From IMG/VR virus record IMGVR_UViG_3300027985_000918, positions 248,001 through 312,000 of that record: a DNA stretch of 64,000 nt; one strand, written 5' to 3'. The notes beneath the pieces are model-generated. The model had not been told where the DNA came from. It made no database searches and saw only the letters and a program-made list of their open reading frames with translations. The position numbers were made by a program, and so were the translations under genes. This document shows positions 1 through 64,000 of this stretch, in pieces (position 1 is the first letter of the stretch; each line of letters starts with the position of its first letter).

Positions 1-1
1 T

Positions 2-1744
2 AACGGTTTCGACTCGTCCGGTGTACGGGTTGACCTGGGAGACCTCAACGGCTGTGCCATTTACCTCAACGGTAACATCGGCTTTCGTCGCAGGAGTCCC
101 ATCCCCGTGTCCCTTGACCAGGGGGCCTCTCTTAGTCTCCAGCCAGCTCTTCGTCAGGGCTTCCGAGCCGGTAAAAAGGCTGGACTCTTCGTGCAGGAAG
201 TTCCAAGCCCCGGAGAAGATCGTGGAGCTAGCCGTGAGATGCAGCCGGCTCAAATCCAGGATGATGGGATCCACCAGAGAAGTGGTATTGGATGCTACCA
301 GGGCGACCACTGAAGTAGTCGGGGTGGCCGGGGGCCTCAGATTCGCCAAGGGGGTGGCGTACACGGGCTGCTCGTCGAACAGCCAAACAGCCTGCCCCAG
401 CTTCTGGTTGTACACGATGGACAGGGTGTGGGACCCCGAAGTCCAGTCGTACCCATAGAGAACCTGGCTGAAACCTCCAGGCCCAGTGTGGATCAGAAGA
501 TACGGCGCTCCCATGACGCCGTCGTAACCACACCACAGGTCCGCTTCGGTTTGGTTCGTGTCCAGAAACCCGAGCCCGAACACATCCACCGCCAGAGCGG
601 CCGGGGTGAACGACACCCTCTCAAAGTTCAGGTCCACCCGGAGGCTAGAGCCTGTTGCAGGCCTTCCCGTCAGGTCCACAAACCCGAGCCCCGAATAGCC
701 TGGAGCTGGAGACAGAGTCAGGCGGTAATTGCCTCCCGACATCTCCCCTGAAGCCCCACTGCCGATCAGGATCGGCAGATAGTCCGGGCTGGAAATGGTC
801 GTAGGGTCCCCGTCCTCAGCATCCCAATCCACCGAGAACGCAGGGGACAAACGGCTCCGGTACAGGATGGATGTCTGCCCGAGCGTCCGGATCTCCACCT
901 TCTTGCTGTCCCCCTCGAAGGGGAACGTGACCTCTTGGGCTGTCAGTTCCACGGGATAAGGTGGAGTGACCCCTCGGGCATCCTCGAATCCCCACTCGTC
1001 AGTACTCAGGATCGTCTTGTGGGGATTGTCCGAAGGAGATGTGGGATACTCCGCCACCGGCAGCATCTCCTGATCGAACGTGACCAAGAGCTTGTTCCCC
1101 GCCGTGGGGACGATGGTATGGGCAGGGGCCTCCCCTCGGGTTAGGATGGAGATCTCACTGGCCTGAGCGGGGTTCCCACCCAGGTCTACCGGGCCATCTA
1201 CCCTCAGCGTGTAGGTTCCGCCGAGAGTGGTTCCCGTGTGCGTGAGAATGACTGAAGTCACCTCCGACACATAATCCCCAGCCGCCACATCGGTGGTCCC
1301 CACGTTACCCACCCGGACATTGGAGACAACAGAGGGCGCCCCCGTCACAGGGATGAGGATGTAGCTGGAAGGGTCCAAAAGGGCGGGGGCCCCGGGCTGC
1401 ATTCCCTCGGAGAAGAACACCTCAATCTCGAACCCGTTGAGGCTCAAAGCAGAACTGACCTGCGGAGCAACCACATCCGTGGAGCCGTAGCTCCCGAGGC
1501 CGTAAGGGTCACCACCATAGCCCCCGGTCACCGCTAGCGGGCTTGTCGGCCAGTTGGAAGCCCCCCCGTAGGCCCCCAAACCGTAGCCAGTCTCGCCCCA
1601 GATGTCGGAGTACAGGCCATAATCCACGCCGCCGTACCCGGCGCCAGGTGGATGCGGGACGCACGCCAGCGTCCCCCCTTCGATGGGGAAGGGGCCGAAC
1701 CCGAAGGGGCTCTGGGAGAAGCAGACGCTGGGATCGGTGCTCAA
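2..1744 (-). CDS. Large virion structural protein, N-terminal part (truncated by window edge; not in ORF track)
   Basis: TTG start at 1744 preceded by GGAGG. The frame reads (M)STDPSVCFSQSPFG...GGYGGDPYGLGSYGS...FDQEMLPVAEYPT...SQVNPYTGRVETV in the segments I translated and runs off the left edge. Co-oriented with the baseplate/fibre genes. Confidence 0.8.
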   Translation of the reverse strand, partial: MSTDPSVCFSQSPFGFGPFPIEGGTLACVPHPPGAGYGGVDYGLYSDIWGETGYGLGAYGGASNWPTSPLAVTGGYGGDPYGLGSYGSTDVVAPQVSSALSLNGFEIEVFFSEGMQPGAPALLDPSSYILIPVTGAPSVVSNVRVGNVGTTDVAAGDYVSEVTSVILTHTGTTLGGTYTLRVDGPVDLGGNPAQASEISILTRGEAPAHTIVPTAGNKLLVTFDQEMLPVAEYPTSPSDNPHKTILSTDEWGFEDARGVTPPYPVELTAQEVTFPFEGDSKKVEIRTLGQTSILYRSRLSPAFSVDWDAEDGDPTTISSPDYLPILIGSGASGEMSGGNYRLTLSPAPGYSGLGFVDLTGRPATGSSLRVDLNFERVSFTPAALAVDVFGLGFLDTNQTEADLWCGYDGVMGAPYLLIHTGPGGFSQVLYGYDWTSGSHTLSIVYNQKLGQAVWLFDEQPVYATPLANLRPPATPTTSVVALVASNTTSLVDPIILDLSRLHLTASSTIFSGAWNFLHEESSLFTGSEALTKSWLETKRGPLVKGHGDGTPATKADVTVEVNGTAVEVSQVNPYTGRVETV

Positions 1745-1798
1745 GGGGCTACCTCCATGCCTACCGTACCGGACTCATACGGGAGACCGGCGGCGGCA

Positions 1799-4700
1799 TT
1801 AGATGATGAACCAGTTGGTTCCGTCGGAGTACACCGTCAGTGCTGCGTAGTCCGTGACCATGGTGAAGGATGGGTTCCCGTCGATGGTCTCCAGCCCAGA
1901 AGGAAGGACGTTGATGTTGTCCGTAAAGGCGTTCCCTACCTCATCCTTGATAGTCACCCTCCGCCCTGGCATCGGGGTAGGCAGGGTGATGTTCAGGGCA
2001 ACACCCCCTGTAGCAGTATCCACCCCGACAATGGCCTCCGAAGTGACAATCAAGTCTGTCGTGGTGTGGGCGTACTCCTGAAGAATGGCCCCACTAACAT
2101 TCAGAATGCTGTTGGCAGGGCAGTCCAACTCCACAGCACGAACAAATGTTCCTGCGCCCCAGGTGGCGCCGCTACCAACCCTCAGCTCGCCGAGAGCCAC
2201 CAACAGATCCCCTGGGGCACCTGCCGGGACCATATCCCCCACAACACCCACATCCGCAGGGGGGCCAAGGGATGCGGTGGTCAGACGGAGGAACCCACCA
2301 AAGTCCGAAGCGATGACTTTCCCGTCGCAAGACGTGTTGATGGTGTTCACCACCGTGGCGAGATCATCACCATCCGAGAAAGTTGGGGCGAAAACAGTTC
2401 CGTCATCGGTTTGGAGGACTAGAGTACCGCCACCTCCTCCGAGAGAAAGCGGTCCCGGGAATGCCAGCGCCGCCGTCAGTGTGCAGGCTGTGGCGGTGTT
2501 GACCTCTGCCAAAACAACCGACCCGTGCCCTCCGCTGGATTCCGCCCCGGGAGCCAGAACGATGTCGCCGGGCACCTGGCCTGCCACCAATTGGTTCCCC
2601 GCCTGGATGTATACGTTGCCGGCCCCAACAACATCCACGTTCCCGCTATCCACACGGGACCCTGCCTGGATGTACACATTGCCAAGGCCCCCCTGGTTCG
2701 AGGCGTCCTTGTCTTTGGACCGCATCCGCAGATGGTATGTGTCGTCCTCCGTGGCAGCGCCGTCCTGCGCCCCGGCCACGATGAGACTGGAGGGGAAAGG
2801 GCGAAGTCCGACGTAGCCCGAAGGGTACACGGCTCGACCCATGCGGAGGATCGGCCCAAAACCGAACGTATTCGGGCTGATCGAGATCTCGGATCCCAGG
2901 CCGTCCACAGCCAGGGGTCCGAGATCTAGGCGCCCCTCAACCTGGAGGCCACCGTTCAGGTCAGGATCAATGCCTGCAACGAGGGGGCTAACAGCCCCCG
3001 TGATCTGGACGGCACCGTCATCCGCCAGGATGGCCCGCCCAAGCCCTGCCCCCAGAACAATCGGGTTTGGGCTCACCAAGCCATCGTAAGCCGTGCTCAG
3101 GCTGTAGAAGGGAGAGATGCCCAGAGGCATCACCAAGTTCAGCAGCGTGTCGATAGCCAACTGGACTGTGGAGTTGGGATCGAGCTGTGCGGGAGCAGGA
3201 ACCGCCGGAGACAGGTCGTTGCCATCGTACCCTTGCCAATCTCCGTAGTAGGCCGTCGAGTAGGCAGGCTGCCAAGCCACAACGTCTGGCGTCCCCGTGG
3301 TGAAGAGGAATGGGGTGGGCGGGGATGTCCATTTGGCCTGGATTAGCCCACTCGTCCTCACCTGCACCGTCCCAGCCGCCTGAGAGTCGTCCACCCGGAT
3401 CTGGCCATCCACCGTGCAGTGGTGGATCTCCGGGGTCACATCCCCGGCCTTCGATCCGGGGGCTCCGCCGAACCCCGAGAAGTCGAAGGTCACTCCACCC
3501 GACCCAGCCGGCGGGAAGAAAGTGGAGTCCTGGAAAATCATCTGGTCGCCGTAAGCCCGAACCGGGATGCCGTTCTCCGACGACATTTCCGACCGCAAAA
3601 CTGTGACGCCCCCCGTCGCCATCTCGAACAAGCGGGGGTTTACCAGAAGGCAAGTCCTCCGGGCTGAGACGTGGCACTCGTTCAGGACGAAAGCCGTCTG
3701 GGGGGTATCCACCCGAATGGCGGTGTCGTCGTCAGAATTGTCGGCATAATGGATGAACGTACTGTGGTCTGCCGAGAAATACACTGGATTGACCGCATGG
3801 GCGACATCCACGCAAGGGCCGACAGTCCCACCAGTCCCTTCCTGGACGACCGCACACCCGAACATGGTGATGAGCCCGCCGTTGATGTCAAGGACCGGCG
3901 TAGTGGTGGCGTTGTCCGTGTTCTCCAGGCGGAGGTTCGCCAATTGGCAGCCCGCCATCCCCGTTCCATTGTAGGCGTGGGTCCCTCCAGCGGCATTGGC
4001 TGTGCGAAGAACCACATCATGGGCGCCGCCGTAAAACGAATCCCACTGAAGGGAGCTGTCCCCATAGACATGGATATACGGGTAGAACGTGACGTCCTCC
4101 ACGTACAGTCCGGGGCGGACCCGAATGATCCAAGGCTCGTCCTCGCTCGGAGCGGATTCCCCCCGAGCAGCATAGTTGAGGACATAGGAGATGGCGTCAC
4201 CGATGGTCGAAAAATCGCCATGCTTCTCAGCGGTCAGCTCAATTTCGGAATCCGGCAAGGTGAACGTGTTGGTCGGATCATCCGAGTTTGCGGCGTAGTC
4301 TCGTCCCCGGTTGGCATCCACGTACAAGATCCGTCCCGAAGTGGAAGCCCTCCGCAGAAGAGACACCATCCTGTTGACGTTCTCGTTCTGGTCCAGGGAC
4401 CAGCCCTTGGCGGAGGCATCGACTGGAACCGTCCCCGTCTCGTCCCGGCGCTCCCCAGCAGCCACCAGCTTCATTCCACCGAACCGAGTCAGGTACCGGA
4501 GGCGAACAAACTGGGTGCTCTCTGTCGGAAGACCCTGGTCCACTACGAGACGGAGTAGGTACGACCCCTCGTTATCCACCACGAATCTAGCGACCGGGCC
4601 GGTGCTGCCTTCGGGAGCCAACAAGGTGGCCACCGAGGGAGCCCCTGTCTCGTCAGCAGGGGAATCCGCAATGGTCCAGGCATAGGTTGTGGCGGTGTCC

Positions 4701-4822
4701 AAGGACTCCAGAACGACCTCATTGCCTCTTCGCAGGTCATCCCGGCTTGCTTCGGACAGAGGTGCCCCCACCTGCGGGCCACCGGGGATCTCGTTTACGG
4801 TGCTTCTGATTCGAGCGGACAT
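1799..4822 (-). CDS. Tail fibre/tailspike-like protein with putative right-handed beta-helix (pectin-lyase-like) domain
   Basis: 1007 aa. ILYVDANRG...DFSTIGDAI...IIRVRPGLYVEDV resembles the cap of beta-helix domains. C-terminal VDTATG..ITLP....GRRVTIKD..GNA...NI...IDG...YSDGTNWFII is a common phage fibre module. Lies downstream of wedge genes. Confidence 0.7.
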   Translation of the reverse strand: MSARIRSTVNEIPGGPQVGAPLSEASRDDLRRGNEVVLESLDTATTYAWTIADSPADETGAPSVATLLAPEGSTGPVARFVVDNEGSYLLRLVVDQGLPTESTQFVRLRYLTRFGGMKLVAAGERRDETGTVPVDASAKGWSLDQNENVNRMVSLLRRASTSGRILYVDANRGRDYAANSDDPTNTFTLPDSEIELTAEKHGDFSTIGDAISYVLNYAARGESAPSEDEPWIIRVRPGLYVEDVTFYPYIHVYGDSSLQWDSFYGGAHDVVLRTANAAGGTHAYNGTGMAGCQLANLRLENTDNATTTPVLDINGGLITMFGCAVVQEGTGGTVGPCVDVAHAVNPVYFSADHSTFIHYADNSDDDTAIRVDTPQTAFVLNECHVSARRTCLLVNPRLFEMATGGVTVLRSEMSSENGIPVRAYGDQMIFQDSTFFPPAGSGGVTFDFSGFGGAPGSKAGDVTPEIHHCTVDGQIRVDDSQAAGTVQVRTSGLIQAKWTSPPTPFLFTTGTPDVVAWQPAYSTAYYGDWQGYDGNDLSPAVPAPAQLDPNSTVQLAIDTLLNLVMPLGISPFYSLSTAYDGLVSPNPIVLGAGLGRAILADDGAVQITGAVSPLVAGIDPDLNGGLQVEGRLDLGPLAVDGLGSEISISPNTFGFGPILRMGRAVYPSGYVGLRPFPSSLIVAGAQDGAATEDDTYHLRMRSKDKDASNQGGLGNVYIQAGSRVDSGNVDVVGAGNVYIQAGNQLVAGQVPGDIVLAPGAESSGGHGSVVLAEVNTATACTLTAALAFPGPLSLGGGGGTLVLQTDDGTVFAPTFSDGDDLATVVNTINTSCDGKVIASDFGGFLRLTTASLGPPADVGVVGDMVPAGAPGDLLVALGELRVGSGATWGAGTFVRAVELDCPANSILNVSGAILQEYAHTTTDLIVTSEAIVGVDTATGGVALNITLPTPMPGRRVTIKDEVGNAFTDNINVLPSGLETIDGNPSFTMVTDYAALTVYSDGTNWFII

Positions 4823-4865
4823 GGTCTCTCCGTCGGGGTTAGTCGACCCTCATTCCTCTGAGCCC

Positions 4866-4880
4866 TATAGGCCATCTACA
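4866..4880 (-). promoter_or_regulatory. Candidate late promoter motif (TGT-N6-CCTATA)
   Basis: Minus-strand TGTAGATGGCCTATA, about 45 nt upstream of the ATG at 4822; one of six similar motifs. Confidence 0.55.
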
Positions 4881-6306
4881 AGAAGAAGAGGTTGGAGGCG
4901 TCTTCCCCTTCGATCTCCCTGGGTTCCTGCACACCGAGGCGATCCACCTCGACGTAATAGCTCTGCCCCGAAACCGACTGCGGCATCCGGGTGTCCAAGC
5001 GCAAGATGCTGGGGGCCGCCCTAACCTTGGTTGCTGGTCCCGGAGCAAACCCTACCCGGCCACCATAGGAACCCAGCACCGTCTTGAGCGGGTAAGAACC
5101 CGCATTGGGACCCGAGGAGAAAGTCAACACCTCCCCCTCTACTGCTAGTGCCCAGTTCTGGTCAGTGTCGGTGATGTCCGAACCGGATACAGTCGCTGTC
5201 CCACTCAATCCCGTGGGGCTGGTGGTGTAAGCCCTTGCCGTGCTGTCGTCTCCGCTGGGGAACACCGCCAGAGCCTCCACCCGATAACGGCCCCGCTCTC
5301 TCCGATCCGTGGAGGCCGAGGTACCCTCCTGTCCCCCAGCATGGATGCCGTTGGGCCCAGATGTGACCACCAAAGGGGCTCCGACAGAGATGCTGGAGAA
5401 ATCTCGGGTCACGTCCTGGAATAGGTTGCGGGTGGTCAGAGTCCGCCCCGCTGTCCCCGTGATCTGCTTGGCCCCAGCGCAGTATCGGCGAAAATCCTCG
5501 TAGTAATAGGTGTCCATGTGCCAGCTCATGGAAGCGTCAAAGAGCTGGCTGAACGTCTCCGAAAACAGATGCCGGTATTCGTACAGAGTGTGGGCGGGCT
5601 TAAGCGCCCGAAGGACAATGCGGACGTTCTCCGCCAGAGTGAAGGGGTCCTCGGGAAACCGCTCCAGCCCCGTAACAGCATCGAGGTAGCTCACGCTAAC
5701 CTCGAACGTGAATTGATCGTCCAATCCCCAAGCGCTGCCAGACCCCAGTCTGCGGGCTTCCACGGCCTTCTCGATGACAGTGAACGTGATGTCCTGGACA
5801 AGGTCCGGGTTTGTGTAGCGGGCAAGGCCCTGGGTGGCCTTGCCCGTCTCATTCAGGGCCTCTCCGATGGTGCCTTTGGTCGCCCCCTGGAGCAAAAATC
5901 GGACCATGCTCTGGAGGAACTGGCGGTAGGTCAGGTCGCCCTGGAAATCTGGGTATCCGTCCGACTTGGCGTCCGGGAACACAAGCTGGCCGAGGACCTG
6001 GAACAGGAACTCGGACCGGGTGAAGTCGTACATGCCGTCCGCCCACACTTCCTGGGCGGTGACCTGGAACTCCGCAATCTGCTCTGCCGCAGCTTGGAAC
6101 TGGAGGGTGTAGAAAGGCCCGCTAACCTGCGAGATGTAGTTGCTCGGCAGGAGCTGGAGGAACACCTTCATAATGGCGTCCGCCTGGTCCCGGACCTTCT
6201 GTTTGTGCTCCTGGGACCCCTGGAGCTTCTGCTCGGGGTATACCGGCTCCGGATTCTGGGACACAAACCCAGGCAGGAGGTTTTTGCTGGCAGGCTTGTC
6301 AGCCAC
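4876..6306 (-). CDS. Baseplate wedge protein (P2 gpI/Mu gp48-like)
   Basis: 476 aa; LLPSNY near the N-terminus and the RALKPAHT motif typical of gpI/gp48-class wedge proteins; follows the J-like gene. Confidence 0.7.
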   Translation of the reverse strand: MADKPASKNLLPGFVSQNPEPVYPEQKLQGSQEHKQKVRDQADAIMKVFLQLLPSNYISQVSGPFYTLQFQAAAEQIAEFQVTAQEVWADGMYDFTRSEFLFQVLGQLVFPDAKSDGYPDFQGDLTYRQFLQSMVRFLLQGATKGTIGEALNETGKATQGLARYTNPDLVQDITFTVIEKAVEARRLGSGSAWGLDDQFTFEVSVSYLDAVTGLERFPEDPFTLAENVRIVLRALKPAHTLYEYRHLFSETFSQLFDASMSWHMDTYYYEDFRRYCAGAKQITGTAGRTLTTRNLFQDVTRDFSSISVGAPLVVTSGPNGIHAGGQEGTSASTDRRERGRYRVEALAVFPSGDDSTARAYTTSPTGLSGTATVSGSDITDTDQNWALAVEGEVLTFSSGPNAGSYPLKTVLGSYGGRVGFAPGPATKVRAAPSILRLDTRMPQSVSGQSYYVEVDRLGVQEPREIEGEDASNLFFL

Positions 6307-6318
6307 GGGTCACCCCCT

Positions 6319-6402
6319 TCACATCATCTCCAGGGCCAAGTTCTCAGAATCCTTGCGGGCCAGATACCCCCGTGCTACCCGGATGGCTGCATCCTTACCC
6401 AT
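6319..6402 (-). CDS. Putative 27-aa peptide MGKDAAIRVARGYLARKDSENLALEMM
   Basis: ATG overlaps the J-like stop (TGATG) and the ORF fills the gap before the next gene. Confidence 0.4.
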   Translation of the reverse strand: MGKDAAIRVARGYLARKDSENLALEMM

Positions 6403-9400
6403 CACCCGTTGCTCCCGTACACTCGTTCCAGGTAATCGGAATCCTCGTCGAAGGTAAGGTCAATCTCCCCAAGCTCCAGGTATTCCGTAGGCCCTGGCTC
6501 GATGTTCTTGACCCCGGTGTCTCCCTGCACCTGGTATGTCACTGTATAACTGTGTCCGACGGGGGTATCCGCCTTCGGCATCGAAACCAGGATGCGATCC
6601 TGGGTGATCTCTTTCCTCTTCTGGATGATCTCCGCTGCCGGGGCGAACGGGTACGCCGCCCGAAGAGTGGCGTCATCCGAATACCCTGGAATCTCCAAGC
6701 CCTGATTGCCGATGATGAACGTGGCCCTGGCACTATTGATGATGGGTACCCCGTTGATGTTTGGGGCCAATACCAGATTGTCCAACAGCTCTTCGTCCTC
6801 GAACACCCCCCGGAACTTCGTGCTCTCCCCACCCGTGTCCGAAGTGGACGATTCCAATCGGTTCTTCAACAGCCAAACATTCGTGGTGCCAGAAAGGGCA
6901 TTCCACTGACTCACCGAGTACACATCCGCCGCCTGGCTGGTCGTGAGGGCTTCTCGGACAACCTGAGCACCATCCCCCTTTGACATCTTGGTCAGCGGTA
7001 CGACCGGGTAAGCCACCCCCGAGACAGAGTCGATGATCCCGAGCACATCGGCCTGTCGGATCGGCTCTCCCAGAGTCAATGCCCCAAAGTACCTTGCCAA
7101 GGCCGTGCGGATGTTGCCATCCACCGTGTCCACAGACAAATTCCGCCGGCTGGAGTTCACCAGGACCACCGTCGCCGTGATGTCCACCGGGACGTTGACG
7201 GCCTCCTTCGTGAGAACGTCCGCCGTGATGTGCCGGTCCGGATCGATCTCGTTCTCAGTTAGACTCACCAGAGCGTTGGACGTGTACTTGACGGTGAAGT
7301 TCTCATCGTACTTGTAGCTGATCAGTAGGGTCTGACCCTCGGAGATGGAAGATCCCGAAGTCACCCGAATACCCATAGGAGTCGTCGGGTCCCCTGCGAT
7401 GATGGTGTAGTCGGGACTGGCCGAAGCAAAAGGCCCGGTGTAAGTTGTCGTCCCCGTCCCATCTTTGACCACCACCGAGTACGGGTTGGCCCCAAGCCGA
7501 TTGACGTACTCGATCCCGTCCAGGATGACATGTTGCTCGTTAGTCACCTCGATAGGTGTCCCGCTGGGGATAGATTCCCCCGTGTCCGTAAGCGGCTCGG
7601 TTACCTTGACGTAGTCCCCTGCTTCGGTGGACCTTCCCAACAAAAGAGGATCGCTGGCCTGGAAGAGGTCGTAGATGGACTCATCCAGCTCTCCGGAAAC
7701 CTCACCTGTCAAACTCACCACCTCACGCACAGGCTGGCGAGTGAAAACGTGCTTGTTGCTCGTCCGGTAACGGTAAGAACCCTGGACGGCATCGGTCAAA
7801 GACAGAGAGGTCGGGTCGTTTAGACTGGTATCGAGTTGGATGATGTTGTACGCCACCACCTCGACATTGGTCAGATCGAACGAGGATCCCTGCGTCTCGT
7901 TGACCAGCTCGATGCCGTAGTCGGGATAATCCAACATCTCAATGATTGGATTGTCCTCGGAAAGATTGGAGTCCACCGCCCGCAGCCGCAGATCTTTCGG
8001 GTCCCCCACAGGCTCGAACTGGATTCCATGCTTGGTCTCGAAGGAGAAGGCGAAGCTGTCCGTCACAGTGGACATGTTCTCGCCCCTCAGCCAGATGTCT
8101 ACCTTCCCCCCGACGTGGACCCCGTTCTCGTTACGGTCCCTCATCATGAGGGGGTGACCGGCGTCCACCACGTTGACCTGCTCAACCCCCGGAACGTCCA
8201 CGGCCTTCTGGACGTAGCCCTGGAGAGTCCCGGAATCCACTGAGGACAGAGCATTCATAGCCCGGGAAGCCAGGTCACGGTTCGATTCTTCCTCCAGGCC
8301 ACCGAAGACGGCGGAGTCGTTGTACACCTGCACTCCGATGGGGGCACCCTCGACCGTCCCCTTCTGCCCAGGTGCCAGGTTCCCCGACACCCCCACGCTC
8401 TCGGCCTGCACGAACGCCGTAGCGCTGTACCTACCCGTGATGGGGTTGAAAAAGCTGCCTGCCCCCGAACTGGTGATGGCAATGGAACTGGTCAGGCGGT
8501 ACGCCTGGCCACCGATGACCACCCGAGTCCCGATACCGAACGTGATGCTCGTGGTAGGCCGGTTGTTTGTGTAGATAGTCACCGAGCCCCGGGCTCGGCG
8601 GCCGGGACGACGGGTCTTCCCGAAATTCGAGGCTAGCTTATCGAACGTATTGTCGATGAGCTGCTGGACGGAGGCGTTGGTATCCAGGAAAAATGCCTGC
8701 TTAAGGGCAATCTTGTAGTCCGACTGCTCGACCGGAACCGAAACCCCCGACAAAGTCGGATCGTCGATGGGGAGCAGGGTGGCGAAGCTCCCCGCCCGAT
8801 GCAAGAAGTCGATGATGAACCGCTGCCTCTCTGCTTCCGTGGAGAAGGGATCGATGAAGGTGTCCCGGAGGACCGATCCAGGCTTGACATCGAGCTGAGG
8901 CTGAGACCTGAAGATGCTCAGGATCGTGTCCCTCACGATGTTCTGCCGGCTAACCGCCGGGAGTGCTCCCACGTTGGGAGCAAGATCGAGAGGGTATCCA
9001 GCCACCTCGGGGCTGAGGGCCGACTCATACTCCACACCGTCAAGAAAGTAAACCGCCGTGACCACGTAGTACAGAGGGTCGGTCTTCGGAATGGCGTTGA
9101 ATCCGGCATGGGGAATTGCCGGGTAGGTTGCTGAGTTAAAGTTCGACAGGCGGTTGTGGATAAAACTGAACCGGGTCACTGTCCGAACCGACTCCACCGT
9201 GATGGTGGACCGAATCCTCGTGGCGTTCTCCGGGACCTCCAAGGCCTGGTCAAAATCCGTCTGAAGGACATTGTCGTCCCGGTCTTCCTGGGTGGCCTTG
9301 AACACCACGTACAGGGGATCAGCAGCAGTCTCTCCTTCCACCCCTGTGGCGACGTTGGCGTCTACCGTCAACTCTCCCAGTTCTGTCAGGTCCTCTACGG

Positions 9401-9917
9401 ACTCCCCCGAGATGACCAAAGCCGGGTTGATCCGAGAGTATCCCTCAGATCCCCCGCCAGGCTGGGTGGAGGCGTAGAAGTGGTACCCGATGACATCGGA
9501 ACTATCGAGCCCATCCACTGTAACCCTGACCACGTTGTTGAACCGCTCGACGTAGATGCCTGTAGGCTCATCAAGGGTGGAGCCGATGTCACTCTCCTGC
9601 ACCAGACGGGCCGTAACGGTGCTTGGCTTGGAGACGGTGCCGTTAGCGAACACCGCCTTGACACGGATGTCGTTGTCCCCTGCCAGAAGTTGGACCCCAT
9701 CCGGGAATGCCGACGGGTTCGGCACCACGAACGTGCTCCCCTCGAAGGCGATGAGGTCGGGGTCACTCGTGTATGCAGCCCCCCGGATGGAGACCTGCAT
9801 GTCCACGGTGTTGGGATCCATCTCTCCTGCGAAGTGGCGGGAGTCGAGGGTCGTCGAGAAGACGTAATCCTCTCGAAGAACTCCGTCAGGACCCTCAAAC
9901 TTGGGGTTGATTGGCAT
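6402..9917 (-). CDS. Baseplate J-like (T4 gp6/P2 gpJ class) wedge protein
   Basis: 1171 aa; DVKPGSVLRD..IDP, LASNFGKTR..G.RARG.V, G..GNLAPG, GGLEEESN..LA.R, VPGV..V.VV, GKVDIWL and late IRQADV..IIDSVSGV motifs of gpJ-family proteins. Confidence 0.85.
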   Translation of the reverse strand: MPINPKFEGPDGVLREDYVFSTTLDSRHFAGEMDPNTVDMQVSIRGAAYTSDPDLIAFEGSTFVVPNPSAFPDGVQLLAGDNDIRVKAVFANGTVSKPSTVTARLVQESDIGSTLDEPTGIYVERFNNVVRVTVDGLDSSDVIGYHFYASTQPGGGSEGYSRINPALVISGESVEDLTELGELTVDANVATGVEGETAADPLYVVFKATQEDRDDNVLQTDFDQALEVPENATRIRSTITVESVRTVTRFSFIHNRLSNFNSATYPAIPHAGFNAIPKTDPLYYVVTAVYFLDGVEYESALSPEVAGYPLDLAPNVGALPAVSRQNIVRDTILSIFRSQPQLDVKPGSVLRDTFIDPFSTEAERQRFIIDFLHRAGSFATLLPIDDPTLSGVSVPVEQSDYKIALKQAFFLDTNASVQQLIDNTFDKLASNFGKTRRPGRRARGSVTIYTNNRPTTSITFGIGTRVVIGGQAYRLTSSIAITSSGAGSFFNPITGRYSATAFVQAESVGVSGNLAPGQKGTVEGAPIGVQVYNDSAVFGGLEEESNRDLASRAMNALSSVDSGTLQGYVQKAVDVPGVEQVNVVDAGHPLMMRDRNENGVHVGGKVDIWLRGENMSTVTDSFAFSFETKHGIQFEPVGDPKDLRLRAVDSNLSEDNPIIEMLDYPDYGIELVNETQGSSFDLTNVEVVAYNIIQLDTSLNDPTSLSLTDAVQGSYRYRTSNKHVFTRQPVREVVSLTGEVSGELDESIYDLFQASDPLLLGRSTEAGDYVKVTEPLTDTGESIPSGTPIEVTNEQHVILDGIEYVNRLGANPYSVVVKDGTGTTTYTGPFASASPDYTIIAGDPTTPMGIRVTSGSSISEGQTLLISYKYDENFTVKYTSNALVSLTENEIDPDRHITADVLTKEAVNVPVDITATVVLVNSSRRNLSVDTVDGNIRTALARYFGALTLGEPIRQADVLGIIDSVSGVAYPVVPLTKMSKGDGAQVVREALTTSQAADVYSVSQWNALSGTTNVWLLKNRLESSTSDTGGESTKFRGVFEDEELLDNLVLAPNINGVPIINSARATFIIGNQGLEIPGYSDDATLRAAYPFAPAAEIIQKRKEITQDRILVSMPKADTPVGHSYTVTYQVQGDTGVKNIEPGPTEYLELGEIDLTFDEDSDYLERVYGSNG

Positions 9918-9927
9918 CCGTCCTCCG

Positions 9928-11085
9928 TCACTTAAGCATCCGACTGGCCTCTGCTGGACTCAGGCCGGTCGATTCAAGTCCAAGGAAGAGGCCGTTCGAG
10001 CCCATCAAGGCAACGACCTCGGGCACTGTGAAGATGGTGGTCAGGTTGATCGGCTCCGAGGATGCGTTCTGTACCCACACATCGATCAGAAACGTCGTAG
10101 GGTCCTGTTCATGCGGGAGGACCTGGATACTCAGAACCGAATACAGGCGCTCCTTAGGGGTCACTACCTGTACCTCGGACTGAGACTTCTGGAGGGCCTG
10201 GAACCTGGAGAGGGCTCGCCGGATGTCGTCCTGAAGGGCTGCGGCTACGTTGCCGAGGGCCTTGCTCCCAATTCGAGATCGGAGAGTAGTCCCGTACCAG
10301 TTATGGTACGGATTGGACCCCCGGTCCGTCAACAGAATCTTGAGCGCTGCCTGCTGGAGAAGATCCTCGTTGTCCAGAAAAATGGGGCTCCCATCAACGG
10401 AAAACCTGTAGTCGTTCTCTACATAGGTAGCCCGACAACGGAGGCACCGGCGGGCGGGAACCGAGTAGGTAACCTTGAGGATGGGATTAGACTTGAGAGC
10501 AGTGACGAACTTGGGCACCCGATTCGTGATGGTGTCCGGGCGGACCTCCAAGGTCCACCCTGGGAACAAATTTCTTCCCCTGGCAGACCTCTGCCGGCCA
10601 TTGATTCCGGAAGCACCAAACCCCAAAGAAACTGCTGCCGTCCCCGTCACCCTCACGTAGCTGTCGGGACCTACCCGAGTCGTATCCGAGATGAGCAAAT
10701 GACCCCCAATGTCCTCCACCAAGGCAGTCGTGCTGAGCAAACCGAGCTGAGCCAGGCGCTTGATTACCTGGCTAGCCTTCCAGCGGACCTTTCCCTTGAC
10801 CCCCAGTGTCCCAGTAAAGGTCCCACCCGGAGTCGTAATGGTGAGGGTATCCTCGTTCTCAGTCAGTGTGAAGGGACCGGACTCAGTAGAAAAGAGCTGG
10901 GCCACCGAAGACAAACCCGTCGAGGGAATGACCAAGCCGGGATCGTCGTTCACCATGATCCGAACCGTCCCCGCAGATGCGATAGGTTGACGGGTCTGCA
11001 AAGTCCGGCGGTCACCCCCCAGACGTACCACTTCCTCCACCGTCAGATGGGGGCACGGCCACGAAAGAGCATAGTCCTGGCTCAT
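9928..11085 (-). CDS. gp25/GPW-like baseplate protein with N-terminal extension
   Basis: 385 aa; C-terminal LLQQAALKILLTDRGSNPYHNWYGTTL matches the gp25 family pattern; immediately upstream of the J-like gene. Confidence 0.75.
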   Translation of the reverse strand: MSQDYALSWPCPHLTVEEVVRLGGDRRTLQTRQPIASAGTVRIMVNDDPGLVIPSTGLSSVAQLFSTESGPFTLTENEDTLTITTPGGTFTGTLGVKGKVRWKASQVIKRLAQLGLLSTTALVEDIGGHLLISDTTRVGPDSYVRVTGTAAVSLGFGASGINGRQRSARGRNLFPGWTLEVRPDTITNRVPKFVTALKSNPILKVTYSVPARRCLRCRATYVENDYRFSVDGSPIFLDNEDLLQQAALKILLTDRGSNPYHNWYGTTLRSRIGSKALGNVAAALQDDIRRALSRFQALQKSQSEVQVVTPKERLYSVLSIQVLPHEQDPTTFLIDVWVQNASSEPINLTTIFTVPEVVALMGSNGLFLGLESTGLSPAEASRMLK

Positions 11086-11132
11086 TACGGGGTCCTCGGG
11101 GCTCCTAGTCTCCGCTTCACTTTACCGGGGCT

Positions 11133-11147
11133 TATAGGCTGCGAACC
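11133..11147 (-). promoter_or_regulatory. Candidate late promoter motif (GGT-N6-CCTATA)
   Basis: Minus-strand GGTTCGCAGCCTATA upstream of the ATG at 11085. Confidence 0.6.
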
Positions 11148-11167
11148 GGGCCCCAAGCCTAAGGGTA

Positions 11168-11195
11168 GGTAACACCGAACCCTTAACGGGTAGGT
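11168..11195 (+). promoter_or_regulatory. Candidate ECF-like promoter GGTAAC-N16-GTAGGT
   Basis: Upstream of the plus-strand DUF4419 gene; the same architecture occurs at 46860, 47199 and 59286. Confidence 0.55.
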
Positions 11196-11240
11196 GAGCA
11201 GGGCTAAGCGAAGAAACCTGCGAGCCTATCAGGAGGACCT

Positions 11241-12305
11241 GTGAGCTATACTTTTCAGGTGGGGGACTTCCCCATCGGTGAACACTTCAAGAGGAGCCGA
11301 CCCCCCATGCGCCATTGGCTAGCGGGTCGAGGGGATCACCGGGAACGTGACAGGAACTCGGTCCAGAGCAAGGTACAGGGGGTCACCCTCTACAGCTCCC
11401 CCACCGAAACCGTGGGCGGGACCAGCCCCTTGTTCCACACGCTGGGGTACGCCTTCAACAGCCACTGCCCGATGGTGCTCACCCCAGACTCGGTCTGGCT
11501 CACCATCCTCACCGGCCTCACCCACCACATCGACACAGACCCCGAAGGCCTGCGGACTCATTTCGTGAACTTCGAGGGGCGGCAAACGCTGACGTACCTC
11601 GCTGGGGGGGACCGCTTCTCCAAGGACTACCCAAACATCGTCATCCCCTACTTCGCAGAACAGCTCCAAGACTTCATCGGCAAGAAGGCCGACCTCATCG
11701 TCAACAACTTCAGCACCACGACGCCAGAGGACCGGGTCTCGTCCCAGGTGGCCCTCATGGGGGCCATGAAGCACTGGTTCGATTACAAGATGATGTTCTG
11801 CTGCAACCTCACCCGGATCACCGTCGAGGGGACCCCAGAGGACTGGGGCAACATCATCGACCGGGCCGGGGCCCTGACCGAGTTCGGCCTGGGGTGGTGG
11901 ACAGACCACCTGATCCCGATCCTCGACGAGATTCGCAAATCGGCGGAGGGCACCCCGAGCATCGAGTTCTGGAAGAACGCCTACCTCAAACACCGCAAGG
12001 GTTCGGGGAGCCAGTACGATGTGTCCGGCTGGATCAACGCCCTCTACCCCTACGTGGCGGGCACAAAGGGGAAGATGCGGCAGAACCCCTACGTGGACTG
12101 GCAGAAGGACCACGGGGGGCGCTACCCGGGCCTCGATTCCGACGATTTCCCGCTGGGGATCGTGAAAGCTCCGGTCGAAATCAACGACAACGGCCACGTC
12201 GTCCGGGCCGAGTTCGTCGGAGGCCTCGTGGGAGTCTCCATGGCGGACGACTTCACCGTGAAACCCGTCTCCGGAATCGCTCTCCAGGAATTGGAGGAAG
12301 CATGA
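11241..12305 (+). CDS. DUF4419 domain protein
   Basis: 354 aa; H.P.VL.PD.VWL.I, FVNFEG, FSTTT..D, LMG.MK.WFDY, IT.EGT.EDW and SGWI..LYP motifs; AGGAGG RBS before GTG. Confidence 0.85.
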   Translation: MSYTFQVGDFPIGEHFKRSRPPMRHWLAGRGDHRERDRNSVQSKVQGVTLYSSPTETVGGTSPLFHTLGYAFNSHCPMVLTPDSVWLTILTGLTHHIDTDPEGLRTHFVNFEGRQTLTYLAGGDRFSKDYPNIVIPYFAEQLQDFIGKKADLIVNNFSTTTPEDRVSSQVALMGAMKHWFDYKMMFCCNLTRITVEGTPEDWGNIIDRAGALTEFGLGWWTDHLIPILDEIRKSAEGTPSIEFWKNAYLKHRKGSGSQYDVSGWINALYPYVAGTKGKMRQNPYVDWQKDHGGRYPGLDSDDFPLGIVKAPVEINDNGHVVRAEFVGGLVGVSMADDFTVKPVSGIALQELEEA

Positions 12306-13024
12306 AACCTTCTGAACTGTATGCCCGTACCCCGTCCGCCGTGAGCTACAACCTATACTTGCTCAGCCGAGTCCTGGAGGAAGAGGGGCTGTACAACATC
12401 GACCCCGGGAGCAGAAACCAAAAACTCAGGAAGGTCGAGATCCGCATCTACAAGGACTTCGTCTTCGATGATCGTCGCACATGGACACTGCTCTCGGCCT
12501 TCTTCGAGGGGAAGCCCGTATTCATCCTCCAACAAGCAGGGAGAGAGGGGGGTGACCACACCGAGACATTCATCACCGACCGTGAGCAGTGGCTGGGGCT
12601 GATCTACTATGCCCGGTCCCTATGCCCCGAGGACGACAACCCGGTGTACGATCCAGAGGAGGACATCGAGAACTTGGACCAGTTCTATGGATGCTCCCTG
12701 AGCACTACCGACTGGGACGGGATCTCCCGCAGGGATATACTGTACTGGGCGGGGAATGGATTCTTCTCCGAAGGGACGCCCAAGTGGCTCAAGACTCTGA
12801 CGGGCCTTACCGGAGAGGCAGCCCTCCAGGGAAAACTGGGGAGCTACAGCCACCCCGAAGAACTCGTCTACCTGATCGGGGAGCACCTTGTCACCCTGTG
12901 CCCCACGAACACCACCTTCGTGGTGAAGGTGGACGGTGAGACCATCATCGAAAGGGCCTACCCCCTCTGGGAGGAGCTGCGGGAATACATCCGCTGCTCG
13001 GTCATCGAGTTCGCCTCGAAGTAA
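12302..13024 (+). CDS. Hypothetical protein (about 240 aa)
   Basis: True start likely the ATG at 12302 (ATGA overlap with the DUF4419 stop, GGAGG upstream) rather than 11894. Confidence 0.7.
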   Translation: MKPSELYARTPSAVSYNLYLLSRVLEEEGLYNIDPGSRNQKLRKVEIRIYKDFVFDDRRTWTLLSAFFEGKPVFILQQAGREGGDHTETFITDREQWLGLIYYARSLCPEDDNPVYDPEEDIENLDQFYGCSLSTTDWDGISRRDILYWAGNGFFSEGTPKWLKTLTGLTGEAALQGKLGSYSHPEELVYLIGEHLVTLCPTNTTFVVKVDGETIIERAYPLWEELREYIRCSVIEFASK

Positions 13025-13903
13025 TCACCCTCCCAGGGGATCCCGGATCTCGTCGGTCACGTCTGCGAACGTGAAATCGAGAAACCCCACCTTCATACTG
13101 GACCGGAAGGCCCTAACCTGCTCGGGGCCCTCCAGATCGAACAGCAACTCGTAGAAGTCATTCACCAGGCTGGGCACCGTTAGCCCAGTCGAAAAGCGCT
13201 CCCCATCAAGGACTGGGAGGGCATCAAGACTCCCTCCGAAGGCCTGCATGAGAACCTGGTCCCGCTCCAAAGTGAGCTGCTCACGTAGGTCCATCTGCTT
13301 GATGATCCTCCATTCGAGGTCTTGCAACTTCTCCTTGATGGCCTGGTTTGCCCACTCCCTCATCTTGTTCATGGCCTTGGCAGTGGTGAGATCCGACTGG
13401 CTGACCCGCCCACCGAGACGTGCAGGGTAGTACCTATTCGTGTTCAGGTATCCCCCCTGGTGTCCCGTATACCCCGAGCCCCCCGTCTCGTGGGCAGGAT
13501 TGTTGGCCTCCACACTCCGAGGAGCCACCACACCACCGTGAGGGTAGGTGGTTCCAAGTCTAGGGGTCCCGTCGTCGGTCTGCCCCATCAACCGAGTCAT
13601 GTCCGGCATCCAGAACGGAGAGATATCCAGAGGGTTTCCTCCGTTGGCGATGTACGCCTGTACCAACTTTTCCAAAGTCGAATTGGGAGTCACGCTGACC
13701 CCCATCCGCTCTTCTGTGACAGCGTAGGACCCGTCTGGGTTCACTATCTGACGGTACTCCACCTGCACAAAGCCGATCCTCTCGATCTCTGCGTTCAGGG
13801 TGTTGATACGAGAAGCTACGTCCCGCCGCTCCCTCAGCAGCCATGAGCTGAACGCCCGGAAATATCCCGGGGGGAAGAACGACATTTTGGAGAAAGAGGC
13901 CAT
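13025..13903 (-). CDS. Hypothetical virion-associated protein
   Basis: 292 aa ORF with GAGG RBS, in the structural operon. Confidence 0.7.
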   Translation of the reverse strand: MASFSKMSFFPPGYFRAFSSWLLRERRDVASRINTLNAEIERIGFVQVEYRQIVNPDGSYAVTEERMGVSVTPNSTLEKLVQAYIANGGNPLDISPFWMPDMTRLMGQTDDGTPRLGTTYPHGGVVAPRSVEANNPAHETGGSGYTGHQGGYLNTNRYYPARLGGRVSQSDLTTAKAMNKMREWANQAIKEKLQDLEWRIIKQMDLREQLTLERDQVLMQAFGGSLDALPVLDGERFSTGLTVPSLVNDFYELLFDLEGPEQVRAFRSSMKVGFLDFTFADVTDEIRDPLGG

Positions 13904-13911
13904 ATTTCACC

Positions 13912-16900
13912 TCACAAAACGTCCGGCTCATCGTCGGGGGGAGTGGGATCCAGTTCGGGCAGATTCTCCAAACCGAACACTGGGATCGGCTGATTGAACG
14001 ACGTAGACTGGTAGGGGTTGCTCGACCCATCGTCCAATTGCAAAAGCTCAACCAAGAAGGAAGGGACCAGAGGGGCCACGATGGCGACCCCGCCCCCGTA
14101 GGACAAAGAACTGTCCGAAGGCTTGTTGTCTGCCGTGATGAACTTCTGGAGGATGCCGTCAGTCCCAGAGGCGGACAGCAACAGGGCGGAGCACTGGGGG
14201 AGGCCAATCGAGAACCCAAGGATGCTTTGGATGAGAGAGTTGACCCGCCGGATCAAGTTCTGAAGCTCGATGATGCGGTCCTCGACGAACTCGATGTACC
14301 TGAGGATGGACTCGATGATGCCCTTGCTGGCCTCCGACAGAGCGTCAAGCCACTGCTGGAGGGTGTCGAAAAAGTTGTCTAGCCCCGGGAGGGTGTCCAA
14401 AAACCGAAGGGCAATCCACTCCCCATCCTGCGGAGGGCGGAGAGCTACTGCTGAGGCTACCCCGAGCACCAAAGCAGACTGGCTATACAGAATGCCGTCG
14501 TCATACTGCCTAAACAAGGTTCGACAGAAGTGAGCGCCCGCCAGGGCGGGGTCTACATCCGAAACCTGCTTGTCTTGAGCGGCCACCCGCATGGTGGAGG
14601 CATTGAAATAGAACACCGGAGACATGTCCGCAGAGCCCTGCTTCCTTGTCTGCCCCCGAAGGGCCTGCATGTAAGACACGACCTCCGATGGGATCCGAAT
14701 ACCCCCATCCTCTTGGATGTACCTCTCATAGAACATGCGAATGCTCGGAGAGGACTCTGCCAGCACTCCCAGTACCTGCTCGGCCGGGATCTCAACCTCG
14801 TAGTCCCACCCCTGAATGGAAGAGGGGTCCACCTCAATGAAATCCCCACGGCGCCCCCGGATGAGGGGATTCTGCGGGGTTAGCTTCAATACCGCCTCGA
14901 CCAACTCTTCTGGGACTTCCATGCTGTAGAGGTTCGGGGCGAACCCCAGCTCCCTCCAGACCCCCGGGGAAGGGGCAGGAATATCACTTAGGTCGGGGTG
15001 CAGGGGCTCTTTCCCCAGCTCTTCCTCCAAGCTGTTAATTTCGTCAATCAGGTCTCGGGTATCCGAGTCGTCGGCAGCCTCGAACATCTCCACCAAACGG
15101 TAGTCCGTGCTCAAGGCATCGAGCCGCTCGTTCTCCGAGGTGATAGCGTCTGCTCCGGGTTCCTCCCCGGCAGCTCTGAGAACGTCGAGAATGGTCGCAG
15201 ACCTCAGCTCGATGGTGTTCTGGGCGATGAACTCGTGGAGGTCAGGCCGAGCCCCGATCTGGTCCATCAAGTCCTTGGCATACCTTCGGCATCGCTCCAA
15301 AAGGTCCTGGCGGAATGCCTGAGGGCTCTGCCCCTTCTTCTCGATGTACGCCTTGAACCCTTCTCCCGGAAACATACGGTCGAGGATTCCTTTGTAGGGT
15401 TCCAGCGACGTAGGGATCAGAGCGACCCCGGGAACCATGAACTGGTGTTGCTTCGCCAGCTCCTTTTGGTCTTCCGGAAGCCCCTCCACCTCGTCGATGA
15501 GGGGAAGGTCTGACCGGCTCAGACAGAGAACCAAGAGAGCCGTGGTGACAGCGTCCAGGAACTCCTTTGTGTTGACGTTGGGGAGGGTAGCCTTGAAAGC
15601 AGGGCTCCATGCCGACTTCTCGGCGTTCTTCTCTTGGGGAACTCGGAACAGCCCTCCGGGGTCATTGCCTAGATCCTGCACCTTGTCGAAGTCGAGGGCA
15701 TACCCAGGGAAGGTACGAGACCCTTCCACGGTGTTCGCCAGAGCTTCCTCATCGAGAACCGAAGCGATACGAATGTAGTAGGTGTTGGCCTTGCCGAGAT
15801 CTTTGACCGTCACCTGCCCATCCGAACCCACCCTGAACTCTGCCTGGTGGGGCAGGTCCTCGTACTCGATGACGAGGCTGTATTCCTCGTTCGCCCAGGA
15901 GGCGAGCATGGACCCAGGGACAGCAAACGTCCGCTGGAGATAGTATGTGTCACCCTCCCGCAGTTGAGCGAGATCGATGACCTCCCCAGAGGCTCGGCTC
16001 TTGAGGCCATACACCGCAGTCAGGCCATCCTTGAACTGGTTGAGTCCTGCCACAACCCTGTTCCAGGAATGCCTCTCCACAGCCCCCGCCAGGAGGTCTT
16101 TGCCCCCATACAGAATGTAGGGCTGGCCGTTGCGGTCGAGTACCGTTCCCGCTTCTCGACGGGAACGCCGCTCAGACTCCCCGCTCTCCGGCTCCTTTTT
16201 CTTGGCGTCGTTCTCAGGACGATTGAATGCCAGAGGGATACCCTCTTCCCGAGTCCCGATGGTCACCAGGAAACCCGCAGGACCCACCGGAGAGAAAGGG
16301 TTAAAAGAAGACTTGCTCGAAGTAGGCTGGACCTTCCAGGTGACCTTCATCTTCTCGGGAGGGCCGGCCTCAATCCGCACCAGGTTCTCCAGGGCGTCGA
16401 AGACGTTCCCATTAGCCTGGTTGCCATGCTGGATGCCCGTTACCACCGGGACCGGGGGGGACCCGGAGGGGTTGAAGCTCTGGTTGAACATATCCAGGAG
16501 CTGGCGAACGAACTGAACCAGTCGGGAGATCCCCGAGAAATCCACCGACAAGTAGAAGAAAGCGGCGAACACCTCCACCGCTGAGGACACATCTGGGCGG
16601 GTGGGGTCCGTGAAATCGGTCATCCGGGCGACCATCCGCCGCTCGTACTCGGTGAACCCTCCCCGCAGGTCATCGTAGGGATGCTCCAGCAGAGCCCAGT
16701 CCCCCGTGATGTAGATCCCCAAATCCTTCAAGTTGTCAAGCAGGGCGTTGATCTGGTCGATGACGGCCTGCACCAAGGCGGCGAGGGGATCCAGGAAACC
16801 GACGGCAAACGCTTTGATGAGCTGAAGAGCTTCCAAAGCGATGTCCAGGAACGCCAGCAGAAACTCTGCGATGCTGTTGATCGCCTCCCGCACGTCTGTC

Positions 16901-16953
16901 AGGAAGTCCGGCAGCTCGAAGCTGATCGTCCCCCATTCCCCGAACCCCGCCAT
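13912..16953 (-). CDS. Large hypothetical virion protein with amphipathic helical termini
   Basis: 1013 aa, coupled to the upstream ORF (TAATG); both termini are long hydrophobic helical stretches. Confidence 0.75.
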   Translation of the reverse strand: MAGFGEWGTISFELPDFLTDVREAINSIAEFLLAFLDIALEALQLIKAFAVGFLDPLAALVQAVIDQINALLDNLKDLGIYITGDWALLEHPYDDLRGGFTEYERRMVARMTDFTDPTRPDVSSAVEVFAAFFYLSVDFSGISRLVQFVRQLLDMFNQSFNPSGSPPVPVVTGIQHGNQANGNVFDALENLVRIEAGPPEKMKVTWKVQPTSSKSSFNPFSPVGPAGFLVTIGTREEGIPLAFNRPENDAKKKEPESGESERRSRREAGTVLDRNGQPYILYGGKDLLAGAVERHSWNRVVAGLNQFKDGLTAVYGLKSRASGEVIDLAQLREGDTYYLQRTFAVPGSMLASWANEEYSLVIEYEDLPHQAEFRVGSDGQVTVKDLGKANTYYIRIASVLDEEALANTVEGSRTFPGYALDFDKVQDLGNDPGGLFRVPQEKNAEKSAWSPAFKATLPNVNTKEFLDAVTTALLVLCLSRSDLPLIDEVEGLPEDQKELAKQHQFMVPGVALIPTSLEPYKGILDRMFPGEGFKAYIEKKGQSPQAFRQDLLERCRRYAKDLMDQIGARPDLHEFIAQNTIELRSATILDVLRAAGEEPGADAITSENERLDALSTDYRLVEMFEAADDSDTRDLIDEINSLEEELGKEPLHPDLSDIPAPSPGVWRELGFAPNLYSMEVPEELVEAVLKLTPQNPLIRGRRGDFIEVDPSSIQGWDYEVEIPAEQVLGVLAESSPSIRMFYERYIQEDGGIRIPSEVVSYMQALRGQTRKQGSADMSPVFYFNASTMRVAAQDKQVSDVDPALAGAHFCRTLFRQYDDGILYSQSALVLGVASAVALRPPQDGEWIALRFLDTLPGLDNFFDTLQQWLDALSEASKGIIESILRYIEFVEDRIIELQNLIRRVNSLIQSILGFSIGLPQCSALLLSASGTDGILQKFITADNKPSDSSLSYGGGVAIVAPLVPSFLVELLQLDDGSSNPYQSTSFNQPIPVFGLENLPELDPTPPDDEPDVL

Positions 16954-17189
16954 TAGCTACCTCCCCCGTGCTTAATCAGGGCGAGCTTCTGCAAGGCCTC
17001 AGCCTTCTTGCCTTCCCACTCTGCGAGCTGCTGCTCCAGGATGCTGCGAAGGCTAAGGAGTGCCCGAGCCTGCTCGGTGGCAAATGCTGGACGAAACGTA
17101 GTCCCCCCACCGGCATCCCCCCAGGCCCCAGCCTTCCGGCCAATCTTCTCCAACTCCTGCCGAGCCTCTTCGGGTGTCAACGGTTTCAT
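16953..17189 (-). CDS. Small hypothetical coiled-coil protein
   Basis: 78 aa; overlaps both neighbours (ATGA and TAATG). Confidence 0.65.
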   Translation of the reverse strand: MKPLTPEEARQELEKIGRKAGAWGDAGGGTTFRPAFATEQARALLSLRSILEQQLAEWEGKKAEALQKLALIKHGGGS

Positions 17190-20100
17190 GAAGCGTTCTC
17201 CACAGATTCTTCGAGCCGGGCTACCCGCTCCGCCTCGGCCAGTCTCTTCGGAAGCTCTTCGTCGAAAAGGTCGATCCGCTGAAGAGTACCCCGTACCGTA
17301 TCAGTCCGATAGGCCAGCCAAGCGTAACGGGTAGGCCGGAACCTGTCCTCAATGTCCAGGACAATGTCCACCCTTTCTGGCAACACGGGCCTCACCGAGC
17401 TACCCCCATTGGCATCGGCCGAGAACGAGGTGTAGGCCCCCACCGGCTGGGCCAGGTCCACGTCTCCCGCCGTCGGGAAAGGGTTGACACCGTCGTAAGT
17501 CCTGCATCCGATGTTGGTGTCCGGCATCAACGAATCCAGGCGGCGATCTAGGACCCAGAATCGACGGTCCAAAATCGACAGGCAGTCCTCGGAGTTCAGA
17601 TACGGGGAGATGTTGACCTGCCCGATCAGACTCGTCACCGATACATTACCGAGCACCCCCAACCCGTCGAGAGGATCATTCGGGAGACCCACATCATGGG
17701 CGTGTAGCTCGTTCTGGAAGTCCCAGTAAGTACCATCCTTGCGCCCGCCCATGATAGACCGAAGCTCCTGAATCCAGGACAGAACCCGCTCCCGGTTCAT
17801 CAACACTAGGTCCACGGCCTCATCTGAGAAGAGCTGGCTCGGGCGGATGATGCGGTAAGAGAACGGGCGGATGGAGTGTGTATCCCCTGTGTAGGTCTCG
17901 TACCCCCCGATGGTTTCCCGCACCTTCGTCGGACGGAGATCCATCTGCCCCTCTCGGCCGTCGCCCGTCAGAGCCGAACCCGAGATGGTCGGAAGGATGG
18001 AGTACCCGAGGATCGGCTGGTAAGTGGCGTTCTCCGGAAACACCACATCCGTCGTAGTCCCCCCCACACGGGCTCCGGCCAATGTGCATGTCCCGTCCAC
18101 AACAAGGGTGGCCCCGTCGATGTCGGTGACCCGATAGAATCCCCGGTTGTCGTCCAGAATGTTGGGCTCACCCGGGTCGTATCCCGTCCTCTGAGGCCCC
18201 CCCGAGATGTAGGCCCCCACATCCCCGATGGGCCGTGCTCCCCGTTCGCCGGACTGGGGGATCTTGGGAGTCGGGTCGAGGATAACAATGTCCCCTCGGA
18301 GTACCCCCTTACTGGCCCAGCTTCCGGTGTTCTTGTCATCCCGCATTCGGTTGACCACCGAATCGTAGTCTGCCGTGACCGCCTCCACGTACCCACCTCT
18401 CTCAGTGGCATAGTCGGCATCGGTCCGGGTGACCTCCTTGAACGTGATCAGTTCCAGAAGCTGCTCGGCGCTCTGCTCGTGGGGAACCGGGGCCTGTCGG
18501 AGCCAGATCTCGAACCGCATACCCCCGTTAGCCTCCAAAGTGGCCTTCGGGGTCTGGAGGCCAGGGGCCTCCAGCTTCAGCTCAACCTCAGACAGCACCC
18601 CCACAATGGGAACCTGCTCGATGAGTGCCCCATCCTCATCCAAAAGGCGGAACATGTCCCCAGCATGGATGTTCACGTCGACACTGTTGAACGGCCCGAG
18701 GTTGGTACCCAAGAGTCCCGTCTCACCTCCGTTCCACACGTCCGGGGCCAGGGGGGCCGTGACGACATCGGCATTGTACGTCATGCCGAAGCCGTCCGCT
18801 TCTACCAAGCCGAACTGCTTGGCCGTCGTGCTGTAGGTTGTGATCCTACCTCGCCGAATCTCATAGGCGTACCGGAGGGGACCGAACTGATCCCCCAGGT
18901 CGTTGAACAGCCGATGGAACCGCCGGATACGGCGAACCTCGAACTGCACCGATTCAGGATTGGCATAGGGTACCCCGCTAGAGTTGTAGTCCGAGAAGTC
19001 CCTCACCCCCACCAAGGGGTAAGGGGCTGCCGTCCTCTCCACCAGGCGGGCCTGAGTGAAGCTGTAGGAATTGACGGGGGTCGGGAAACTCGGCTCCAAG
19101 AAGATGCCGCTCTGCGCCCAGAACCCCGGAGTTGGGCCTGTGGGATCTCCCAGGTACACCACCGTGTTGGGAAGCAAAGCTGCCACCCACTGCCCCGCCG
19201 AATGCCCCAGCGGGTCGTAGATGCTCCCCCAATCCAGATCCGGGACCGCCGACAAGTCGATGCTGCCCGCCACATGGGCGTACACCACAGGATCAGCATC
19301 GGCGTGGAACTGGTTGGCGGACACTCGGGCAGCCTCAGCTACCTCGATGGCTCCACCGCCACCCACATCCGTGATCTGCCCAGCAGTAGCGTCGTAGGTG
19401 ACGACAGCTCCGCCTGGTCCCTCGAAAGTCACCAGGCGGAACCCGTGGATGACCTCCTGAAGAGCGGTGAGGCTATGATGCCCAACCACGCTGGAGCTAT
19501 CTGGGAGGCCATTCCCCCGCACATCCACCGTCAGGGAATCGTGGCCGGCAACCATAAGCCCAGTGGTGTTGACCAGGTCCGTAGCGGCCACGGGAGTCCC
19601 TGTGGCATCCCGCAGATCATTGAGGGTGAACGTGGTAGGGGTCTTGAACGTGATGTTGCCAGACCACAGTGCCTGGGCGTACTCCGCCGCAGTAGCTGCC
19701 GACAGCTTCGTCAAGTCCCGGCAGATGAACACCCGGTTCCCTACCCCAGGGAACCTGGACGTGGAAGTGACGGTCAGCACCCCCGTGCCGGAATCCCAGC
19801 CCACCACCCGGGGGTACACCTCGGTGATCCACCCGCTGCCGCCCCCCGCCGTACAGGACAGCGTAACCTGGAGGACGTGGTTGATGGCGTCGTTCTCACC
19901 CACGGCGTGCTTGACCAGGTACGTCCCCGCTTTCGTACAGGCCCGGTGAGTGCCATCGTTGGACCGCTTGACGACCAAAACATCACCGGGCTCCACTCGG
20001 GCGAGGGCACCACTGTTGATGGTCGGGTCCATGACCCGCCCTTCAACCAGGGTGAACTGGACAGCAGAGAGGTCGGCGTTGTTCTCCGACTCCATGAACC

Positions 20101-23100
20101 CGCTGCCCGTGCAAATGGTCCCGAGAGGTCCCACATCCGACGACGGAATAGCGGAAAACTTGATGTCCGTGGCCCCTACGTTAGCATCCAGGATGCCCTC
20201 GAAGGCCACCGCCTTGATGGATCCCCCGACAGGAGAGGACCACGTCCCCCCCGCCAACTCGTTTGCGATGTCGGCGGCCGTCTTTCCAATGAATGTCAGT
20301 GGTGCCCCCCCGTTGACATTCCGGTTGATAGTGGACGACACCCCCGCCACGCAAGTGACCTCCTGCACCAGCAGGTCAGTCTCCAAACTGGTCGAGGAAC
20401 CCGGATGGGGATGCACACTTCCCCGAAGGCGAGCCTTGCGGAAGTCGATGACTTCATGGAAGGTTAGGCGGTCCTCGTCAATGTAAGCCGTGTCGCTTTC
20501 ACCCCGGGGGGCCGCCCAACCGTTGTACGTGTCGATGTCGATCGCTACGTCGTACTCGTACTTCAGGGCTCGGCGGTATCCCGCTGCCAGAGGGTTGAGC
20601 TGGGTGTACGGGACGAACCATGTCGAAGTGCTGTCCCCCGCCATCGGGGTGACCACCAAACGGAGGCCTCCCGTGTTCTCCGTCACCACCAGCTCACCCA
20701 CGTCACCGGGATGGTTCGCTTGAAGCCCCACCAAGTCCCCCACCGCACTGGCAACCGCCGAGATATTCAAGGGGGCCGCTGCCTGGATGAGAGCCTGGGA
20801 AGCAGGGTCATTGATCGCTGCCGCCAGGCTGGTGGCGGTAGCGATGGCTGACCCCGAACCGGCCACGTCGTCAAATTGCTGGAGGGCTGCCACGGCGCCG
20901 CCGTTGACCGCAGTGAACACAACTCCGCTGATCACAACCTGGTCACCGGCAGCACATCCGGGCAACACCTGCACAGAGCCCTGGGCCACAGGAAGACCCA
21001 GAAGAAGGTGGTCCATGAGGGAGCCCACGGATGCCCCAGTGATGACGATGTGGCGGTTTTGCTCGAAGGGCGCCCCCAAAGGAGCAGGGTCCGTCGTGCC
21101 AAAAACCGCCGAGAGCCCCAGGGCAGTAAGCCCTGGGAGCCCAGAGACCGTCTCCGTGACGGTCACATCCGTCCCCTGAATCACAATGCGGAACAACTCG
21201 TCCCCACCGTTCGGCATCGGGTTTCCGCTGGGGGTGTTCGTGATGAGGACATCATCACGGGCCAGGAACCTGACCGTGATTTTGTTGTTGGCCTTGGCCC
21301 CCGCTGCCGACCAGATGCTGTTCAGGTTGCCGGTCCCCGCCGCCGTCCCGTCGTTCAGGGCGAGCTGGGTGATGGAGCTGAAGTCCAGGACGAGAGTGTC
21401 GGTGACAGCATCCCCATTCGAGTCGTACTCGTACAGGAGGCATCCGCTGACGGGATCGTTCTGGGGGTCATCCCCTACGTACCCATCCACATGGACGATG
21501 GCGTTATTGAGGATGTACCTCACAGGAGAGCCCGTAGGGCCTCCTGGGGCCACCGGAGGCGTGGTCTGAGTGACGAACCGGGGTGGCTCAAGGAACGCAA
21601 CACCGGCGGCAGGAGAGGCCACTGCGGCCACGTTCAGCAGACCCTCGGCCCCCACGGGGACAGTCCCCTGGCCCACCTCCATCAACAGGAGGTCATAGGG
21701 ACGCAGGGCCTCTTCCCCCACCCCGGCCGGGAAGGGGTCCACACCAGCCATGAGCACGCCCGCCTCTTTCGTGGCGGGTCCTCCCTGGAAGGGGGTCCCC
21801 ACGTCTGCGAAGTTGTTGCCCGAGGTGTCCAAGATCTCGCCGTCGTTGCCGACGATCTCGTCAGGGTAGATGTACGTCCCGCCGCTCTGAGCGAACACCC
21901 CGAACAGGTTGGACATCACCGAGGCGTCGCCCAGACGGTCCAACTCCGTGTTCCCAGACCTCAGGTACGGGATGGCGTAGTCCCCATCGTCGTCCGTGGA
22001 CCCCCCCAGCAGTGCGGGGAACTCCAGAGGGAGGGTACGGTCGTACACGAACTCGACAGGGCCCTCCAGGGGGCTCAGCGGCCTCGGAGCCTTCTGGCCG
22101 AAGATCTCTTTAAGGCCAAAGAAGTAAGGATCATCGAAGCTGGGCAGGGTCGTGTCCACGATCCTCCCATCGGGCTTCACTGAGAAATCGAACCCATTAC
22201 GGAAGATGTCGATGGCCGACCCCATCTCACGCAGCTCGGCAATAGTCGGGGGGTCCGAGATTTCTACCCCTTTCCCAAGTGTCGGAGAAACGTAAATGGT
22301 GTCCCCCTGCTCCAGGGGGAACTCGTGGAGAGGAGTACCGAGAATTCCCTCGGTGCCCACCAGGATGTTGTTCGGATTGTCCAGGAGGGTACCGGAGCTG
22401 TCTGCAAATCGGATGAGGCACCCGAATTGCACATCATAGACATGCAGAGTGTCGAGTACGGGGGTTCCGAACACCGACAACAGACTGACGTTCTGTCCGA
22501 TGTGCGTGCTGCCGTCAGGCTGTCCCCAGAAGATCTGGTCCCCGGTCACGAAACCTGGGAGGGCCAGTTCGGGATCCCCAGCCTCAGCATCCGCCAGATC
22601 TCCACCTTGGGAGATGAGCCGACTCACGTCGAGAAGCCCCGACTCTGGGCTCACCGGAACCTCAGACAGGGGGAGCTGGGTGACGATCATGCAGGGTTCG
22701 ACGATGTCCGCTGCGGGAACCCCCACATCAAAAGCGTCCTGGAGGATGCCGTCCGGGAAGTACCCCCAAACCCTCGCCCTTGCCCGGCGAGGACGGAGTG
22801 CCGAGTCCGAAATGTTCGTGATGCCCCCCAGGACGGGGTTGCTCACCAAACCGATCTCCGATCCCGTCGTTCGCTTGATGCCGCCGTCGATGCTGCGACC
22901 ATAGGTATAGATGCCGGGATCTCCCGTGGCTTCATCTGCCCCAATACCCGGATAGGTTAGGAAAAACGCCTTGGCTTGAGTGGGGAACAGGCGGCTCAGG
23001 AAGTGGCTGGAGGACATCCTCTTGAAGTCCACCCCTCCCTGAAGGGAGAAGTACGGGTACACGGGGAGTAGCTTGATGCGGGGCCTTCGCTTGGATGCTG

Positions 23101-26100
23101 CCACCCGATCATCCACGTCGTTGGTCACCAGCATCCGCTGGTGGTCCATCAACCACTGAAGACGGTCGGCATCGGGGTACGGCCCACCCAGCACACCGTC
23201 CACCAGAGTTGCCGCCGTGGGCTCTACCAGGTTGTCAGTCTCCAAGAAGATAAGATCGTTCGAGGGGTCCGCCTCATTGACCACCATGCTCCACAGGTTC
23301 TTAGGCTGCAACACCCCGGTGATCTCATCCTCGTAGCCCGGGGTGGGCCACTCCAACCCCCGACCCACAAAGAACCGGAATTTGCCGTCCTTGTCCCCGA
23401 CGAAGCGTCCGTCGATAGTCTCGGTGATCTGCTCGAAAGCCATGATGGCCTGGTTGTAGTAGTCCAAAAGCACCCGGGCGGCCCGATCTTTGTCCACCAG
23501 GTGGCGGCGCTCCCAGATGAGGCTAGTGTTGCCCTTGTCCCAGTTTTCCTCCCCCTGAGTAGTCGTGGTGAGGGATCCCTTCCCCGCCTGATTGGCCTGA
23601 GCTTCCTTGACCGCCTCCCGAATTGCCTCTGCAAGGAAACTCGTTAGAGTGGGAATGCGGAAGTAGTACGTATCCGGGCTGCGGAAGCTGTATGTGGCCT
23701 GAAGCAGGCCTCCCAGGAGCCCATTGTCCCGATCCGGCAGCGTGTTGTACAGGTAGGTGGCGAACCCCCGGGGCTCTACCACCACTCCATCTTGCACGGT
23801 AGGGCTGAGGGTACGAAGACGGGTGTGGCTCAGGATGAGCTTCTGCCCAGGACCCAAGGGGGCCTGAACCGGCTCCAGCAGCTCAACCACTCCCGTAGTG
23901 GGATCCAGGCTGTACTCGATGTTGGGGATGAGGGTCCGACCCGGCAACTCGTTGCCGTTGACGTCCGTCTCCCCGAAAAGCACCAACTCATACCCCTCGG
24001 TGTCCACCAGCGGGCCGAGGGGGAGGAACGTCCGCACCCCCGGCGGATAGAGCGGCCGGTAGCTCAGTTTGACCGTGGAGACGTTGTCCATCGAAAGGCC
24101 CGTCTCCACTGGGGCGGTGAGCGTGATCTTGGTGTACGTGCCCTCGGGGTTCAGTTCCGCACTGGCGATGGTGAACGGGTAGCCCCCGATCTCCAGGATG
24201 TGCCCGGCGATGGCAAACTGAGTGAGGTTGCCACGGAAGTTGATGGTCTTCTGTCCCTTATTGACGGGCTCGAACGGAAACTCCGATAGAGGGACCGCTT
24301 GCATAAATCCTGCAGGGGCACTGGTCGTGACGGGATTAGTCCCGTCGGGGTCCACCGCAGTAGTAACGGGCCCTGCCGAAATGACCGTCAGGACATCGTG
24401 ACCAGGGGAACGGGTTCCGACCTCTCGGGAGGTCGGGGGGAAAATGTGAACCTTCGTGACATTCCCCGCCTTGACGATGGGCTTGACGGGGTTCAACGGG
24501 TTCCGTTCTTCCAGAGGGGTCGTCCGAGGCGGGAAGTATTCGACCGCCTTCACATAGAAGCAGTTTGCCCCCAAACGGATGAGCTGCCCCGGAAAGAAGT
24601 CTGCCAGTCGGTTTCCCTGGAGCCCAAAGCTATCCACCCCTGCCTTGAGGAAGAAGGGTGGGCGGTACACCGGAGCCGAAGACACGGTATAGGACCGCTC
24701 CCCCCCGTTGGCCTCCAGAACGGCGTAGCTCACCTGGACCGGGACGTGATCCGGAATGGTCTTGGAGAGGAACGTGATCTTGAACGGGTCTCCCGGATCA
24801 TCGGGGGACTCCAGGATGTAATCGTCCCCCTGGAAGTTCTGGATCATGGCCCCGATGAACACCGTGGGATCGATACGGGTGTCCACAGTCCGGCTGTCGG
24901 TGTTGAACGTGAACGTGAAATGGTTGACCCGAGTCGCTTCGGTCTTGGTAACGAAGACCGGCAGGAACTCTTCGACCAGTTCACCCTCCTTGCGCCCTTC
25001 CATGTCAGCCTGGTAGTACCGCACCTCCACCGACTGGAGTGCCTGAAGGGGCTGCTGGAACCCCACGGTGCCTGCAATGGGATTCAAAGACACGTCGAGG
25101 CCATTCTCCGTGATCATCTGCTCGACGAAGTACACCCTCTTTCCGGCATGGGAGATCTGATCAGCACTCCCAATGTTCAGCAGCCCCGAATCCGGGTTGT
25201 ACTCGGCCATCCCGGAAACCATGTCAGCAGAAGCCCGGAACTCTTCCTGGTAGGTAACCCGAGCTTTGGCGTACCTGCTCAGCAGATCATCTGCGAACTT
25301 GATTCTCCCTGCGGGGTCCACCCCCACAGACTGAGTCAGTACCTCGACAGCCCCAGCCGGAACAGGGTCCGAAAAAACCCCGACATGAACAGGGGTGAAC
25401 TTATCCGCCCCAACCCGCAGGGAATACCGGATGCCCGTGAACCTGGTGGATCCCACCCCGGGGACATCCAGAAGGTTGTTTGCGATAGCCCCCAGAACCT
25501 CCCGGCTAAGAGGCGTCAGGATGGCCGAGTTCGTTCCGTCATCATGGGCCAAACCAAACCGGATGGAAATCACCCTCCCTCGGGAGACTGCCCCCTCTAC
25601 ATTGGCGGTGAGGGCCCCTCCCACAAATCCCAGAGGAGAAAGTACGTTGACCTTAAACGGCTCATCGGGAAGGTGGCTGAAGTTCTGGTACACCTGGTCG
25701 GCTACCACCGCCGGGTCGTACACGTCCTCCGAATACCCCCGGTACAGCTCCCACGGAATGGCCTGAAGGGCTTGCGCCAGGAAGGGGGGCTTTACTCCCA
25801 ACTCCGTCCCGCTGCTCACGGATTCCACAAGGTAGGAGCCCGCCTCATCCCCGGACAGGAGCTTAAGGCGATAACCCTCTCGGACAACAGGAAGGTAGAC
25901 TGCGGCACCCCCGGAGAATAGGGGATTTCCTTCCGTGTCCGTGGCCTGCTCTTCCGACGGCTCCAGGAAGTTGGCCGCCGGGTCCGTGAACAGGCTCCCC
26001 CCCGCAGAGTAGGCCCCCCTTCCCCCGAACAAAGCCAGGTCCCCGTACCTCGTAATGAGCACGGCGTTTCCTGGGATCCCGTCGTTGGGGAGCAGGTAAT

Positions 26101-28888
26101 CCTCACCCAACACCTGAAACGAGAACGCCCCCCCCTCGGACACCAGGAGCCCCCCTCCGATCCCTGGAGCATTCAGCAACGAGTTGCCGATGACGGAAGC
26201 AGATCCCAGGTCGATAGTTGTTGTAGGTTGCTGGAAAGTCGTGCTCAGAGAGCCTTCGGCCAGCCACAGGAAACGGCGCTCTGCGAAGTCGTGGAGGATG
26301 TCTTCGTAGTGAATGAGGGGCTTGTTGACTACCACCACCCCGTCCGGGTCTTCAATGGCGGTGACCAGGTTGAAGAACACCCCGTCCGAGTAACCCGCCA
26401 CATCTTGGAGGGGCGGATTCTGAAAGAACACGAAGGGGCCGGGCTGGACGGACTCCTGGACGATGGCGTCTTCGATACGGTCGAACGCCTTGAAATCGGG
26501 AATCCCTTTGGCCCTCCCCCGGTTCCTGGGACTGCGGTACAGCCCCAGGGCAACCCCGGAATCAGGTAGCCAGTTGTCCACTCCGCCCTGCGCCCGCCAA
26601 CCCGGAAGGAACCCGAGCTTGGCTGCCCCGGACAGATCCTTCACTGGCCCGCCCCATCCAACCTCCACCGTCCCCGTCGCCGGATCCCCCGCCTCCAGAA
26701 CGACCGACCCGTTGGAGGCATAGGCCCTACCCGTCCCAGAGATTGCGGCATTGATCGAATCAGCCACTTCCTCCGGGGTGAAGTAGTCCTTGTCTGGGTA
26801 GGCAGTCAACAGGGTGTTCGAGTTCCAAGAGTATCCCGACCCGTCGGTGCTGAAGTACAGCACCTCACCCCCCTCGAACCGGAACACAAACCGGGTCTTG
26901 GAGTACAAGCGGGCGGCCGTCGTGTGGGCAGAAGGCGTCAGGCTGGCCTGGAGGAAATAGGCAGCGTCGGCTCCTTTCTCCTTGAGGTCTGCACGGCTCA
27001 TCTTGAGCACCGACCCCAGACCATCGGAGAACTCACGGGAGATGTAGCAGACCCCCTTGGGGATGCTATGGGAGGTCGAGGGGAGGTCATCCTCCCGGTC
27101 CACCACCACCACCGACATGGCACCCTTGCGGGTGAACACGATGGTGTCCCCTACCGTGTCCTCCACCTGACGGATTCGTCCTTTGGCGTTAGCAGCAAAC
27201 GTATCGCCTCCAGGACGAACATCGGCCGGCGCCCCAGAACCCGCGGGGGCGACCCCTGTGCCGTCGGGGAAATCCATGACCCCCGAAACACCCAACCCCC
27301 GCTGCGGGCTGTTGAGAACGAACTCGTCGGGAAGGACGACAGCATCCGGGATGTACAGCTTCCCGCTGTTCTCCACAACCTGGGCGGGGGCCGTAGTGGG
27401 CTGAGGAAGGCCCGACAGACTGAGGCCGTCGTACACCACTTTGGCACCCAGATAATGCTTGTCGAACCGATCGGAGTCCGGATCCGTACTCCCCACCAGC
27501 CCCGGGGAGAACAGCAGCTTCCCTGTGGACAAAGATACCCCCACCTGGCCATCCGGCATCAACAAACCGGACAGCTCGGCGTCGTCCTCGACCAGGATGG
27601 GGGTCAAATACTTGCGTGACCCCACTCGGAGGAGGGGCCTATCCGTGGGAGACGGGATGGGGGTGATGAACAGAGTGTCGTGCGGGCTCAATTCCCCAAT
27701 GACGCCCGTACTTTCCGGAGCAAAATCACGATTGACGTACCAGACAGTCTTCCCGGCGTGCAGCTCGACGTAGGACGGGTTAAACACCAGCATCCCGTTG
27801 GTTAGGCCAACGACTCCGATGAGCTGGGGCTCCAGGGAGAAGTCAAAGCCTTCCTCCACCTGCTTGTCCAGGCGTACCCCGATCCCCAGAAAACTCCCGT
27901 CGGGGCCTGCTGCGGTACTGAGCCCATCCGGAGAGGACCCCAGACGGATCATGGCGTAGCTGTCAGAGACTGCCCCATTCCCGGGCAGGAAAAAACCGTT
28001 CTTGAGCCCCCTCGGTTTGGGGGATAGCTGGTAGACCTGATCGAACTCCAGACGGCCGAGGTCCCTCGGGGCATTGCCCTTGTACGGCTCCCAACGCTGG
28101 TTCTGCCCGTTCCACCCAAACCTAACTTGGTAACGATCGTTCCTGGTCCAGTAGAACCGGGGAGCAGCAATGGTGTACCGCACCTCGATGACTGTATCAC
28201 CTCGGGCTACACTGAGACCCCCCCCGAGGGCCGTAGAGATGTCACTCGCTACCAGACCGGATCCGGTAGGCCTGAAGATGTTGTCGTCCGTGAGGGTGAC
28301 CAAACCTGAGGAGGGGTCCGAATCCCCTCCCTGAGGCTGAACTACCAGGTATGGGATGTTTCCCTTGCGTCCGGAAGTAGGGTTCTCAGCATCCACCCAG
28401 CCGGCGTCGTCGTACTCCACATCCCCCCGGGCCACTACCAGGAACAGGATGCTCCCGATGCTGCGGAACCCATCGTCCTTGACGACGGCCTTTAGGGTCC
28501 CGTCTACCTGAGTCCCATACCCCGAAGGGATAGGCTGACCCTCGGGCCACGGATCCGGGTCATTGTCCGTGACCGTCAGGGAACCTTGGGGGATGATCCC
28601 CTCTCCCGTATCTACCCACCAGGCGGGGTCGTCGATAAGGGAGAGATTGGATGTGTTCTCCGCCCAGAACATGTACTCGACAGGGGTACTACCGGGGGAA
28701 TTGAGCACGGCCGTGCGGTACTGGTCCGCACGCACGTCCGCAAAGTCGGGGGCACCCAGAGTGTAGTCTGGCGGAAGGTCATCGGAAAGGGCACGGACGA
28801 CTCCACTGTCTGCGTCAGCCGTCTCGGGAGAGTTCGTCGGCGCAGACCGGGGGGGCCGGAGGACGTATCCTGAGAAGTCAAAACCCAT
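17186..28888 (-). CDS. Giant (3900 aa) virion structural protein, probably baseplate-associated
   Basis: Uninterrupted 11.7-kb ORF, Gly/Val/Asp/Pro-rich, located between spike and wedge genes. Confidence 0.8.
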   Translation of the reverse strand: MGFDFSGYVLRPPRSAPTNSPETADADSGVVRALSDDLPPDYTLGAPDFADVRADQYRTAVLNSPGSTPVEYMFWAENTSNLSLIDDPAWWVDTGEGIIPQGSLTVTDNDPDPWPEGQPIPSGYGTQVDGTLKAVVKDDGFRSIGSILFLVVARGDVEYDDAGWVDAENPTSGRKGNIPYLVVQPQGGDSDPSSGLVTLTDDNIFRPTGSGLVASDISTALGGGLSVARGDTVIEVRYTIAAPRFYWTRNDRYQVRFGWNGQNQRWEPYKGNAPRDLGRLEFDQVYQLSPKPRGLKNGFFLPGNGAVSDSYAMIRLGSSPDGLSTAAGPDGSFLGIGVRLDKQVEEGFDFSLEPQLIGVVGLTNGMLVFNPSYVELHAGKTVWYVNRDFAPESTGVIGELSPHDTLFITPIPSPTDRPLLRVGSRKYLTPILVEDDAELSGLLMPDGQVGVSLSTGKLLFSPGLVGSTDPDSDRFDKHYLGAKVVYDGLSLSGLPQPTTAPAQVVENSGKLYIPDAVVLPDEFVLNSPQRGLGVSGVMDFPDGTGVAPAGSGAPADVRPGGDTFAANAKGRIRQVEDTVGDTIVFTRKGAMSVVVVDREDDLPSTSHSIPKGVCYISREFSDGLGSVLKMSRADLKEKGADAAYFLQASLTPSAHTTAARLYSKTRFVFRFEGGEVLYFSTDGSGYSWNSNTLLTAYPDKDYFTPEEVADSINAAISGTGRAYASNGSVVLEAGDPATGTVEVGWGGPVKDLSGAAKLGFLPGWRAQGGVDNWLPDSGVALGLYRSPRNRGRAKGIPDFKAFDRIEDAIVQESVQPGPFVFFQNPPLQDVAGYSDGVFFNLVTAIEDPDGVVVVNKPLIHYEDILHDFAERRFLWLAEGSLSTTFQQPTTTIDLGSASVIGNSLLNAPGIGGGLLVSEGGAFSFQVLGEDYLLPNDGIPGNAVLITRYGDLALFGGRGAYSAGGSLFTDPAANFLEPSEEQATDTEGNPLFSGGAAVYLPVVREGYRLKLLSGDEAGSYLVESVSSGTELGVKPPFLAQALQAIPWELYRGYSEDVYDPAVVADQVYQNFSHLPDEPFKVNVLSPLGFVGGALTANVEGAVSRGRVISIRFGLAHDDGTNSAILTPLSREVLGAIANNLLDVPGVGSTRFTGIRYSLRVGADKFTPVHVGVFSDPVPAGAVEVLTQSVGVDPAGRIKFADDLLSRYAKARVTYQEEFRASADMVSGMAEYNPDSGLLNIGSADQISHAGKRVYFVEQMITENGLDVSLNPIAGTVGFQQPLQALQSVEVRYYQADMEGRKEGELVEEFLPVFVTKTEATRVNHFTFTFNTDSRTVDTRIDPTVFIGAMIQNFQGDDYILESPDDPGDPFKITFLSKTIPDHVPVQVSYAVLEANGGERSYTVSSAPVYRPPFFLKAGVDSFGLQGNRLADFFPGQLIRLGANCFYVKAVEYFPPRTTPLEERNPLNPVKPIVKAGNVTKVHIFPPTSREVGTRSPGHDVLTVISAGPVTTAVDPDGTNPVTTSAPAGFMQAVPLSEFPFEPVNKGQKTINFRGNLTQFAIAGHILEIGGYPFTIASAELNPEGTYTKITLTAPVETGLSMDNVSTVKLSYRPLYPPGVRTFLPLGPLVDTEGYELVLFGETDVNGNELPGRTLIPNIEYSLDPTTGVVELLEPVQAPLGPGQKLILSHTRLRTLSPTVQDGVVVEPRGFATYLYNTLPDRDNGLLGGLLQATYSFRSPDTYYFRIPTLTSFLAEAIREAVKEAQANQAGKGSLTTTTQGEENWDKGNTSLIWERRHLVDKDRAARVLLDYYNQAIMAFEQITETIDGRFVGDKDGKFRFFVGRGLEWPTPGYEDEITGVLQPKNLWSMVVNEADPSNDLIFLETDNLVEPTAATLVDGVLGGPYPDADRLQWLMDHQRMLVTNDVDDRVAASKRRPRIKLLPVYPYFSLQGGVDFKRMSSSHFLSRLFPTQAKAFFLTYPGIGADEATGDPGIYTYGRSIDGGIKRTTGSEIGLVSNPVLGGITNISDSALRPRRARARVWGYFPDGILQDAFDVGVPAADIVEPCMIVTQLPLSEVPVSPESGLLDVSRLISQGGDLADAEAGDPELALPGFVTGDQIFWGQPDGSTHIGQNVSLLSVFGTPVLDTLHVYDVQFGCLIRFADSSGTLLDNPNNILVGTEGILGTPLHEFPLEQGDTIYVSPTLGKGVEISDPPTIAELREMGSAIDIFRNGFDFSVKPDGRIVDTTLPSFDDPYFFGLKEIFGQKAPRPLSPLEGPVEFVYDRTLPLEFPALLGGSTDDDGDYAIPYLRSGNTELDRLGDASVMSNLFGVFAQSGGTYIYPDEIVGNDGEILDTSGNNFADVGTPFQGGPATKEAGVLMAGVDPFPAGVGEEALRPYDLLLMEVGQGTVPVGAEGLLNVAAVASPAAGVAFLEPPRFVTQTTPPVAPGGPTGSPVRYILNNAIVHVDGYVGDDPQNDPVSGCLLYEYDSNGDAVTDTLVLDFSSITQLALNDGTAAGTGNLNSIWSAAGAKANNKITVRFLARDDVLITNTPSGNPMPNGGDELFRIVIQGTDVTVTETVSGLPGLTALGLSAVFGTTDPAPLGAPFEQNRHIVITGASVGSLMDHLLLGLPVAQGSVQVLPGCAAGDQVVISGVVFTAVNGGAVAALQQFDDVAGSGSAIATATSLAAAINDPASQALIQAAAPLNISAVASAVGDLVGLQANHPGDVGELVVTENTGGLRLVVTPMAGDSTSTWFVPYTQLNPLAAGYRRALKYEYDVAIDIDTYNGWAAPRGESDTAYIDEDRLTFHEVIDFRKARLRGSVHPHPGSSTSLETDLLVQEVTCVAGVSSTINRNVNGGAPLTFIGKTAADIANELAGGTWSSPVGGSIKAVAFEGILDANVGATDIKFSAIPSSDVGPLGTICTGSGFMESENNADLSAVQFTLVEGRVMDPTINSGALARVEPGDVLVVKRSNDGTHRACTKAGTYLVKHAVGENDAINHVLQVTLSCTAGGGSGWITEVYPRVVGWDSGTGVLTVTSTSRFPGVGNRVFICRDLTKLSAATAAEYAQALWSGNITFKTPTTFTLNDLRDATGTPVAATDLVNTTGLMVAGHDSLTVDVRGNGLPDSSSVVGHHSLTALQEVIHGFRLVTFEGPGGAVVTYDATAGQITDVGGGGAIEVAEAARVSANQFHADADPVVYAHVAGSIDLSAVPDLDWGSIYDPLGHSAGQWVAALLPNTVVYLGDPTGPTPGFWAQSGIFLEPSFPTPVNSYSFTQARLVERTAAPYPLVGVRDFSDYNSSGVPYANPESVQFEVRRIRRFHRLFNDLGDQFGPLRYAYEIRRGRITTYSTTAKQFGLVEADGFGMTYNADVVTAPLAPDVWNGGETGLLGTNLGPFNSVDVNIHAGDMFRLLDEDGALIEQVPIVGVLSEVELKLEAPGLQTPKATLEANGGMRFEIWLRQAPVPHEQSAEQLLELITFKEVTRTDADYATERGGYVEAVTADYDSVVNRMRDDKNTGSWASKGVLRGDIVILDPTPKIPQSGERGARPIGDVGAYISGGPQRTGYDPGEPNILDDNRGFYRVTDIDGATLVVDGTCTLAGARVGGTTTDVVFPENATYQPILGYSILPTISGSALTGDGREGQMDLRPTKVRETIGGYETYTGDTHSIRPFSYRIIRPSQLFSDEAVDLVLMNRERVLSWIQELRSIMGGRKDGTYWDFQNELHAHDVGLPNDPLDGLGVLGNVSVTSLIGQVNISPYLNSEDCLSILDRRFWVLDRRLDSLMPDTNIGCRTYDGVNPFPTAGDVDLAQPVGAYTSFSADANGGSSVRPVLPERVDIVLDIEDRFRPTRYAWLAYRTDTVRGTLQRIDLFDEELPKRLAEAERVARLEESVENAS

Positions 28889-28893
28889 GCGTT

Positions 28894-29490
28894 CTACACC
28901 ACCACCGAAGTCGTCAAGGTAACCCCGGCCGAAGGTCCGGGAACTCCTACCACACTACCAGTCCCAAACCCCAGAGCAACGCATCCTGCAATGCCATTGC
29001 CGAGCCCGACCGCCATCAAGGGCATGGCAATCCCCGGACCGCTCAAGGCTGCGAGGTTGGACTGGAGCAAAGCGATGAGGGTGGCGGGATTGGACACGAC
29101 CACCTTCGACACGTCTGCTCCCACACCTACTCCGGGGGAGACCCCCAGGTAGCTCCCTGAGAGGGTGAATGCGCTTGGAACAGCCGTGCCCACGATAGTT
29201 CCCAGGGACACCCCCAGCGGGCCCCCCAGTCCAGCGGACGCCAGGGCGCCGATGACGAGAGAAGGATTGGGAGGAACCACCAGCTTACCGGACGGAATGG
29301 TGCCGCCCCCCACAGTTCCGCTGGCAGTCCCTTGCAGGGCCACGTTCTGGGGCTGGCTGATTGCCCATCCTGCTACGCTCATGGCAATTCCGGCGGCGAG
29401 GCGGTCGAACTGAAGCCCCACCATCGGAAAAGGGCAGGCAGCACGGGCCGACTGGAGATTAGCCAGGAAGATGGAGGGGTTCAGAGGCAT
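28894..29490 (-). CDS. Gly/Ala/Val-rich hypothetical baseplate protein
   Basis: 198 aa, almost uncharged; directly follows the spike-like gene. Confidence 0.7.
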   Translation of the reverse strand: MPLNPSIFLANLQSARAACPFPMVGLQFDRLAAGIAMSVAGWAISQPQNVALQGTASGTVGGGTIPSGKLVVPPNPSLVIGALASAGLGGPLGVSLGTIVGTAVPSAFTLSGSYLGVSPGVGVGADVSKVVVSNPATLIALLQSNLAALSGPGIAMPLMAVGLGNGIAGCVALGFGTGSVVGVPGPSAGVTLTTSVVV

Positions 29491-29496
29491 GGTTCC

Positions 29497-31890
29497 TCAC
29501 GGGGTCACTAGATGACCCTTGGCGCCGATTCCCCAAGTAGCAAACGGCAAATTAGTGAACGGCTCAAGAGATCCGGCGGCAAGAATGGGACCTACGTCCG
29601 GCCCGTAGATTGGGCCACTCAGGGCTACCCCCAGGGCCCCCCGGAGTGTGGCGACCCCCGAGTTCGCAGAAATGAAGATCCCCGCCAGGGCGGTCATCGA
29701 AGCCGTTCCGGCATGGGCGTTCAGGGACAGGTTGCCCGCCAGTGCAGTCCCCGTGATCCCGGCAGGGCCAAGATCCATCGACGAAGTAGTCCCTCGAAGG
29801 GTGACGGTGCCCAATGTCGACTGGTAGGTCTGATTCCCGATCTGAATCGTAGTCGAGTGGTTGCCGAGAAGGAACGTCTCTTCCCGGTCCCCGTACACGA
29901 AGTCCACCTTCTTGGCTACGATCCCAGGATAGCTCGGGATGTACGTCTGCTGGTGCAAGGGGGCGTTGGTCGGCAGAAAGGACTTCGGCCCGCTGTACAT
30001 CTCACTGGCTTTGCCGGACACCACCTGCTCATAGGTCTCCGTATTGACCTTGATGTTCTTGCCGCTTGCCAGTTCAATAAGGTCGTGACCCTTGACCCGA
30101 GTCTTCGTGGCCTCCACGTCAATGGCAGCCCCTTTGAGGAACACCTTCTTCGTAGCCTTAAGCCGAAGGTTCGTCCGAGCCTGGATGTCCACGGCAGGGA
30201 GGTCGGAGTTGTTCTCACCCCGAGACTCCGGCCCTGCGGTAGACCCCCCGCCGTAAATGGTGACCGGGCCTTTTTCCGACACCAGATGGACAGAGTTCCG
30301 GCTCTTTGTTCCCAGGGCCAGCTCTCCGTCCAACATGAGTTGGAGGGCCCCACTGACCTTGAACTTGAACCCCCCAGCCAATGCCAGTTCGACAGAGTTC
30401 TCCTTGGCTGGCCCTCCGATGAACCCTTTAAGCTGTCCCTTCTTATTGACGGACCAGAACGTGGGGCGGCCCTTGTCCAGGGGGTAGAGCTGGAACAACG
30501 TGGCGGAGTGGTTCTCAATGGGCTCTGGATTCGCCCCCGCATCCGCCTCCACTGCCAAGTCTACCGGGTCCAGTCTGGGATTCGGGATGTCCCCATCGAA
30601 GATGCGAGCTACCAGAGGCCGGCCGTATGCCTGCCGCCCAATGGGGCTGAAGGGGTTGTTCCCAACCACCGAACCCAACACCCACTCGATGAACGGAGTA
30701 TTCGGAGATCCTCCGGGGGCCTCGAAATCCGTGGGGGGGAGGCGATCCGCATCGAACATGTCCGTCTGTTCAGTGACTGGCAGACGTCCATCCGAAGTGT
30801 GACTCACCTCGATGCGGTGCTCGGTGAGAGTAGGGATCTTCGGGTCGAGGACGGCGTTCTTCGAGTTCTGGGCGGCCACCCGGAACACGGGCTTGCCCCC
30901 GTAGACCGAATCCGACTGGTGGGTCCGGTCTTCCCCCATCCCCGTCTTGTCCGTGTACCCACCCCGGGTTAGAAACAGGAACGGATCGATATTGTCGCTG
31001 AACGACAGCCCCGTATCCCCAAGGTTGCCATCGGCGTCCGCTTTCCGGCCGAACACCCGAGCGGGGGTGAGATAGCCGGCGGGCTCCGAGGAGTCGGCAT
31101 CCAGCTCCCCTTCCGAGAGGGGACGGCCATTCAGGAGGACCCTCTTCCCATCCCAGACTTTCCCGTCGGAAAACATCTGGGTAGCGAGGAGTGTGGCGTC
31201 ACGTTGAACCATCCCACTGTAGGTTCGGGTGCCTGCAAGAGCGTCGAACCGCTGAAGGGCTCGGAGTATCGCCGCTTGGTCCTGGTCTCGAAGGCGGAAC
31301 TCATTCCCCCGACGGTTGGCGAGCTGGACACCCTCATCCAGCACCAGATCCGCCCCCTGAGCAGAACTAGCGACCACGTTCCCCGGCTGCATATGCCGGA
31401 GCTTGTGCCGGATGCGGGGGAGCACCCCCCCAACCACATCGTGCTCGTACTGGCTCCCGAAATCCATCTCGTCCACGGTGAAGTTGGACGTGGTCATCCA
31501 CTCTCGACCGGGCCAGACTCCGGGGACAACCCAGTTCAGGATGACAGGGGTACGGTTGCGGTCGTGGGACGACTCCTGGGGCATCCAGCCCACGACGCAG
31601 TAGTCCCCCACCTGGGGGAGGGTGCCAAAGAAATGGCGATGCCCTGCCCCCGGAAACGTCAGGGGGATGGGGACTCGTTCGGCATCCCCGCTGGCCCCAA
31701 CGAGAATCTGAAGAGTGCAGAACAGCTCTTCGTAATCGATCTCGACTACCCGCCCAATCCCAAGCCCCCATTGAGTCTCAGAATCAGCCTTATCGATCAT
31801 CGCCTGAGCGAACATCGACGAGTTTCGGACCATAGCCGAGGTGATCACCGAAAGGGCATTGACCGGCCTACGCTGTCCTCCGTTAGACAT
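29497..31890 (-). CDS. Baseplate central spike (gp5/gpV-like)
   Basis: 797 aa; N-terminal OB-fold-like GRVVEIDY...PQVGDYCVVGW; C-terminal short beta-strand repeats; follows the hub gene. Confidence 0.65.
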   Translation of the reverse strand: MSNGGQRRPVNALSVITSAMVRNSSMFAQAMIDKADSETQWGLGIGRVVEIDYEELFCTLQILVGASGDAERVPIPLTFPGAGHRHFFGTLPQVGDYCVVGWMPQESSHDRNRTPVILNWVVPGVWPGREWMTTSNFTVDEMDFGSQYEHDVVGGVLPRIRHKLRHMQPGNVVASSAQGADLVLDEGVQLANRRGNEFRLRDQDQAAILRALQRFDALAGTRTYSGMVQRDATLLATQMFSDGKVWDGKRVLLNGRPLSEGELDADSSEPAGYLTPARVFGRKADADGNLGDTGLSFSDNIDPFLFLTRGGYTDKTGMGEDRTHQSDSVYGGKPVFRVAAQNSKNAVLDPKIPTLTEHRIEVSHTSDGRLPVTEQTDMFDADRLPPTDFEAPGGSPNTPFIEWVLGSVVGNNPFSPIGRQAYGRPLVARIFDGDIPNPRLDPVDLAVEADAGANPEPIENHSATLFQLYPLDKGRPTFWSVNKKGQLKGFIGGPAKENSVELALAGGFKFKVSGALQLMLDGELALGTKSRNSVHLVSEKGPVTIYGGGSTAGPESRGENNSDLPAVDIQARTNLRLKATKKVFLKGAAIDVEATKTRVKGHDLIELASGKNIKVNTETYEQVVSGKASEMYSGPKSFLPTNAPLHQQTYIPSYPGIVAKKVDFVYGDREETFLLGNHSTTIQIGNQTYQSTLGTVTLRGTTSSMDLGPAGITGTALAGNLSLNAHAGTASMTALAGIFISANSGVATLRGALGVALSGPIYGPDVGPILAAGSLEPFTNLPFATWGIGAKGHLVTP

Positions 31891-31893
31891 CGA

Positions 31894-34800
31894 TCAATCC
31901 TCCCCGAACAGATTGTCGAACGCCTGGGTAACCCCCTGCTCTGCCAGCTTGGCTTGGGCCTTGGCCTGCTCGTACTGAGTCAAAGCAGCTCTCTGCCTAG
32001 CGGATTCCCCGGTGGCCCCCTGGACCACGGCGTTACCGAGGTTCTGGAAGGTCGAGATGAGGCTACCCGCAGGGCGCTCCATCGCAGCCCCCCGCAAGGC
32101 ATCCTGGCGCTGCTGCCAGGCCACCGACTTGAACATGGCCTGGTTGGTCAGGAACTGAGTGGCTCTGTCCTCTTCACCAGTCCCATACCCCTTCGGAATC
32201 TGCACCCCGGGCTGGGCGAACTGCAAGAAGTTGGAATCCACGAAGGCTTCGAGCAACAGGTCAGCTTCAGCGGCCTTGCAAGAGCAGACTCGCCCGTCTT
32301 GCTGGTAGCTCAAGTCCGCCAGGGTGAAGGCAGCGTTGTTGACCGGCAGCTTGTGGATGCCCTCCTTGTTCCCGTCCGCAAACCAGTTGCTCAGATTAAG
32401 CTGGAGCAAAGAGGGGTCCTGAGAATTGGGGACGGCAAGGCCCAGGTCAAGGATCTGCTTGTCCGTCAAATTCCGGCGGAGCTGCGCCAAGGCCCTCCTC
32501 TCCACGTCCGTCGTGGCAGCCTTGCCGCTAAGGGGGATCTGCACCCGGACCTTCTTGCCTCCGTTGATCTCCTTCTCCTGCTCCACCGTGATAGTCTTAC
32601 CGGAGATAATCCCGTCCACGATGTCCTCAACCGTCTTCCGGTCCAAGAACTGAAGTGGATCCTGAGCGTGTAGGGAATCCCAAACGCCTCCCGGCTCGAT
32701 GTCCACCCCACGCCCATAGCGGTAGGACCCGACGACCTCGTACCCCTGAGCATCGGACACCGGGAACACGGGGCTGTGGATTTTCCTCCGAATGGTCGAC
32801 TGCTTCTTCTCCCGGGTTGAGCTGTGGGCCAGCACATCCACCTTCCACCGGGCAGCCAACACAGCGTTGAACTCGGCAAAGATCCTCTCAGAGTGGGCGT
32901 CTTCGTACCCGGCTTCCTTGATGGCCTGTACCCAGGCTCCCCGAATACGGGTCAGGTCCTGGAACAGAGACTCGGCCAGCTTCTCACCGACAAACGTCAG
33001 GAGATCCCGGATTGTCTTCTTCCCCCACTTCCCCCCCAGGCTCTTCTGGTCGGATGACCAGAAGAGCTGCGGCGGGCCTCCCGTGACAGGGATTACCCCG
33101 GCAATGCGAGTGTCGTCCAGACGGTAGTTGCTCAGAACTTCCCCGATCTCCAGGAACGACCCCTTGCTGACAACCACGGAGTCCGGAAGTGCGGGGAGCG
33201 TCTGGGGCAAAGGAAGGGTCTTTCCCGAGTCCAGCTCCCGGGCCATCCTATCCGCAGCCACCGAGGCCACGGTGAAGTCCGCTAGGATCGAAGACCACGC
33301 CAACCGATAGAACTCCTGGGTGGTCTGGTCCCCCGAAGGCTCCTTCTTGACGGACTTGGGGTTCAGTCGCTGCTTAAGGCGGAGGAGCACCCCTGGACCC
33401 AAGGTCACCGGCTTGCTGGCTGCCCCAGTATCCGTGGTGCCCTTGGTCTGGGTCATGTCCTGGACCGAGAACATCAACTCTCGGATCTGAGACGTGGGGA
33501 CGATCTCCCCATTCGGCCTAGCGGGGTTTGCCGTCAGCACCCGGATTCCCCGAGTGGGCTGCACCTCTCCCAGAGTGGCCTCCGGCTTCACTGTCCCCGG
33601 AACTACTGCCGAAGGAGTCCGCACGAATCCGGTAACCGTTGTCCCCTGCCATTCCGGGTCGAGGAAGCTGTTCTTCCTCTTGAGCGTAGGGGTGGTTCCG
33701 TCCGGAGGATTGCTGTACTCGACGATTTCCTGCCCCTGGTGCTGCGGGTCGGGATGAGAGGCGGAGTAGTAGCGGTACTGCCCAGGCTGAGTCCCATTGC
33801 TGAGGCTCGCCTTCTTTTCGGACAGCATGTCCAGCAGGGCATGAGTCTCTGGGATACGGCGGAGGTCCTGCCCACCCGAAAGGAAGTACCTCTCCCCGAT
33901 GGCCTTGATGAGAAACTGGAGCTGGTAGACCCCGTCTCCAGTGTCCTGCCCAAACGAGGCCTCGGTCTCGGCCCTAACGGCCTCCACCTCTCGGAGGACA
34001 CCCCGAATCTCTGCCAGCTTGGCCCTCTTCTTCTCCAGCAGGGCAGCCTTCTTCGACCCATCCCCCGCCCTGGCGATTGAACTGGTCAGCGAGTTCACCT
34101 CGCCCTGGAGAGCGACTAGGCTCTTCTGCTTGGCTTCAATCTTCTGACCGGCTGCCCGCTGCCTCTTGGCGTAAGCCTCTCCAGCAGCGATGATGTCGAT
34201 GGTCGTCTTGGGCACAACTCCAGGCGTCCCTGAGCGTTTCGTAGCCCCCTTGGCGGCCACCTCTTCGGGCAGACGGGTGTCGTCCGACAGGTAGAACTCA
34301 ACCGTGGTGGCTTTCGTCTCACCTCCCGATTCCTTGGTGGGCAAGGTCAGTGTGTACCGGCCATCCCCCTGGTCCGCTACCAGACCGATTCCTTTCTGGC
34401 TGCCCATCTGGAGGATATTCCGCAGGACAACAGGGTCATCCAGCCGCTCGATGTCTGCGCCCACCACCCAAAACAGAGGGTTGATGGCGTAAGGGTCGAG
34501 GGCCATAACTACGTTCGGGAATCCCGCCAGACGGGGATGGCCCGTCATATCAGCCACATGCAAAGGGCGGGGTGGGAGGACGGTGTTTGCCAGATCGATA
34601 GCGTCGATACCCGTCCCTTCGGGACGCCCGGGGGCGTAAAACTTCGCCCGCTTGCCCACGAGCTGAAGGTTGGTGGTACACTGCCCCCCCACGCTGTGGC
34701 TGTGGCTGAACCCGTTGCAGTAGTAAAAAGCATCTAGGTACTTGATGTACACAGGGTATCCGGGCCGCAACTCGGGGCGGACCGGGATAGTTACCTGAGC

Positions 34801-37140
34801 TGCCTTGCTCGGGGCATTCAAAATGTCCAGGCGGTTAATTGCCGAGAAAAACATCGACTTGGGGTCGTTGAAGTAGGCCGTCTCAAATGGGGCTGGGCGC
34901 CACCCGAACTGAGCCACCAAACGGTAGTCGATGTACTGACCTCGAACACCCCACTCGTTCTCGACCCCCGTCCCCTGAAGGTTCTTGAACTGGCTGCCTT
35001 TGACAGTGGCGTAGGTGGCCTGAGGCTCCTTCTCGTCTGTAGAGATCGAGATGATGTCGACGTCCTCGATGCGGTAGATCCTGGAACTGGAGGTATCCAG
35101 GTTGTACATCGGGGGCTTGAAGACGAAATCCCCATCCACATCCTGGTAAAACTCAAACCCCGTGATTTCCATAACCGCCTGGGCGATGTCGAGCTTGGAC
35201 CCGTACACCGACTCGAACATGGCAGGGGTTCCCCAATTGCCAATATCACTGACAAACGCCTGCATTTCTGCCAGGTTAAGCTCGAACTTGGTACCGCCCT
35301 TGGAATTGGAGTTACCGCTCGTGTTCCGAGCGAACAGGAGAGCTTCCAGTTTCCTCTGGTTGAACAGCCCCACACTGACAGCGTCCTCCATGATCTCCTT
35401 AGCCCGACCCTTCCGGGAGCTGGGATCGGAAAACCGGAACCTGACAAGCTGCTTGAGGGAGTCTGTGCTGTTACGGCCGAGAAACGTGCTCTGGGCAGCC
35501 GAAAACAGCTCCCCGCTGGCGCCGTGCATCCTCAGCTTGACCATCCGCTGGGCGAACCGCTTCTCCCAGTACCGAATGTTCAGGCTAAACAAGGACTCTC
35601 CGGCCACCTCAGAAACTGCCGACTGGTTGGACTTCGACGACATGGCCCAGCCAACGCCGCCCGCAGCTCCAACCATGTCGTGATGTAGGGTGTACATAAT
35701 CTGATAGGGGTGCATCCCCGTAAAATTGTGACCCACCATCGAAGTTTTGAGCTTCGAGTTGGAGGGCCTAGCTCCGAAGATGGAGGCATTGGTCGAGATA
35801 GTGTGGTACTGCCAGAAGTGCAACATCGAGACGGCGTTGACCGTCACCGTGTTGACGCCCCCCGACCAAGAATGAGCGACCTGAGTAACCACCCCGTGGA
35901 AAACGTGGTAGTAGGGGTAGCTCAGCAGATTTTCGATGCCCTTTCCTCCCAGCCCGTACTGATCCAGGAGAGAACCATTTGCGCCAACCCCAAAGGGACG
36001 AACAGGCACCAGATCCCCCCCAGAAGGCTCACCAGAGTCCTCCAACTCGGTGTTGGAGGCTGGGGGCTGAGGGCTGAAATCCCCCAAGTGCTCATTCCAG
36101 GGTTGCACCGATCCATTCGGCGGAGGCAGCTCTGCCACCCGCCCCTCCAAAGCAGAGAACCACGCCTGCCGCTGAGCGCCGGACTGGTTCTCACCCCCGA
36201 CCCAGACCCACTTGCGCTGGCTTCGGTGGTCCATGTGGGGGACATCGCTCCACTGGGGATTAGCGTTTGGCTCTTGGCCCCCCTTGAGATACATGCCAGA
36301 CCCACCGGGCGGAAGGTGCCCCGTCCGCTGAAGCCTTTGCATCGACGCCCACACCACAGTGCGATCCACGGCCTTGCCATTGGACGTAACGTACATATCA
36401 ACGGCTTGCCCAGTGTTATGGGCCGAATTCTCCACATGACCCCGGGCGGACACCCCCCCGTTTCCGGTAGCCCTAATGTTGACGTTCGTATAGCCCTGCT
36501 GCTCCAGGTACTGGTGCAAAGTGCTCATGGAGGCGGCGGTCTTATCGAGGTTGCTCGCAAACTGCTGGCGGCTGACCCCAGTCTCCGTCGTCCACTTTTC
36601 TGTCATATAGGGGGGGCTCTTCCCCGGCTCCAAGTACCCATACTCCCGCAGCTCTGCAATTCCCCTAGACCCAAACAGGGCCTCCCTCCCATAGCGCCCG
36701 CTACCCCCCTTGGCAGACTTCTGTCCAGAAAACTGGGCAGGTGGCGAAAGGGTCATTGCCTCCCCTGCTACCCCAAGACCCGCTTTCACCTGTGGCTCCG
36801 CCAGATTGTGAAACAACCCCTTCACGGGGAAATAACCCCGCATGTAGATGTGAACTTCGAGACCAGGGGTCAGGATGAACTTGGCATCCCGGGCAAAACT
36901 GTCCGAGTGGTGCAAAGGGATGGACAAAGTGAAGTTGGCCGATGCCGACCCCGGGTCAGTACCCGCATCCACCGACACCTCGGTGATGAACCTCTGGATG
37001 TCGATCCTACCGTTGCACTTTGGGCACCCCGGCAACGTGGTATCCCCGTTGATGTACACCAGAGCATCGGGGGTATGCTGCACCAGCTCCCGGCTGTCCA
37101 GTCGCCAAGTGCCAACGTATGGGCGATTCTCGATGCTCAT
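31894..37140 (-). CDS. Baseplate hub (gp27/gpD-like) protein with inserted M15-type Zn peptidase domain
   Basis: 1748 aa; GFEFYQDVDGDFVFKPPMY and IPVRPELRPGYPVYI hub-like motifs; SAHNTGQAVD...PHMDHR peptidase motif at residues about 239-306. Confidence 0.75.
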   Translation of the reverse strand: MSIENRPYVGTWRLDSRELVQHTPDALVYINGDTTLPGCPKCNGRIDIQRFITEVSVDAGTDPGSASANFTLSIPLHHSDSFARDAKFILTPGLEVHIYMRGYFPVKGLFHNLAEPQVKAGLGVAGEAMTLSPPAQFSGQKSAKGGSGRYGREALFGSRGIAELREYGYLEPGKSPPYMTEKWTTETGVSRQQFASNLDKTAASMSTLHQYLEQQGYTNVNIRATGNGGVSARGHVENSAHNTGQAVDMYVTSNGKAVDRTVVWASMQRLQRTGHLPPGGSGMYLKGGQEPNANPQWSDVPHMDHRSQRKWVWVGGENQSGAQRQAWFSALEGRVAELPPPNGSVQPWNEHLGDFSPQPPASNTELEDSGEPSGGDLVPVRPFGVGANGSLLDQYGLGGKGIENLLSYPYYHVFHGVVTQVAHSWSGGVNTVTVNAVSMLHFWQYHTISTNASIFGARPSNSKLKTSMVGHNFTGMHPYQIMYTLHHDMVGAAGGVGWAMSSKSNQSAVSEVAGESLFSLNIRYWEKRFAQRMVKLRMHGASGELFSAAQSTFLGRNSTDSLKQLVRFRFSDPSSRKGRAKEIMEDAVSVGLFNQRKLEALLFARNTSGNSNSKGGTKFELNLAEMQAFVSDIGNWGTPAMFESVYGSKLDIAQAVMEITGFEFYQDVDGDFVFKPPMYNLDTSSSRIYRIEDVDIISISTDEKEPQATYATVKGSQFKNLQGTGVENEWGVRGQYIDYRLVAQFGWRPAPFETAYFNDPKSMFFSAINRLDILNAPSKAAQVTIPVRPELRPGYPVYIKYLDAFYYCNGFSHSHSVGGQCTTNLQLVGKRAKFYAPGRPEGTGIDAIDLANTVLPPRPLHVADMTGHPRLAGFPNVVMALDPYAINPLFWVVGADIERLDDPVVLRNILQMGSQKGIGLVADQGDGRYTLTLPTKESGGETKATTVEFYLSDDTRLPEEVAAKGATKRSGTPGVVPKTTIDIIAAGEAYAKRQRAAGQKIEAKQKSLVALQGEVNSLTSSIARAGDGSKKAALLEKKRAKLAEIRGVLREVEAVRAETEASFGQDTGDGVYQLQFLIKAIGERYFLSGGQDLRRIPETHALLDMLSEKKASLSNGTQPGQYRYYSASHPDPQHQGQEIVEYSNPPDGTTPTLKRKNSFLDPEWQGTTVTGFVRTPSAVVPGTVKPEATLGEVQPTRGIRVLTANPARPNGEIVPTSQIRELMFSVQDMTQTKGTTDTGAASKPVTLGPGVLLRLKQRLNPKSVKKEPSGDQTTQEFYRLAWSSILADFTVASVAADRMARELDSGKTLPLPQTLPALPDSVVVSKGSFLEIGEVLSNYRLDDTRIAGVIPVTGGPPQLFWSSDQKSLGGKWGKKTIRDLLTFVGEKLAESLFQDLTRIRGAWVQAIKEAGYEDAHSERIFAEFNAVLAARWKVDVLAHSSTREKKQSTIRRKIHSPVFPVSDAQGYEVVGSYRYGRGVDIEPGGVWDSLHAQDPLQFLDRKTVEDIVDGIISGKTITVEQEKEINGGKKVRVQIPLSGKAATTDVERRALAQLRRNLTDKQILDLGLAVPNSQDPSLLQLNLSNWFADGNKEGIHKLPVNNAAFTLADLSYQQDGRVCSCKAAEADLLLEAFVDSNFLQFAQPGVQIPKGYGTGEEDRATQFLTNQAMFKSVAWQQRQDALRGAAMERPAGSLISTFQNLGNAVVQGATGESARQRAALTQYEQAKAQAKLAEQGVTQAFDNLFGED

Positions 37141-38468
37141 CGGCCGAACGGCTCCGGTCTACTCGCCAGGGTGGGGGGCGCCGCTACCTCCGTGGCAGGG
37201 ACGGCCGTAAAACCGGACCTCCCCCTGGCGGGAGGAAGTGGCGTCCCCTGAGAGACACCGGATCCCTTGCCACCAGTGGTCTGATCCGTCGACCAAGCCT
37301 GAGGCTTGGTCGACCCGAACAAGCGGTCGTCCACAGTACCCCCAAGCCCGACGCTAAGAGCCCCCTCCCGGTTCAGGTCCTGGCGCTGGGCCAACCGAAA
37401 ATCCGACAGGCTCCTTGTAGGGGCCCGCATGGGGGTCACCACCAAGTTGGACTGGGAGGCATCTACCATCGTGGAGACCTTGAACTCCATCTCGAATACC
37501 ACCCCTCCGAGCTGGTTGGCCTCTTCGTATGTGTAGCTGAAGCTCTCCATGTTACCGTAGTAGATCCACCCGTCGTAATGGATGCTGATCACCCCAACGA
37601 AGTGGTTAGCGTTGCTCTTGCCCACCGTGTCGTAGATGTAGCCGTTGTTCCGGTAAAACGTCAAAGCATTCATCAAGTTCTGCCAAGACGCAGAGTCCCG
37701 CCGGCTGGCAAGCTGGACCCCCCGCCCCCCCGAATAAAACGCCCCGCAACGGGCGCTGATACTCAGTGTGGGCTGTTCTTCTCCCCAAGCCTGGAACACG
37801 TACCCAAACCGGGTCCGATCTTGGAACTGCTGGAGCTTCGTGAACGACATGCTCAGAGACTGCGGATTGATTAGCAGTACCAGTGGAGGGGTGTTCAATG
37901 CAGCCTGAAGCTGCATGGCAATATCCACAGCGGTGAACATATCGGTGATGGCGGGCTTTCCCAAAGAGTCAGGAGGCGTCCCATCTACCAGGAACAGACC
38001 ATCGGGGTCATCCCCCCCCTTCGCCTGAGCGTCCCCCGACTTCGAGACGAACTGTTCCACCGAGGTGGCGGGGGCCCCCAAACTTCCGAAGGCGAACTGA
38101 CGGCCGATGGCCCCCCGAGCCGACCCAAAACCCTGGCTACTCCGCAGAGCATTGGAAAACGTCCCGATCCCTTTGTCGTTCGTCTGATCCGTGAACGCCG
38201 GATCGTTGGCGAACACGAACGGAGGTTCGATGCGGAAGATGAAAGGAGACAGGCTCCGCAGGAGCTGGTTAGCCCCATCCACCGGGATGGTGACGTTGGG
38301 CTCGTACTCAACGGTCAACCCAGGCCCGACTTGCAAACCTTCGTAAGCTAGGGGAGGAGGCGGATTTCGGATAGCCTTGTCGTCCACCACCTTGGCCTTA
38401 CCCGAATTCCCAATAGAGGGGTTCGACTGGCCCCGAAACCGACTGGCATTGCCGCTAACGATGGTCAT
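37137..38468 (-). CDS. Tail tube initiator-like baseplate protein (paralog 2)
   Basis: 443 aa; LLINPQSLSMSFTK...RTRFGYVFQAWGEE resembles tube-fold initiator proteins; position after the tape measure gene. Confidence 0.6.
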   Translation of the reverse strand: MTIVSGNASRFRGQSNPSIGNSGKAKVVDDKAIRNPPPPLAYEGLQVGPGLTVEYEPNVTIPVDGANQLLRSLSPFIFRIEPPFVFANDPAFTDQTNDKGIGTFSNALRSSQGFGSARGAIGRQFAFGSLGAPATSVEQFVSKSGDAQAKGGDDPDGLFLVDGTPPDSLGKPAITDMFTAVDIAMQLQAALNTPPLVLLINPQSLSMSFTKLQQFQDRTRFGYVFQAWGEEQPTLSISARCGAFYSGGRGVQLASRRDSASWQNLMNALTFYRNNGYIYDTVGKSNANHFVGVISIHYDGWIYYGNMESFSYTYEEANQLGGVVFEMEFKVSTMVDASQSNLVVTPMRAPTRSLSDFRLAQRQDLNREGALSVGLGGTVDDRLFGSTKPQAWSTDQTTGGKGSGVSQGTPLPPARGRSGFTAVPATEVAAPPTLASRPEPFGR

Positions 38469-38471
38469 GGT

Positions 38472-39272
38472 TTACTCCACCGGCCTCCCCTGCTCATCCA
38501 ACGGCACCAGCTCCTGGGCCACATCTCGAATGGCGTCTCGACGCACCACTCGGCCGCTTCCCGGCCCCTCGCCCGGAATCACAGACAAAATCTCGCCGGA
38601 CAGGCTGCGGAGGCCTTGCACCGTGCCCTCCCCCGTCACCCCGATAGACTGACGGGCTGGCGGATTCCATGGCATTGATCGAAGCCTCAACACCTCGTGG
38701 CTGATCGTAAACTCTGCCGTGAGGTTGAACATGTAAGGTTTATCCGCCACCTCTTCCACACCGAACGTAGAAAACCATCCGTAGTAGATGCCCCCATCGA
38801 AAGTTACTTTGATGATGCCCTGGAATGCGATCTGGCCGGACTGGTCATACACGGCGCCGTTTTGGTGGAACAGCGCTCGGATGTCCAGGTACTTATCGTA
38901 AGCAATGGTCTCCCTCCGGGTTCCTCCGATGTCGAGGCCCCCTCCCCCCGTCACGTTGCTCAGCCCCGAATACAGGCGTTTGAATCCCCCAGTTGCCATG
39001 TTGAAGCTGATAGTCCGGACTCCGTCCCCCCAGTGCTGCTCGACCCACCCTCCCTTGGTCTGAATCCTCTCAATAACCTTGGAGTAGCTCACCGTCATCG
39101 AGCTAGGGTTGACATGCAGCACCAGTTTGACCCCATCCGGGAGAATGGATGTCTCCTGGTCCGGGGCCAGAATGTCGAACACCACAGGACGGATCCCCTG
39201 ATTGGGGTCAAACTCGTCCTCCGGGCTACGGAAGGCCGAGCTGAAGACTGGGGTGCGGGCTCGGTTCGACAT
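38472..39272 (-). CDS. Tail tube initiator-like baseplate protein (paralog 1)
   Basis: 266 aa; LHVNPSSMTVSYSK...QTKGGWVEQHWGD, clearly similar to the adjacent gene. Confidence 0.6.
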   Translation of the reverse strand: MSNRARTPVFSSAFRSPEDEFDPNQGIRPVVFDILAPDQETSILPDGVKLVLHVNPSSMTVSYSKVIERIQTKGGWVEQHWGDGVRTISFNMATGGFKRLYSGLSNVTGGGGLDIGGTRRETIAYDKYLDIRALFHQNGAVYDQSGQIAFQGIIKVTFDGGIYYGWFSTFGVEEVADKPYMFNLTAEFTISHEVLRLRSMPWNPPARQSIGVTGEGTVQGLRSLSGEILSVIPGEGPGSGRVVRRDAIRDVAQELVPLDEQGRPVE

Positions 39273-39277
39273 CTACA

Positions 39278-42200
39278 TCACCCCACTCTTCCGGCCATGA
39301 CCCGCTTGAGCTTAGATTGGTTCTGGGTCCACCCGTGGGGGCTGGCGTACTCGTGGTAGTTGATGTACACGTCACCGCCCCCTCCCCCGCCTCGACTTAG
39401 CGGACCACCAGCCTTGCTAGCGACCACCTGCACATCATCCTGAGTGCTAATCCTCTGTCCGTACACACCACCTTTACCAATGTGCATTAGGTAATCTTGT
39501 GCCACACCAGCAGCTTCAAACACGGGGAGGCCCATCTCCGTGAACTTCTCACGGACGGACTTACCGCCGACAACCGTGTCCAGATGCTTAGCAATCTCTG
39601 CAGGCATCTCCCCCGACTCCCGATATTGGGTTGCCAAACCCAAAAAATCGTCCCGGAGGAGTCCTGTCTCAACTCCGGAGAGTCCTGCCGCCATCTGGGT
39701 AGCCATATTCTCCGCAGTCAGCATTGTGGCCTGCTTTCGCCACTCCTCCCCAATAGCCTTGGGTGCTTCCCCGCCCTTCCCATGAAGCCTTTGGGTTCGA
39801 CGCCAGTCCTCCCTCCCATAAGCCATCAAAGCATCTTCCTGGGCCTTCTTGATCATGTCCTCACCGGACATTGGCGCAGTGCCAACACTGGCCCCCCTAC
39901 CCCCCTGAGCCCCCAAACCCACGGTTGCCAGCAGCCCAAAGTGCCTTTCCCGTGCCTGGGACTGACGAGCAACCAGCTCTTCTTCGGACCCCACCCCCTC
40001 CCGAAGAAGCATTCTCTGCACGCCTTTTTTCTTGATAGCGGAGATCTGCTCCTTGGACATACCAGCTTTCCCACGGAGAGCCTTTTCGATACTCTTGGGA
40101 CCCACACCAGCCTCAATATCCCTCCTCAGCTCACTAGCCCCCTTGTCCGTAAACCACCCGCTCTTGTTATAGCTCTGAGCTTCCCGCAGATGCTCCTCCT
40201 TGACCGCCTTACGGCCACGGAGAACCCTAAGCTCCTCAGCTTTAACCTTCAAGGCTGCCTGCGCCCTTTCTCTGTCGGGTCCCGAGGAAGCGTTCATTTC
40301 CTTACGAAGTTCACTCATCTCCTGGGAAATACCCCGCTCCTTCGCCCTCATGTCTCTAATCTCACGGGTATATCCGGAAACAATCCTCTCCCTCTCAGCT
40401 TTCTCACCGCCGCTAAGTCCACCCATCCAAGATGAGATCCGCTCTACCGAGGTATAGATCTGCTCCAGCCAATACTCCACGCCTCTCTCCAGAAGAGACG
40501 CAATATCCGTAGTGTTGGCGGCGATCTCTGCCGCCAACTTGATGTCGGCAGGTACCGCCTGCTGTGCGGCCTCCTTAAACACCTGACCCTGGGTCTGAAT
40601 ATAGTCCTCCAGGCTCTTGAGGCTGCTAGTACCCCACTCGATCTCTCCGGTGCTTTCATTGAACGAAGCGGCCAAGACACGCCCCTGATCGTCAATAGCA
40701 GCCCCGAACGCCTTAGCCTGCTCTCTCTGCTGCTCCGGAGTAACCTGCTTACCCTCCATCTTCCTAAGAGTGTTCCAGTTGCCATACATGGCCTCTGAAA
40801 TCCGCAAAAGTTGCTCCCTCTCCTCACCCGTAACCCCAGCCACACCCTCAAACCCCATCATCTCCCGGGGGTTCATCATGTGGAGTGGCTTTCCGATAAT
40901 AGTTTGTCCGTGAGCCATCTTGGCTGCCAACTTTCCACCCATGTCCAGAGACCCCATCCGGACAGCCCTAGCACCCCGACCACCTACAGCACCCTCGGCA
41001 ACGTCCATCAAATTCGTAAGGGAGCGAGTTAGGTCGTGCTGTCCCGTAAGACGCATACTAGCCAGCAAGCCTTCTCTCTGCTTACGGCCCATACTCCCAA
41101 GTCTCTTGGATAGACCGGCTCCCGTTGCAGTATCCAAGTCCGAAAAACCGAGGAGACCCATAATTCGGGCCTGTGCCCCCTTATCCTGCATGGTTCTGAG
41201 TTTCGAGATGAAATCCGTTCCGGTAGCCTCAGCAGACCTAGTGAAAATGCCTTTGCTCCCCCTAGTGAGCATGTCCCTCTTCCAACGGTCCTGCATGGAC
41301 TCCCCAGCAAACCCCTTGGTAAGCTGCTGAAGAAAATCACCGCCCGTCTTAGCACCGAGAACCTGACCAAGACGGATGAGCAAACCACCGGCCTCTTCAA
41401 GACGGACGTTGTACATGCCCATTCCGGATGTGGCCTGAAGAATCATGCCGTAGAATCGCTTTACTCCGAACCCAGACTCCTTGGCAGCCATCGTAACTCC
41501 GGACAATCCTTCGTTGATGTACTGAAGGTCAGCCCCCAGGTCCTCCATCCACGACCCCATATTCCCGGCCATGTCTTGTGCAGAGACCCCCAGGAGCTTT
41601 GAATAAGCCAGAGCGGATTGGGTATACTCCCGCAACCTCTCCATCTCATCATTGAATCCCGCAGCCTCCGCCCTCATCTCCCTCAGAGTCTTCCCCGCAT
41701 CAGCATAGGCACCAAGGATCACCAAATGGTCCTTAGCGGTTGTCCCCCAGATGTTGTTGAAGGCAAAGGCCCCTTCCCCTGCGGTAAATGTCCTTCGCAC
41801 ATCGGCGATTTTTTTGCCTACGTCGTCGAACACACTCCCTAGTTCAGCCCCAGCTATCCCGCTTTCCAGAATAGTCCGGTTCAACTGCTTCATCTGGGAT
41901 TCTGCCGAGATGAAAATGGCCACCAAAGCTGCTACGGAGCCCACCAAGGCCCCCACTGCCAAGATGTAGGGACCGAGCTTAGACAAAAGGCCACCCACCT
42001 CACCCAACGCCTTGGCAAACCCTCCGCTTCCCTTGGACCCTGCCTTGATTGCTGCTCCCCCAGCCGCCTGGACCCCTTGCCCCACCCCCTTGATGGCACC
42101 AGAGAAATCTCCCCCCCTGAGCTGCTCGAACAGCCCCTTGGCGCCGTGAGCACCCGCCCCGAGGAGACCGCTAACCCCTCGGTACCCCTGAGCTGCTTGC

Positions 42201-42571
42201 AAAGCGTCCTTCCGCCGCTGATTGATACGAGCTAGCTGCCGCTGCTCAGCCTTGAACCGTTTCTCCATGGCCTGAGCCTGAATTTTGGCAGCCTTGGTAG
42301 CCCCATCCTTCTGAGCTTCCTCGATCAGCCTGGAGAGCTTAGTGTATGTGTCCGTCAACCCCCGAAGATTCTTGCCCGAAAACCCCGTGCGGAGGGCATC
42401 CCCGATGGTTTGACCGAATGTAGATTCAGCCTTCTTCTGGACCCGGGACCACTTGGAGAGGAAGTCCCGGTCGTCAAACGCCATGACCTTCTTGATCTGC
42501 TTGGCGACGGCATCGGCCCCGGCAAGCTCAAGATCTGCAATCAGCCGAATGACGGTTTCCTGGTTACTCAT
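39278..42571 (-). CDS. Tape measure protein
   Basis: 1097 aa; Ala/Gly/Lys/Arg/Met-rich helical composition, hydrophobic stretch ILAVGALVGSVAALVAIFI, canonical position after tube and chaperones. Confidence 0.8.
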   Translation of the reverse strand: MSNQETVIRLIADLELAGADAVAKQIKKVMAFDDRDFLSKWSRVQKKAESTFGQTIGDALRTGFSGKNLRGLTDTYTKLSRLIEEAQKDGATKAAKIQAQAMEKRFKAEQRQLARINQRRKDALQAAQGYRGVSGLLGAGAHGAKGLFEQLRGGDFSGAIKGVGQGVQAAGGAAIKAGSKGSGGFAKALGEVGGLLSKLGPYILAVGALVGSVAALVAIFISAESQMKQLNRTILESGIAGAELGSVFDDVGKKIADVRRTFTAGEGAFAFNNIWGTTAKDHLVILGAYADAGKTLREMRAEAAGFNDEMERLREYTQSALAYSKLLGVSAQDMAGNMGSWMEDLGADLQYINEGLSGVTMAAKESGFGVKRFYGMILQATSGMGMYNVRLEEAGGLLIRLGQVLGAKTGGDFLQQLTKGFAGESMQDRWKRDMLTRGSKGIFTRSAEATGTDFISKLRTMQDKGAQARIMGLLGFSDLDTATGAGLSKRLGSMGRKQREGLLASMRLTGQHDLTRSLTNLMDVAEGAVGGRGARAVRMGSLDMGGKLAAKMAHGQTIIGKPLHMMNPREMMGFEGVAGVTGEEREQLLRISEAMYGNWNTLRKMEGKQVTPEQQREQAKAFGAAIDDQGRVLAASFNESTGEIEWGTSSLKSLEDYIQTQGQVFKEAAQQAVPADIKLAAEIAANTTDIASLLERGVEYWLEQIYTSVERISSWMGGLSGGEKAERERIVSGYTREIRDMRAKERGISQEMSELRKEMNASSGPDRERAQAALKVKAEELRVLRGRKAVKEEHLREAQSYNKSGWFTDKGASELRRDIEAGVGPKSIEKALRGKAGMSKEQISAIKKKGVQRMLLREGVGSEEELVARQSQARERHFGLLATVGLGAQGGRGASVGTAPMSGEDMIKKAQEDALMAYGREDWRRTQRLHGKGGEAPKAIGEEWRKQATMLTAENMATQMAAGLSGVETGLLRDDFLGLATQYRESGEMPAEIAKHLDTVVGGKSVREKFTEMGLPVFEAAGVAQDYLMHIGKGGVYGQRISTQDDVQVVASKAGGPLSRGGGGGGDVYINYHEYASPHGWTQNQSKLKRVMAGRVG

Positions 42572-43947
42572 TAGCGGCTACCTCCACGCTGGACCCCGAA
42601 GATCTCCGGGTTCACCAGGTTCTCGACACCCGCTTCCTCGGCCATCCTCCTCTGCTGCTGGAGGTAGGCCCGAACCTGCGGATTAGGGTGATTCAGCTCG
42701 GGCTGTGGAGGTGGTACAGGGACACCCTGTGGCTGAGGGGGTGCCCCGAACTGAACCTTCCGATTCTCCAACGAGTTCTGGATCTGGTCGTGCCTTTCGA
42801 CAGCATGGGGGTCTGCGTCGGCATACCGGCCATCGGCAGTCTTCTGGACCGCCCCCCGCCTCTGCTCCTTGACCAGGAAGTTGTTGATGTACCTCTCGTT
42901 CTTGGCCTGCTGATCATCGTAGATCCGGCGACCCCGGGGCTGGCCCACGTTACGCTCAGCCAGGATCTGCTGGAGCTGGGCAGGACTGTAGGCCACCAGA
43001 GACAAGGGCTCCATGTCCGCTGCCTCTCGCCGCTCGATCTCCCGATGTAGGGCCGCACGACGGGCCTCCCGCTGACGATCTTCCTCCGCCCGGCGAGCCA
43101 TGATCTGGTTCTTGTACGACTCGACAATCATGTCGTGCTGATCCATGTCGCCATCAACCCAGCGGCGGTACTCGTCCGAGAGCTGGTCAGGACTCTTGGG
43201 CTGGTGGATGACGGCGCCAATGAGATCACGGTTCTTGTCCTTGAGGTAACCCTCTCTATCTACCTTCCCCACACGATAGTAGTAGAACCGATCCATGACA
43301 GACTGGCGGCGAGCCTGTTCCTCTCGGTGCCGCTGCTTGTCCTTGGTATCGATCTTCTGGATTCCCTTGGGAGCCTGGGTGGAGGCGACCAGCTTGAACC
43401 CCTCCCACTGCTGGTCTGCCGTCTGCTTGTCGTCCTCCACCATGTTGAACGCCATCCAGATCTGCTGGATGAAGTTGACCCCCAAACCTACAGCTCCTGG
43501 CACACCCAGATGGTGAGGGAACTCAGTCCTCCCCATCATTCTCCACTTGGAACGGGCGGCGTCCTCGTAGATGTAGGATTCGACACCCTCGGCAGCTTTC
43601 TCCGCTCGGGAGAACAACCCGAGGATTGTGTTGTACAAGATGCGATGGGCTCGGGAGGGCAAGCGGCGGACCATCCGATACAGACGAGGGACGTGGTTCC
43701 CCTCCCCTAGGAGGTTGTACCCGTCTACCATCCAGATGCAGGAGGCGATAGCCCACCGTTGCCACTCTTTGTCGGAGAGGCCGTTGGCCCTGTTTCTGAG
43801 CAGAAACAAATCACCGGGGCTCAACGTCCGCAAGCAAAACCGAGTCCCCCTCACGGTGATGGCGTGGGAGAGGAACCCAGGATTCAGAAGAGCCTCTACG
43901 TCTGAGTAGTGGATCTTCCGCTGCTCTGCGGTCGTCGGAGGAAGCAT
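42571..43947 (-). CDS. Putative tail assembly chaperone 2
   Basis: 458 aa; immediately upstream of, and coupled to, the tape measure gene (TAATG). Function inferred from synteny. Confidence 0.5.
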   Translation of the reverse strand: MLPPTTAEQRKIHYSDVEALLNPGFLSHAITVRGTRFCLRTLSPGDLFLLRNRANGLSDKEWQRWAIASCIWMVDGYNLLGEGNHVPRLYRMVRRLPSRAHRILYNTILGLFSRAEKAAEGVESYIYEDAARSKWRMMGRTEFPHHLGVPGAVGLGVNFIQQIWMAFNMVEDDKQTADQQWEGFKLVASTQAPKGIQKIDTKDKQRHREEQARRQSVMDRFYYYRVGKVDREGYLKDKNRDLIGAVIHQPKSPDQLSDEYRRWVDGDMDQHDMIVESYKNQIMARRAEEDRQREARRAALHREIERREAADMEPLSLVAYSPAQLQQILAERNVGQPRGRRIYDDQQAKNERYINNFLVKEQRRGAVQKTADGRYADADPHAVERHDQIQNSLENRKVQFGAPPQPQGVPVPPPQPELNHPNPQVRAYLQQQRRMAEEAGVENLVNPEIFGVQRGGSR

Positions 43948-43960
43948 GTCACGTTACCCC

Positions 43961-45202
43961 TCAGCGTCGGGGGGTTCCCCGGCGGAACCGGGGATTCAGG
44001 CTACCGCTCGTGGACGGGTTGACCGCCACCCTCCCGGGACCCTGACCATCTGTGGAGACACTCTCCAACACCACGGGGTCTTCAGGCTTGAACACGGGGG
44101 CATCCCCGATGGTCCCAACCTTGCGATGCTGAGCCTCCCGAATGGCCTCCGTCAACTGCTCCTGGGGACGAACATCTCGGTCGGCGTACTGGGCCGCCAG
44201 ATGAGGGGGGGTTCTCCTCCCCAACCCCTGCTGGTGTGCGGCAGTCAGAGCCGAACCGTCGGGGTTCAAAGCGTTGTGCAGGGAGAGTCCCGCCTGAGCC
44301 CTCCGCTTCAACTGACGGGCATTCTCTGCGGCCACTGCAGCAGCCAAACCGTCAGTATCCCCGGTATCCACAAAGGACTCCTGGAACTCAGGGAGCAGAT
44401 CAACGGGGCTCCCCGATGTCTCCTTCTTCGGATGGGGAGCTGGGGCTTCCTGCGGAGGAGGCGCCTGCGTGGGAACGATCCGCTGGCGAGCCTTCGAGGG
44501 ATGAGCTTCCGGAACGAAAGGGATGAACCCATCCTCATCGGAATCGTCCAGAGGCTCTTCCTCATCGGGATCTGCGGTTTCAGCGGTGGTCTGGGAGGGG
44601 TCCGGGCGCTCCACCCCGTTCATCTCTGCCATCCGATGGACACGGTTGGTGAACGGGTCCTGAATCCCGGAGGCCTCCGCCTCCTTGGATTCCCGCAACT
44701 CTGCCAAGCGTTCCTCAAGCCTCTGGATCTCGGTGTCGATATCCACGGGCTCAAACTCGATGGAGTCCTCCGCAACCTTCTCGACCTTCGCCAGCAGCTC
44801 TGCATACTTGCGAAACACCCCAATCAGAAGATGCCGGGTCCACCCCCGGATGATCTTCTGGAGGGCTTCGGCCTTGGGGATTTTGACGATCTTACCGTTG
44901 GGTAGCTTCTCTCCGGTTTCGATGAACTCCGCATCCCGCAGGTCTAGATCATCGATCTCGACCAGAGCGTAAGAGATGATCGCCGTCTTGAAGCGGTCCA
45001 GAAAAGCCATCGCCGTGTGCTGCTCCCCCTCCTCACCGGAGTTGAGAGCCACAGCGGCATACTTCTGCACCTCCACCTCTTCCTCGGGCATGAGAACCCG
45101 AAGTGTCATGGTGGTGTTGTTGATCTCAAAGGAGAGTTCGCCCTTACCGACTTCCTCGACTGCGGCGAGAGCCTGCTCCAGGGCTTGCAAATTGATCGAC
45201 AT
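43961..45202 (-). CDS. Putative tail assembly chaperone 1
   Basis: 413 aa; FEIN....TLRVL.PEEE.EV N-terminus resembles tail chaperones; acidic/Pro-rich C-terminus; between tube and tape measure. Confidence 0.55.
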   Translation of the reverse strand: MSINLQALEQALAAVEEVGKGELSFEINNTTMTLRVLMPEEEVEVQKYAAVALNSGEEGEQHTAMAFLDRFKTAIISYALVEIDDLDLRDAEFIETGEKLPNGKIVKIPKAEALQKIIRGWTRHLLIGVFRKYAELLAKVEKVAEDSIEFEPVDIDTEIQRLEERLAELRESKEAEASGIQDPFTNRVHRMAEMNGVERPDPSQTTAETADPDEEEPLDDSDEDGFIPFVPEAHPSKARQRIVPTQAPPPQEAPAPHPKKETSGSPVDLLPEFQESFVDTGDTDGLAAAVAAENARQLKRRAQAGLSLHNALNPDGSALTAAHQQGLGRRTPPHLAAQYADRDVRPQEQLTEAIREAQHRKVGTIGDAPVFKPEDPVVLESVSTDGQGPGRVAVNPSTSGSLNPRFRRGTPRR

Positions 45203-45238
45203 GTGCAGCTTCCCTCTTCACGATGAATCGTATACAGA

Positions 45239-45386
45239 GAAGCAGCATGGCCTGGCCTGGACAGCTCATTCGGCGTCGGACGATCTGGCGTGACGCATCT
45301 TCCCCACCCCCAAAAAAGGAGAGGAAATCAGCACAAAAAGTCGGTTCTCATCTATCCGTAGCGTCTTAGGCCAACCCGGCTGCTTC
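45239..45386 (-). ncRNA. Putative structured cis-regulatory RNA (copy 2) in leader of chaperone gene
   Basis: Nested complementary segments gaagcagc/gctgcttc, tggcct/aggcca, ggatag/ctgtcc; shares three ordered sequence blocks with the sheath leader. Confidence 0.55.
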
Positions 45387-45450
45387 CAGGTTCAGGCCCC
45401 TTACCGGGGCCTTAGCCTACTCTACCGGGTGAGAGTGAGGAAGTGCTGAT

Positions 45451-46284
45451 TTACACGTTCAGGCTGATCGCCCCACCACCCCCGACACCGCCACCTACCT
45501 GAACAGAAGAGGCGAACGGGTTGCCAGCCTCGATGGCATTCTCCGAGAACCGGATAGACCCGAGCTGACCGATAGTGGGGTCATTGCCGGTTGCCAGGAA
45601 CTCTCCGTAAACGCTAGCAAAATCGTGGACGTCGGAAATCATCACATCCCCAGACTCCATGATCATGCCGCTATCCTTGGCGAAGGTCGTGCTCCACGTC
45701 GTGAACCAACACGCCTCGTAGATGGTGATAACGGCGCTGTGCCCACGGTTGTCGCCCGGGAAGTTGGAGTTGTCCGGAGTGACCTGGGGAAAACCGATGG
45801 CCGAGACACCGCCATCGAATTGACCAGGGGTACCGGAACGCCCAACGTTAGCAACCTGGAGATCCGCATCCACGAGGGTCGAAAACACGAGCTGCTGCTC
45901 GATATCGAACGGCCACTTGTGGTGCTTGAGCGACCGGACCGGGCCATCCACGCCAGAGGCGTAGCCCGTGGCCTGCCAGAGGTTGCTCAGGTACATGAGA
46001 GCCCTCTCGAAGCTGGCGCTCATGGGCTCGGTCACCGACGGGACCAGCTCGGCCACCTGATCACCGAAGCCGACCCCCCGAACCGGCTCTACGGTACGAC
46101 TCTCGTTCGGGTTGAAGCTGGAGACCACGCCCATCTGGTGGAGAGCGGTCGAATCCCCATAGGCAGGGGTCAGAAGGCGCACCTTCTGGGAAACGGCCGT
46201 CCTAGTGTTCGGGGAGGTCCCGAAATCATAGACGTAGCTAGTCCCCTGGAGCCCGTTCTGGGGGTTGTTGTCAAGGTTCGGCAT
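45451..46284 (-). CDS. Tail tube protein
   Basis: Start reassigned to the ATG at 46284 (GGAGG RBS), 277 aa; SFNPNESRTVEPVRGVG.GD..AELVP and PFDIEQ...TIYEACWF.TWS tube-like motifs; next minus-strand gene after the sheath. Confidence 0.8.
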   Translation of the reverse strand: MPNLDNNPQNGLQGTSYVYDFGTSPNTRTAVSQKVRLLTPAYGDSTALHQMGVVSSFNPNESRTVEPVRGVGFGDQVAELVPSVTEPMSASFERALMYLSNLWQATGYASGVDGPVRSLKHHKWPFDIEQQLVFSTLVDADLQVANVGRSGTPGQFDGGVSAIGFPQVTPDNSNFPGDNRGHSAVITIYEACWFTTWSTTFAKDSGMIMESGDVMISDVHDFASVYGEFLATGNDPTIGQLGSIRFSENAIEAGNPFASSVQVGGGVGGGGAISLNV

Positions 46285-46346
46285 CTCAGTCCTCCACGAG
46301 GGGTATGGTGAGGGCACAAAGGCTCTCCGCTCACACTTGTGTGGGC

Positions 46347-46361
46347 TATAGGCCCGCAATC
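46347..46361 (-). promoter_or_regulatory. Candidate late promoter motif (GAT-N6-CCTATA)
   Basis: Minus-strand GATTGCGGGCCTATA upstream of the tube gene; downstream GCGGAGA is shared with the 11133 copy. Confidence 0.6.
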
Positions 46362-46407
46362 GAGATCCGGCTACTTGACTTGAATGAGAGAGCACCCAGG
46401 ATGAAAG

Positions 46408-46854
46408 TTGATGAGGCGGCTCCTAACAGGACAGCCTCCCGGTGAGGCTCACCCCAGCTCGAAACTCTCTGAGGCCGAAGTACAGGCTATCCGGGAACGG
46501 GTATGTGCGGGTGAACTCCAGATGTCCCTAGCTGCCGAGTTCAAAGTCAGTCCCTCCACCATCTGCAAAATCGCCAACGGGAGGTCGTGGTCCCACCTGG
46601 GAGCCCCTCCCCCGATCCCCAAGACCCGAGGGAGTGCCCGACCCACATCCCGGCTGACTGAGGCGGACATCGAACCCATCTGCAAAGCCATTATGAAAGG
46701 CATCAAGATCCGTGCTCTGGCTCGACGCTATGGGGTTTGTCCCTCCACCATCACCAAGATCTGGAAAGGTGAGACATGGACCCACGTCCCCCGGCCAGGC
46801 CTACCGAACCTCGACCCCCCGACCACATCCAGAAAAAAGGTCTGGGAGCGCTGA
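46408..46854 (+). CDS. Tandem helix-turn-helix DNA-binding protein (HNH-associated C-terminal domain x2)
   Basis: Two repeats: GEAHPSSKLSEAEVQAIR...LAAEFKVSPSTICKIANGRSWSH and GSARPTSRLTEADIEPI...LARRYGVCPSTITKIWKGETWTH. Confidence 0.75.
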   Translation: MMRRLLTGQPPGEAHPSSKLSEAEVQAIRERVCAGELQMSLAAEFKVSPSTICKIANGRSWSHLGAPPPIPKTRGSARPTSRLTEADIEPICKAIMKGIKIRALARRYGVCPSTITKIWKGETWTHVPRPGLPNLDPPTTSRKKVWER

Positions 46855-46859
46855 AGGGG

Positions 46860-46888
46860 GGTAACAAACTTCCCTGAGGCGGGTATAG
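46860..46888 (+). promoter_or_regulatory. Candidate ECF-like promoter GGTAAC-N17-GTATAG
   Basis: About 60 nt upstream of the Hc1-like gene. Confidence 0.55.
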
Positions 46889-46947
46889 CCCCCACGGGCC
46901 GACGCCCAAACAAGCTGGGGCAAAAACCACCAGCCACAGGAGAACCA

Positions 46948-47124
46948 ATGCGCACCCAAATCGAGAACCTGATCAATCTGCTGACCAACACCCTCCCCGA
47001 CGCCGACAAGGTGGACATGGGGCAGAAGGCGGCGGGGACCCGAGTCCGCAAGGCCCTCCAGGCCGTCCGCACCGAATGTGCCAACCTGCGGAAGGAGTCC
47101 CTGGGGACGGAGAAGGTGGGCTGA
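46948..47124 (+). CDS. Histone H1-like (Hc1 family) small protein, 58 aa (below ORF-track cutoff)
   Basis: MRTQIENLINLLTNTLPDADKVDMGQKAAGTRVRKALQAVRTECANLRKESLGTEKVG; G.KAAGTR.RK...L..RKES is the Hc1-like signature; AGGAG RBS and its own terminator. Confidence 0.8.
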   Translation: MRTQIENLINLLTNTLPDADKVDMGQKAAGTRVRKALQAVRTECANLRKESLGTEKVG

Positions 47125-47145
47125 CCCCCAACATCTGACCCAACG

Positions 47146-47185
47146 GAGAAAGCCCCTGCCAGAGTACCCTGGCAGGGGCTTTCTC
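47146..47185 (+). terminator. Intrinsic terminator-like hairpin
   Basis: Perfect 17-bp stem gagaaagcccctgccag / ctggcaggggctttctc with a 6-nt loop. Confidence 0.8.
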
Positions 47186-47198
47186 GTATCTGAAGGTA

Positions 47199-47226
47199 GG
47201 TAGCCAAGAATTCTCTTTGGGTGCAT
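47199..47226 (+). promoter_or_regulatory. Variant ECF-like promoter GGTAGC-N16-GTGCAT
   Basis: Just after the terminator and upstream of the phosphoesterase; context aaggtaggtagc resembles aagggtaggtaac at 11161. Confidence 0.4.
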
Positions 47227-47250
47227 ACGGTGGCGGGCACGGAGAACCAG

Positions 47251-48078
47251 ATGAAGATCATGACGCTGTCCGATCTCCACCATGGGAAGTGGGGAACCTG
47301 GGGGATGAAGGCTGTCCAGAGGGCAGGCAAAGAGGCCAGAGACCACCAAATCGATGTCCTCCTGTTGGGAGGGGACCTGGCGGAACCTTCCCCCGAAAAC
47401 CAGTACCGGGGTGAGGTACTCTCCAAGATCATGCAGCTTCCGATCCCCCACAAACTCTGGGTCATCGGGAACAACGACCTGGAGGACCTGCGGGGTCCGA
47501 TCAGCCAATATGCCCAGGAGGCCCACTCCCTAGTGAGTGCCGACGGCATTCAGGTCCTGGACTACGCCCCCGTCACCATCGACGGCGTGACCTTCGTGGG
47601 GAACCTGGGGTGGTTTGACGGGTCACTTTGGGGGATGGGATCTACCCCCCTCATCGACCCAGAAGGCTGGGCGCCTATCTCTTTCCAGGAGGCCCAGAGC
47701 AAAACGGACGCCTGGACCAGGCATGAGCTGGGTGAGAGGATGGACCTGACCTCGGATGAGCTGTTTGAGCTGTGCCAAAACACTTTGCACTCCCACCTGC
47801 GGGAAGCGGGACAAAACCGCATAGTGGTGATGACACACACATCCCCCACCCCGTCCATGTGCATGTACGGGCACAACCCAAAATTCGACTTCCTGAACTA
47901 CTGCATGGGCTGGGATGACCTGTCGAAGAAAGCCCTCCGCCCCCCATTGTCCTCCTGGAAGCCCACTCTCCAGCTCTGCGGTCACACTCACCGCTTCAAA
48001 ATGGTCTTTGCTGGGGAAAACCCCCCACTGGTGAACGTATCGGGAGAGGGCCAGCCCCGAATCTTCGAGATCAGGTAA
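47251..48078 (+). CDS. Calcineurin-like metallophosphoesterase
   Basis: SDLH, GGDL, IGNND (GNHD variant), THT.P and CGHTH motifs; start reassigned to the ATG at 47251 after GGAG. Confidence 0.85.
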   Translation: MKIMTLSDLHHGKWGTWGMKAVQRAGKEARDHQIDVLLLGGDLAEPSPENQYRGEVLSKIMQLPIPHKLWVIGNNDLEDLRGPISQYAQEAHSLVSADGIQVLDYAPVTIDGVTFVGNLGWFDGSLWGMGSTPLIDPEGWAPISFQEAQSKTDAWTRHELGERMDLTSDELFELCQNTLHSHLREAGQNRIVVMTHTSPTPSMCMYGHNPKFDFLNYCMGWDDLSKKALRPPLSSWKPTLQLCGHTHRFKMVFAGENPPLVNVSGEGQPRIFEIR

Positions 48079-48130
48079 CCTTTCCTGGAACGGATCTACT
48101 GGAGGCTGCACCCCCAGAAGGGGGACTGAG

Positions 48131-48170
48131 AGGAGGACCGCCCTGGGGGGGTCCTCCTCCCAGGGCGGTC
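48131..48170. terminator. Hairpin(s) between convergent genes, likely terminator of the sheath gene
   Basis: 12-bp stem gaccgccctggg/cccagggcggtc, with an overlapping alternative 9-bp stem aggaggacc/ggtcctcct. Confidence 0.6.
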
Positions 48171-48175
48171 GATTC

Positions 48176-51100
48176 TTACAAACTTGCCCGGAGGTGGAAC
48201 TCAAGGGTGATGTACAGCAACGGGAACACCGGGCTGTAGTAGGCCACCACCTCAGCCACCGTCGGATCGTCCGCAGCCACGTTGGCCTTGACACCCGTGT
48301 AGGCGGAGATGATCTGCTGCTTCACCAAGGACTTCAGCATCATGCTCAGCCGGCCTTCGATCTGGGTGAGGATGCCGGGAAGAAACTTGATGCCGATGTA
48401 CCGCTCCAGAACCCCACGGCTCTGCCGCTGAACCTCGTCAGCGATCATCTGAACCGTCGGGAGCTTCAGGAGGCGGTAGCTCTCCTGGGACGGCTGGATG
48501 GTCGAGAGACCGTGACGGACCCGCAGGTACGGGGGCCGCTCTTCCAACACGATGACGCCCTTGGTTGCTACCTGGTTCATCTCGACGGCGTCGAGGCGCC
48601 GACCAAGCTGGCTGAACCCGACAAGGTTCCGTCCCGTCCACGGGGTCGCCACATCCACGCTCGGAGACACAACGGAACCGGCCAGGGCGGCGGCAATCAT
48701 CGTGCCGTCCACCAGGTGCTCCTTCGTGGATCCGAAAGCATTCGTGAGCTGGATAACCGCCACGTCCGGGTAAACCAACCGCATACGGGAGCTGTTCAGC
48801 GTCTGAGCCAAACTCATGGCGTTCTCGGGGGTCTTACCCGCCGACATGCCAATGATGCTCGTCCGCTCGCTCTTGTAGCGGATGGAGGACTGGATGCTGT
48901 TGGACCGGCTCAAGAGCTGATACAGCTCCGTGGAATCACCCCTCAGCGGGACGATGATGTCCGGGTTCACCCGACCCGGCAGCACCCCTTCCAGAGCCTC
49001 GATAGCCGCCCGGTAGCTCGTCACCGAAGCATAGCTGCTGTCGGTGTCCCGAACCACCTGCTTGATCCCCAGGAGAACGGCCCCGTTCAGGGTCGCCAGG
49101 AACGCCGCCAAGGAGACCGGATTGTCCGGGTGAATCGTGCCGTAGGCCGCCTCCACCGACGACAACTTCGTGTAGAAGGCCGTGGAGAAGTCGTCCTTCT
49201 GGTACGTGTACGTGACGTAGTACACGTCCCCGTTCAGAGGCTCGTTCCCCCCTCGCTCATAGGTGCTCACAACGGCCGTGTCACCCACCGCCATGCCCAG
49301 GGTGTTTGCCACCTTCAGCTCCAACCCCTTGAGCGCCAGAACCGGGAGGTTGGCGTCCGTGGTGAAAGTGCTGCTGACAGCGAACTGGAACGTGGCATTG
49401 ACCCCGGTGGGGTAGTTCACCCAGGGGCCGGTCGGGTTGCTGCTGTAGCCACGGGGAAGCACAGTGAACGTGAGTCCCGTGACAGAATCCCGGTAGGTCT
49501 GGCCAACCACACCGTCAGATCCAGTGCCGTTGTTCAGGACGGAGTCATTGGCAGAGCCAGATCCGTTCGGCTGGTTCGACACGACGAAGAACCCGTCGAT
49601 GCCCGCCTCACCGACCGCACCGTCCAGGCTCTCAGCGTTGACCCCCGTTCCCGGAGCCAGCCAGGAGTCCGTGACCACCGAAGCCACCGTCGGGTCACGC
49701 AGCTCGACGATGGAGCTGGTACCCAGGGACTGGCTCAAGAGGAACAGGAAATCGTTCCCAGCAGAGTCCTCAATCACCGAGGCCATCCCGAGCGTGGCGA
49801 ACATCTCGTTTGGATTCGGATTGACTGCCGTGAAGTCGAGTGCCCAGGTGGCGAACGTGCTGTGGCGGTTCTCATTCAGGGCCGACACCAGGGTACGGGC
49901 ATCGGGCAGCTCCCGCTGGGAGAGATCTCCCACCGTGAGCCCGAGAACGCTGGCAGCGGAGCCACCCGTGACCTCAACCTTGGAGAATACGTCGTACCGG
50001 GCCGATGTGAGGCCAAGACCCGCACCAACCTGGTAGACGATGCCGTTGGCGAACACTGCGGCGGCCGAGGCGCCGAACACCGTCGTAGCGGCGGCGATAG
50101 CGTCAATGATCTGGTCAAGCACCGAACCGTTGCTCGTCCCCGAAGCAGGGCCGAGGTCCGTCGCCGTGCCAGCCGCCGAAGAGGTGAACTGGACAGTGAT
50201 CGGGATGCCGTCGATGTTGATGACCAGCTCGTCGTTCGCCGCCTGGGAACCCGTTCCGTCGTAGAACACGACCTCGGGCTCAGATGTGGCAATGTCCTGG
50301 CCGCCCGTGAAACCGACCTGGCTCTCCAGGTAGGCAGGAACCACGGTGGAAGGACCACCCGCACCAAAGTCTCCTGTGGAGAGAGAGAAGCGGTCGAGAG
50401 CCGTACCCGCTCCCACCCGAAGCTCCATCTGGGCGACTTCGGACTGGGAAAGATCCCCACCAACCACCGACGGGATCAGGCGGTTGCGGAGGATAACCCG
50501 GTCGTACAGAGCACCGGATGCCCCGGCCACCGAGATGGTCTTCATCACGTCGCCAGCACACACGACGTGGGCCTGGCCTCCGCCTACGGCTGCCGCCGTC
50601 GAGAACCCCAACAGCTTGGCGAGGCTGTCGGCATCGGCAATGCCGTTGTTGATGAAGGTGAAGAACGCTTGGGCATCATCACCCGCAGCCCGGCATTTGA
50701 CCACGATGCGGCCGGAAGAGTCAGCCTCGACCACGAAGCCGGCACCGTCGAAGGCTGCTGCCGCCCCAACCCATCCCCCTGCCCCGTTCAAAGCAGCCTG
50801 TAGAGCAGCGGCGAGCGCTGCCGGACTGGTGTAAGGGCCAGCGGCCAAAGAGATAACCGCCGATGTGTAGGTACCTGCGGAATCTCCCGTGTACACGAAA
50901 CGGATGTCCGAGAAGGCCGTCAGATCCACCGGGCCGTCGATGACGGTGGCTCCCTTGTACTGAGCCATCGTGTCCGGATTGTACAGGCGCATCCCGGACC
51001 CGCCACCCACGTCCGACGCTGCTCCGGTCCAGGCTGCCACAGTGGCGATTCGGGTGGTCGAGTTGTAGTCCGTGATCGTGCGGACATCGCCCGCACCCGC

Positions 51101-53494
51101 AGCCATCGCCGGGATGAGGCTCACGTCACCGACCACGACATTCCAGCCAACGAAATACCCGTTGATGCTGCTACCGGGAACCGAGGCTGGCACCCGGAAC
51201 GTGGTGGCCGAGCCACCAGCATCCGAGGTGAACTGCACACCGTTGGCAGCCTCATTCACCGAGTCGTCCAGATCGGACACGTCGGAAGCCGTCTGAGCCG
51301 GGATGATGACCGGAATCTCGACCCCGTCGATGTAAAGGATCAGGTCCTCGTCGGTCGCCAGGGTGTAGCTCTGACCAAGGGTAGCTCCGGTGCCACCGTC
51401 GTAGTTGATCTCACCGCTGACCAAGTTCGCTGGGACACCGCCACCGTGGGTGGTCGGGTCGAGCAGGCTGATACCGGCCAGGCCAGCGTCCAGCTCCGTA
51501 TTGTCCAGACGGATGCGAACCTGGTCCGACTCATTCGGGATGAACTCGTAGGGGCCGTACCCCGGAACCGAGTACATCGCCTGAGTGGCGTCCTTGGACT
51601 CGAACTGGACCGTCACCACCTCGTTGATGGGGCCAGTGAACTCGTCGCCGGACAACCCCTCGAACCGGGCATCGGGAGTCAGCTCGGAACCGCTGGGCCA
51701 CTCCAGGGTCACTCCCGTGAGGGAGCTTCCCTTAGTCGTCGTGGAGAACGCAGCGTTGTAGATGGAGTCCCCGGCCTCATCGGTGATGGTGTACTGGCCC
51801 GTGCCACTGGCACCGATGAGGCGGGCAGTGAGGGTGAATTCCCCATCGGTCAGGGTGTTGTAGTAGAACGAGGCGTAGACCGTGGCACCCGTCGGGACGG
51901 ACTCGGCTAGCTCGATGATGTTCCCCTCGACCTTGGTCACCGTAACGGCACCCCGGTCCAGAGCGTCTTGGACGCTGTAGCCCCAAAAGGCGTTGACCAC
52001 GTCAGGCCGGTTGGTCGGGAGGTCGATGCGGCCGTTGGAGACCGTCTGGAACAGGCTGGTACCCAGAGGGGTGTTCCGACCATTACCCAGGGTCGGGGAG
52101 AACGGCAAGGTGAATTGGGTCTTGCTCTCGAAAGCGGAACCTCCGGAGGACAGAACCACCGGGGAGCAAGGGCTCATGAAGGTCTTGTCATCGACCAGCG
52201 TACCGCTGACCTGGGTCTCGTTGAACAGCTCAGAGCCCGAACTAGTGGTGTCCGCCTCGACCGTCCAGGCCGTACCCCAGAGGATCTTGTCGTCCTTCAA
52301 GACGAAGTCGGAACCCTGGTTGAACCCAACACCGTCGGGGACCTCACCAAGAGAGGTGACATCGACCACATTGTTGTGGGCAAGGTAGTCGAACGTGTTC
52401 TGCCAGGAGTTGAACCAGTAGGACACAAGGACCGTGGCGCCCACCTTCGGGGCCGTGGGCAGGGTGACCGCCCGAGTCGTCCCATCCACGCTGGTCGGAA
52501 TGACCTGAGTGCCGTTCACAAGAACCGTTACCTTCGAGGTGTCGGTCGTGGTGACGCCGCCATTGGTGCCGTCCACGATGGGTCCTTGGAACGTATAGAA
52601 CGTCTTCCGCCGACTGGTGGTCTGACCGCTCAGGAGACCGAGAGCGGAGTTGGCCGAACCGGCCCCCACCGTCACGTCGTTGGTCGCTGTCAGGCTCAGG
52701 GCACTGTGGCCGAACTGGTTCAGGAACGTGCTGGCCGTCAGGGTGCCCAGAGCTGCCGAACTGATCAGGTTGGCTACCTGCTTCATGGTATACGTGCCGG
52801 GGCTCAGCACAGATGTGTACTCCGTGCCGTCCACCGTCACGACGAACTCATTGTTGCCCGGGGTTACCACAGCACCGTTGGCATCAAGAGCATCCGCCCG
52901 CAGAATCACCGTCTCGGTACCCGGGGTTTGGGCATTTACGTCCTGGATGCCGGAGATGGCCCGGATGAGAGCCGGGTCCACGGACACCTGATCGGACAGA
53001 TCGTCCGTGATGTAGGTGTCGGTTCGGTTGAAGTAGTAGGTGACCCGCACGTCGGCATCGGCTGCCGGGGCCTGGGCCAACTCGACAATGCCCGTCAGGC
53101 CGTTCACCGACAGCACCACGATGGGGGTGCCGTTGATGGTGACAGAGACATCGGAGCGGCTGTAGGACACCGTCCCAGTACCGTCTCCGGTCACGATGGG
53201 CAGCTCACGGACCTTCAGCTTGGTGCGGACCCCGTCCCAGTTACCGACAGTCACGGCTCCCGCAGAGGAGATGGAGACCACGGCTCGGCCAGTGGCGTCC
53301 TCCTTGACACGTCGCTGGTCGATGTCAGCCGAAGACCCACGGACCACTTCCAGATTCCGCTGAATCAGGAACTCATTGCCTTCACCAATGAAAACGGGGA
53401 TTTTGAGGGTGTCGAGATTGCCCGCAATGGGGTTCTCGTACAGAGTTCGGGTGTACACGCTCGGAGGGGCGTACTGCTCGCCGGGGAAAGCCAT
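48176..53494 (-). CDS. Contractile tail sheath protein (1772 aa, large insertions)
   Basis: N-terminal YAPPSVYTRT...IPVFIGEG; C-terminal RVRHGLST...ADEVQRQSR..LERYIG.KF...DPTVAEVVAYYSPVFPLLYITLEF sheath signature; ATG at 53494 after GAGAGG. Confidence 0.9.
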   Translation of the reverse strand: MAFPGEQYAPPSVYTRTLYENPIAGNLDTLKIPVFIGEGNEFLIQRNLEVVRGSSADIDQRRVKEDATGRAVVSISSAGAVTVGNWDGVRTKLKVRELPIVTGDGTGTVSYSRSDVSVTINGTPIVVLSVNGLTGIVELAQAPAADADVRVTYYFNRTDTYITDDLSDQVSVDPALIRAISGIQDVNAQTPGTETVILRADALDANGAVVTPGNNEFVVTVDGTEYTSVLSPGTYTMKQVANLISSAALGTLTASTFLNQFGHSALSLTATNDVTVGAGSANSALGLLSGQTTSRRKTFYTFQGPIVDGTNGGVTTTDTSKVTVLVNGTQVIPTSVDGTTRAVTLPTAPKVGATVLVSYWFNSWQNTFDYLAHNNVVDVTSLGEVPDGVGFNQGSDFVLKDDKILWGTAWTVEADTTSSGSELFNETQVSGTLVDDKTFMSPCSPVVLSSGGSAFESKTQFTLPFSPTLGNGRNTPLGTSLFQTVSNGRIDLPTNRPDVVNAFWGYSVQDALDRGAVTVTKVEGNIIELAESVPTGATVYASFYYNTLTDGEFTLTARLIGASGTGQYTITDEAGDSIYNAAFSTTTKGSSLTGVTLEWPSGSELTPDARFEGLSGDEFTGPINEVVTVQFESKDATQAMYSVPGYGPYEFIPNESDQVRIRLDNTELDAGLAGISLLDPTTHGGGVPANLVSGEINYDGGTGATLGQSYTLATDEDLILYIDGVEIPVIIPAQTASDVSDLDDSVNEAANGVQFTSDAGGSATTFRVPASVPGSSINGYFVGWNVVVGDVSLIPAMAAGAGDVRTITDYNSTTRIATVAAWTGAASDVGGGSGMRLYNPDTMAQYKGATVIDGPVDLTAFSDIRFVYTGDSAGTYTSAVISLAAGPYTSPAALAAALQAALNGAGGWVGAAAAFDGAGFVVEADSSGRIVVKCRAAGDDAQAFFTFINNGIADADSLAKLLGFSTAAAVGGGQAHVVCAGDVMKTISVAGASGALYDRVILRNRLIPSVVGGDLSQSEVAQMELRVGAGTALDRFSLSTGDFGAGGPSTVVPAYLESQVGFTGGQDIATSEPEVVFYDGTGSQAANDELVINIDGIPITVQFTSSAAGTATDLGPASGTSNGSVLDQIIDAIAAATTVFGASAAAVFANGIVYQVGAGLGLTSARYDVFSKVEVTGGSAASVLGLTVGDLSQRELPDARTLVSALNENRHSTFATWALDFTAVNPNPNEMFATLGMASVIEDSAGNDFLFLLSQSLGTSSIVELRDPTVASVVTDSWLAPGTGVNAESLDGAVGEAGIDGFFVVSNQPNGSGSANDSVLNNGTGSDGVVGQTYRDSVTGLTFTVLPRGYSSNPTGPWVNYPTGVNATFQFAVSSTFTTDANLPVLALKGLELKVANTLGMAVGDTAVVSTYERGGNEPLNGDVYYVTYTYQKDDFSTAFYTKLSSVEAAYGTIHPDNPVSLAAFLATLNGAVLLGIKQVVRDTDSSYASVTSYRAAIEALEGVLPGRVNPDIIVPLRGDSTELYQLLSRSNSIQSSIRYKSERTSIIGMSAGKTPENAMSLAQTLNSSRMRLVYPDVAVIQLTNAFGSTKEHLVDGTMIAAALAGSVVSPSVDVATPWTGRNLVGFSQLGRRLDAVEMNQVATKGVIVLEERPPYLRVRHGLSTIQPSQESYRLLKLPTVQMIADEVQRQSRGVLERYIGIKFLPGILTQIEGRLSMMLKSLVKQQIISAYTGVKANVAADDPTVAEVVAYYSPVFPLLYITLEFHLRASL

Positions 53495-53512
53495 CTTCGT
53501 ACCTCTCTTCAA

Positions 53513-53642
53513 GGTGGTCAGTTTTCCAGCTCAAAAAAGCATCCGTTGTGCTTGCCGCATTTCGCCTCCCTTTGGGGGGAGGTAACCGGAAAGTTCTTCC
53601 GGAGCCCGAGTTGCGCTTATCTTTGCTGGCTATCTGACCACC
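53513..53642 (-). ncRNA. Putative structured cis-regulatory RNA (copy 1) in sheath leader
   Basis: Closing stem ggtggtcag/ctgaccacc, inner ccagc/gctgg and cgca/tgcg, hairpins ccggaa/ttccgg, cctccc/gggagg and aagca/tgctt; ends just 5' of the RBS. Confidence 0.65.
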
Positions 53643-53696
53643 GCAAAGCGGGGATGGCTTTCAGGGGCTATTTGCCCTCTGCTGATAAGCCGGGGG

Positions 53697-53711
53697 TATA
53701 GGCGTCCTACC
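53697..53711 (-). promoter_or_regulatory. Candidate late promoter motif (GGT-N6-CCTATA)
   Basis: Minus-strand GGTAGGACGCCTATA, about 200 nt upstream of the sheath ATG. Confidence 0.6.
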
Positions 53712-53714
53712 GAC

Positions 53715-54149
53715 TCACCCCTCTTTCACCTCACCCAGCCCTGCTTGCATGGCCCGGCTATTGATGCGGTTCGCCCTCACGGCGAATCCTTTCTCATCTG
53801 GGGTGATAGTTCTGTACTGCCCGTCAGGGTCTCTGGAGATCAAACGAGGGTCGACTCCTTCCCGAATGAGCTTCCTCTTGTCAGCCTGGCGCTTCTCAAT
53901 AACTGCCATGCTCTGTTCGGCGCTCTTGCCGATGACCCGGTCGATGTGGGTATCCAAGTCATGAATGCCCGTATTCTGTGGCCCCGGTCCGTTCACGGCC
54001 TTGTTGAACCTCCCGCTCACCGTCGCCGGCATCATGCGGGGCGCCAACTCACCGCAGTCGGGGCACTTCTGAGGCTCAGCCGCTTTGGATGCTTTGTTGG
54101 ATGCTGGGAACTGCACGCCGCAGTCACACTGATAGCGGTACGAAGGCAT
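53715..54149 (-). CDS. FmdB-family zinc-ribbon protein
   Basis: MPSYRYQCDCG...CPDCG N-terminus. Confidence 0.8.
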   Translation of the reverse strand: MPSYRYQCDCGVQFPASNKASKAAEPQKCPDCGELAPRMMPATVSGRFNKAVNGPGPQNTGIHDLDTHIDRVIGKSAEQSMAVIEKRQADKRKLIREGVDPRLISRDPDGQYRTITPDEKGFAVRANRINSRAMQAGLGEVKEG

Positions 54150-54168
54150 CTGGTCTCCCTAAGCCATG

Positions 54169-55023
54169 TCACGTTTCACCGTACCCGAAATCGTGCTTGA
54201 TCTTCTCCACGTCAAGGTGCAGTCCCCCATCCCACACCAGATACCGCTTGCCCAGGAGAAACAGAAGTCGGGCAGCCAATGCGGCTGGCAAAAGGGTGAA
54301 CGTCCCAAACCCAAACGAGTTCATCAAGAACCCGATGGCACTACCTGGCAGGGAAGACAACAGATCAGACAGGGACAATGCGCCTGTGAGGGCATCCGTC
54401 AGCGAGTGGATATCCCACTCGAACTCCGTCACGTTCATCCAGATCCAAATGTAAACGGCAAGCATCAACACCCTGGACATGGCTGGAGCGTACTTCCGCA
54501 GCCAGTGATCGAACTGGTCTACCTTAGGCTTGACCGACGACTGCACCCACTTCTTGAATCCCGGCAGCTTGTCCATCCATTGGGAGATGAGGCTGTTGAC
54601 GCTCAGTAGCTTGGATTCTTCCAACGTGAACAGCTTAAGGGGGAAGGTGCTGAACATCTTCCCCACCGCCTTGCGAAGGGCCTGATACCCCTGCTTCGCC
54701 AGGTCCTTGATGGCCCCGGGCAGCTCCAAAAGGGACTTGATCCCCAGCCTGTCCTTGAAGGCCTCCCAGAGCTTCTTGCTCTTGGAGAACACCTTGCCAA
54801 GCTGCTGGAGCTTCTGACGAATATTCCCGAAGGCCACCTTGCCGTGAGGGAGGAGGAACTCCCCGAACGCTTCCAGAACCTCGGGGGTGATCTCCTGGAA
54901 GTGGGCCGTCTTGGCACCTACGGAGGAAATACTGTGATGAGCCTCCCGGGCGGCCATTCGGATCGTGAATCGAACCGCCAGGCGCTGGGCATCTCTCATG
55001 AGGGTATCGTTCATCTGACTCAC
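54169..55023 (-). CDS. Hypothetical protein with C-terminal hydrophobic segments
   Basis: 284 aa; ATGA overlap with the upstream gene; VLMLAVYIWIWM and a second hydrophobic stretch. Confidence 0.7.
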   Translation of the reverse strand: MSQMNDTLMRDAQRLAVRFTIRMAAREAHHSISSVGAKTAHFQEITPEVLEAFGEFLLPHGKVAFGNIRQKLQQLGKVFSKSKKLWEAFKDRLGIKSLLELPGAIKDLAKQGYQALRKAVGKMFSTFPLKLFTLEESKLLSVNSLISQWMDKLPGFKKWVQSSVKPKVDQFDHWLRKYAPAMSRVLMLAVYIWIWMNVTEFEWDIHSLTDALTGALSLSDLLSSLPGSAIGFLMNSFGFGTFTLLPAALAARLLFLLGKRYLVWDGGLHLDVEKIKHDFGYGET

Positions 55024-56228
55024 CGAATCAGGGCGTAGCCCTTACCGACCTGGTAGTAAGGGTCCCGGACTGTGCTTAGACCCAGATGGGTCATGGCCTT
55101 GATGTTGCCTTCCTGCCCTACCAGTTCCTCATCCGAGAGCCCGGCGATGTAATTGGCCTGCTCCAGGGTAAGAGGGGTGACCTGGCGAAGGTTGACGTTC
55201 AGCGGGACGTAGGCAGCCCACTCCGTCTCCACTGTGAGTGAGAAGCTGGAGTTGAAGATGTAGTCTTCCCCCTGCTCATCATAAATCTCTTCGGACTCCC
55301 CCCCGATGGAGATGTTCATGATCTCCAGCCCCTCCGTGGAGAGCTGCCCCCTAGCGGCGCCGAACAAATACATGACGGAGTTGTCCGCAATCTCCCGCTG
55401 GTCAAACACGTCCCGGGCGAACACCTCGAAGTCCATCGTCATCTCCCACCGGCCCCCGTACTCCAGGGCGGAGGGCCGTCGGGTCGTCTCCACTACAACG
55501 GCGAGCTGGTCCCCATTGAACACCCTCCTCCCGAAAGCCAGGACTACCCCTGGAATGGCCGTGTTGTTGGCATGCCTCTCGATGATTCGGTGGGGCCCCG
55601 TGCTTTCAGTCACATAACGGTAGTCTGCCTGGAGCCACCTGCCCCCCGACAGAGGGGTAGTCAGGTTGATGACACCCGTGGGCGATCCCGAGTCGGGGTC
55701 CGTCTCCAAAGTATAGTTGGACCCCTCCACCATCATGTACCGGGCGGGCATCTCGAATAGCCGGAGAGTCCCAGCCACAGGGGAATTTGCAAGGACTCCC
55801 GTGGTGGTGTCCGATAGCATGACCTGTTCGTGGTACACGTTCAGGAGGGGGTCCACATAGAAGACCATGTTCCCGTCTTCCTCCATCACGTCCAGGTAGT
55901 AAACCCCAGGAGGACTGGGAAACACCCCGCCGTTTCTCTGGATCTCCCGGATGTCCTCCCGAACCCACTCCACCGAGTACCCCGGCTTGTTGTTCACCTT
56001 AGCCCAGTGGCAATGGCTGTACACAACCCCCCGATAGTTGTCGGCCGAGAGAGGGATATGGCTTCCACCACCCGACTTGACCACGATCCCCCGCTGGGGA
56101 CGATCCTTGAAGCTGTACTTTCCCTGGATGTTGTCGGGCAAGTCTGAAAACTTCGGGTGGGTCAGCCAGTACCTTCGCAGCTCCTGAATGAAGCGGCGGG
56201 TTAGGTAGTCGGTTAGCTGGAAAAACAT
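55020..56228 (-). CDS. Putative tail terminator/neck completion protein
   Basis: ATG at 56228 after GGAGG; MDFEVFARDVFDQREIAD..V.YL and YIFNSSFSLTVETEW resemble the terminator fold; between neck and sheath genes. Confidence 0.5.
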   Translation of the reverse strand: MFFQLTDYLTRRFIQELRRYWLTHPKFSDLPDNIQGKYSFKDRPQRGIVVKSGGGSHIPLSADNYRGVVYSHCHWAKVNNKPGYSVEWVREDIREIQRNGGVFPSPPGVYYLDVMEEDGNMVFYVDPLLNVYHEQVMLSDTTTGVLANSPVAGTLRLFEMPARYMMVEGSNYTLETDPDSGSPTGVINLTTPLSGGRWLQADYRYVTESTGPHRIIERHANNTAIPGVVLAFGRRVFNGDQLAVVVETTRRPSALEYGGRWEMTMDFEVFARDVFDQREIADNSVMYLFGAARGQLSTEGLEIMNISIGGESEEIYDEQGEDYIFNSSFSLTVETEWAAYVPLNVNLRQVTPLTLEQANYIAGLSDEELVGQEGNIKAMTHLGLSTVRDPYYQVGKGYALIR

Positions 56229-56261
56229 GGTTGCCTCCACGGGTCCTACTACGGGACCTGC

Positions 56262-56276
56262 GATAGGCTACCCACC
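56262..56276 (-). promoter_or_regulatory. Candidate late promoter motif variant (GGT-N6-CCTATC)
   Basis: Minus-strand GGTGGGTAGCCTATC upstream of the ATG at 56228. Confidence 0.45.
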
Positions 56277-56603
56277 GGGAAGGAGGCGCAGAAGCCCTCG
56301 GCCGTCGAACAGTTCGAGTCGGCCAGTAGGGGTTCGGATCAAGTCCCATGCCACTCTCTGAGGAACCCGGGCTTGGGCAATACGGTTTGCCTGGGGGGTG
56401 ACTAAGGGGTTCAGGAAGATCCCCCCCCAGTCAGGGGGCTTGATCTTGGATATGGGGATCAGATGCCAGACATAGTCCGCCACGAGGAACCCCAGATATC
56501 TCCGTTTGGGGTCATCGTAAGATCTCAGCCAAGCTCCCTTACGGAGGGCCACCTCGGCTCTCCTAAGCCACCCGCCCAGAGACCTGGAAACTACCTCCCT
56601 CAC
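56268..56603 (-). CDS. Hypothetical basic protein
   Basis: 111 aa ORF abutting the GroES-like stop. Confidence 0.55.
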   Translation of the reverse strand: MREVVSRSLGGWLRRAEVALRKGAWLRSYDDPKRRYLGFLVADYVWHLIPISKIKPPDWGGIFLNPLVTPQANRIAQARVPQRVAWDLIRTPTGRLELFDGRGLLRLLPGG

Positions 56604-56951
56604 TTACTGCCCCTTCACAATGTACGGAAACACTGCGACAGGGAGGGACTCAGACACTTTGTCGGCATACTTCCCCAACACCTGGTGACCCCCCACGAGA
56701 ATACACTTCTGGCCCAGCCCCACCAACTCGATCTGGCCTTCAGGGAGATAGGCCACCCGGTCACCGGGGACATAGGGCATGGGGATCACCTTGCCATTCT
56801 CGAACACCCGTCCCTCCCCCACCCCCAGTACGAGACCAACCTCATACTCCCGAGGAAGGTTGCTTCCAGGCATGAGGATACTCCGATCGTCCTTCATGTC
56901 GGGGACGACCACAAGGCGATTTCCGGTGGGAATGAACTGCATGGGGTTCAA
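56604..56951 (-). CDS. GroES/Cpn10-like co-chaperonin
   Basis: FIPTGNRLVV...GLVLGVGEGRVFENGKVIPM...GDRV.Y pattern of Cpn10. Confidence 0.85.
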   Translation of the reverse strand: MNPMQFIPTGNRLVVVPDMKDDRSILMPGSNLPREYEVGLVLGVGEGRVFENGKVIPMPYVPGDRVAYLPEGQIELVGLGQKCILVGGHQVLGKYADKVSESLPVAVFPYIVKGQ

Positions 56952-56969
56952 GCTCCTTGGTGAGATGTG

Positions 56970-57998
56970 TCAGTCCTCTTCGTGCTCGATGATGGCCTGG
57001 GTCAGCATCCCGTTCGCAACCGCATTCATGGGATCGGAGGCGTGCCGGATCTCAGACACCTGGACGGGGAATCTCTTCCGTCGCTTATCGAACTCCCGCT
57101 CAAAGAGCTGGAGGAAATTACCCGCCATGCTCGTACCCCCGGAGACCACCAGAGGGATGGGAGTGGGCAACTCGAACTGCCCCTTGATATCCTTGAAACG
57201 CTTGGCGATCTCGTCGAGGGCGTAGCGGATCAGCTCCTTGTAATAGAAGGTAATCGCTTCCTGCTCCCTCCCCTGAGGATTCAGAAGGTCCACCCCCGCC
57301 TCCTTGATGGCACAGATACGGGCCTGGGTGGACCCCACCGACCCGGCGACCCCAGAATCGATCCAATCCCCACCACGAGCCACCGAGAAAGACAGCCCTT
57401 CGATGGTGTTGATGGCGAGAGCCACGTTGGTCATCCCTGAGCCGAAGCTCAGAGCGATTCCGCTGAACCCGTTCTTAGCGCACTCCGAGAACACAATCGC
57501 CATCGCCTCGTTGCTAGGCCAGGGGGTGTAGCCGCATTCCTCGACGATCCTCTCAAAGACCCCCTTGTGGTAGATCACGTCCTTCTGGGGACGGTCGACA
57601 GGGGCTGCGGGGACCGAGAAGTAGCAGTGCTCCCCGGTGATTCTGGGGGGCCCCAGGATCTGCCTGATCATCATCCCGAGAACTTCCAGAGCCTCGATCT
57701 CACCGGCAGCCACCAAACCTGCTTCGAGGGGCCGCCGGGCCTCTTTGCCGAAAACGTTGGCGGTCTCCATCGCAGCATCTCCCAGCAGGAGCACGTCATC
57801 TTCTCGCTCAACGAAGCTGGTCCCCGACAGCTTGAGCATCTTCTTGGCGGACGGGGGAAGATCCAGAAAGGCATCCCGCATCCGATTGTGCTCCACCCCG
57901 TTGGGGGTCCTGCGAGCCGCCACCAAGTTCATAGTGCCGATGTCGAGCCCTACCCCATGGGGAGCCTGAGTCGTTGCTTCTTTCTTTGTGGGTGCCAT
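56970..57998 (-). CDS. Actin-like ATPase (MreB/ParM/MamK superfamily)
   Basis: Phosphate-1 GLDIGTMN, connect-1 NEAMAIV, phosphate-2 LSFGSGMTN, adenosine VVSGGTS and connect-2 NAVANG motifs; 342 aa. Confidence 0.9.
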   Translation of the reverse strand: MAPTKKEATTQAPHGVGLDIGTMNLVAARRTPNGVEHNRMRDAFLDLPPSAKKMLKLSGTSFVEREDDVLLLGDAAMETANVFGKEARRPLEAGLVAAGEIEALEVLGMMIRQILGPPRITGEHCYFSVPAAPVDRPQKDVIYHKGVFERIVEECGYTPWPSNEAMAIVFSECAKNGFSGIALSFGSGMTNVALAINTIEGLSFSVARGGDWIDSGVAGSVGSTQARICAIKEAGVDLLNPQGREQEAITFYYKELIRYALDEIAKRFKDIKGQFELPTPIPLVVSGGTSMAGNFLQLFEREFDKRRKRFPVQVSEIRHASDPMNAVANGMLTQAIIEHEED

Positions 57999-58009
57999 CT
58001 GGGGGTCTC

Positions 58010-58651
58010 CTATTCCTTGCCCGTCTTACTCTTCCGGGCCGCTTTAAGTGCCGCCGCAGCGTCGGCCACCCCGGTGCCCTTCGCTTCGGACCTCTTGACC
58101 TTAATGTCCCCCTTCACATCCGCCGACACGAGCTTGTCGGGGATGAACACAGGGGTGGGCTCATCCTGGATCGTACCCGAGGATTCCACCGACGTTCGAG
58201 GTACTGGAGAGCCAGCCACCTGCATGTTCGCCAGGGCGGCCAAGAGCCGGGACTCCATCCCTGCAAGCTGCACATGGACCTCTGCGGCTACCTCTTCCCT
58301 GGTGAGGCCTGGGGGGATCTTCTCCTCCAGTACCTGAGCCACCACTTGTGGGATCACCTGGATGAGCGCCGGAGGGGGGCTCGTGTGTGAAGTAGAAGGT
58401 GAAGCTAGGGGTTGGGGCAAAGGATTCTGGACCACGGGAGACACCCGGGGTCTCCGGGGAAGAGTTCTCCGCTCCTCAAACCTCTTGACGGGCCTAACGG
58501 AGACTGCCCCATTCTGACGAGCCCGGTGAAGATCCATTGATGCCTGAGCTTCCGCATAGGGGATGTACTGCTTGTCTCCCCGGTCGAGGGTCAGGCCCAG
58601 ATCTGGCAGCTCGATGTGTCGGCAAACGCCGGTGATTTCGGCTTCGATCAT
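58010..58651 (-). CDS. Hypothetical protein with Pro-rich linkers and basic C-terminus
   Basis: Start reassigned to the ATG at 58651 (ATGA overlap with the upstream stop); about 213 aa. Confidence 0.7.
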   Translation of the reverse strand: MIEAEITGVCRHIELPDLGLTLDRGDKQYIPYAEAQASMDLHRARQNGAVSVRPVKRFEERRTLPRRPRVSPVVQNPLPQPLASPSTSHTSPPPALIQVIPQVVAQVLEEKIPPGLTREEVAAEVHVQLAGMESRLLAALANMQVAGSPVPRTSVESSGTIQDEPTPVFIPDKLVSADVKGDIKVKRSEAKGTGVADAAAALKAARKSKTGKE

Positions 58652-59262
58652 TTGGTCGGATCCCCCTTGGCCAGATGCCGGACAATCTCCTCCACCAGTC
58701 TGCTCACGCACCTTTTCCTCCCCTTACGGATCGCCCTCTGCACGAAGGTAAACTTGGCGATACCCGGGTGAATCCAGGCGTCCTGTGTCTCGAAGGGGGC
58801 GAATCGGAGGATAACCCCTCCCCCCTTCTGCTTTAGGGGGACGATCAAAGGCAAACGCTCACCCTTGGATACCTTTCCCGACTTCTTCATACCCCTACGG
58901 CGTTCCCCGGGGGTCAGGTTGAACCGCTCAGGGTGCTCTTCTTTGTATTCCTGAGTCATCCAGGTCATTTTTCGGCTGGGGATGTCCCCAGAGGTCAGCT
59001 CTGGCATCCCATACCAGCTCGACTTGATGTCAATGGTGCTCTTACCCACGATGCGGAAACTCCAGGACTCCGCAAAATCGGGCCCCCCCTTCGGATCACG
59101 GACGGACCACCCCCTCTTGGCGAAGTCCTTGAGACCTTCCTCTATGATGGTCTCGATGAGGCACTTCGCCAGATCTTCCAGCACCTCCCGGGAGATTGGA
59201 ATCTTGGACATCTCCGACCAAGGTTTCCCATAGACACTCCGCACTCGACGGATATCACCCAT
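58648..59262 (-). CDS. Hypothetical basic protein, possible virion morphogenesis/neck protein
   Basis: 204 aa; WIHPG..K..F..RAI C-terminal motif seen in phage neck-region proteins. Confidence 0.55.
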   Translation of the reverse strand: MGDIRRVRSVYGKPWSEMSKIPISREVLEDLAKCLIETIIEEGLKDFAKRGWSVRDPKGGPDFAESWSFRIVGKSTIDIKSSWYGMPELTSGDIPSRKMTWMTQEYKEEHPERFNLTPGERRRGMKKSGKVSKGERLPLIVPLKQKGGGVILRFAPFETQDAWIHPGIAKFTFVQRAIRKGRKRCVSRLVEEIVRHLAKGDPTK

Positions 59263-59285
59263 GCGTCACCACACCGCTTCTTTCA

Positions 59286-59313
59286 GGTAACCCAAGCGGC
59301 CCCGCAAGTAGAT
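59286..59313 (+). promoter_or_regulatory. Candidate ECF-like promoter GGTAAC-N16-GTAGAT
   Basis: Upstream of the isolated plus-strand gene. Confidence 0.55.
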
Positions 59314-59335
59314 GAAACGAAGCAAGGAGAACCCT

Positions 59336-59779
59336 ATGCAGAACCTGACTGTGAGCGCCGTAAAGAACTTTTACCGCAACCCGAAAACCTCCGCCTTGCG
59401 GGTTGCCGTTTTGGCGGCCCGGGAAATCGCCGCCGAGCGGAGGACCCATGTCGATGGGTACATCAAACCGCTCTTGGCGGTGATGGACCTGCGGGACACG
59501 AAGGGAGAGCAGATTCTCGACACCAAGTGGCTCTTCCTCTGCGAGGATGAGGACGCCTGCACCGCATTCTACGCCGCCTGCGACGTGGCCCATCGGGAAC
59601 ACGGGTTCCATCTGGAACCTGGCTACTGCCCCGCCCTCGTGGCGGAGAGCAACGCCATCAACGCCGAGAACGCCCTCATCGAAGCGGCCTCCGCCCACTT
59701 CGAGGTGGACTTCACTCGCCTCTTCAAGCTGGAACAACGACGTCAGCTCTTGGACCTCCTAGTCAACGGCGTCTACTGA
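59336..59779 (+). CDS. Hypothetical protein (about 147 aa)
   Basis: AAGGAG RBS before the ATG at 59336; codon style matches the other plus-strand genes. Confidence 0.7.
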   Translation: MQNLTVSAVKNFYRNPKTSALRVAVLAAREIAAERRTHVDGYIKPLLAVMDLRDTKGEQILDTKWLFLCEDEDACTAFYAACDVAHREHGFHLEPGYCPALVAESNAINAENALIEAASAHFEVDFTRLFKLEQRRQLLDLLVNGVY

Positions 59780-59785
59780 GCTGCC

Positions 59786-61237
59786 TCAGTAGGACGTGTT
59801 CTCCCAGACCTTGGTTCGACCCCTCTTCTCGGTATTCTCGGGAACGCTGCCTTTCTCGCTCTGAAGAGGGGTCTCGGCGGGATCATCTGCCCCCTCAGGA
59901 TAGCTCGGACCTGCCCAACCCTCATCCTGGTCATAGGACCTCTCCCCAGTGACGGGCATCCTCGGGTAGATAGGGGCCTCCTGGCTAGGAAGAGGCCGGG
60001 TCTCCGGCCAGGCCAGATCTTCGGTGCCGTCGATAGGCACCCGGTAACGAATGTCGCCTTCGCTGAAGTAGCCAATGTTGAAATGTTGCTGAAGCATATT
60101 GCCCCGATGCGTCGGCCTGCGGACAGCACCAACACTGTACCTCTCGTTGGTCTGCTTCACGATGAAGTCCCGCTGGGTGATCAGCGGGGTAGGCCCCATC
60201 CAAACCTCGTAGGTATGCTCCTTACGACGGCCGTACATGGTCTGTGTGATTCGGCGCTCAGCGTCATCCGGGGCGATGATAATGTCGAAAGGACCGTCGT
60301 AACCACCAACGAAGCCTGTGCCATAGCAAATAAGGCAGTTGTTTTGTGGCTGGCTGTGGTACTCCAAGCTCCTGGGGTCCAGGGTGCAATCACAGGGGAT
60401 CCCGCTGTGCTTGCGAATGAACAGCTTCACCCTCTCTCCACCCTGCTGGAGAATCCAGTGGTTCCGCCGGACCGCCTCTTCCCAAATCCAGTCGATGCTC
60501 TCCACCTCAGCCGTGGATAGAGGACGACTCTGACTTAGAGGGGTTTCGCTGTACCCCGAGGGGGTCTCGGAATCGAGAACCACTGTGGTCAACCTGTACC
60601 AGATGAACCTATCGAGCCCTGAGACGTTGTAGTTCCGGAACGTCCAGTATTCGACCTCGACCACGGAGTCTTCAGTGGGGATGAGAGCGTTTACCGCCGA
60701 CTCCGTCCCCACATCGAACTGGGCCTGGTTGATGAGGGTCACCTCACCAGAACGCCCGAAGACGTCACCCACAGGAACCTCAACCCCGTCGATGTACAGA
60801 GTCACATCGTCCGGGGCATTTCCGTACACGGGAGCAGCACTATAGATGCTGTCCGTCCCCCTCTTGGCGATCCTCTTCTGAGTGCGGAACTGGAACTTTC
60901 GGTCGTTAGGCTTGTCACCCCTGAACACCCAGTCTTGGTTCCAGCGGACGGTCTCCCGGACAGGAATGATGTCGGTCTTGTCCTGGTAGTAGCACGAGCC
61001 GATGGGGTACTCGTTGATCCGGTAGAAAGGGCCACGGTCGGAGCTGTCAGAGCGGTAGATGTTCACCCCCACCACATGGTAGGCGGTGTTGCCGGACAGG
61101 AGGGCAGGATTTTCCCACCGGATGTCGTGGATACCCGGTGTGAACATGGACACGGCGGCCCCGTTCGTGGGTGGGAGTGGGTACCCCCCCGAACCGAATC
61201 CTGATCCCACACCCAACGGGTCCCATCCGGCCGTCAT
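59786..61237 (-). CDS. Neck/head-completion protein with Zn-binding motif
   Basis: GERVKLFIRK..G.PCDC...NCLICYGTGFVGGY motif seen in neck proteins of large myophages; 483 aa. Confidence 0.65.
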   Translation of the reverse strand: MTAGWDPLGVGSGFGSGGYPLPPTNGAAVSMFTPGIHDIRWENPALLSGNTAYHVVGVNIYRSDSSDRGPFYRINEYPIGSCYYQDKTDIIPVRETVRWNQDWVFRGDKPNDRKFQFRTQKRIAKRGTDSIYSAAPVYGNAPDDVTLYIDGVEVPVGDVFGRSGEVTLINQAQFDVGTESAVNALIPTEDSVVEVEYWTFRNYNVSGLDRFIWYRLTTVVLDSETPSGYSETPLSQSRPLSTAEVESIDWIWEEAVRRNHWILQQGGERVKLFIRKHSGIPCDCTLDPRSLEYHSQPQNNCLICYGTGFVGGYDGPFDIIIAPDDAERRITQTMYGRRKEHTYEVWMGPTPLITQRDFIVKQTNERYSVGAVRRPTHRGNMLQQHFNIGYFSEGDIRYRVPIDGTEDLAWPETRPLPSQEAPIYPRMPVTGERSYDQDEGWAGPSYPEGADDPAETPLQSEKGSVPENTEKRGRTKVWENTSY

Positions 61238-61242
61238 CTACC

Positions 61243-61587
61243 TCACTCCCCGCCGAGGGACCCCGGGAAGGGAGCCACGTTGGGGACCACCTGGACCTTG
61301 TTGTCCGGGGTGATCCTCCACGGGGTGCCCCTCTCAATCCCACAACGCTGTGCAATCCCGTCCATAACTTCCTGCCCCTTGGCCTCGATGGCGCCGATAC
61401 GCCCGAGCAGAGAGGCCTTCTTCACTTCGAGCTGGCCGATATGGTTGTAGACGGCGTTGGCCTGAGCCTGAAGTTGCTGGAGCTGGACCATCTCAGCCGG
61501 GGCCAGTTCGCCCACAAAACCCTCGGCCACCTTGTTCTCGTCGGTGGTTTCGGGGGCCTGCTGTGCGGTCTTGTTCTCTTCAAGCAT
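61243..61587 (-). CDS. Small coiled-coil hypothetical protein
   Basis: 114 aa ORF in the operon. Confidence 0.65.
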   Translation of the reverse strand: MLEENKTAQQAPETTDENKVAEGFVGELAPAEMVQLQQLQAQANAVYNHIGQLEVKKASLLGRIGAIEAKGQEVMDGIAQRCGIERGTPWRITPDNKVQVVPNVAPFPGSLGGE

Positions 61588-61647
61588 GATGTTTCCCCAT
61601 CTCAGTTACCCCCGCAACATGCGGGATGCCCCGACTGTACCCACCGG

Positions 61648-61899
61648 CTACACGTCCTGAACCTCATCCTCCACCTTCCTCTTGAGGGCGGTGAGAAAAT
61701 TCATCAAGTGAACCCCCAACCAAGACTGGAGGGTCAGCCGGCGGGCGGGGGTAATCCTGGTAGGGTGCCGGTAGAAAGAATAGTACACCACCCCATCCTG
61801 ATCCACGTACTTGTAGACCCGACGACCAACGACTGCCGCTTCCAGGATGCGCCGCTCCTCGCTCATTTCCTGGTCTTTGCTCTGCACCACATCCTCCAT
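61648..61899 (-). CDS. Small hypothetical protein
   Basis: 83 aa; GGAGG upstream; start uncertain. Confidence 0.55.
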   Translation of the reverse strand: MEDVVQSKDQEMSEERRILEAAVVGRRVYKYVDQDGVVYYSFYRHPTRITPARRLTLQSWLGVHLMNFLTALKRKVEDEVQDV

Positions 61900-62291
61900 C
61901 TCCGAGCCTCCTTCTTATCCTGGGGTGTGGCCTCCTTGAAACAGCCCGACCACCCGTACCGGAGGGCAGCCTGGTCCAAGGACATTCGGTGCCTCTCCAG
62001 GAGTTGTCTCTTGATGCCCTCCAGGTCACCGTTCATCCTGGTGACCCGCTTGCTCGACCTCTTGATCACCTTCCGCTGAACCCTCAGCTCGTCCAAAGGA
62101 ACCCCTTGAAGCTGCAAGGAGGAAGCGGGCTCGGAAGACTCCACTTCCACCACAACGATGGGATCTGCGGGGGCTGGCACTGGGGCAGATGCCGCTTCTT
62201 CGTTGGGGTTCCCTGGGGGGGAAGAAGAGCTTGGGGTATCTGCCGCCACGCACCCCCCAAGGAACAGGAGAGCCAGGAGGCTACTGGCCAC
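61863..62291 (-). CDS. Putative lipoprotein
   Basis: GTG at 62291 gives (M)ASSLLALLFLGGC, a lipobox-like signal, then a Pro/Ser linker and a coiled coil; 142 aa. Confidence 0.55.
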   Translation of the reverse strand: MASSLLALLFLGGCVAADTPSSSSPPGNPNEEAASAPVPAPADPIVVVEVESSEPASSLQLQGVPLDELRVQRKVIKRSSKRVTRMNGDLEGIKRQLLERHRMSLDQAALRYGWSGCFKEATPQDKKEARRWRMWCRAKTRK

Positions 62292-62541
62292 CTCTCTCCC
62301 GAAGAAGCTCTTTGATTTCCCGGATGTTGGCCTCGACGCCATTGAACTTTTCCTCCATGCGGAACAGCGTTTTTGAGTTCTGGCGAACCTCGGTGACCAC
62401 GTCAGCCGCCTCCGCCTGATCATCTTCCAGAACTGCCAACCTTACCTCCAGGCTCACTGCCCAGATCATAAGGGGGACGACAAGGGCCGAGAGGATCTTG
62501 AAGACCCACTCCCAGGTATTGCTGGTGGATTCGTCTGCCAT
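62281..62541 (-). CDS. Small single-TM coiled-coil membrane protein (holin/spanin-like candidate)
   Basis: 86 aa; TM WVFKILSALVVPLMIWAVSL followed by a coiled coil; AGGAGG RBS. Confidence 0.65.
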   Translation of the reverse strand: MADESTSNTWEWVFKILSALVVPLMIWAVSLEVRLAVLEDDQAEAADVVTEVRQNSKTLFRMEEKFNGVEANIREIKELLRERGGQ

Positions 62542-62586
62542 TCCGTCCTCCTTTCACGGCGGGGGCTCTTTTATCTGAAGTCGGAG

Positions 62587-62601
62587 TATAGTCAGAAGAA
62601 C
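62587..62601 (-). promoter_or_regulatory. Candidate late promoter motif variant (GTT-N6-ACTATA)
   Basis: Minus-strand GTTCTTCTGACTATA at the head of the structural operon. Confidence 0.4.
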
Positions 62602-62622
62602 GCAACCGCTAGGATAAGACCA

Positions 62623-63591
62623 ATGGCACTGCCACCCCACCTCCAAAAGTTCATGGACACCCCCATCCCCGTGCTCGATGACGGCCACGTTCAGCTTGTG
62701 GACGTGATGGGGGACGACATGACCATCGTGAATGCTGCCCGGGTCAGCTACGGCGCCGGGACCAAACGGGTCTCTCAGGACCGGCACCTCATCCGGTACC
62801 TCATGCGGCACCGGCATACCACCCCCTTAGAAATGTGCTCGATCACCTTCCGTGTTAGAGTCCCGATGGACACCTGGCGGCAGTGGATCCGGCATCGCAC
62901 GGCGTCCGTGAACGAGTACAGCACCCGCTACTCCGAGGCCATCGGCAGTGCCCAGCATGTCACCGAGTGGCGTGCTCAGGCTACCAACAACAAACAAGGG
63001 TCCTCGGGGGTCATCACCGAATGGCCTACCGACGACGTGGGCGTCGGAACCTCCTGGCACGAGCAGTTCCCAGGCACAGACAACTACGAGAACCCCGGCC
63101 AGTACCTCTCCGAACGGGAGGCCGCCCTGCACAAGCTGGCCCGTGAGGTATACGAAGAGCGCCTGGCTTTCGGCGTCTCCCGGGAGGTGGCCCGCAAAGA
63201 CCTGCCGCTGAGCACCTACACTGAAGCGTGGTGGAAGATGGACCTCCACAACCTCTTCCACTTCCTCCGCCTCCGTTTGGACCCCCATGCCCAGCAGGAG
63301 ATCCGGGAGTACGCCAGTGCCATCGCCCAGATTGTGCAGTCGTGGGTGCCTTGGGCTTGGGAGGCATTCGAGGACTACCAGCTCAACGGCCTGTACCTCA
63401 CCCGCTTCGAGGTGGCAGGTCTGAAGGCCCTGCTTTCCGAGCTGGGCAACCTGTCGGGCGGTGATACCGAGGCTGCCACCCTCATGGCGCTCAAAGGTTC
63501 GGGTCTGCCCAAGGGCCGGGAGAAGCAGGAGTTCCAGGATAAACTGGTCAAACTCCTGCCCTGTGTCAGACGTGTTTCAACGAGTACCTGA
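62623..63591 (+). CDS. thyX: FAD-dependent thymidylate synthase
   Basis: RHRTASVNEYSTRY ThyX motif, NAARVSY, RHRHTTPLEM, E.AR..LP and HAQ.EIR.YA. Confidence 0.97.
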   Translation: MALPPHLQKFMDTPIPVLDDGHVQLVDVMGDDMTIVNAARVSYGAGTKRVSQDRHLIRYLMRHRHTTPLEMCSITFRVRVPMDTWRQWIRHRTASVNEYSTRYSEAIGSAQHVTEWRAQATNNKQGSSGVITEWPTDDVGVGTSWHEQFPGTDNYENPGQYLSEREAALHKLAREVYEERLAFGVSREVARKDLPLSTYTEAWWKMDLHNLFHFLRLRLDPHAQQEIREYASAIAQIVQSWVPWAWEAFEDYQLNGLYLTRFEVAGLKALLSELGNLSGGDTEAATLMALKGSGLPKGREKQEFQDKLVKLLPCVRRVSTST

Positions 63592-63917
63592 ACAACCGCC
63601 TCACTTCCTGCCCCCACCTCAAAATCACTTCCCTGCGGGACACCGCCCGAAGCAACGCCAAATCCCGTAAGGTCCCTTTCGACATCCCCCAAGGATCATC
63701 TGCACTGCTTGTGGGATTCCCAGGAAGGGCGGATACCTCCGTCAGCCTTGATCGCAAGATCCCCGAGCTTGGGTATGTTGAGGGGAATGTGGTGCTGGCC
63801 TGCTGGGCCTTCAACCGCATGAGGCAAGATTTCAAACTTGATGTTCTGGTGAACTGCCGCCGGTTCCTCGATCGGCATGAGGCGGAGCAGTGCAAGGCGG
63901 ACTACACCTTTACGTGA
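63543..63917 (+). pseudogene. Degenerate HNH-like (His-Me finger) endonuclease remnant
   Basis: Startless frame with CQTC, AKSRKVPFDI and SLDRKIPELGYVEGNVVLACWAFNRMR; the family-typical LWDSQEGR segment lies in a shifted frame. Confidence 0.7.
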
Positions 63918-64000
63918 TCCAAAGCGCCACCACGGGTGCCATCAAAATAGGACGGTCCTCTGACCCGGAACGTCGCCTCCGAGACCTCCAAACCGGCTCC

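What the first reader, a model, noticed from the sequence alone, without database searches (positions are those of the whole stretch)
4866..62601. Recurrent GGT-N6-CCTATA motif marks starts of structural transcription units
Seen: six copies, all on the minus strand and in or at the edge of rare intergenic gaps upstream of structural genes: 4866-4880, 11133-11147, 46347-46361, 53697-53711, 56262-56276 (CCTATC) and 62587-62601 (ACTATA). Copies restart the cluster after two of the plus-strand islands. It does not match sigma70 or the T4 late TATAAATA. Inference: a lineage-specific late promoter read by a phage sigma factor or RNA polymerase.
Basis: partly seen in the sequence, partly recalled or inferred. 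Interest (0 to 1): 0.7.

Follow-up and report, generated by a model that had tools for sequence, protein, structure and literature searches.

The report
Conserved compact promoter of huge phage
The six sites are real copies of an 18-base signal (cGGTag-N4-CCTATA) that sits just upstream of tail, baseplate and head genes of an uncultivated 402-kb phage and its relatives, and is most likely a phage-specific late promoter, although no transcript data exist to prove it.

Summary
The window lies in a complete 402-kb phage genome from a hydrothermal-vent metagenome. The literal pattern GGT-N6-CCTATA is weak: only 2 of the 6 sites match exactly. The motif is nevertheless real as a degenerate 18-bp element, c-G-G-T-a-g-N4-(C/T)-C-T-A-T-(A/C). 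YCTATA lies 20-130 nt upstream of a same-strand start 13, 11 and 20 times in three related genomes, against about 1 expected (p 3e-11 to 5e-21). A matrix trained only on a third genome recovers five of the six window sites among its top 29 hits. In 16 orthologous pairs the motif is 85% identical against 45% in the flanks. The element precedes the probable tail-tube gene in about 16 phage lineages of 45-68% GC. It heads minus-strand runs after plus-strand islands. A second, far commoner promoter type complements it: GGTAAC-N16/17-GTAG, 86 copies, serving the other half of the genome and the plus-strand islands. A few sigma-70-like promoters also exist, one in front of a phage sigma-like gene. 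The genome encodes three sigma-like proteins and no detectable RNA polymerase. Best reading: a late-class promoter for host polymerase redirected by phage factors. Which factor reads it, and the transcript start, remain untested.

The parts
4866..4883 (-). Class B element. It reads ttcTTGTAGATGGCCTATA (TGT in place of GGT) and lies 44 nt upstream of the 1007-aa baseplate-like gene 1799-4822.
   Evidence: matrix score 16.3. Rank 9 with the matrix trained on G002 alone. The G001 ortholog reads CTGTAGTTGGCCTATA. PHROG baseplate protein.
11133..11150 (-). Class B element, exact GGT-N6-CCTATA (cccGGTTCGCAGCCTATA). It lies 48 nt upstream of the baseplate gene 9928-11085, the first minus-strand gene after the plus-strand island 11241-13024. 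It stands back to back with a class A promoter.
   Evidence: score 20.3; rank 12; G001: GATTCGCAGCCTATA.
46347..46364 (-). Class B element (ctcGATTGCGGGCCTATA). It lies 63 nt upstream of the 277-aa gene 45451-46284 (probable tail tube), the first minus-strand gene after the plus-strand island 46411-48078.
   Evidence: score 18.3; rank 2. The element is conserved upstream of this gene's orthologs in about 16 lineages. Tube assignment is a lead only.
53697..53714 (-). Class B element, exact match (gtcGGTAGGACGCCTATA). It lies 203 nt upstream of the 1772-aa tail sheath gene 48176-53494, followed by a conserved, structured leader.
   Evidence: score 19.6; rank 5; G001: GTCGATAGCTCCCCTATA; sheath; leader fold z = -4.05.
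56262..56279 (-). Class B element with core CCTATC (cccGGTGGGTAGCCTATC). It lies 34 nt upstream of the 402-aa gene 55020-56228 and overlaps the 3' end of the preceding ORF.
   Evidence: score 19.2. The 16-mer CGGTGGGTAGCCTATC is identical in G001.
62587..62604 (-). Weaker class B element (tgcGTTCTTCTGACTATA). It lies 46 nt upstream of the 86-aa gene 62281-62541, the first minus-strand gene after the plus-strand island that starts at 62623 (thyX). Its complement reads TATAGT and could also serve thyX as a -10.
   Evidence: score 12.1; rank 29. The G001 ortholog has the full GGTCTTCTGCCTATA. The G002 ortholog has cGGGTAGAACGTCTATA 40 nt before its start.
11169..11193 (+). Contrasting class A promoter GGTAAC-N16-GTAG, driving the plus-strand island gene 11241-12305.
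59287..59311 (+). Contrasting class A promoter GGTAAC-N16-GTAG, 25 nt upstream of the plus-strand gene 59336-59779.
   Evidence: A G001 counterpart with GGTAAC...GGTAGTAG is seen.

Best explanation
The element is a compact, about 18-bp, phage-specific promoter of the late (morphogenesis) class: c-G-G-T-a-g, four free bases, then (C/T)-C-T-A-T-(A/C). It has no -35 box.

Proposed mechanism:
- Host RNA polymerase core is redirected to the element by phage-encoded sigma-type factors.
- The CTATA half plays the role of a -10-like melting element, and transcription starts within about 12 nt downstream.
- The cGGT half lies one helical turn upstream and is read by a second helix-turn-helix domain.

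Proposed programme: host sigma-70-like promoters fire first, including the one before the sigma-like gene at G000 394592-396115. The GGTAAC-N16/17-GTAG promoters follow for the bulk of non-structural genes. Class B then serves baseplate, sheath, tube and head genes.

Shown: the motif, its position and orientation, its conservation, its complementary distribution with class A, the presence of three sigma-like genes, and no detected RNA polymerase gene. Inferred: promoter activity, timing, the start site, and which protein reads it.
For: - Enrichment in promoter position in three genomes: 13/54, 11/26 and 20/61 YCTATA against 1.0, 0.4 and 1.0 expected (p 3e-11, 5e-14, 5e-21).
- The upstream half-site is specific to promoter-positioned copies.
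- A matrix trained on 19 G002 sites places 19 of its top 30 G000 hits in promoter position.
- Footprint in 16 G000-G001 orthologous pairs: 85% identity within the motif (CTAT 100%) against 45% in both flanks, and the conserved block starts only 2-3 nt upstream of cGGT.
- Clade-wide conservation before the probable tube gene at 45-68% GC: 24 of 331 cores have the half-site at the exact offset, against 0-2 in slid-window controls.
- The element heads minus-strand runs after strand switches, where a new promoter is obligatory.
- Complementary distribution: class A 46 sites below 165 kb and 11 above; class B 4 below and 18 above (Fisher p 4e-7). Above 222 kb, 5 of 6 class A sites are on the plus strand and all class B sites are on the minus strand.
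- In the shortest-leader sites, the Shine-Dalgarno sequence starts 13 nt after CTATA, so the start must lie within about 12 nt of it.
- Canonical sigma-70 promoters are not enriched in the window.
- Three sigma-like genes are present, all conserved in G002. No Rpb2_6, Rpb1_2 or T7-type polymerase domain was found.
- A precedent exists for phage sigma factors reading single compact elements with the start 6-8 bp downstream (phiEco32; PMC8948821).
Against: - There is no transcript evidence of any kind; no RNA run was listed.
- CTATA lacks the conserved final T of a sigma-70 -10 hexamer.
- About a third of sites carry a GTAG-like element 7-12 nt downstream. GTAG is also the -10 of class A, so the element could be an upstream activator site rather than the core promoter.
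- The class is not purely late. A PhoH-like gene carries the element, and so does the head of a run that contains ribonucleotide reductase and helicase genes.
- No sigma-like protein is linked to the motif by any test.
- LR745208.1 keeps homologs of the sigma-like proteins but shows a different motif (GTATATAC) before its sheath gene.
Confidence: 0.62

Rival explanations
1. The element is the operator of a phage DNA-binding regulator, not the core promoter. The best candidate is the 202-aa protein made of two sigma-region-4 helix-turn-helix domains (G000 364554-365162). The regulator would sit at about -25 to -40 and activate (or repress) a nearby GTAG-type -10 read by one of the phage sigma factors, much as the MotA box works at T4 middle promoters.
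For: - The two half-sites (GnTAG and CTATA) have centres 10 bp apart, one helical turn, which suits two tandem HTH domains.
- RRTAG followed by purines is enriched 10-14 nt downstream of CTATA in promoter-positioned copies only.
- The distance from that TAG to the start codon (median 24 nt) is similar to that from the class A GTAG (median 32 nt).
- GTAG-only elements without GGTAAC are common before genes in the same region.
- The tandem-HTH gene is the best conserved of the three sigma-like genes (79% in G001, 58% in G002).
- Its small downstream neighbour carries a class B site.
Against: - Only about a third of sites have the downstream GTAG.
- In the shortest-leader sites, a -10 placed 10-14 nt after CTATA would put the start beyond the Shine-Dalgarno sequence.
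- Sequence immediately downstream of CTATA is poorly conserved between orthologs (19-69% at +1 to +10).
- LR745208.1 has an ortholog with an invariant second HTH, yet no enrichment of the motif.
- The protein-DNA prediction was not run by the tool and gives no evidence either way.
Confidence: 0.22
2. The element is the promoter of an unrecognised phage-encoded RNA polymerase. This could be a very divergent single-subunit enzyme hidden in one of the giant ORFs. Initiation would be right after TATA, as at T7 and SP6 promoters (...CACTATA|G).
For: - The element is compact and contiguous, about 18 bp, ends in CTATA, is often followed by G, and has no -35.
- Resemblance to the 3' half of T7/SP6 promoters (from memory; a lead only).
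- Several giant ORFs of 1700-3900 aa have no family match at all.
Against: - No hit to the T7-type polymerase family PF00940 or to the multisubunit polymerase domains in a complete genome. PF00940 had no positive control.
- The base after CTATA is not conserved (G 16, C 14, A 9, T 4 of 43).
- The single D-V-D-G-D motif in the 1748-aa ORF is at chance frequency.
- Three sigma-like genes argue for use of the host core enzyme.
Confidence: 0.07
3. The element acts at the RNA level, as a processing site, a leader motif or part of a terminator between operons, and not in initiation.
For: - It lies in intergenic gaps within long co-directional runs.
- Some copies are palindromic (CCTATAGG).
- The sheath leader next to one site is strongly structured.
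Against: - Conservation is of sequence, not of pairing; most copies are not palindromic and no compensatory pattern is seen.
- Several copies sit at the heads of runs after strand switches, where no upstream transcript on that strand is expected.
- Terminator-like sites are not enriched.
- No Rfam family matches.
Confidence: 0.04

Closest known systems
phiEco32 middle/late promoters (tAATGTAtA) read by the phage sigma gp36
   Same: Both are a single compact element without a -35 box, ending in T-A-t-A. Both lie before middle or late genes of a phage that lacks its own polymerase but encodes an ECF-like sigma. In phiEco32 the start lies 6-8 bp downstream (PMC8948821). Here the short-leader sites require a start within about 12 nt.
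   Different: The sequence differs, and here there is a second conserved half-site (cGGT) 10 bp upstream, giving 18 bp in all. The reading factor is unidentified. No start sites are mapped. The phage is an uncultivated 402-kb myovirus-like phage, not a podovirus.
T4 late promoters (TATAAATA) with gp55, gp33 and the sliding clamp gp45
   Same: Both are a -10-only, A/T-rich element before virion genes. Promoter recognition is split among small phage proteins related to sigma domains. Here a two-domain region-4 protein and a 102-aa neighbour lie next to a clamp-loader gene. Jumbo phages without a polymerase typically carry sigma plus gp33-like factors (PMC7824862).
   Different: The motif is not TATAAATA. 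An upstream half-site is present. No gp55 or gp33 homology was tested or shown.
Phage 7-11 late promoters GTAAtg-(16)-aCTA read by the phage sigma gp47
   Same: This is the closest known match to the second (class A) promoter type found here, GGTAAC-N16/17-GTAG. Both are ECF-style bipartite promoters with the same spacing (PMC8948821).
   Different: In 7-11 the bipartite class is late, whereas here it serves the non-structural half of the genome and the plus-strand islands.
Bacillus phage SPO1 late promoters (CGTTAGA ... GATATT) with gp33 and gp34
   Same: The recalled -35 box CGTTAGA resembles the CGTTAG half-site seen in several relatives. SPO1 has an adjacent gene pair of about 200 and 100 aa, as here.
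   Different: The SPO1 consensus is from memory. The spacing differs (about 18 bp there against 4 bp here). BLASTP finds no similarity between the protein pairs (E 2.4, and no alignment).
T7/SP6-type single-subunit polymerase promoters
   Same: Contiguous element of similar length ending in CTATA.
   Different: No such polymerase gene was detected. The +1 base is not conserved. The upstream half has a different sequence and spacing.

Membership tests
Canonical sigma-70 (housekeeping) promoter | TTGACA-like -35 box 16-18 bp upstream of a TATAAT-like -10 box with conserved A at position 2 and T at position 6 | tested here: not met
   The conserved block starts only 2-3 nt upstream of cGGT and flanks are 45% identical, so there is no -35 box. 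The base two positions after TATA is T in only 9 of 43 sites. The consensus scan finds 1 site in window 44-64 kb against 3.6 expected, and none at the motif. True sigma-70-like promoters exist elsewhere in the genome.
T4-type late promoter | 8-bp TATAAATA centred at -10 | tested here: not met
   The core is (C/T)CTAT(A/C) followed by variable bases.
T4-type late promoter | gp55-like sigma, gp33-like co-activator and clamp dependence | not tested
   No gp55 or gp33 family model was searched. Only the general sigma-70 model was used, which found three sigma-like genes. A clamp-loader gene lies beside the tandem region-4 gene.
Single-element promoters of phage ECF-like sigma factors (phiEco32 type) | One compact conserved element, no -35 box, located before middle or late genes | tested here: met
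   18-bp footprint with unconserved flanks. Located before baseplate, sheath, tube-like and head-region genes.
Single-element promoters of phage ECF-like sigma factors (phiEco32 type) | Transcription starts 6-8 bp downstream of the element | not testable with these tools
   No RNA run was listed. The only indirect bound is from the short-leader sites: the start lies within about 12 nt.
Single-element promoters of phage ECF-like sigma factors (phiEco32 type) | Recognition by a phage-encoded sigma bound to host core polymerase | tested here: inconclusive
   Sigma-like genes are present: 373 aa (TIGR02937, 41 bits), 507 aa (18 bits), and 202 aa with two region-4 domains. No test links any of them to the motif.
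T7-like single-subunit polymerase promoter | Phage encodes a T7-type RNA polymerase | tested here: not met
   PF00940 found no candidate in the complete genome. The search had no positive control, so a very divergent enzyme is not excluded.
T7-like single-subunit polymerase promoter | Conserved initiating G directly after TATA | tested here: not met
   The base after CTATA is G in 16, C in 14, A in 9 and T in 4 of 43 sites.
Multisubunit-polymerase promoters of phiKZ-like jumbo phages | Phage-encoded split beta/beta' subunits | tested here: not met
   No match to RNA_pol_Rpb2_6 or RNA_pol_Rpb1_2, although both rang in all 14 control genomes.
SPO1 late promoter system (gp33/gp34) | Homology of the phage factors to gp34 and gp33 | tested here: not met
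   BLASTP gave E 2.4 for the 202-aa protein against gp34, and no alignment for the 102-aa protein against gp33.
Sigma-54 promoter | GG and GC doublets 10 bp apart (-24/-12) | tested here: not met
   The GG of cGGT and the G-C before CTATA are 7 positions apart, not 11, read directly from the aligned sites.

The most novel reading that the evidence does not exclude
The 18-bp element is read, across a whole clade of huge phages with 45-68% GC, by a new kind of minimal promoter-recognition factor. This factor is built from two sigma-region-4 helix-turn-helix domains (the conserved 202-aa protein) and contacts the two half-sites one helical turn apart. It would dock on the polymerase flap, so late promoter recognition would work without a conventional sigma region 2/-10 interaction, or with recognition split between separate small proteins.
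Probability: 0.12. Interest if true: 0.75.

Novelty: new variant of a known kind. Interest (0 to 1): 0.5.

Why it matters
Huge phages from metagenomes have no cultured hosts, and their gene-expression programmes are essentially unknown. This analysis proposes a three-tier promoter map read from sequence alone.

- Sigma-70-like early promoters.
- 86 ECF-style GGTAAC-N16/17-GTAG promoters.
- The compact cGGTag-N4-CCTATA class before virion genes.

The map comes with three candidate phage sigma-type factors. The third signal stays constant in relatives whose base composition ranges from 45 to 68% GC.

If confirmed, the map would allow several things:
- Temporal classes of hundreds of unannotated genes could be assigned in this clade.
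- Operon boundaries could be drawn.
- Defined DNA templates and small proteins would be available for biochemical study of how a phage redirects host RNA polymerase.

It is not a surprise in kind, because phage-specific late promoters are well known.

Tried and rejected
- **Archaeal TATA box.** This was suggested by the Volactin (archaeal actin) hit at 56970-57998 and by CCTATA itself. It was rejected for three reasons: the phage tRNA-Tyr is 84 nt with a long variable arm, a bacterial trait; sigma-like genes and TTGACA-N17-TAnnnT promoters are present; and GGAGG sits 5-15 nt before start codons.
- **Class B as a class A promoter with CCTATA in the spacer.** The GGT-to-GTAG distance is 3-4 bp longer than in class A at most sites, and two thirds of sites lack the downstream GTAG.
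- **Sigma-54 reading.** Rejected on spacing.
- **SPO1 gp33/gp34 homology.** No sequence similarity.
- **Transcript evidence.** Only DNA runs hold the window, and no RNA run was listed for the probable tube gene.
- **Protein-DNA complex** of the 202-aa protein with the 53697 site. The tool did not fold it, so it is no evidence either way.
- **Fold of the 277-aa probable tube protein.** pLDDT was 31, which is unusable.
- **Solved-structure sequence searches** of the 1748-aa ORF, the 507-aa sigma-like protein and the 202-aa protein gave nothing significant.
- **Giant ORFs.** PHROG and Pfam scans gave no hits.
- **Distant relatives.** LR745208.1 and Tunturiibacter phage Tunturi_5 show no enrichment of either motif. 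LR745208.1 has GTATATAC before its sheath gene instead.
- **First structure job.** It was re-run without them.
- **Literature.** A search for CCTATA as a phage promoter found nothing relevant.
Full report
**Context.** The window is bases 248001-312000 of a single 402,383-bp IMG/VR virus record with direct terminal repeats and 60% GC. Only DNA runs from a hydrothermal-vent metagenome hold it. It is a tailed phage.
- Baseplate and wedge proteins lie at 1799-4822, 6402-9917 and 9928-11085.
- A 1772-aa tail sheath lies at 48176-53494.
- Outside the window are the major head protein, head protease and large terminase.
- The host is bacterial. The phage tRNA-Tyr is 84 nt long, which implies the long variable arm typical of bacteria. 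GGAGG precedes start codons, and sigma-like genes and sigma-70-like promoters are present.
- I called 396 genes with a simple codon-usage caller. All positional statistics depend on these calls.

**The observation.** The literal pattern is weak.
- There are two exact matches against 0.16 expected.
- With one mismatch there are 8 against 6.2 expected.
- CCTATA alone occurs 8 times against 6.7 expected.
- GGT is present in only three of the six sites.

**The motif is real genome-wide.**
- GCCTATA is the most enriched 7-mer in oriented upstream gaps: 10 of 15 copies. For GCCTATAG it is 8 of 10.
- YCTATA lies in an intergenic position 20-130 nt before a same-strand start 13 times out of 54, against 1.0 expected (p 3e-11).
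- Copies in that position carry a specific upstream half-site, unlike the 98 other copies. C is found in 30 of 43 and G in 23 of 43. T is found in 36 of 43, against 24 of 98 among the others. A G precedes the core in 28 of 43.

**Relatives.** The sheath protein found a 223-kb relative, G001, collinear with 174-377 kb of this genome at about 65% protein identity.
- In 16 orthologous upstream regions the 15-nt motif is 85% identical, with CTAT at 100% and the T of GGT at 100%. Both flanks are 45% identical, and the conserved block begins only 2-3 nt upstream of cGGT.
- Site 56262 (CGGTGGGTAGCCTATC) is identical in both genomes.
- The weak site 62587 (GTT...ACTATA) corresponds to a perfect GGTCTTCTGCCTATA in G001.
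- A complete 436-kb relative, G002, shares 167 proteins at a mean 46% identity. It shows the same enrichment: 20 of 61 against 1.0 expected (p 5e-21).
- A matrix trained on G002 sites alone puts 19 of its top 30 hits in this genome in promoter position. Five of the six window sites rank 2, 5, 9, 12 and 29.
- The 277-aa gene at 45451-46284 is a probable tail tube, by a feature-based lead only. It has 80 relatives in IMG/VR.
- In those with at least about 53% identity (GC 45-68%), the element tCGnTAG-N4-YCTATA sits 35-90 nt before the start. The half-site is at the exact offset in 24 of 331 cores, against 0-2 in slid-window controls.
- More distant relatives (LR745208.1, Tunturiibacter phage Tunturi_5) lack the motif. 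LR745208.1 has GTATATAC before its sheath gene.

**Other promoter classes.** Two further signals came out of the same analysis.
- GGTAAC-N16/17-GTAG occurs 86 times. The spacing histogram has 55 and 31 counts at 16 and 17, and at most 4 at any other spacing. Most copies lie 25-60 nt before start codons.
- This is an ECF-style bipartite promoter, very like the GTAAtg-(16)-aCTA late promoters read by the phage 7-11 sigma factor (PMC8948821).
- It dominates the first 165 kb and the plus-strand islands of the structural region, including window sites 11169 and 59287. The CCTATA class dominates the minus strand from 168 to 395 kb. The counts are 46 and 11 against 4 and 18 (Fisher p 4e-7).
- A handful of canonical TTGACA-N17-TAnnnT promoters also exist. 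One lies before the sigma-like gene at 394592-396115, and others lie before the tRNA clusters.

**Machinery.**
- No multisubunit or T7-type RNA polymerase domain was found.
- Large conserved non-structural proteins are helicases, ribonucleotide reductase and similar enzymes.
- The general sigma-70 model finds three genes:
  - a 373-aa protein with regions 2-4 (85015-86136);
  - a 507-aa protein with a weak region 2-4 match (394592-396115);
  - a 202-aa protein with two region-4 domains (364554-365162).
- The model of the 202-aa protein superposes on SigF, sigma-E and SigR region 4.
- All three are conserved in G002.
- This fits jumbo phages that lack a polymerase and carry sigma and gp33-like factors (PMC7824862).

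**Mechanism.** I favour a compact promoter.
- It must provide initiation at the heads of runs after strand switches (11133, 46347, 62587, and the 55-gene run headed at G000 394416).
- It has no -35 box.
- In the shortest-leader copies, the Shine-Dalgarno sequence begins 13 nt after CTATA. The start must therefore lie within about 12 nt, as for the phiEco32 single-element promoters, where the start is 6-8 bp downstream.
- The main rival is an activator site for the tandem region-4 protein. The half-site centres are 10 bp apart. About a third of sites have a GTAG-like element 7-12 nt downstream, and GTAG is also the class A -10.
- Against this rival: the short-leader sites, the poor conservation just downstream of CTATA, and LR745208.1, which keeps the protein but not the motif.
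- An unrecognised phage polymerase, an RNA-level role and chance are less likely.

**Limits.**
- There are no transcript data.
- Gene calls are my own.
- 'Late' is inferred from gene function and is not exclusive, because a PhoH-like gene and a run containing replication genes also carry the element.
- No test links a factor to the motif. The one protein-DNA prediction was not run by the tool.

**Verdict.** The promoter interpretation is well supported by sequence statistics and comparative data, though unproven. It is a new promoter variant of a known kind, of moderate interest.

Noticed in passing
window 11169-11193 (+) and 59287-59311 (+); G000 genome-wide: A second and much stronger promoter-like motif, GGTAAC-N16/17-GTAG, occurs 86 times in the genome. 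It lies mostly 25-60 nt before start codons. It serves the non-structural half of the genome and the plus-strand islands of the window. In G001 the -10 part reads GGTAGTAG, and in G002 AGAGTAGTCTAGG.
   Followed up: yes
G000 82195-82842 (outside the window): An array of about 13 alternately oriented GGTAAC-N17-GTAG promoters lies in roughly 126-bp repeats within 650 bp, with no called genes. It sits 2 kb from the 373-aa sigma-like gene. Two further such promoters lie antisense inside that sigma gene (85670 and 85745).
   Followed up: no
window 56970-57998 (-): A 342-aa protein matches Pfam Volactin (PF25216) over its full length (E 2e-69). Volactin is an actin family described from haloarchaea. 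Here it is encoded in a bacterial huge phage between tail genes, and it is 84% identical in G001.
   Followed up: partly
window 53495-53696 (-): The roughly 200-nt leader between the class B site and the sheath start is well conserved in G001. It folds far better than shuffles (-78 kcal/mol, z = -4.05). It contains a hairpin followed by a U-run (GCUUUUUUGAGC), so it may be an attenuator or regulatory leader. There is no Rfam match.
   Followed up: partly
window 17186-28888 (-): A 3900-aa ORF lies in the tail/baseplate block. Neighbouring ORFs of 1748, 1097 and 1013 aa are also present. None of those scanned has a Pfam, PHROG or PDB sequence match. The 3900-aa ORF is 68% identical in G001 and 44% in G002.
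   Followed up: partly
G000 394465-394497 (+), 45494, 48554, 70615 (+), 153832, 30811 (-): There are a few canonical TTGACA-N16/17-TAnnnT promoters, some with TGG just upstream of the -10. One lies before the 507-aa sigma-like gene and others before the tRNA clusters. They are probably the host-read early class.
   Followed up: partly
G000 9128-14380, 45969-49396, 57202 and 158402-158477: ARAGORN finds 30 tRNA genes in two clusters. One of them has anticodon CTA (reported as tRNA-Pyl) and is therefore a potential amber suppressor. The genes nevertheless read open under the standard code.
   Followed up: no
G000 385053-389531 and 397039-402111 (outside the window): A class II ribonucleotide reductase gene and an SNF2-type helicase gene each carry an intein with a LAGLIDADG homing-endonuclease domain.
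   Followed up: no
window 62542-62622: In the divergent gap between the 86-aa gene and thyX (62623-63591, Thy1, E 1e-51), the complement of the class B core reads GGAGTATAGTCAG. This is a fair -10 (TATAGT) 37 nt before thyX, so one conserved block may serve both strands.
   Followed up: partly
G000 328800-328890 (outside the window): Directly downstream of a strong class B site there is a tandem duplication of about 29 bp (CCCGGACCTGATAGGCGAGTAGAGGCTCG). Each copy contains a GAGTAG element.
   Followed up: no

What the first reader, a model, noticed from the sequence alone, without database searches (positions are those of the whole stretch)
11168..59313. Second promoter class (GGTAAC-N16/17-GTA) restricted to plus-strand island genes
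Seen: GGTAAC-16-GTAGGT (11168), GGTAAC-17-GTATAG (46860), GGTAAC-16-GTAGAT (59286) and variant GGTAGC-16-GTGCAT (47199), each shortly before a plus-strand gene. These genes also share GGAG(A/G)ACC just before the start codon. Known: ECF sigma promoters have an AAC-containing -35, 16-17 nt spacing and a CGT/GTA-type -10. Inference: an ECF-sigma-driven early/middle regulon interleaved antisense to the late operon.
Basis: partly seen in the sequence, partly recalled or inferred. Interest (0 to 1): 0.7.

Follow-up and report, generated by a model that had tools for sequence, protein, structure and literature searches.

The report
Phage sigma-factor promoter class, genome-wide
The GGTAAC-N16/17-GTAG motif is a real promoter class with about 100 nearly invariant copies in a 402-kb uncultured huge phage; it is most likely read by host RNA polymerase carrying a phage-encoded ECF-like sigma factor, and in this window it drives small accessory gene cassettes inserted antisense into the putative structural operons.

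Summary
The motif is real. GGTAAC-N16/17-GTA occurs 5 times in the window (0.16 expected) and 97 times in the whole 402,383-bp phage genome (1.8 expected). It occurs almost only at spacings 16 and 17. Of the 97 copies, 92 are intergenic, and the -10 element lies a median 36 nt upstream of a same-strand start codon. Genome-wide it sits on both strands and is the main promoter of the non-structural half (5-221 kb), tRNA arrays included. Its restriction to plus-strand islands holds only inside the putative late region. The variant at 47199 is not a member (2 bits against at least 20). GGAG(A/G)ACC is mostly the ordinary Shine-Dalgarno sequence. No phage RNA polymerase was detected. The genome encodes two sigma-like proteins with both sigma2 and sigma4 domains. 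The better one (sigma-A, 373 aa) belongs to a large family found in huge phages and folds like ECF sigmas. A syntenic 436-kb relative uses G(G/T)CTTA-N17-GTAG upstream of orthologous genes. So the -10 is conserved and the -35 is swapped, which matches a conserved sigma2 and a hypervariable sigma4 helix in sigma-A. The sigma-to-motif link and the timing are inferred, because no RNA data were listed. This is a new member of a known kind.

The parts
11168..11193 (+). Class-2 promoter P1: -35 GGTAAC (11168-11173), 16-nt spacer, -10 GGGTAG (GTAG at 11190-11193). It lies back-to-back with a GCCTATAA element on the minus strand (11133-11139).
   Evidence: weight-matrix score 25.0 bits.
11241..12305 (+). 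Island gene 1: DUF4419 protein (354 aa). GTG start, GGAGG at 11232-11236.
   Evidence: Pfam PF14388, E=1.7e-69. Absent from the syntenic relative G001, where the flanking orthologues are 107 bp apart against 1939 bp here.
46860..46886 (+). Class-2 promoter P2: -35 GGTAAC (46860-46865), 17-nt spacer, -10 GGGTAT (GTA at 46883-46885).
   Evidence: 20.3 bits.
46948..47124 (+). Island gene 2a: 58-aa Hc1-like histone H1-like DNA-binding protein. GGAG at 46939-46942.
   Evidence: Pfam PF07432, E=1e-10.
47149..47182 (+). Strong GC-rich hairpin (11-14 bp stem, 6-nt loop) followed by TTTCTCGT. It is a possible terminator or attenuator between the Hc1-like gene and the phosphoesterase gene.
   Evidence: Read from the sequence. 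Not reported by the strict terminator scan.
47199..47226 (+). Rejected as a class member.
   Evidence: 2.1 bits against at least 20 bits for true sites.
47251..48078 (+). Island gene 2b: calcineurin-like metallophosphoesterase (275 aa). It is probably expressed by read-through from P2, or from an unrecognised promoter.
   Evidence: Pfam PF00149, E=6.8e-11; phrog_1649, E=8.6e-17. No sigma70-type promoter in 45000-49000.
59286..59311 (+). Class-2 promoter P3: -35 GGTAAC (59286-59291), 16-nt spacer, -10 CAAGTAG (GTAG at 59308-59311).
   Evidence: 25.2 bits.
59336..59779 (+). Island gene 3: 147-aa protein with no family match. GGAG at 59326-59329.
   Evidence: It is an insertion relative to G001, where the flanking orthologues abut.
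28129..28154 (+). Orphan high-scoring class-2 site, antisense inside the 3900-aa minus-strand ORF. It is either an antisense promoter or one of the roughly 2 chance matches expected per genome.
   Evidence: 20.7 bits, genic.
35292..35316 (-). Regex match (GGTAAC-N16-GTAC) inside the 1748-aa ORF. Probably chance.
   Evidence: 9.5 bits only.

Best explanation
GGTAAC-N16/17-(C)(G/A)(A/G)GTAG is the pre-late (early or middle) promoter of this huge phage. Host RNA polymerase core carries a phage-encoded, ECF-like two-domain sigma factor. The sigma4 helix-turn-helix reads the -35 hexamer GGTAAC. The sigma2 domain reads and melts the short GTAG -10 element. Transcription is expected to start some 7-10 nt downstream, giving a leader of about 25-30 nt that holds an ordinary GGAG ribosome-binding site.

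The favoured sigma is sigma-A (G000:C1:85015-86136, minus strand; L001:1165-2286:-). The sigma-A gene itself sits behind a sigma70-like promoter, so the host's primary holoenzyme would make it first. Within the window the promoter drives three small accessory cassettes: a DUF4419 protein; an Hc1-like histone, probably together with a metallophosphoesterase; and a 147-aa protein. These cassettes are lineage-specific insertions lying antisense between conserved minus-strand operons. Those operons carry a different, single-element motif, GCCTATA(G).

Shown: the motif's enrichment, spacing, position and orientation; the presence and fold of the sigma; and a matching motif upstream of orthologous genes in a relative. 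Inferred: that the motif is transcribed from, which sigma reads it, and when.
For: 1) Promoter-like statistics and geometry. There are 97 copies against 1.8 expected, and only spacings 16 and 17 are enriched. 92 of 97 are intergenic. 65 copies have a same-strand start codon within 150 nt, with a median of 36 nt from the -10 G. Others precede tRNA arrays. The flanks add conserved C at -3 and R at -1 of the -10.

2) No sigma70-type promoter was found in the three island regions.

3) No phage RNA polymerase was detected with PF00562, PF00623 or PF00940. A six-frame scan with TIGR02937 finds exactly three sigma-like genes, and only two of them have both sigma2 and sigma4.

4) Sigma-A matches TIGR02937 over model positions 19-163 of 165 (E=1.4e-10) and PF07638 Sigma70_ECF at 21.0 bits. 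Its AlphaFold model has pLDDT above 90 in residues 180-265 and 300-373, and the best PDB fold matches are the ECF sigmas SigH, SigL and SigE. A family profile hits PDB entry 3mzy, a sigma-H factor.

5) The syntenic relative G001 shares 164 of 372 genes. It uses G(G/T)CTTA-N17-GTAG: 61 copies at N17 against 0-4 at other spacings, and 55 of 66 are intergenic. 8 of 11 orthologues of class-2 genes carry it, against 4 of 142 orthologues of other genes (p=1.2e-8).

6) Other contigs that encode sigma-A homologues have their own dyads with a GTA-core -10 and different -35 elements: GGATCATC..GAGTAG, GGGGTTCC..CCGTA and GTTAAAA..CCGTAAGTAG.

7) Sigma-A's sigma2 is 72% identical between G000 and G001, whereas its sigma4 is 38% identical. 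The recognition helix is hypervariable across the family. Two homologues with near-identical helices (L040 and L041) have similar -35 cores, GTTNAA.

8) Sigma70-like promoters precede the sigma genes in both phages.
Against: No transcript or 5'-end data exist, because no RNA run could be listed. Sigma-A narrowly misses the curated cut-offs: PF07638 at 21.0 against 21.1 bits, and TIGR02937 at 41.0 against 42.9 bits as a protein. A second sigma-like protein, sigma-C, is also conserved in the relatives and shows the same pattern of a more conserved sigma2 (63%) than sigma4 (47%), so co-variation does not separate the two. The sigma-A gene has no class-2 promoter of its own, unlike many autoregulated ECF sigmas. 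29 of the 97 sites have no called gene within 150 nt. Gene calls and start codons come from my own simple caller. The host is unknown.
Confidence: 0.72

Rival explanations
1. The motif is a phage-sigma promoter, but the cognate factor is sigma-C (G000:C1:394592-396115, plus strand; 507 aa) rather than sigma-A. Sigma-A would then serve another class.
For: Sigma-C has weak but near full-length similarity to the two-domain sigma model TIGR02937 (E=1.3e-3 as a protein, model positions 25-162 of 165; 20.7 bits in the six-frame scan). It carries the most canonical sigma70-type promoter, conserved in both phages: TTGACT-N17-TATGGT in G000 and TTGACT-N16-TATTGT in G001. That fits an early gene that switches on the next class. 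It is conserved in G001, G002, G003, G004 and G007. Its sigma4 also differs between G000 and G001.
Against: The sigma assignment is weaker than for sigma-A. There is no Pfam sigma2 hit. The model has mean pLDDT 59, and its fold matches (E at least 0.019) mix sigmas with MarR/PadR-type regulators. The core of its recognition helix (RAA.L) is fairly conserved across phages whose -35 hexamers are unrelated. Its sigma2-versus-sigma4 contrast is smaller than in sigma-A.
Confidence: 0.22
2. A host-encoded sigma factor (an ECF sigma, or an unusual primary sigma) reads the motif. The phage sigmas would then serve other promoters.
For: The motif resembles cellular ECF promoters, with AAC in the -35, a 16-17 nt spacer and a GTA-type -10 (established knowledge). 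The host is unknown, so its sigma repertoire cannot be checked.
Against: Syntenic relatives have unrelated -35 hexamers upstream of orthologous genes, while the -10 is kept. Canonical TTGACx-N16/17-TAxxxT promoters precede the sigma genes in both phages, which suggests the host primary sigma has ordinary specificity. The near-invariance of about 80 perfect copies is typical of a dedicated factor. Relying on an inducible host ECF sigma for about 100 promoters would be fragile (inference).
Confidence: 0.08
3. The motif is not a promoter. It would instead be a binding site for a repressor or activator, a recombination or insertion scar of mobile cassettes, or a promoter for an undetected phage RNA polymerase.
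For: The window islands are insertions relative to G001, so a cassette-associated repeat is conceivable. Divergent phage RNA polymerases, such as those of the phiKZ type, often escape Pfam models (PMC7598289, abstract). A 126-bp tandem array carries 10 or more copies without ORFs.
Against: The motif has a strict bipartite architecture with a 16/17 spacer. Its orientation matches the downstream gene, at a fixed short distance to the start codon, and it also precedes tRNA arrays and conserved non-cassette genes. Orthologous genes in G001 carry the equivalent dyad regardless of any insertion. No beta, beta-prime or single-subunit polymerase signal was found.
Confidence: 0.05

Closest known systems
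Cellular ECF (group 4) sigma factors and their promoters, for example B. subtilis SigX/SigW, M. tuberculosis SigH/SigE and E. coli SigE
   Same: The sigma has two domains (sigma2 plus sigma4), by TIGR02937, the AlphaFold model and Foldseek. The promoter is stringent and bipartite, with AAC in the -35, a 16-17 nt spacer and a short GTA/CGT-type -10 (the consensus sequences are from established knowledge).
   Different: The sigma is encoded by a phage. It carries a conserved N-terminal extension of about 180 aa (a small beta-rich domain plus a disordered linker). It scores just under the curated cut-offs. There is no class-2 promoter upstream of its own gene. It controls about 100 promoters rather than a small stress regulon.
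Phage sigma cascades: Bacillus phage SPO1 (host SigA, then gp28, then gp33/34) and T4 (gp55 at late promoters)
   Same: The host-type promoters lie in front of the phage sigma genes. A phage-specific promoter class serves the bulk of the non-structural genes. A further single-element motif, GCCTATA(G), precedes the putative structural operons. The SPO1 logic is as described in PMC13401047 (abstract).
   Different: The sigma family is different and is ECF-like. There is no sequence-level link to gp28 or gp55 beyond a weak phrog_1740 hit. The motif sequences differ. The temporal order has not been measured here.
Sigma factors reported in jumbo and huge phages (Iyer et al. 2021, group 2 jumbo phages; Al-Shayeb et al. 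2020)
   Same: These are large phages without their own RNA polymerase that encode sigma factors to redirect the host enzyme (PMC7824862; PMC7162821).
   Different: Those reports describe minimal single-HTH sigmas, RpoD-like sigmas and sigma70 copies. In the passages I read they give no cognate promoter motifs. Here an ECF-like family is paired with explicit promoter dyads in several genomes. The only homologue in the GenBank phage collection is an unannotated 485-kb metagenomic phage, LR745208.1.
Orthogonal ECF sigma/promoter pairs used in synthetic biology (own knowledge, not checked in the library)
   Same: There are many sigma paralogues or orthologues, each with a private -35/-10 dyad.
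   Different: Here the diversity is natural, lies within one phage clade, and is concentrated in the -35 element and the sigma4 helix while the GTA -10 is kept. Orthogonality is untested.

Membership tests
ECF-type (group 4) sigma70-family factor (candidate sigma-A) | Has sigma2 and sigma4 domains, with no sigma1.1 or sigma3 | tested here: met
   TIGR02937 aligned over model positions 19-163 of 165. The AlphaFold model shows two helical domains (residues 186-265 and 296-372) joined by a short linker. The top Foldseek hits are the ECF sigmas SigH, SigL and SigE.
ECF-type (group 4) sigma70-family factor (candidate sigma-A) | Reaches the curated family score thresholds | tested here: inconclusive
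   PF07638 scores 21.0 against a 21.1-bit cut-off. TIGR02937 scores 41.0 against 42.9 bits as a protein, and 42.2 (43.5 with neighbours) in the six-frame scan. PF04542 and PF08281 are well below their cut-offs.
ECF-type (group 4) sigma70-family factor (candidate sigma-A) | Positive autoregulation, with its own promoter upstream of the sigma gene | tested here: not met
   There is no class-2 site upstream of the gene on its strand. A sigma70-like promoter sits there instead: TTGCAC-N17-TAGAAG in G000 and TTGACA-N17-TAGGAA in G001.
ECF-type (group 4) sigma70-family factor (candidate sigma-A) | Cognate anti-sigma factor encoded nearby | not tested
   Neighbouring genes were not analysed for anti-sigma domains. 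The conserved N-terminal extension could have a regulatory role.
ECF-type (group 4) sigma70-family factor (candidate sigma-A) | Binds RNA polymerase core and directs initiation at the motif | not testable with these tools
   The host is unknown and no RNA data were listed.
ECF-type promoter (the motif itself) | Bipartite -35/-10 with a fixed 16-17 nt spacer | tested here: met
   62 copies at N16 and 35 at N17, against 0-7 at any other spacing.
ECF-type promoter (the motif itself) | AAC in the -35 and a CGT/GTA-type -10 | tested here: met
   GGTAAC, and C-(G/A)-(A/G)-GTAG. In relatives the AAC is replaced (CTTA, ATCA, TTCC) while the GTA is kept.
ECF-type promoter (the motif itself) | Intergenic, oriented toward the downstream gene, at promoter distance | tested here: met
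   92 of 97 are intergenic. The median distance from the -10 to the start codon is 36 nt.
ECF-type promoter (the motif itself) | Mapped transcription start a few nt downstream of the -10 | not testable with these tools
   No RNA run was listed.
Housekeeping sigma70 promoter (TTGACA-N17-TATAAT) | Match to both hexamers in the island regions | tested here: not met
   No sigma70-type sites in 10800-13200, 45000-49000 or 59000-60000.
Phage sigma cascade (SPO1/T4-like logic) | Phage sigma genes behind host-type promoters, plus distinct promoter classes for later genes | tested here: met
   Met at sequence level only. Sigma70-like promoters precede sigma-A and sigma-C in both G000 and G001. The class-2 dyad and the GCCTATA(G) element are separate classes. 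Timing was not measured.

The most novel reading that the evidence does not exclude
A clade of uncultured huge phages carries a fast-evolving 'private' transcription code. In this reading, an ECF-like sigma keeps its sigma2 domain and the GTA -10 element, while its sigma4 recognition helix and the -35 hexamer co-diversify from phage to phage (GGTAAC, GGCTTA, GGATCA, GGTTCC, GTTAAA). That would give each lineage an orthogonal regulon of about 100 promoters. It could insulate the phage from co-infecting relatives, and newly acquired cassettes would be plugged in simply by carrying the local promoter.
Probability: 0.4. Interest if true: 0.7.

Novelty: new member of a known kind. Interest (0 to 1): 0.55.

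Why it matters
If confirmed, this gives a huge phage with almost no annotatable genes a readable transcription map:
- about 100 class-2 promoters;
- a separate GCCTATA(G) class in front of the putative structural operons;
- a few host-type promoters in front of the sigma genes.

It also links a large sigma family to explicit DNA motifs. The family is apparently uncharacterised: it has 543 representative clusters, no homologue in any cultured phage in the GenBank collection searched, and sits below the curated family thresholds.

The natural series of related sigmas, with a conserved -10 and swapped -35 elements, would be a ready-made test bed for how sigma4 specificity evolves. It could also supply orthogonal sigma/promoter pairs. 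Finally, it shows that the accessory cassettes inside the structural region are wired into the pre-late programme rather than the late one.

Tried and rejected
- RNA evidence. Two searches for sequencing runs listed only DNA metagenomes from a hydrothermal-vent study and no RNA run, so no reads were laid.
- Near-identical phage records. There was no megablast match in the phage collection.
- The exact GGTAAC-N16/17-GTAG motif in relatives. It is absent from the 20-kb sigma neighbourhoods of 55 IMG/VR loci and from five whole relatives, with 0-5 hits at control level. This led to finding different -35 hexamers instead.
- Crude dyad counting without a spacing control. It was dominated by coding repeats and base composition and was replaced by a spacing-specific test.
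- A possible extra class with GGTAG as the -10 and no -35. No shared upstream element emerged.
- Phage RNA polymerases. PF00562, PF00623 and PF00940 found nothing. The PF00940 control rang nowhere, so that search is uninformative.
- Annotation of the window's minus-strand proteins. PHROGs gave no hits for 10 proteins and Pfam gave none for the giant ORFs. Only a weak, sub-threshold sheath-initiator hit supports calling them 'structural/late'.
- Sigma-C. Its structure model was mediocre (pLDDT 59) and the fold search was ambiguous. A PDB sequence search found nothing.
- Literature. No paper in the library links GGTAAC to an ECF promoter.
- A protein-DNA complex prediction was not run, because the tool gives no verdict for DNA partners and the result would not have changed my odds.

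Full report
CONTEXT. The window is bases 248,001-312,000 of a single 402,383-bp IMG/VR virus record with direct terminal repeats. It was assembled from a hydrothermal-vent metagenome. GC content is about 60%. I called genes with a simple codon-bias ORF picker, which gave 372 genes covering 89% of the genome. Gene starts are therefore approximate. In the window, a chain of very large minus-strand ORFs (up to 3900 aa) is interrupted by a few short plus-strand genes.

THE OBSERVATION. GGTAAC-N16/17-GTA occurs 5 times in the window against 0.16 expected.
- 11168: N16, GTAG.
- 46860: N17, GTAT.
- 59286: N16, GTAG.
Each lies 28-65 nt upstream of a plus-strand start codon.

Genome-wide there are 97 matches against a mean of 1.8 (maximum 6) in second-order Markov simulations. 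The spacing profile is decisive: 62 copies at N16 and 35 at N17, but only 0-7 at every other spacing from 10 to 23. 92 of the 97 copies lie in the 10.7% of the genome that is intergenic (p about 2e-82). 65 have a same-strand start codon within 150 nt, with a median of 36 nt from the -10 G (interquartile range 30-54). Further copies precede tRNA arrays.

Aligning the sites extends the consensus to GGTAAC-N13/14-C-(G/A)-(A/G)-GTAG, with a weaker G..AA signal about 11-14 nt further on. The motif is strikingly invariant. 79 intergenic copies are perfect for GGTAAC plus GTAG, and only 24 intergenic sites have a single mismatch. On a weight matrix the scores are bimodal: 103 sites score at least 14 bits, and 98 of these are intergenic.

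WHAT IN THE FINDING DOES NOT HOLD.
- The variant at 47199 scores 2.1 bits, which is indistinguishable from background. The metallophosphoesterase gene behind it (47251-48078) is more likely reached by read-through of the hairpin at 47149-47182, or uses an unrecognised promoter.
- GGAG(A/G)ACC is essentially the phage's general Shine-Dalgarno sequence. GGAG precedes 248 of 372 genes. The 8-mer is only modestly more frequent at promoter-proximal genes (6/63 against 7/309, p=0.012). My start-codon choice used GGAG-like motifs, so only the extension beyond GGAG is an independent observation.
- The motif is not strand-restricted: 51 strong sites are on the plus strand and 52 on the minus strand. 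It is dense from 5 to 221 kb, sparse from 221 to 337 kb and absent from 337 to 402 kb. Inside the sparse region, which contains the window, it is mostly on the plus strand, antisense to the long operons. The same holds for the equivalent motif in the relative G001.
- Two further window matches were missed. Site 28129(+) scores 20.7 bits and lies antisense within the 3900-aa ORF; its function is unknown. Site 35316(-) scores 9.5 bits and is probably chance.

WHAT THE CLASS-2 PROMOTERS DRIVE. Genes downstream of class-2 sites elsewhere in the genome include RtcB RNA ligase, an NAD-dependent DNA ligase, a PARP-like ADP-ribosyltransferase, an AAA ATPase, a CoaE-like kinase, VWA and OmpA-domain proteins, and many orphans. 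They also include tRNA arrays; the genome has 30 tRNAs. None of these is recognisably structural.

In the window the promoters drive a DUF4419 protein, an Hc1-like histone-like protein and a 147-aa orphan. None of the three island regions contains a sigma70-type promoter.

Comparison with the syntenic relative G001 shows that two islands are insertions. The orthologues flanking island 1 are 107 bp apart in G001 against 1939 bp here. Those flanking island 3 abut in G001 against 574 bp here. The position of island 2 is also occupied by different genes in G001, with its own plus-strand promoter. The islands are therefore lineage-specific accessory cassettes, each with the local promoter.

OTHER PROMOTER CLASSES. 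GCCTATA occurs 15 times in the genome and 12 of these are intergenic. About nine lie 44-109 nt upstream of minus-strand genes between 236 and 336 kb. Four are in the window, at 4872, 11139, 46353 and 53703 on the minus strand. G001 has CTATAA(T)/CTATAG at the equivalent positions. This single-element motif is the likely late promoter.

A few canonical sigma70-like promoters exist, and 7 of the 16 TTGAC-N16-19-TAnnnT matches are intergenic. TTGACT-N17-TATGGT lies upstream of sigma-C, and G001 has TTGACT-N16-TATTGT at the same place. TTGCAC-N17-TAGAAG lies upstream of sigma-A, and G001 has TTGACA-N17-TAGGAA.

WHO READS THE MOTIF. No beta, beta-prime or single-subunit RNA polymerase was detected. 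Divergent phage enzymes could escape these models. A six-frame scan with the two-domain sigma model TIGR02937 finds three genes:
- Sigma-A (85015-86136, minus strand; 373 aa) aligns over nearly the whole model (E=1.4e-10, 41 bits, cut-off 42.9). It reaches 21.0 bits on PF07638 Sigma70_ECF, whose cut-off is 21.1.
- Sigma-B (202 aa) has two sigma4-like helix-turn-helix units and no sigma2.
- Sigma-C (507 aa) matches weakly but over positions 25-162 of 165.

The sigma-A family is large. It has 543 representative clusters at E no greater than 1e-3 and 234 at E no greater than 1e-30. 56 IMG/VR contigs carry it, many of them 200-618 kb long. In the GenBank phage collection it has only one homologue, in an unannotated 485-kb metagenomic phage.

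With a 38-sequence alignment, the AlphaFold model is confident (pLDDT above 90) for residues 180-265 and 300-373. Its best PDB fold matches are the ECF sigmas M. tuberculosis SigH and SigL and E. coli SigE. E-values run from 7e-4 to 2e-2, and TM-scores are low because the two domains are placed differently. The family profile hits the PDB sigma-H factor 3mzy at 5e-5. Language-model neighbours are viral and bacterial ECF-sigma clusters. Sigma-C's model is mediocre and its fold matches are mixed.

COMPARATIVE EVIDENCE. G001 (435,804 bp) shares 164 of 372 genes with long syntenic blocks, including all three sigma-like genes: A at 38%, B at 59% and C at 40% identity. The exact motif is absent from G001. 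De novo k-mer enrichment in its intergenic regions instead gave GGG(G/T)CTTA(T/C)(T/C)T-N-(C)AGAGTAGTCTAGG. That is G(G/T)CTTA-N17-GTAG, with 61 copies at N17 against 0-4 at other spacings, and 55 of 66 intergenic.

Orthologues of G000 class-2 genes carry this dyad in 8 of 11 cases, against 4 of 142 for other orthologues (odds ratio 92, p=1.2e-8). So the regulon is orthologous, the -10 (GAGTAG) is conserved and the -35 is replaced.

Other contigs that encode sigma-A homologues show further dyads, most of them with a GTA-core -10:
- GGATCATC..(A/G)GAGTAG (L033, 7 copies in 20 kb).
- GGGGTTCC-N15/16-CGTA (L032, 9 copies).
- GTTAAAA..CCGTAAGTAG (L041).
- GGGGTTCAAC..CCGTATAG (L040).
- GGTTAGTT..CGGTAC (L056).
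- TGTAA..CGTGCAG (L046).

In sigma-A the sigma2 region is nearly invariant across the family, whereas the sigma4 recognition helix is hypervariable. Between G000 and G001 the identities are 72% for sigma2 and 38% for sigma4. L040 and L041 have almost the same helix and share a GTTNAA core in their -35 elements.

This pattern is what a cognate sigma should show, and it favours sigma-A. Sigma-C shows a weaker version of the same contrast (63% against 47%) and is also present in most relatives. The assignment is therefore not settled.

MECHANISM (best estimate). The host primary holoenzyme transcribes the phage sigma genes from sigma70-like promoters. The ECF-like sigma, A rather than C, then directs core polymerase to about 100 GGTAAC-N16/17-GTAG promoters. 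These serve accessory, nucleic-acid-repair and tRNA genes, and the cassettes embedded in the structural region. A separate factor, possibly involving sigma-B, which sits next to a NusG/KOW-like gene and the clamp loader, serves the GCCTATA(G) promoters. The first step is supported only by sequence. The second rests on statistics, fold and comparative data. The third is conjecture.

NOVELTY. Phage-encoded sigmas with private promoters are a known kind, as in SPO1 and T4, and sigmas in jumbo phages have been reported (PMC7824862, PMC7162821). I found no description of this ECF-like family or of its promoter dyads. I rate it a new member of a known kind. The -35/sigma4 co-diversification is the most interesting open lead.

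Noticed in passing
window 4866-4872(-), 11133-11139(-), 46346-46353(-), 53697-53703(-): A second motif, GCCTATA(G/A), occurs 15 times in the genome and 12 of these are intergenic. It mostly lies 44-109 nt upstream of minus-strand genes in the 236-336 kb region. The relative G001 has CTATAA(T)/CTATAG at equivalent places. It is a likely late promoter with a single -10-like element. At 11133-11193 it sits back-to-back with class-2 promoter P1.
   Followed up: partly
L006:13464-13921 (= G000:C1 about 82.13-82.80 kb, outside the window): A 126-bp tandem repeat of about 4-5 units. Each unit holds a back-to-back divergent pair of perfect class-2 promoters, so neighbouring units would fire convergently over about 50 nt. 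No ORFs are present. It lies 2-3 kb from the sigma-A gene. It could be a sigma sink, a small-RNA factory or an origin-like region.
   Followed up: partly
L006:11449-11557 and G000:C1 83.27-83.34 kb, 86.26-86.35 kb (outside the window): Clusters of short GAAACTTT/AAAGTTTC repeats lie upstream of a class-2 promoter and upstream of the sigma-A gene. They are candidate operator sites for an unknown regulator of the sigma locus.
   Followed up: no
G000:C1:158402-158477(-), outside the window: A tRNA with anticodon CUA (amber-reading; ARAGORN labels it Pyl) lies between two class-2 promoters. TAG still ends 75 of 372 predicted genes, and the giant ORFs are intact under code 11. No recoding is evident or claimed.
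   Followed up: partly
window 46411-46854(+): A plus-strand ORF missed by my gene caller encodes two HTH_7/HTH_38-type DNA-binding domains of the kind found in homing-endonuclease and resolvase-like proteins (Pfam E=4.5e-9; phrog_517 E=2.9e-14). It ends 6 nt before promoter P2 and has no recognisable promoter of its own.
   Followed up: partly
window 46948-47124(+): A 58-aa Hc1-like histone H1-like protein (PF07432) is encoded by a phage and expressed from a class-2 promoter. By my own knowledge this family is known from Chlamydiae, so it may be a weak hint to a host in or near that lineage. It might also compact host or phage DNA.
   Followed up: no
L002:1150-1758:- (G000:C1:364554-365162, outside the window): Sigma-B is a 202-aa protein with two sigma4-type HTH units and no sigma2. 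It is 59% identical in G001 with both helices conserved. It lies next to a NusG/KOW-like gene and a DnaX-like clamp loader, which makes it a candidate late-transcription co-factor.
   Followed up: partly
window 17186-28888(-), 31894-37140(-), 39278-42571(-), 48176-53512(-): Giant ORFs of 1097 to 3900 aa, and ten mid-sized neighbours, have no Pfam or PHROG match. They are nevertheless conserved and syntenic in G001 at 32-55% identity. Calling the region 'structural/late' rests only on this layout and a sub-threshold sheath-initiator hit for 9928-11085(-).
   Followed up: partly
L006:5-9000 (G000:C1 about 86.9-96 kb, outside the window): A family of genes is built from 69-bp (23-aa) repeats with a W..NG..HREDGPA unit that looks MORN-like. 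Several of these genes are driven by class-2 promoters.
   Followed up: no
G000:C1 8.7-8.83 kb, 45.43-45.52 kb, 48.48-48.58 kb, 153.83-153.91 kb (outside the window): In several places a class-2 promoter is followed about 95 nt downstream by a sigma70-like TTGAC-N16-19-TAnnnT site, often ahead of tRNA arrays. These may be tandem promoters that allow expression in two phases.
   Followed up: no

What the first reader, a model, noticed from the sequence alone, without database searches (positions are those of the whole stretch)
17186..28888. 3900-aa single-ORF virion protein
Seen: an 11.7-kb ORF with no obvious tandem DNA repeats but recurring turn motifs (DPSSGLVTL, LTNGMLVF, LSTGKLLF, NPDSGLLNI, NPIAGTVGF, DPTTGVVEL) suggesting a chain of beta-domains. 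Its size is exceptional for tail proteins. Inference: a giant baseplate scaffold or fibre specific to this phage lineage.
Basis: partly seen in the sequence, partly recalled or inferred. Interest (0 to 1): 0.6.

Follow-up and report, generated by a model that had tools for sequence, protein, structure and literature searches.

The report
Giant conserved huge-phage baseplate-module protein
The 11.7-kb gene is real and encodes a 3,900-residue, mostly beta-sheet protein of no known family. It is conserved as one piece in hundreds of uncultured huge phages, and it most likely forms a compact building block of their tail baseplate rather than a fibre.

Summary
The ORF is real: window 17186-28888, minus strand, 3,900 aa, no tandem repeats. 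The window lies in a 402-kb phage record with terminal repeats, from a hydrothermal-vent metagenome.

The protein has no Pfam or PDB sequence relative and only one weak PHROGs hit. It does have more than 130 full-length homologues of 3,300-3,980 aa, and a wider tier of 2,000-4,100 aa. All are unnamed and metagenomic, and none is in a cultured phage. Homologues that looked split coincide with scaffold N-gaps.

The gene sits in the contractile-tail module. The order is sheath, tape-measure-like protein, lysin/hub-like, spike-like, a 198-aa uncharged protein, the giant, a 78-aa protein, a 1,013-aa protein, a 292-aa protein, gp25-like, then baseplate J. This order holds even for 2,164-2,244-aa relatives. 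The giant, the small protein and the ~1,000-aa protein overlap stop-to-start and stay together where the other tail genes are scattered.

AlphaFold models of aa 1-1200 and 2790-3900 are confident (pLDDT 85, pTM 0.76-0.78). They are compact and mostly beta, and match no known global fold. Only single domains resemble the sheath/flagellin outer domain or gpJ/EF-Tu-type barrels.

My best reading is a compact baseplate structural protein, not a fibre or tape measure. Presence in the virion is untested.

The parts
17186..28888 (-). Giant ORF, 3,900 aa (about 430 kDa by my estimate), P0001
   Evidence: More than 130 full-length homologues. 367 clusters at 50% identity match the middle-third profile.
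28799..28888 (-). aa 1-30: N-terminal peptide, conserved in sequence but predicted unstructured. Candidate docking segment (inference).
   Evidence: Consensus MxFDFxGxVLRxPRxAPxNA in A1/A2. pLDDT 31-41.
26582..26917 (-). aa 658-769: domain like the outer, surface-exposed domain of phage tail sheaths, flagellin D2/D3 and FliD
25706..26053 (-). aa 946-1061: small beta-barrel of the type found in T5 Dit, lambda gpJ, tailspike N-terminal parts and E1 FCCH
24110..24652 (-). aa 1413-1464 and aa 1542-1593: the only detectable internal duplication, a small barrel-like unit
   Evidence: Window-HMM against the protein, i-E 8.7e-5
20489..21571 (-). aa ~2440-2800: the one hypervariable, indel-rich region of the family
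   Evidence: Conservation 0.08-0.35 and gaps up to 0.89, against ~0.5 and <0.1 elsewhere
20555..20986 (-). aa 2635-2778: inserted ~115-145-aa domain, nearly unique to this phage and its closest relative. Copies occur in two other genes of the same genome.
   Evidence: tblastn against the own genome: 58% identity over 118 aa at G000 329339-329692, and 39% over 151 aa at 327948-328373. Pairwise E 1e-23 and 6e-14. Three tandem copies in the 657-aa protein.
19541..19819 (-). aa 3024-3116: small beta-barrel
18473..18880 (-). aa 3337-3472: EF-Tu domain-2-like / lambda gpJ-like beta-barrel
17192..17824 (-). aa 3689-3899: mainly helical C-terminal region ending in a ~30-residue helix. Highly conserved, Arg-rich motifs lie upstream of it.
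   Evidence: DSSP of model mb0fe297072ee. Invariant columns in A3/A8.
16953..17189 (-). 78-aa helical protein. Its ATG overlaps the giant's TGA (ATGA). Its C-terminus is a conserved ..KHGGG.
   Evidence: A small ORF follows the giant in every relative inspected.
13912..16953 (-). 1,013-aa protein (P0126) with amphipathic helical N- and C-termini. Its ATG overlaps the small gene's TAA. It is the giant's most constant neighbour.
   Evidence: The homologue stays next to the giant in LR745208.1 (E 5e-39) and in L005, where baseplate J is elsewhere.
28894..29490 (-). 198-aa Gly/Ala/Val-rich, almost uncharged protein. It ends 5 nt before the giant's ATG.
29497..31890 (-). 797-aa protein, spike-like. 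My reading of the sequence: an OB-fold motif of the gpV/gp5 type and a beta-helix-like C-terminal half. No database hit.
   Evidence: No Pfam or PHROGs hit.
31894..37140 (-). 1,748-aa protein with an SxHxxGxAxD-type motif. My reading is a LAS-type cell-wall peptidase, so a hub or tail-lysin candidate.
   Evidence: A distant relative carries an SLT domain in the protein at the equivalent position.
39278..42571 (-). 1,097-aa tape-measure-like protein (Ala 12%, Gly 13.5%, Pro 1.2%, Met 4%)
   Evidence: Composition. Position after the sheath/tube region. GC skew -0.25. No family hit.
48176..53512 (-). 1,778-aa tail sheath
   Evidence: phrog_2839 E 1.2e-23
13025..13903 (-). 292-aa conserved module protein, unknown role
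9928..11085 (-). gp25 / sheath-initiator-like protein
   Evidence: PF10934 E 5e-5, below the curated cut-off. phrog_2669 E 8e-6.
6402..9917 (-). Baseplate J / gp6-like wedge protein, 1,171 aa
   Evidence: PF04865 E 2.7e-19. phrog_6 E 5e-26.
1799..6306 (-). 476-aa protein (position of P2 gpI / T4 gp7) and 1,007-aa 'baseplate protein'
   Evidence: phrog_20556 E 1e-6 for the 1,007-aa protein. The role of the 476-aa protein is inferred from position only.

Best explanation
The gene encodes a single ~430-kDa, mostly beta-sheet, multi-domain structural protein of the contractile-tail baseplate/hub module. It is found in a large clade of uncultured huge phages.

Shown:
- The ORF is intact and is conserved end to end as one polypeptide.
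- It keeps a fixed place in the late tail operon, between a spike-like gene and the gp25-like and J genes.
- Its stop overlaps the start of a 78-aa helical protein, whose stop overlaps the start of a ~1,000-aa protein.
- These three stay together even in genomes where the tail genes are scattered.
- Its N- and C-terminal thirds are predicted as compact, rigid assemblies of small beta domains of the kinds used on the outside of sheaths, flagella and tail tips.

Inferred:
- It is built into the virion as a compact block of the baseplate. I favour an enlarged outer or hub-proximal layer, with one or a few copies per sixfold unit, over a fibre.
- It is assembled together with the two co-translated partners.
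- The conserved but unstructured first ~30 residues and the conserved helical C-terminus serve as docking elements.
- The single hypervariable stretch (aa ~2440-2800) accepts whole-domain insertions. It would then be the solvent-exposed face, and possibly the face that meets the host envelope.
For: ORF and start.

Phage context: a 402-kb record with direct terminal repeats.

Tail module: sheath phrog_2839, gp25-like and baseplate J, tape-measure-like composition.

Family: more than 130 full-length homologues at 33-69% identity, on contigs up to 530 kb. 367 clusters at 50% identity match the middle-third profile, 297 of them at E<=1e-30, and they include 2,000-3,100-aa versions.

Synteny: identical in L003, L004 and L006 and in two loci without DNA. 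It also holds for the 2,244- and 2,164-aa distant versions.

The giant + small + ~860-aa cassette persists apart from J, sheath and spike in LR745208.1, and in L005 its flanks within 10 kb are non-structural genes.

Overlapping stop/start codons.

Models: pLDDT 85.4 / pTM 0.78 and pLDDT 85.1 / pTM 0.76.

Domain-level matches to the sheath/flagellin outer domain and to gpJ/Dit/EF-Tu-D2 barrels.

BFVD: the only matches below 1e-3 are large 'baseplate J-like', 'tail sheath' and cyanophage 'virion structural' proteins, with 'baseplate wedge initiator' just above that threshold (3.1e-3), though at TM<=0.08.

Divergence: 40-44% identity for the giant, against 34-38% for the ~1,000-aa partner and 43-58% for the other neighbours over 100 aa.

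Variable region and inserted domain.

Five further large ORFs (1,816-2,114 aa) lie downstream of J, where fibres are usually encoded.
Against: - No experiment or proteome places the protein in a virion, and no cultured relative exists.
- The middle third (aa 1201-2400) was not modelled.
- In LR745208.1 the cassette sits about 24 kb from J, 90 kb from the sheath and 230 kb from the spike, and in L005 it has non-structural flanks. Linkage to the baseplate is therefore common, not universal.
- The partner genes have no assignable function either.
Confidence: 0.5

Rival explanations
1. Central tail-tip or host-specificity protein, playing the role of lambda gpJ or T5 pb3. It would sit under or around the spike on the tail axis and engage the envelope directly.
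For: The gene follows the spike-like gene and a 198-aa uncharged protein. Several barrels resemble gpJ, Dit and tail-tip barrels. The nearest ESM-Atlas shapes for the C-terminal third are gpJ/TipJ clusters.
Against: Atlas TM is <=0.28 and Foldseek against PDB is not significant. No Phage-tail_3, Tip or FN3 gpJ domain is found by Pfam. In LR745208.1 the spike homologue lies 230 kb away. The barrels are generic folds.
Confidence: 0.15
2. Not a baseplate brick but a protein delivered into or onto the host. It could be an ejected pilot or conduit complex, or another infection-stage assembly, formed with the uncharged 198-aa protein, the 78-aa protein and the helical ~1,000-aa protein.
For: The cassette can live away from baseplate genes. 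The upstream partner is extremely hydrophobic and Gly-rich. The ~1,000-aa partner has long amphipathic helices at both ends. Giant ejected virion proteins are known from other phages, such as the N4 virion RNA polymerase (my own knowledge).
Against: A compact, confidently packed beta-rich body of 430 kDa is an unlikely passenger for a tail tube. No enzymatic or polymerase domain is detected over 3,900 aa. Most family members keep it inside the baseplate operon.
Confidence: 0.15
3. Tail fibre or receptor-binding protein.
For: Large size, beta-rich composition and recurring turn motif. A small gene lies directly downstream, as for fibre chaperones. One hypervariable region exists.
Against: There are no repeats, coiled coil or beta-helix array. 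pTM of 0.76-0.78 indicates compact packing, not beads on a string. The C-terminal 600 aa are among the best conserved parts. The divergence rate matches core proteins. Other large ORFs occupy the usual fibre position.
Confidence: 0.08
4. Tape measure protein of an exceptionally long tail.
For: It lies between the sheath and the baseplate genes and is very long.
Against: Composition is 7% Pro and 11% Gly, and the modelled 2,311 residues are mostly beta. A separate 1,097-aa protein with tape-measure-like composition lies upstream in the canonical place.
Confidence: 0.02
5. Assembly artefact or recent gene fusion.
For: Some database entries are short pieces. Two loci (L010, L011) call the gene in several parts.
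Against: More than 130 independent full-length single ORFs come from many samples. Both split cases carry runs of N at or beside the frame changes. The short pieces lie on short contigs. The contigs laid on the window show no differences.
Confidence: 0.01

Closest known systems
T4 gp7 'baseplate wedge initiator' and its enlarged homologues in cyanomyophages
   Same: It is the largest protein of its baseplate gene module. It is a compact chain of many unlike beta domains, conserved like a core component. BFVD lists cyanophage 'baseplate wedge initiator' and 'virion structural protein' entries among the weak matches.
   Different: There is no sequence similarity (no specific PHROGs hit and no Pfam hit). 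TM is <=0.08. The gene lies upstream of gp25 and J, not after J. A 476-aa protein already occupies the gpI/gp7 position. It is three to four times larger than T4 gp7 (1,032 aa, my own knowledge).
Lambda gpJ / TipJ central tail-tip proteins
   Different: No Phage-tail_3 or gpJ Ig/FN3 families are detected. TM is <=0.28. This is a contractile tail with its own spike-like protein.
Outer domains of tail sheath proteins, flagellin D2/D3 and FliD
   Different: It is one domain out of a 3,900-aa protein. No sheath core is present, and the phage has its own 1,778-aa sheath.
Unannotated very large proteins of huge phages (Al-Shayeb et al. 2020, PMC7162821)
   Same: That paper notes predicted proteins of up to 7,694 aa, 'some tentatively annotated as structural'. 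The one phage-database homologue, LR745208.1, is a 485-kb uncultured phage genome.
   Different: I found no description of this family, its synteny or its fold in the library searched.

Membership tests
Tape measure protein | Long, predominantly alpha-helical, proline-poor protein encoded after the tail chaperones | tested here: not met
   7% Pro. The modelled 2,311 residues are mostly beta. Another gene (39278-42571) fits the description.
Baseplate J / T4 gp6 (PF04865) | Match to the Baseplate_J profile | tested here: not met
   No Pfam hit at E<=1. The J protein is a separate gene at 6402-9917.
Lambda gpJ / TipJ | Phage-tail_3 / Phage_Tail_Tip / Ig_J domains, or a global fold match | tested here: not met
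   No Pfam hit. Foldseek against PDB E>0.01. Atlas TM<=0.28.
T4 gp7-like wedge initiator | Sequence or fold similarity to gp7, and a position after the gp6/J gene | tested here: not met
   No PHROGs hit of that kind. The BFVD matches to cyanophage gp7-like entries have E 3e-3 to 7e-3 and TM 0.05. The gene lies upstream of gp25 and J.
Tail fibre / receptor-binding protein | Elongated repetitive shaft (repeats, coiled coil or beta-helix) with a variable distal (usually C-terminal) domain | tested here: not met
   No repeats. Compact models. Conserved C-terminus.
Tail fibre / receptor-binding protein | Homotrimeric assembly | not tested
Virion structural protein (any) | Physical presence in purified particles | not testable with these tools
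   There is no cultured relative. No RNA or proteome data were found, and only DNA runs hold the sequence.
Conserved tail-module gene of this huge-phage clade | Same neighbours and order across divergent genomes | tested here: met
   The partial exceptions are LR745208.1 and L005.

The most novel reading that the evidence does not exclude
The giant, the 78-aa ..KHGGG protein and the ~1,000-aa helical-ended protein, often with the uncharged 198-aa protein, form a previously undescribed apparatus of huge-phage tails. In it a single 0.4-MDa polypeptide of new architecture replaces the multi-protein outer baseplate, or forms an envelope-spanning device. Its exposed insertion hot-spot would exchange domains with other genes of the same phage.
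Probability: 0.25. Interest if true: 0.65.

Novelty: new variant of a known kind. Interest (0 to 1): 0.45.

Why it matters
Huge phages are known almost only from metagenomes, and most of their structural genes have no assigned role.

This family is large: 367 clusters at 50% identity match one third of the protein. It is strictly single-chain, reaches about 4,100 aa, and has no Pfam, PDB or informative PHROGs relative. Even so, it folds confidently in silico.

It marks a conserved and easily recognised piece of the tail module of a whole clade, found in groundwater, marine and hydrothermal samples. It is also a defined target for structural work on how very large contractile tails are built.

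Its one hypervariable, insertion-tolerant stretch is a candidate for a host-range determinant.

The practical result for the scan is modest. 'Fibre' is unlikely, and the exact role remains an inference.

Tried and rejected
- **Internal repeats by hhalign:** two all-against-all runs of 150-aa windows timed out. I replaced them with window HMMs searched against the protein, which found one weak duplication.
- **The protein-atlas search:** two calls failed on length. The two valid calls gave only unnamed viral clusters at scores 0.81-0.85, below the tool's reliability range.
- **PDB sequence searches:** the protein gave only a plastocyanin-like hit at aa 360-407 (E 1.7e-4). The family profile gave nothing below E 0.2. 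Profiles of the neighbours A4, A5 and A6 gave nothing.
- **Fold searches:** Foldseek against PDB found no match at E<=1e-3 for either model. The VIA second looks added no new domains.
- **Domain-apart word searches:** the C-terminal (A8) and N-terminal (A2) searches returned fragments of the same family plus one distant 1,880-aa relative. No shorter kin appeared.
- **Complex prediction:** As the tool's own text advises, I left that row out (A12) and sent that sequence nowhere else. The job was unanswered once and then ran. The verdict was 'no answer', score 0.00. This is no evidence for or against binding of the 78-aa protein to the giant's C-terminus.
- **Downstream large ORFs and paralogue-bearing genes:** Pfam and PHROGs gave nothing useful.
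- **Literature:** no paper mentions LR745208 or this family.
- **Rejected ideas:** tape measure, gene fusion or misassembly, and simple fibre. Reasons are under the rival explanations.
- **Operator rules:** no alternative genetic code was used.

Full report
**1. The observation**

The window holds one uninterrupted ORF at 17186-28888 on the minus strand, with an ATG start and 3,900 codons. Tandem Repeats Finder reports only a 16-nt hexamer run, and BLASTP of the protein against itself finds nothing. A generalised form, [DN]P..G.[LIVM].[LIVMF], occurs five times against 0.2 expected from 500 shuffles, so the recurrence is real but small.

HMMs built from 150-residue windows and searched against the protein detect a single internal duplication, aa 1413-1464 with aa 1542-1593, at i-E 8.7e-5. 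The protein is thus a mosaic of unlike domains, not a repeat array.

The start is supported by a conserved N-terminus in homologues. It lies 5 nt after the stop of the upstream gene. Contigs from two public runs carry positions 19000-24900 without a single difference. Those runs may be the source sample, so this is a consistency check only.

**2. Where it lies**

The window is bases 248001-312000 of a 402,383-bp virus record with direct terminal repeats and 60% G+C. The runs that hold it are labelled hydrothermal-vent metagenome.

All the large genes around the ORF are on the minus strand. In the order of transcription they are:
- a 1,778-aa tail sheath (phrog_2839, E 1.2e-23);
- several small proteins;
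- a 1,097-aa protein with tape-measure-like composition (Pro 1.2%, Ala+Gly 25%, Met 4%);
- proteins of 266 and 443 aa;
- a 1,748-aa protein with a LAS-peptidase-like SxHxxGxAxD motif (my reading);
- a 797-aa protein whose N-terminus has the gpV/gp5-type OB motif and whose C-terminal half looks beta-helical (my reading; no database support);
- a 198-aa Gly/Ala/Val-rich protein with almost no charged residues;
- the giant;
- a 78-aa helical protein;
- a 1,013-aa protein with amphipathic helical ends;
- a 292-aa protein;
- a gp25/sheath-initiator-like protein;
- a 1,171-aa baseplate J protein (PF04865, E 2.7e-19);
- a 476-aa protein and a 1,007-aa 'baseplate protein'.

The giant's TGA overlaps the ATG of the 78-aa gene, and that gene's TAA overlaps the ATG of the 1,013-aa gene.

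Five more large ORFs (1,816, 1,235, 1,264, 1,969 and 2,114 aa) continue downstream of the baseplate genes. That is where fibres are usually encoded. None has a family match.

**3. Relatives**

Pfam gives nothing at E<=1. PHROGs gives only a weak plastocyanin-like hit at aa 362-393, matched by PDB 1bxu at aa 360-407 (E 1.7e-4). This probably marks a cupredoxin-like sandwich.

Among 50,697 phage records only LR745208.1, a 485-kb uncultured phage, has a homologue. It is again one ORF, of 3,642 aa, at 31-33% identity over the whole length.

The word-indexed search found 133 proteins. Nearly all are 3,300-3,980 aa, lie on contigs up to 530 kb, and are named 'hypothetical protein' or not at all.

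An exhaustive profile search with the middle third (aa 1201-2400) found 367 clusters at 50% identity. Of these, 297 are at E<=1e-30. They include a second tier of 2,000-3,100-aa proteins and a few above 4,000 aa. These are also unnamed and metagenomic, and one of them tested against the phage collection matched no cultured phage.

The shorter versions share the N-terminal and middle parts colinearly. The C-terminal third is recognisable in a 3,039-aa version but not in the ~2,000-2,250-aa ones.

Searching the C-terminal and N-terminal parts on their own returned only fragments of the same family on short contigs, plus one distant 1,880-aa relative.

Two loci in which the gene is called in pieces (L010, L011) have runs of N at or beside the frame changes, so these are scaffolding artefacts.

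**4. Conservation pattern**

In a 33-sequence alignment the protein is conserved along its whole length, with mean column identity 38% and hundreds of invariant Gly, Pro, Asp, Arg and aromatic positions. The exception is aa ~2440-2800.

Within that stretch, aa ~2600-2790 are almost unique to this phage and its closest relative. Of these, aa 2635-2778 are copies of a domain of about 115 aa. The same domain is present once in a 396-aa protein and three times in a 657-aa protein, both encoded at 327.9-329.7 kb of the same genome. Neither protein has any family, PDB or phage-database match.

Against the genomes behind L003, L004 and L006, the giant is 40-44% identical. Its neighbours of more than 100 aa are 34-58% identical: spike-like 47-51%, J 50-55%, gp25-like 53-58% and the 1,013-aa protein 34-38%. 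The giant therefore evolves like a core structural component, not like a receptor-binding protein.

**5. Synteny across the family**

The following order recurs in L003, L004, L006, L011 and two loci without DNA: spike-like (~800 aa), ~197 aa, giant, 67-79 aa, ~870-1,020 aa, ~300 aa, gp25-like, J (~1,160 aa), ~430-470 aa.

With shorter members, the same order holds around the 2,244-aa and 2,164-aa distant homologues.

Two genomes depart from it.
- In L005 the flanks are non-structural genes, yet the 197-aa, giant, 78-aa and 852-aa genes remain together.
- In LR745208.1 the giant, a 72-aa ORF and an 867-aa homologue of the 1,013-aa protein (E 5e-39) stay adjacent. J is 24 kb away on the other strand, the sheath 90 kb away and the spike homologue 230 kb away.

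The tightest unit is therefore giant + small protein + ~1,000-aa protein.

**6. Structure**

With 57-sequence alignments, AlphaFold2 gave confident models for aa 2790-3900 (pLDDT 85.4, pTM 0.78) and aa 1-1200 (pLDDT 85.1, pTM 0.76). Both are mostly beta strand. The last ~210 residues are helical and end in a 30-residue helix. The first ~30 residues are conserved in sequence but unstructured.

A pTM this high for 1,100-1,200 residues means that the domains are predicted to pack into one body, not to hang as beads on a string.

- aa 658-769 resembles the outer domain of tail sheaths (XM1, E217, A-1(L), PhiTE), flagellins and FliD;
- aa 946-1061, 3024-3116 and 3337-3472 are small barrels of the EF-Tu-domain-2, E1-FCCH, lambda gpJ or T5 Dit kind.

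Against predicted viral structures, 20 matches fall below E 1e-3. They are mostly large 'baseplate J-like', 'tail sheath' and cyanophage 'virion structural' proteins, with 'baseplate wedge initiator' entries and phage G gp211 just above that threshold (E 3-7e-3). TM-scores are <=0.08, so this reflects a shared repertoire of small domains and not a shared architecture. The ESM-Atlas shape search places gpJ/TipJ clusters nearest to the C-terminal third, at TM<=0.28.

**7. Interpretation**

The evidence supports a real, ancient, single-chain component of the tail/baseplate module of a large clade of uncultured huge phages. It is co-translated with two partner proteins and built of domain types that decorate the outside of tails and flagella.

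I read it as a compact structural block of an enlarged baseplate (confidence about 0.5). The variable, insertion-tolerant stretch would be its exposed face.

- It is not the tape measure. Its composition and fold are wrong, and another gene fits that role.
- It is unlikely to be a fibre. It is compact, has no repeats, has a conserved C-terminus, and diverges at the rate of core proteins.
- A central tail-tip role of the gpJ kind cannot be excluded, nor can a role as an ejected or envelope-spanning complex with its hydrophobic and helical partners. The cassette's independence from J in two genomes keeps the second option alive.

Nothing here shows that the protein is in the particle.

A complex prediction between the C-terminal 611 residues and the 78-aa protein gave no verdict. 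It counts neither way.

**8. Novelty**

[quoted passage not shown] I found no description of this family, its cassette or its fold.

It is best called a new variant of a known kind, a contractile-tail structural protein with no recognisable family or global fold. It is not a categorically new system.

**Procedural notes**

I left it out, as the tool's text instructs, and sent it nowhere else. No alternative genetic code was used.

Noticed in passing
window 11241-12305 (+): A 354-aa ORF on the strand opposite to the whole tail operon matches Pfam DUF4419 at E 1.7e-69. It sits in a ~1.9-kb gap between the 292-aa gene and the gp25-like gene. Relatives have nothing or only a tiny ORF there, so it looks like a lineage-specific inserted gene.
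   Followed up: partly
window 56970-57998 (-): A 342-aa protein matches Pfam PF25216 'Volactin' over its full length at E 2.2e-69. This is an actin-family protein encoded by a huge phage, a few kb upstream of the sheath gene.
   Followed up: no
window 16953-17189 (-) and homologues (A10/A12): The 78-aa protein co-translated with the giant ends in a conserved ..KHGGG. The three final glycines are invariant in 7 sequences. A terminal Gly-Gly motif recalls ubiquitin-like or leader-peptide processing, but nothing was tested.
   Followed up: partly
window 28894-29490 (-): A 198-aa protein with 17% Gly, 13% Ala and 13% Val has almost no charged residues. It is conserved and always lies between the spike-like gene and the giant. 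It seems to consist of two similar halves. Its function is unknown.
   Followed up: partly
L014 (G000:C1:324001-334000) 2829-4802 (-) and 4904-6094 (-); window 20555-20986: A domain of about 115 aa (pattern GD.i.I.GV.FTA ... TA.sLa.AIND) occurs three times in a 657-aa protein, once in a 396-aa protein, and once as an insertion in the giant's variable region. It has no Pfam, PHROGs, PDB or phage-database match.
   Followed up: partly
G000:C1 222798-249744 (L015, L016; window 2-1744 is the start of the last one): Five further large minus-strand ORFs (2,114, 1,969, 1,264, 1,235 and 1,816 aa) follow the baseplate genes. None has a meaningful family hit. LR745208.1 has homologues of the 1,816-aa protein (next to its J gene) and the 2,114-aa protein, but not of the 1,969-aa one. 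They are candidate fibres or outer baseplate parts.
   Followed up: partly
window 48176-53512 (-): The tail sheath protein is 1,778 aa, several times the usual size. Only its C-terminal ~350 residues match a sheath profile. Weak hits to DUF2460 and DUF4815 occur in the N-terminal part.
   Followed up: no
L010 (TARA scaffold) 1-12061: A marine relative of the giant spans more than 4,100 aa, called as parts of 3,458+ and 686 aa that meet near a 10-N gap. The family therefore reaches beyond the size seen here.
   Followed up: partly
window 27668-27811 (aa 360-407 of the giant): The only sequence-level database hit of the whole protein is plastocyanin-like (PDB 1bxu, E 1.7e-4; phrog_515, E 0.009). 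It probably marks a cupredoxin-like beta sandwich without implying copper binding.
   Followed up: no
window 39278-42571 (-): The tape-measure-like gene has a strongly negative GC skew (-0.25 on the + strand) and 55% G+C against ~60% elsewhere. This reflects its unusual amino-acid composition.
   Followed up: no
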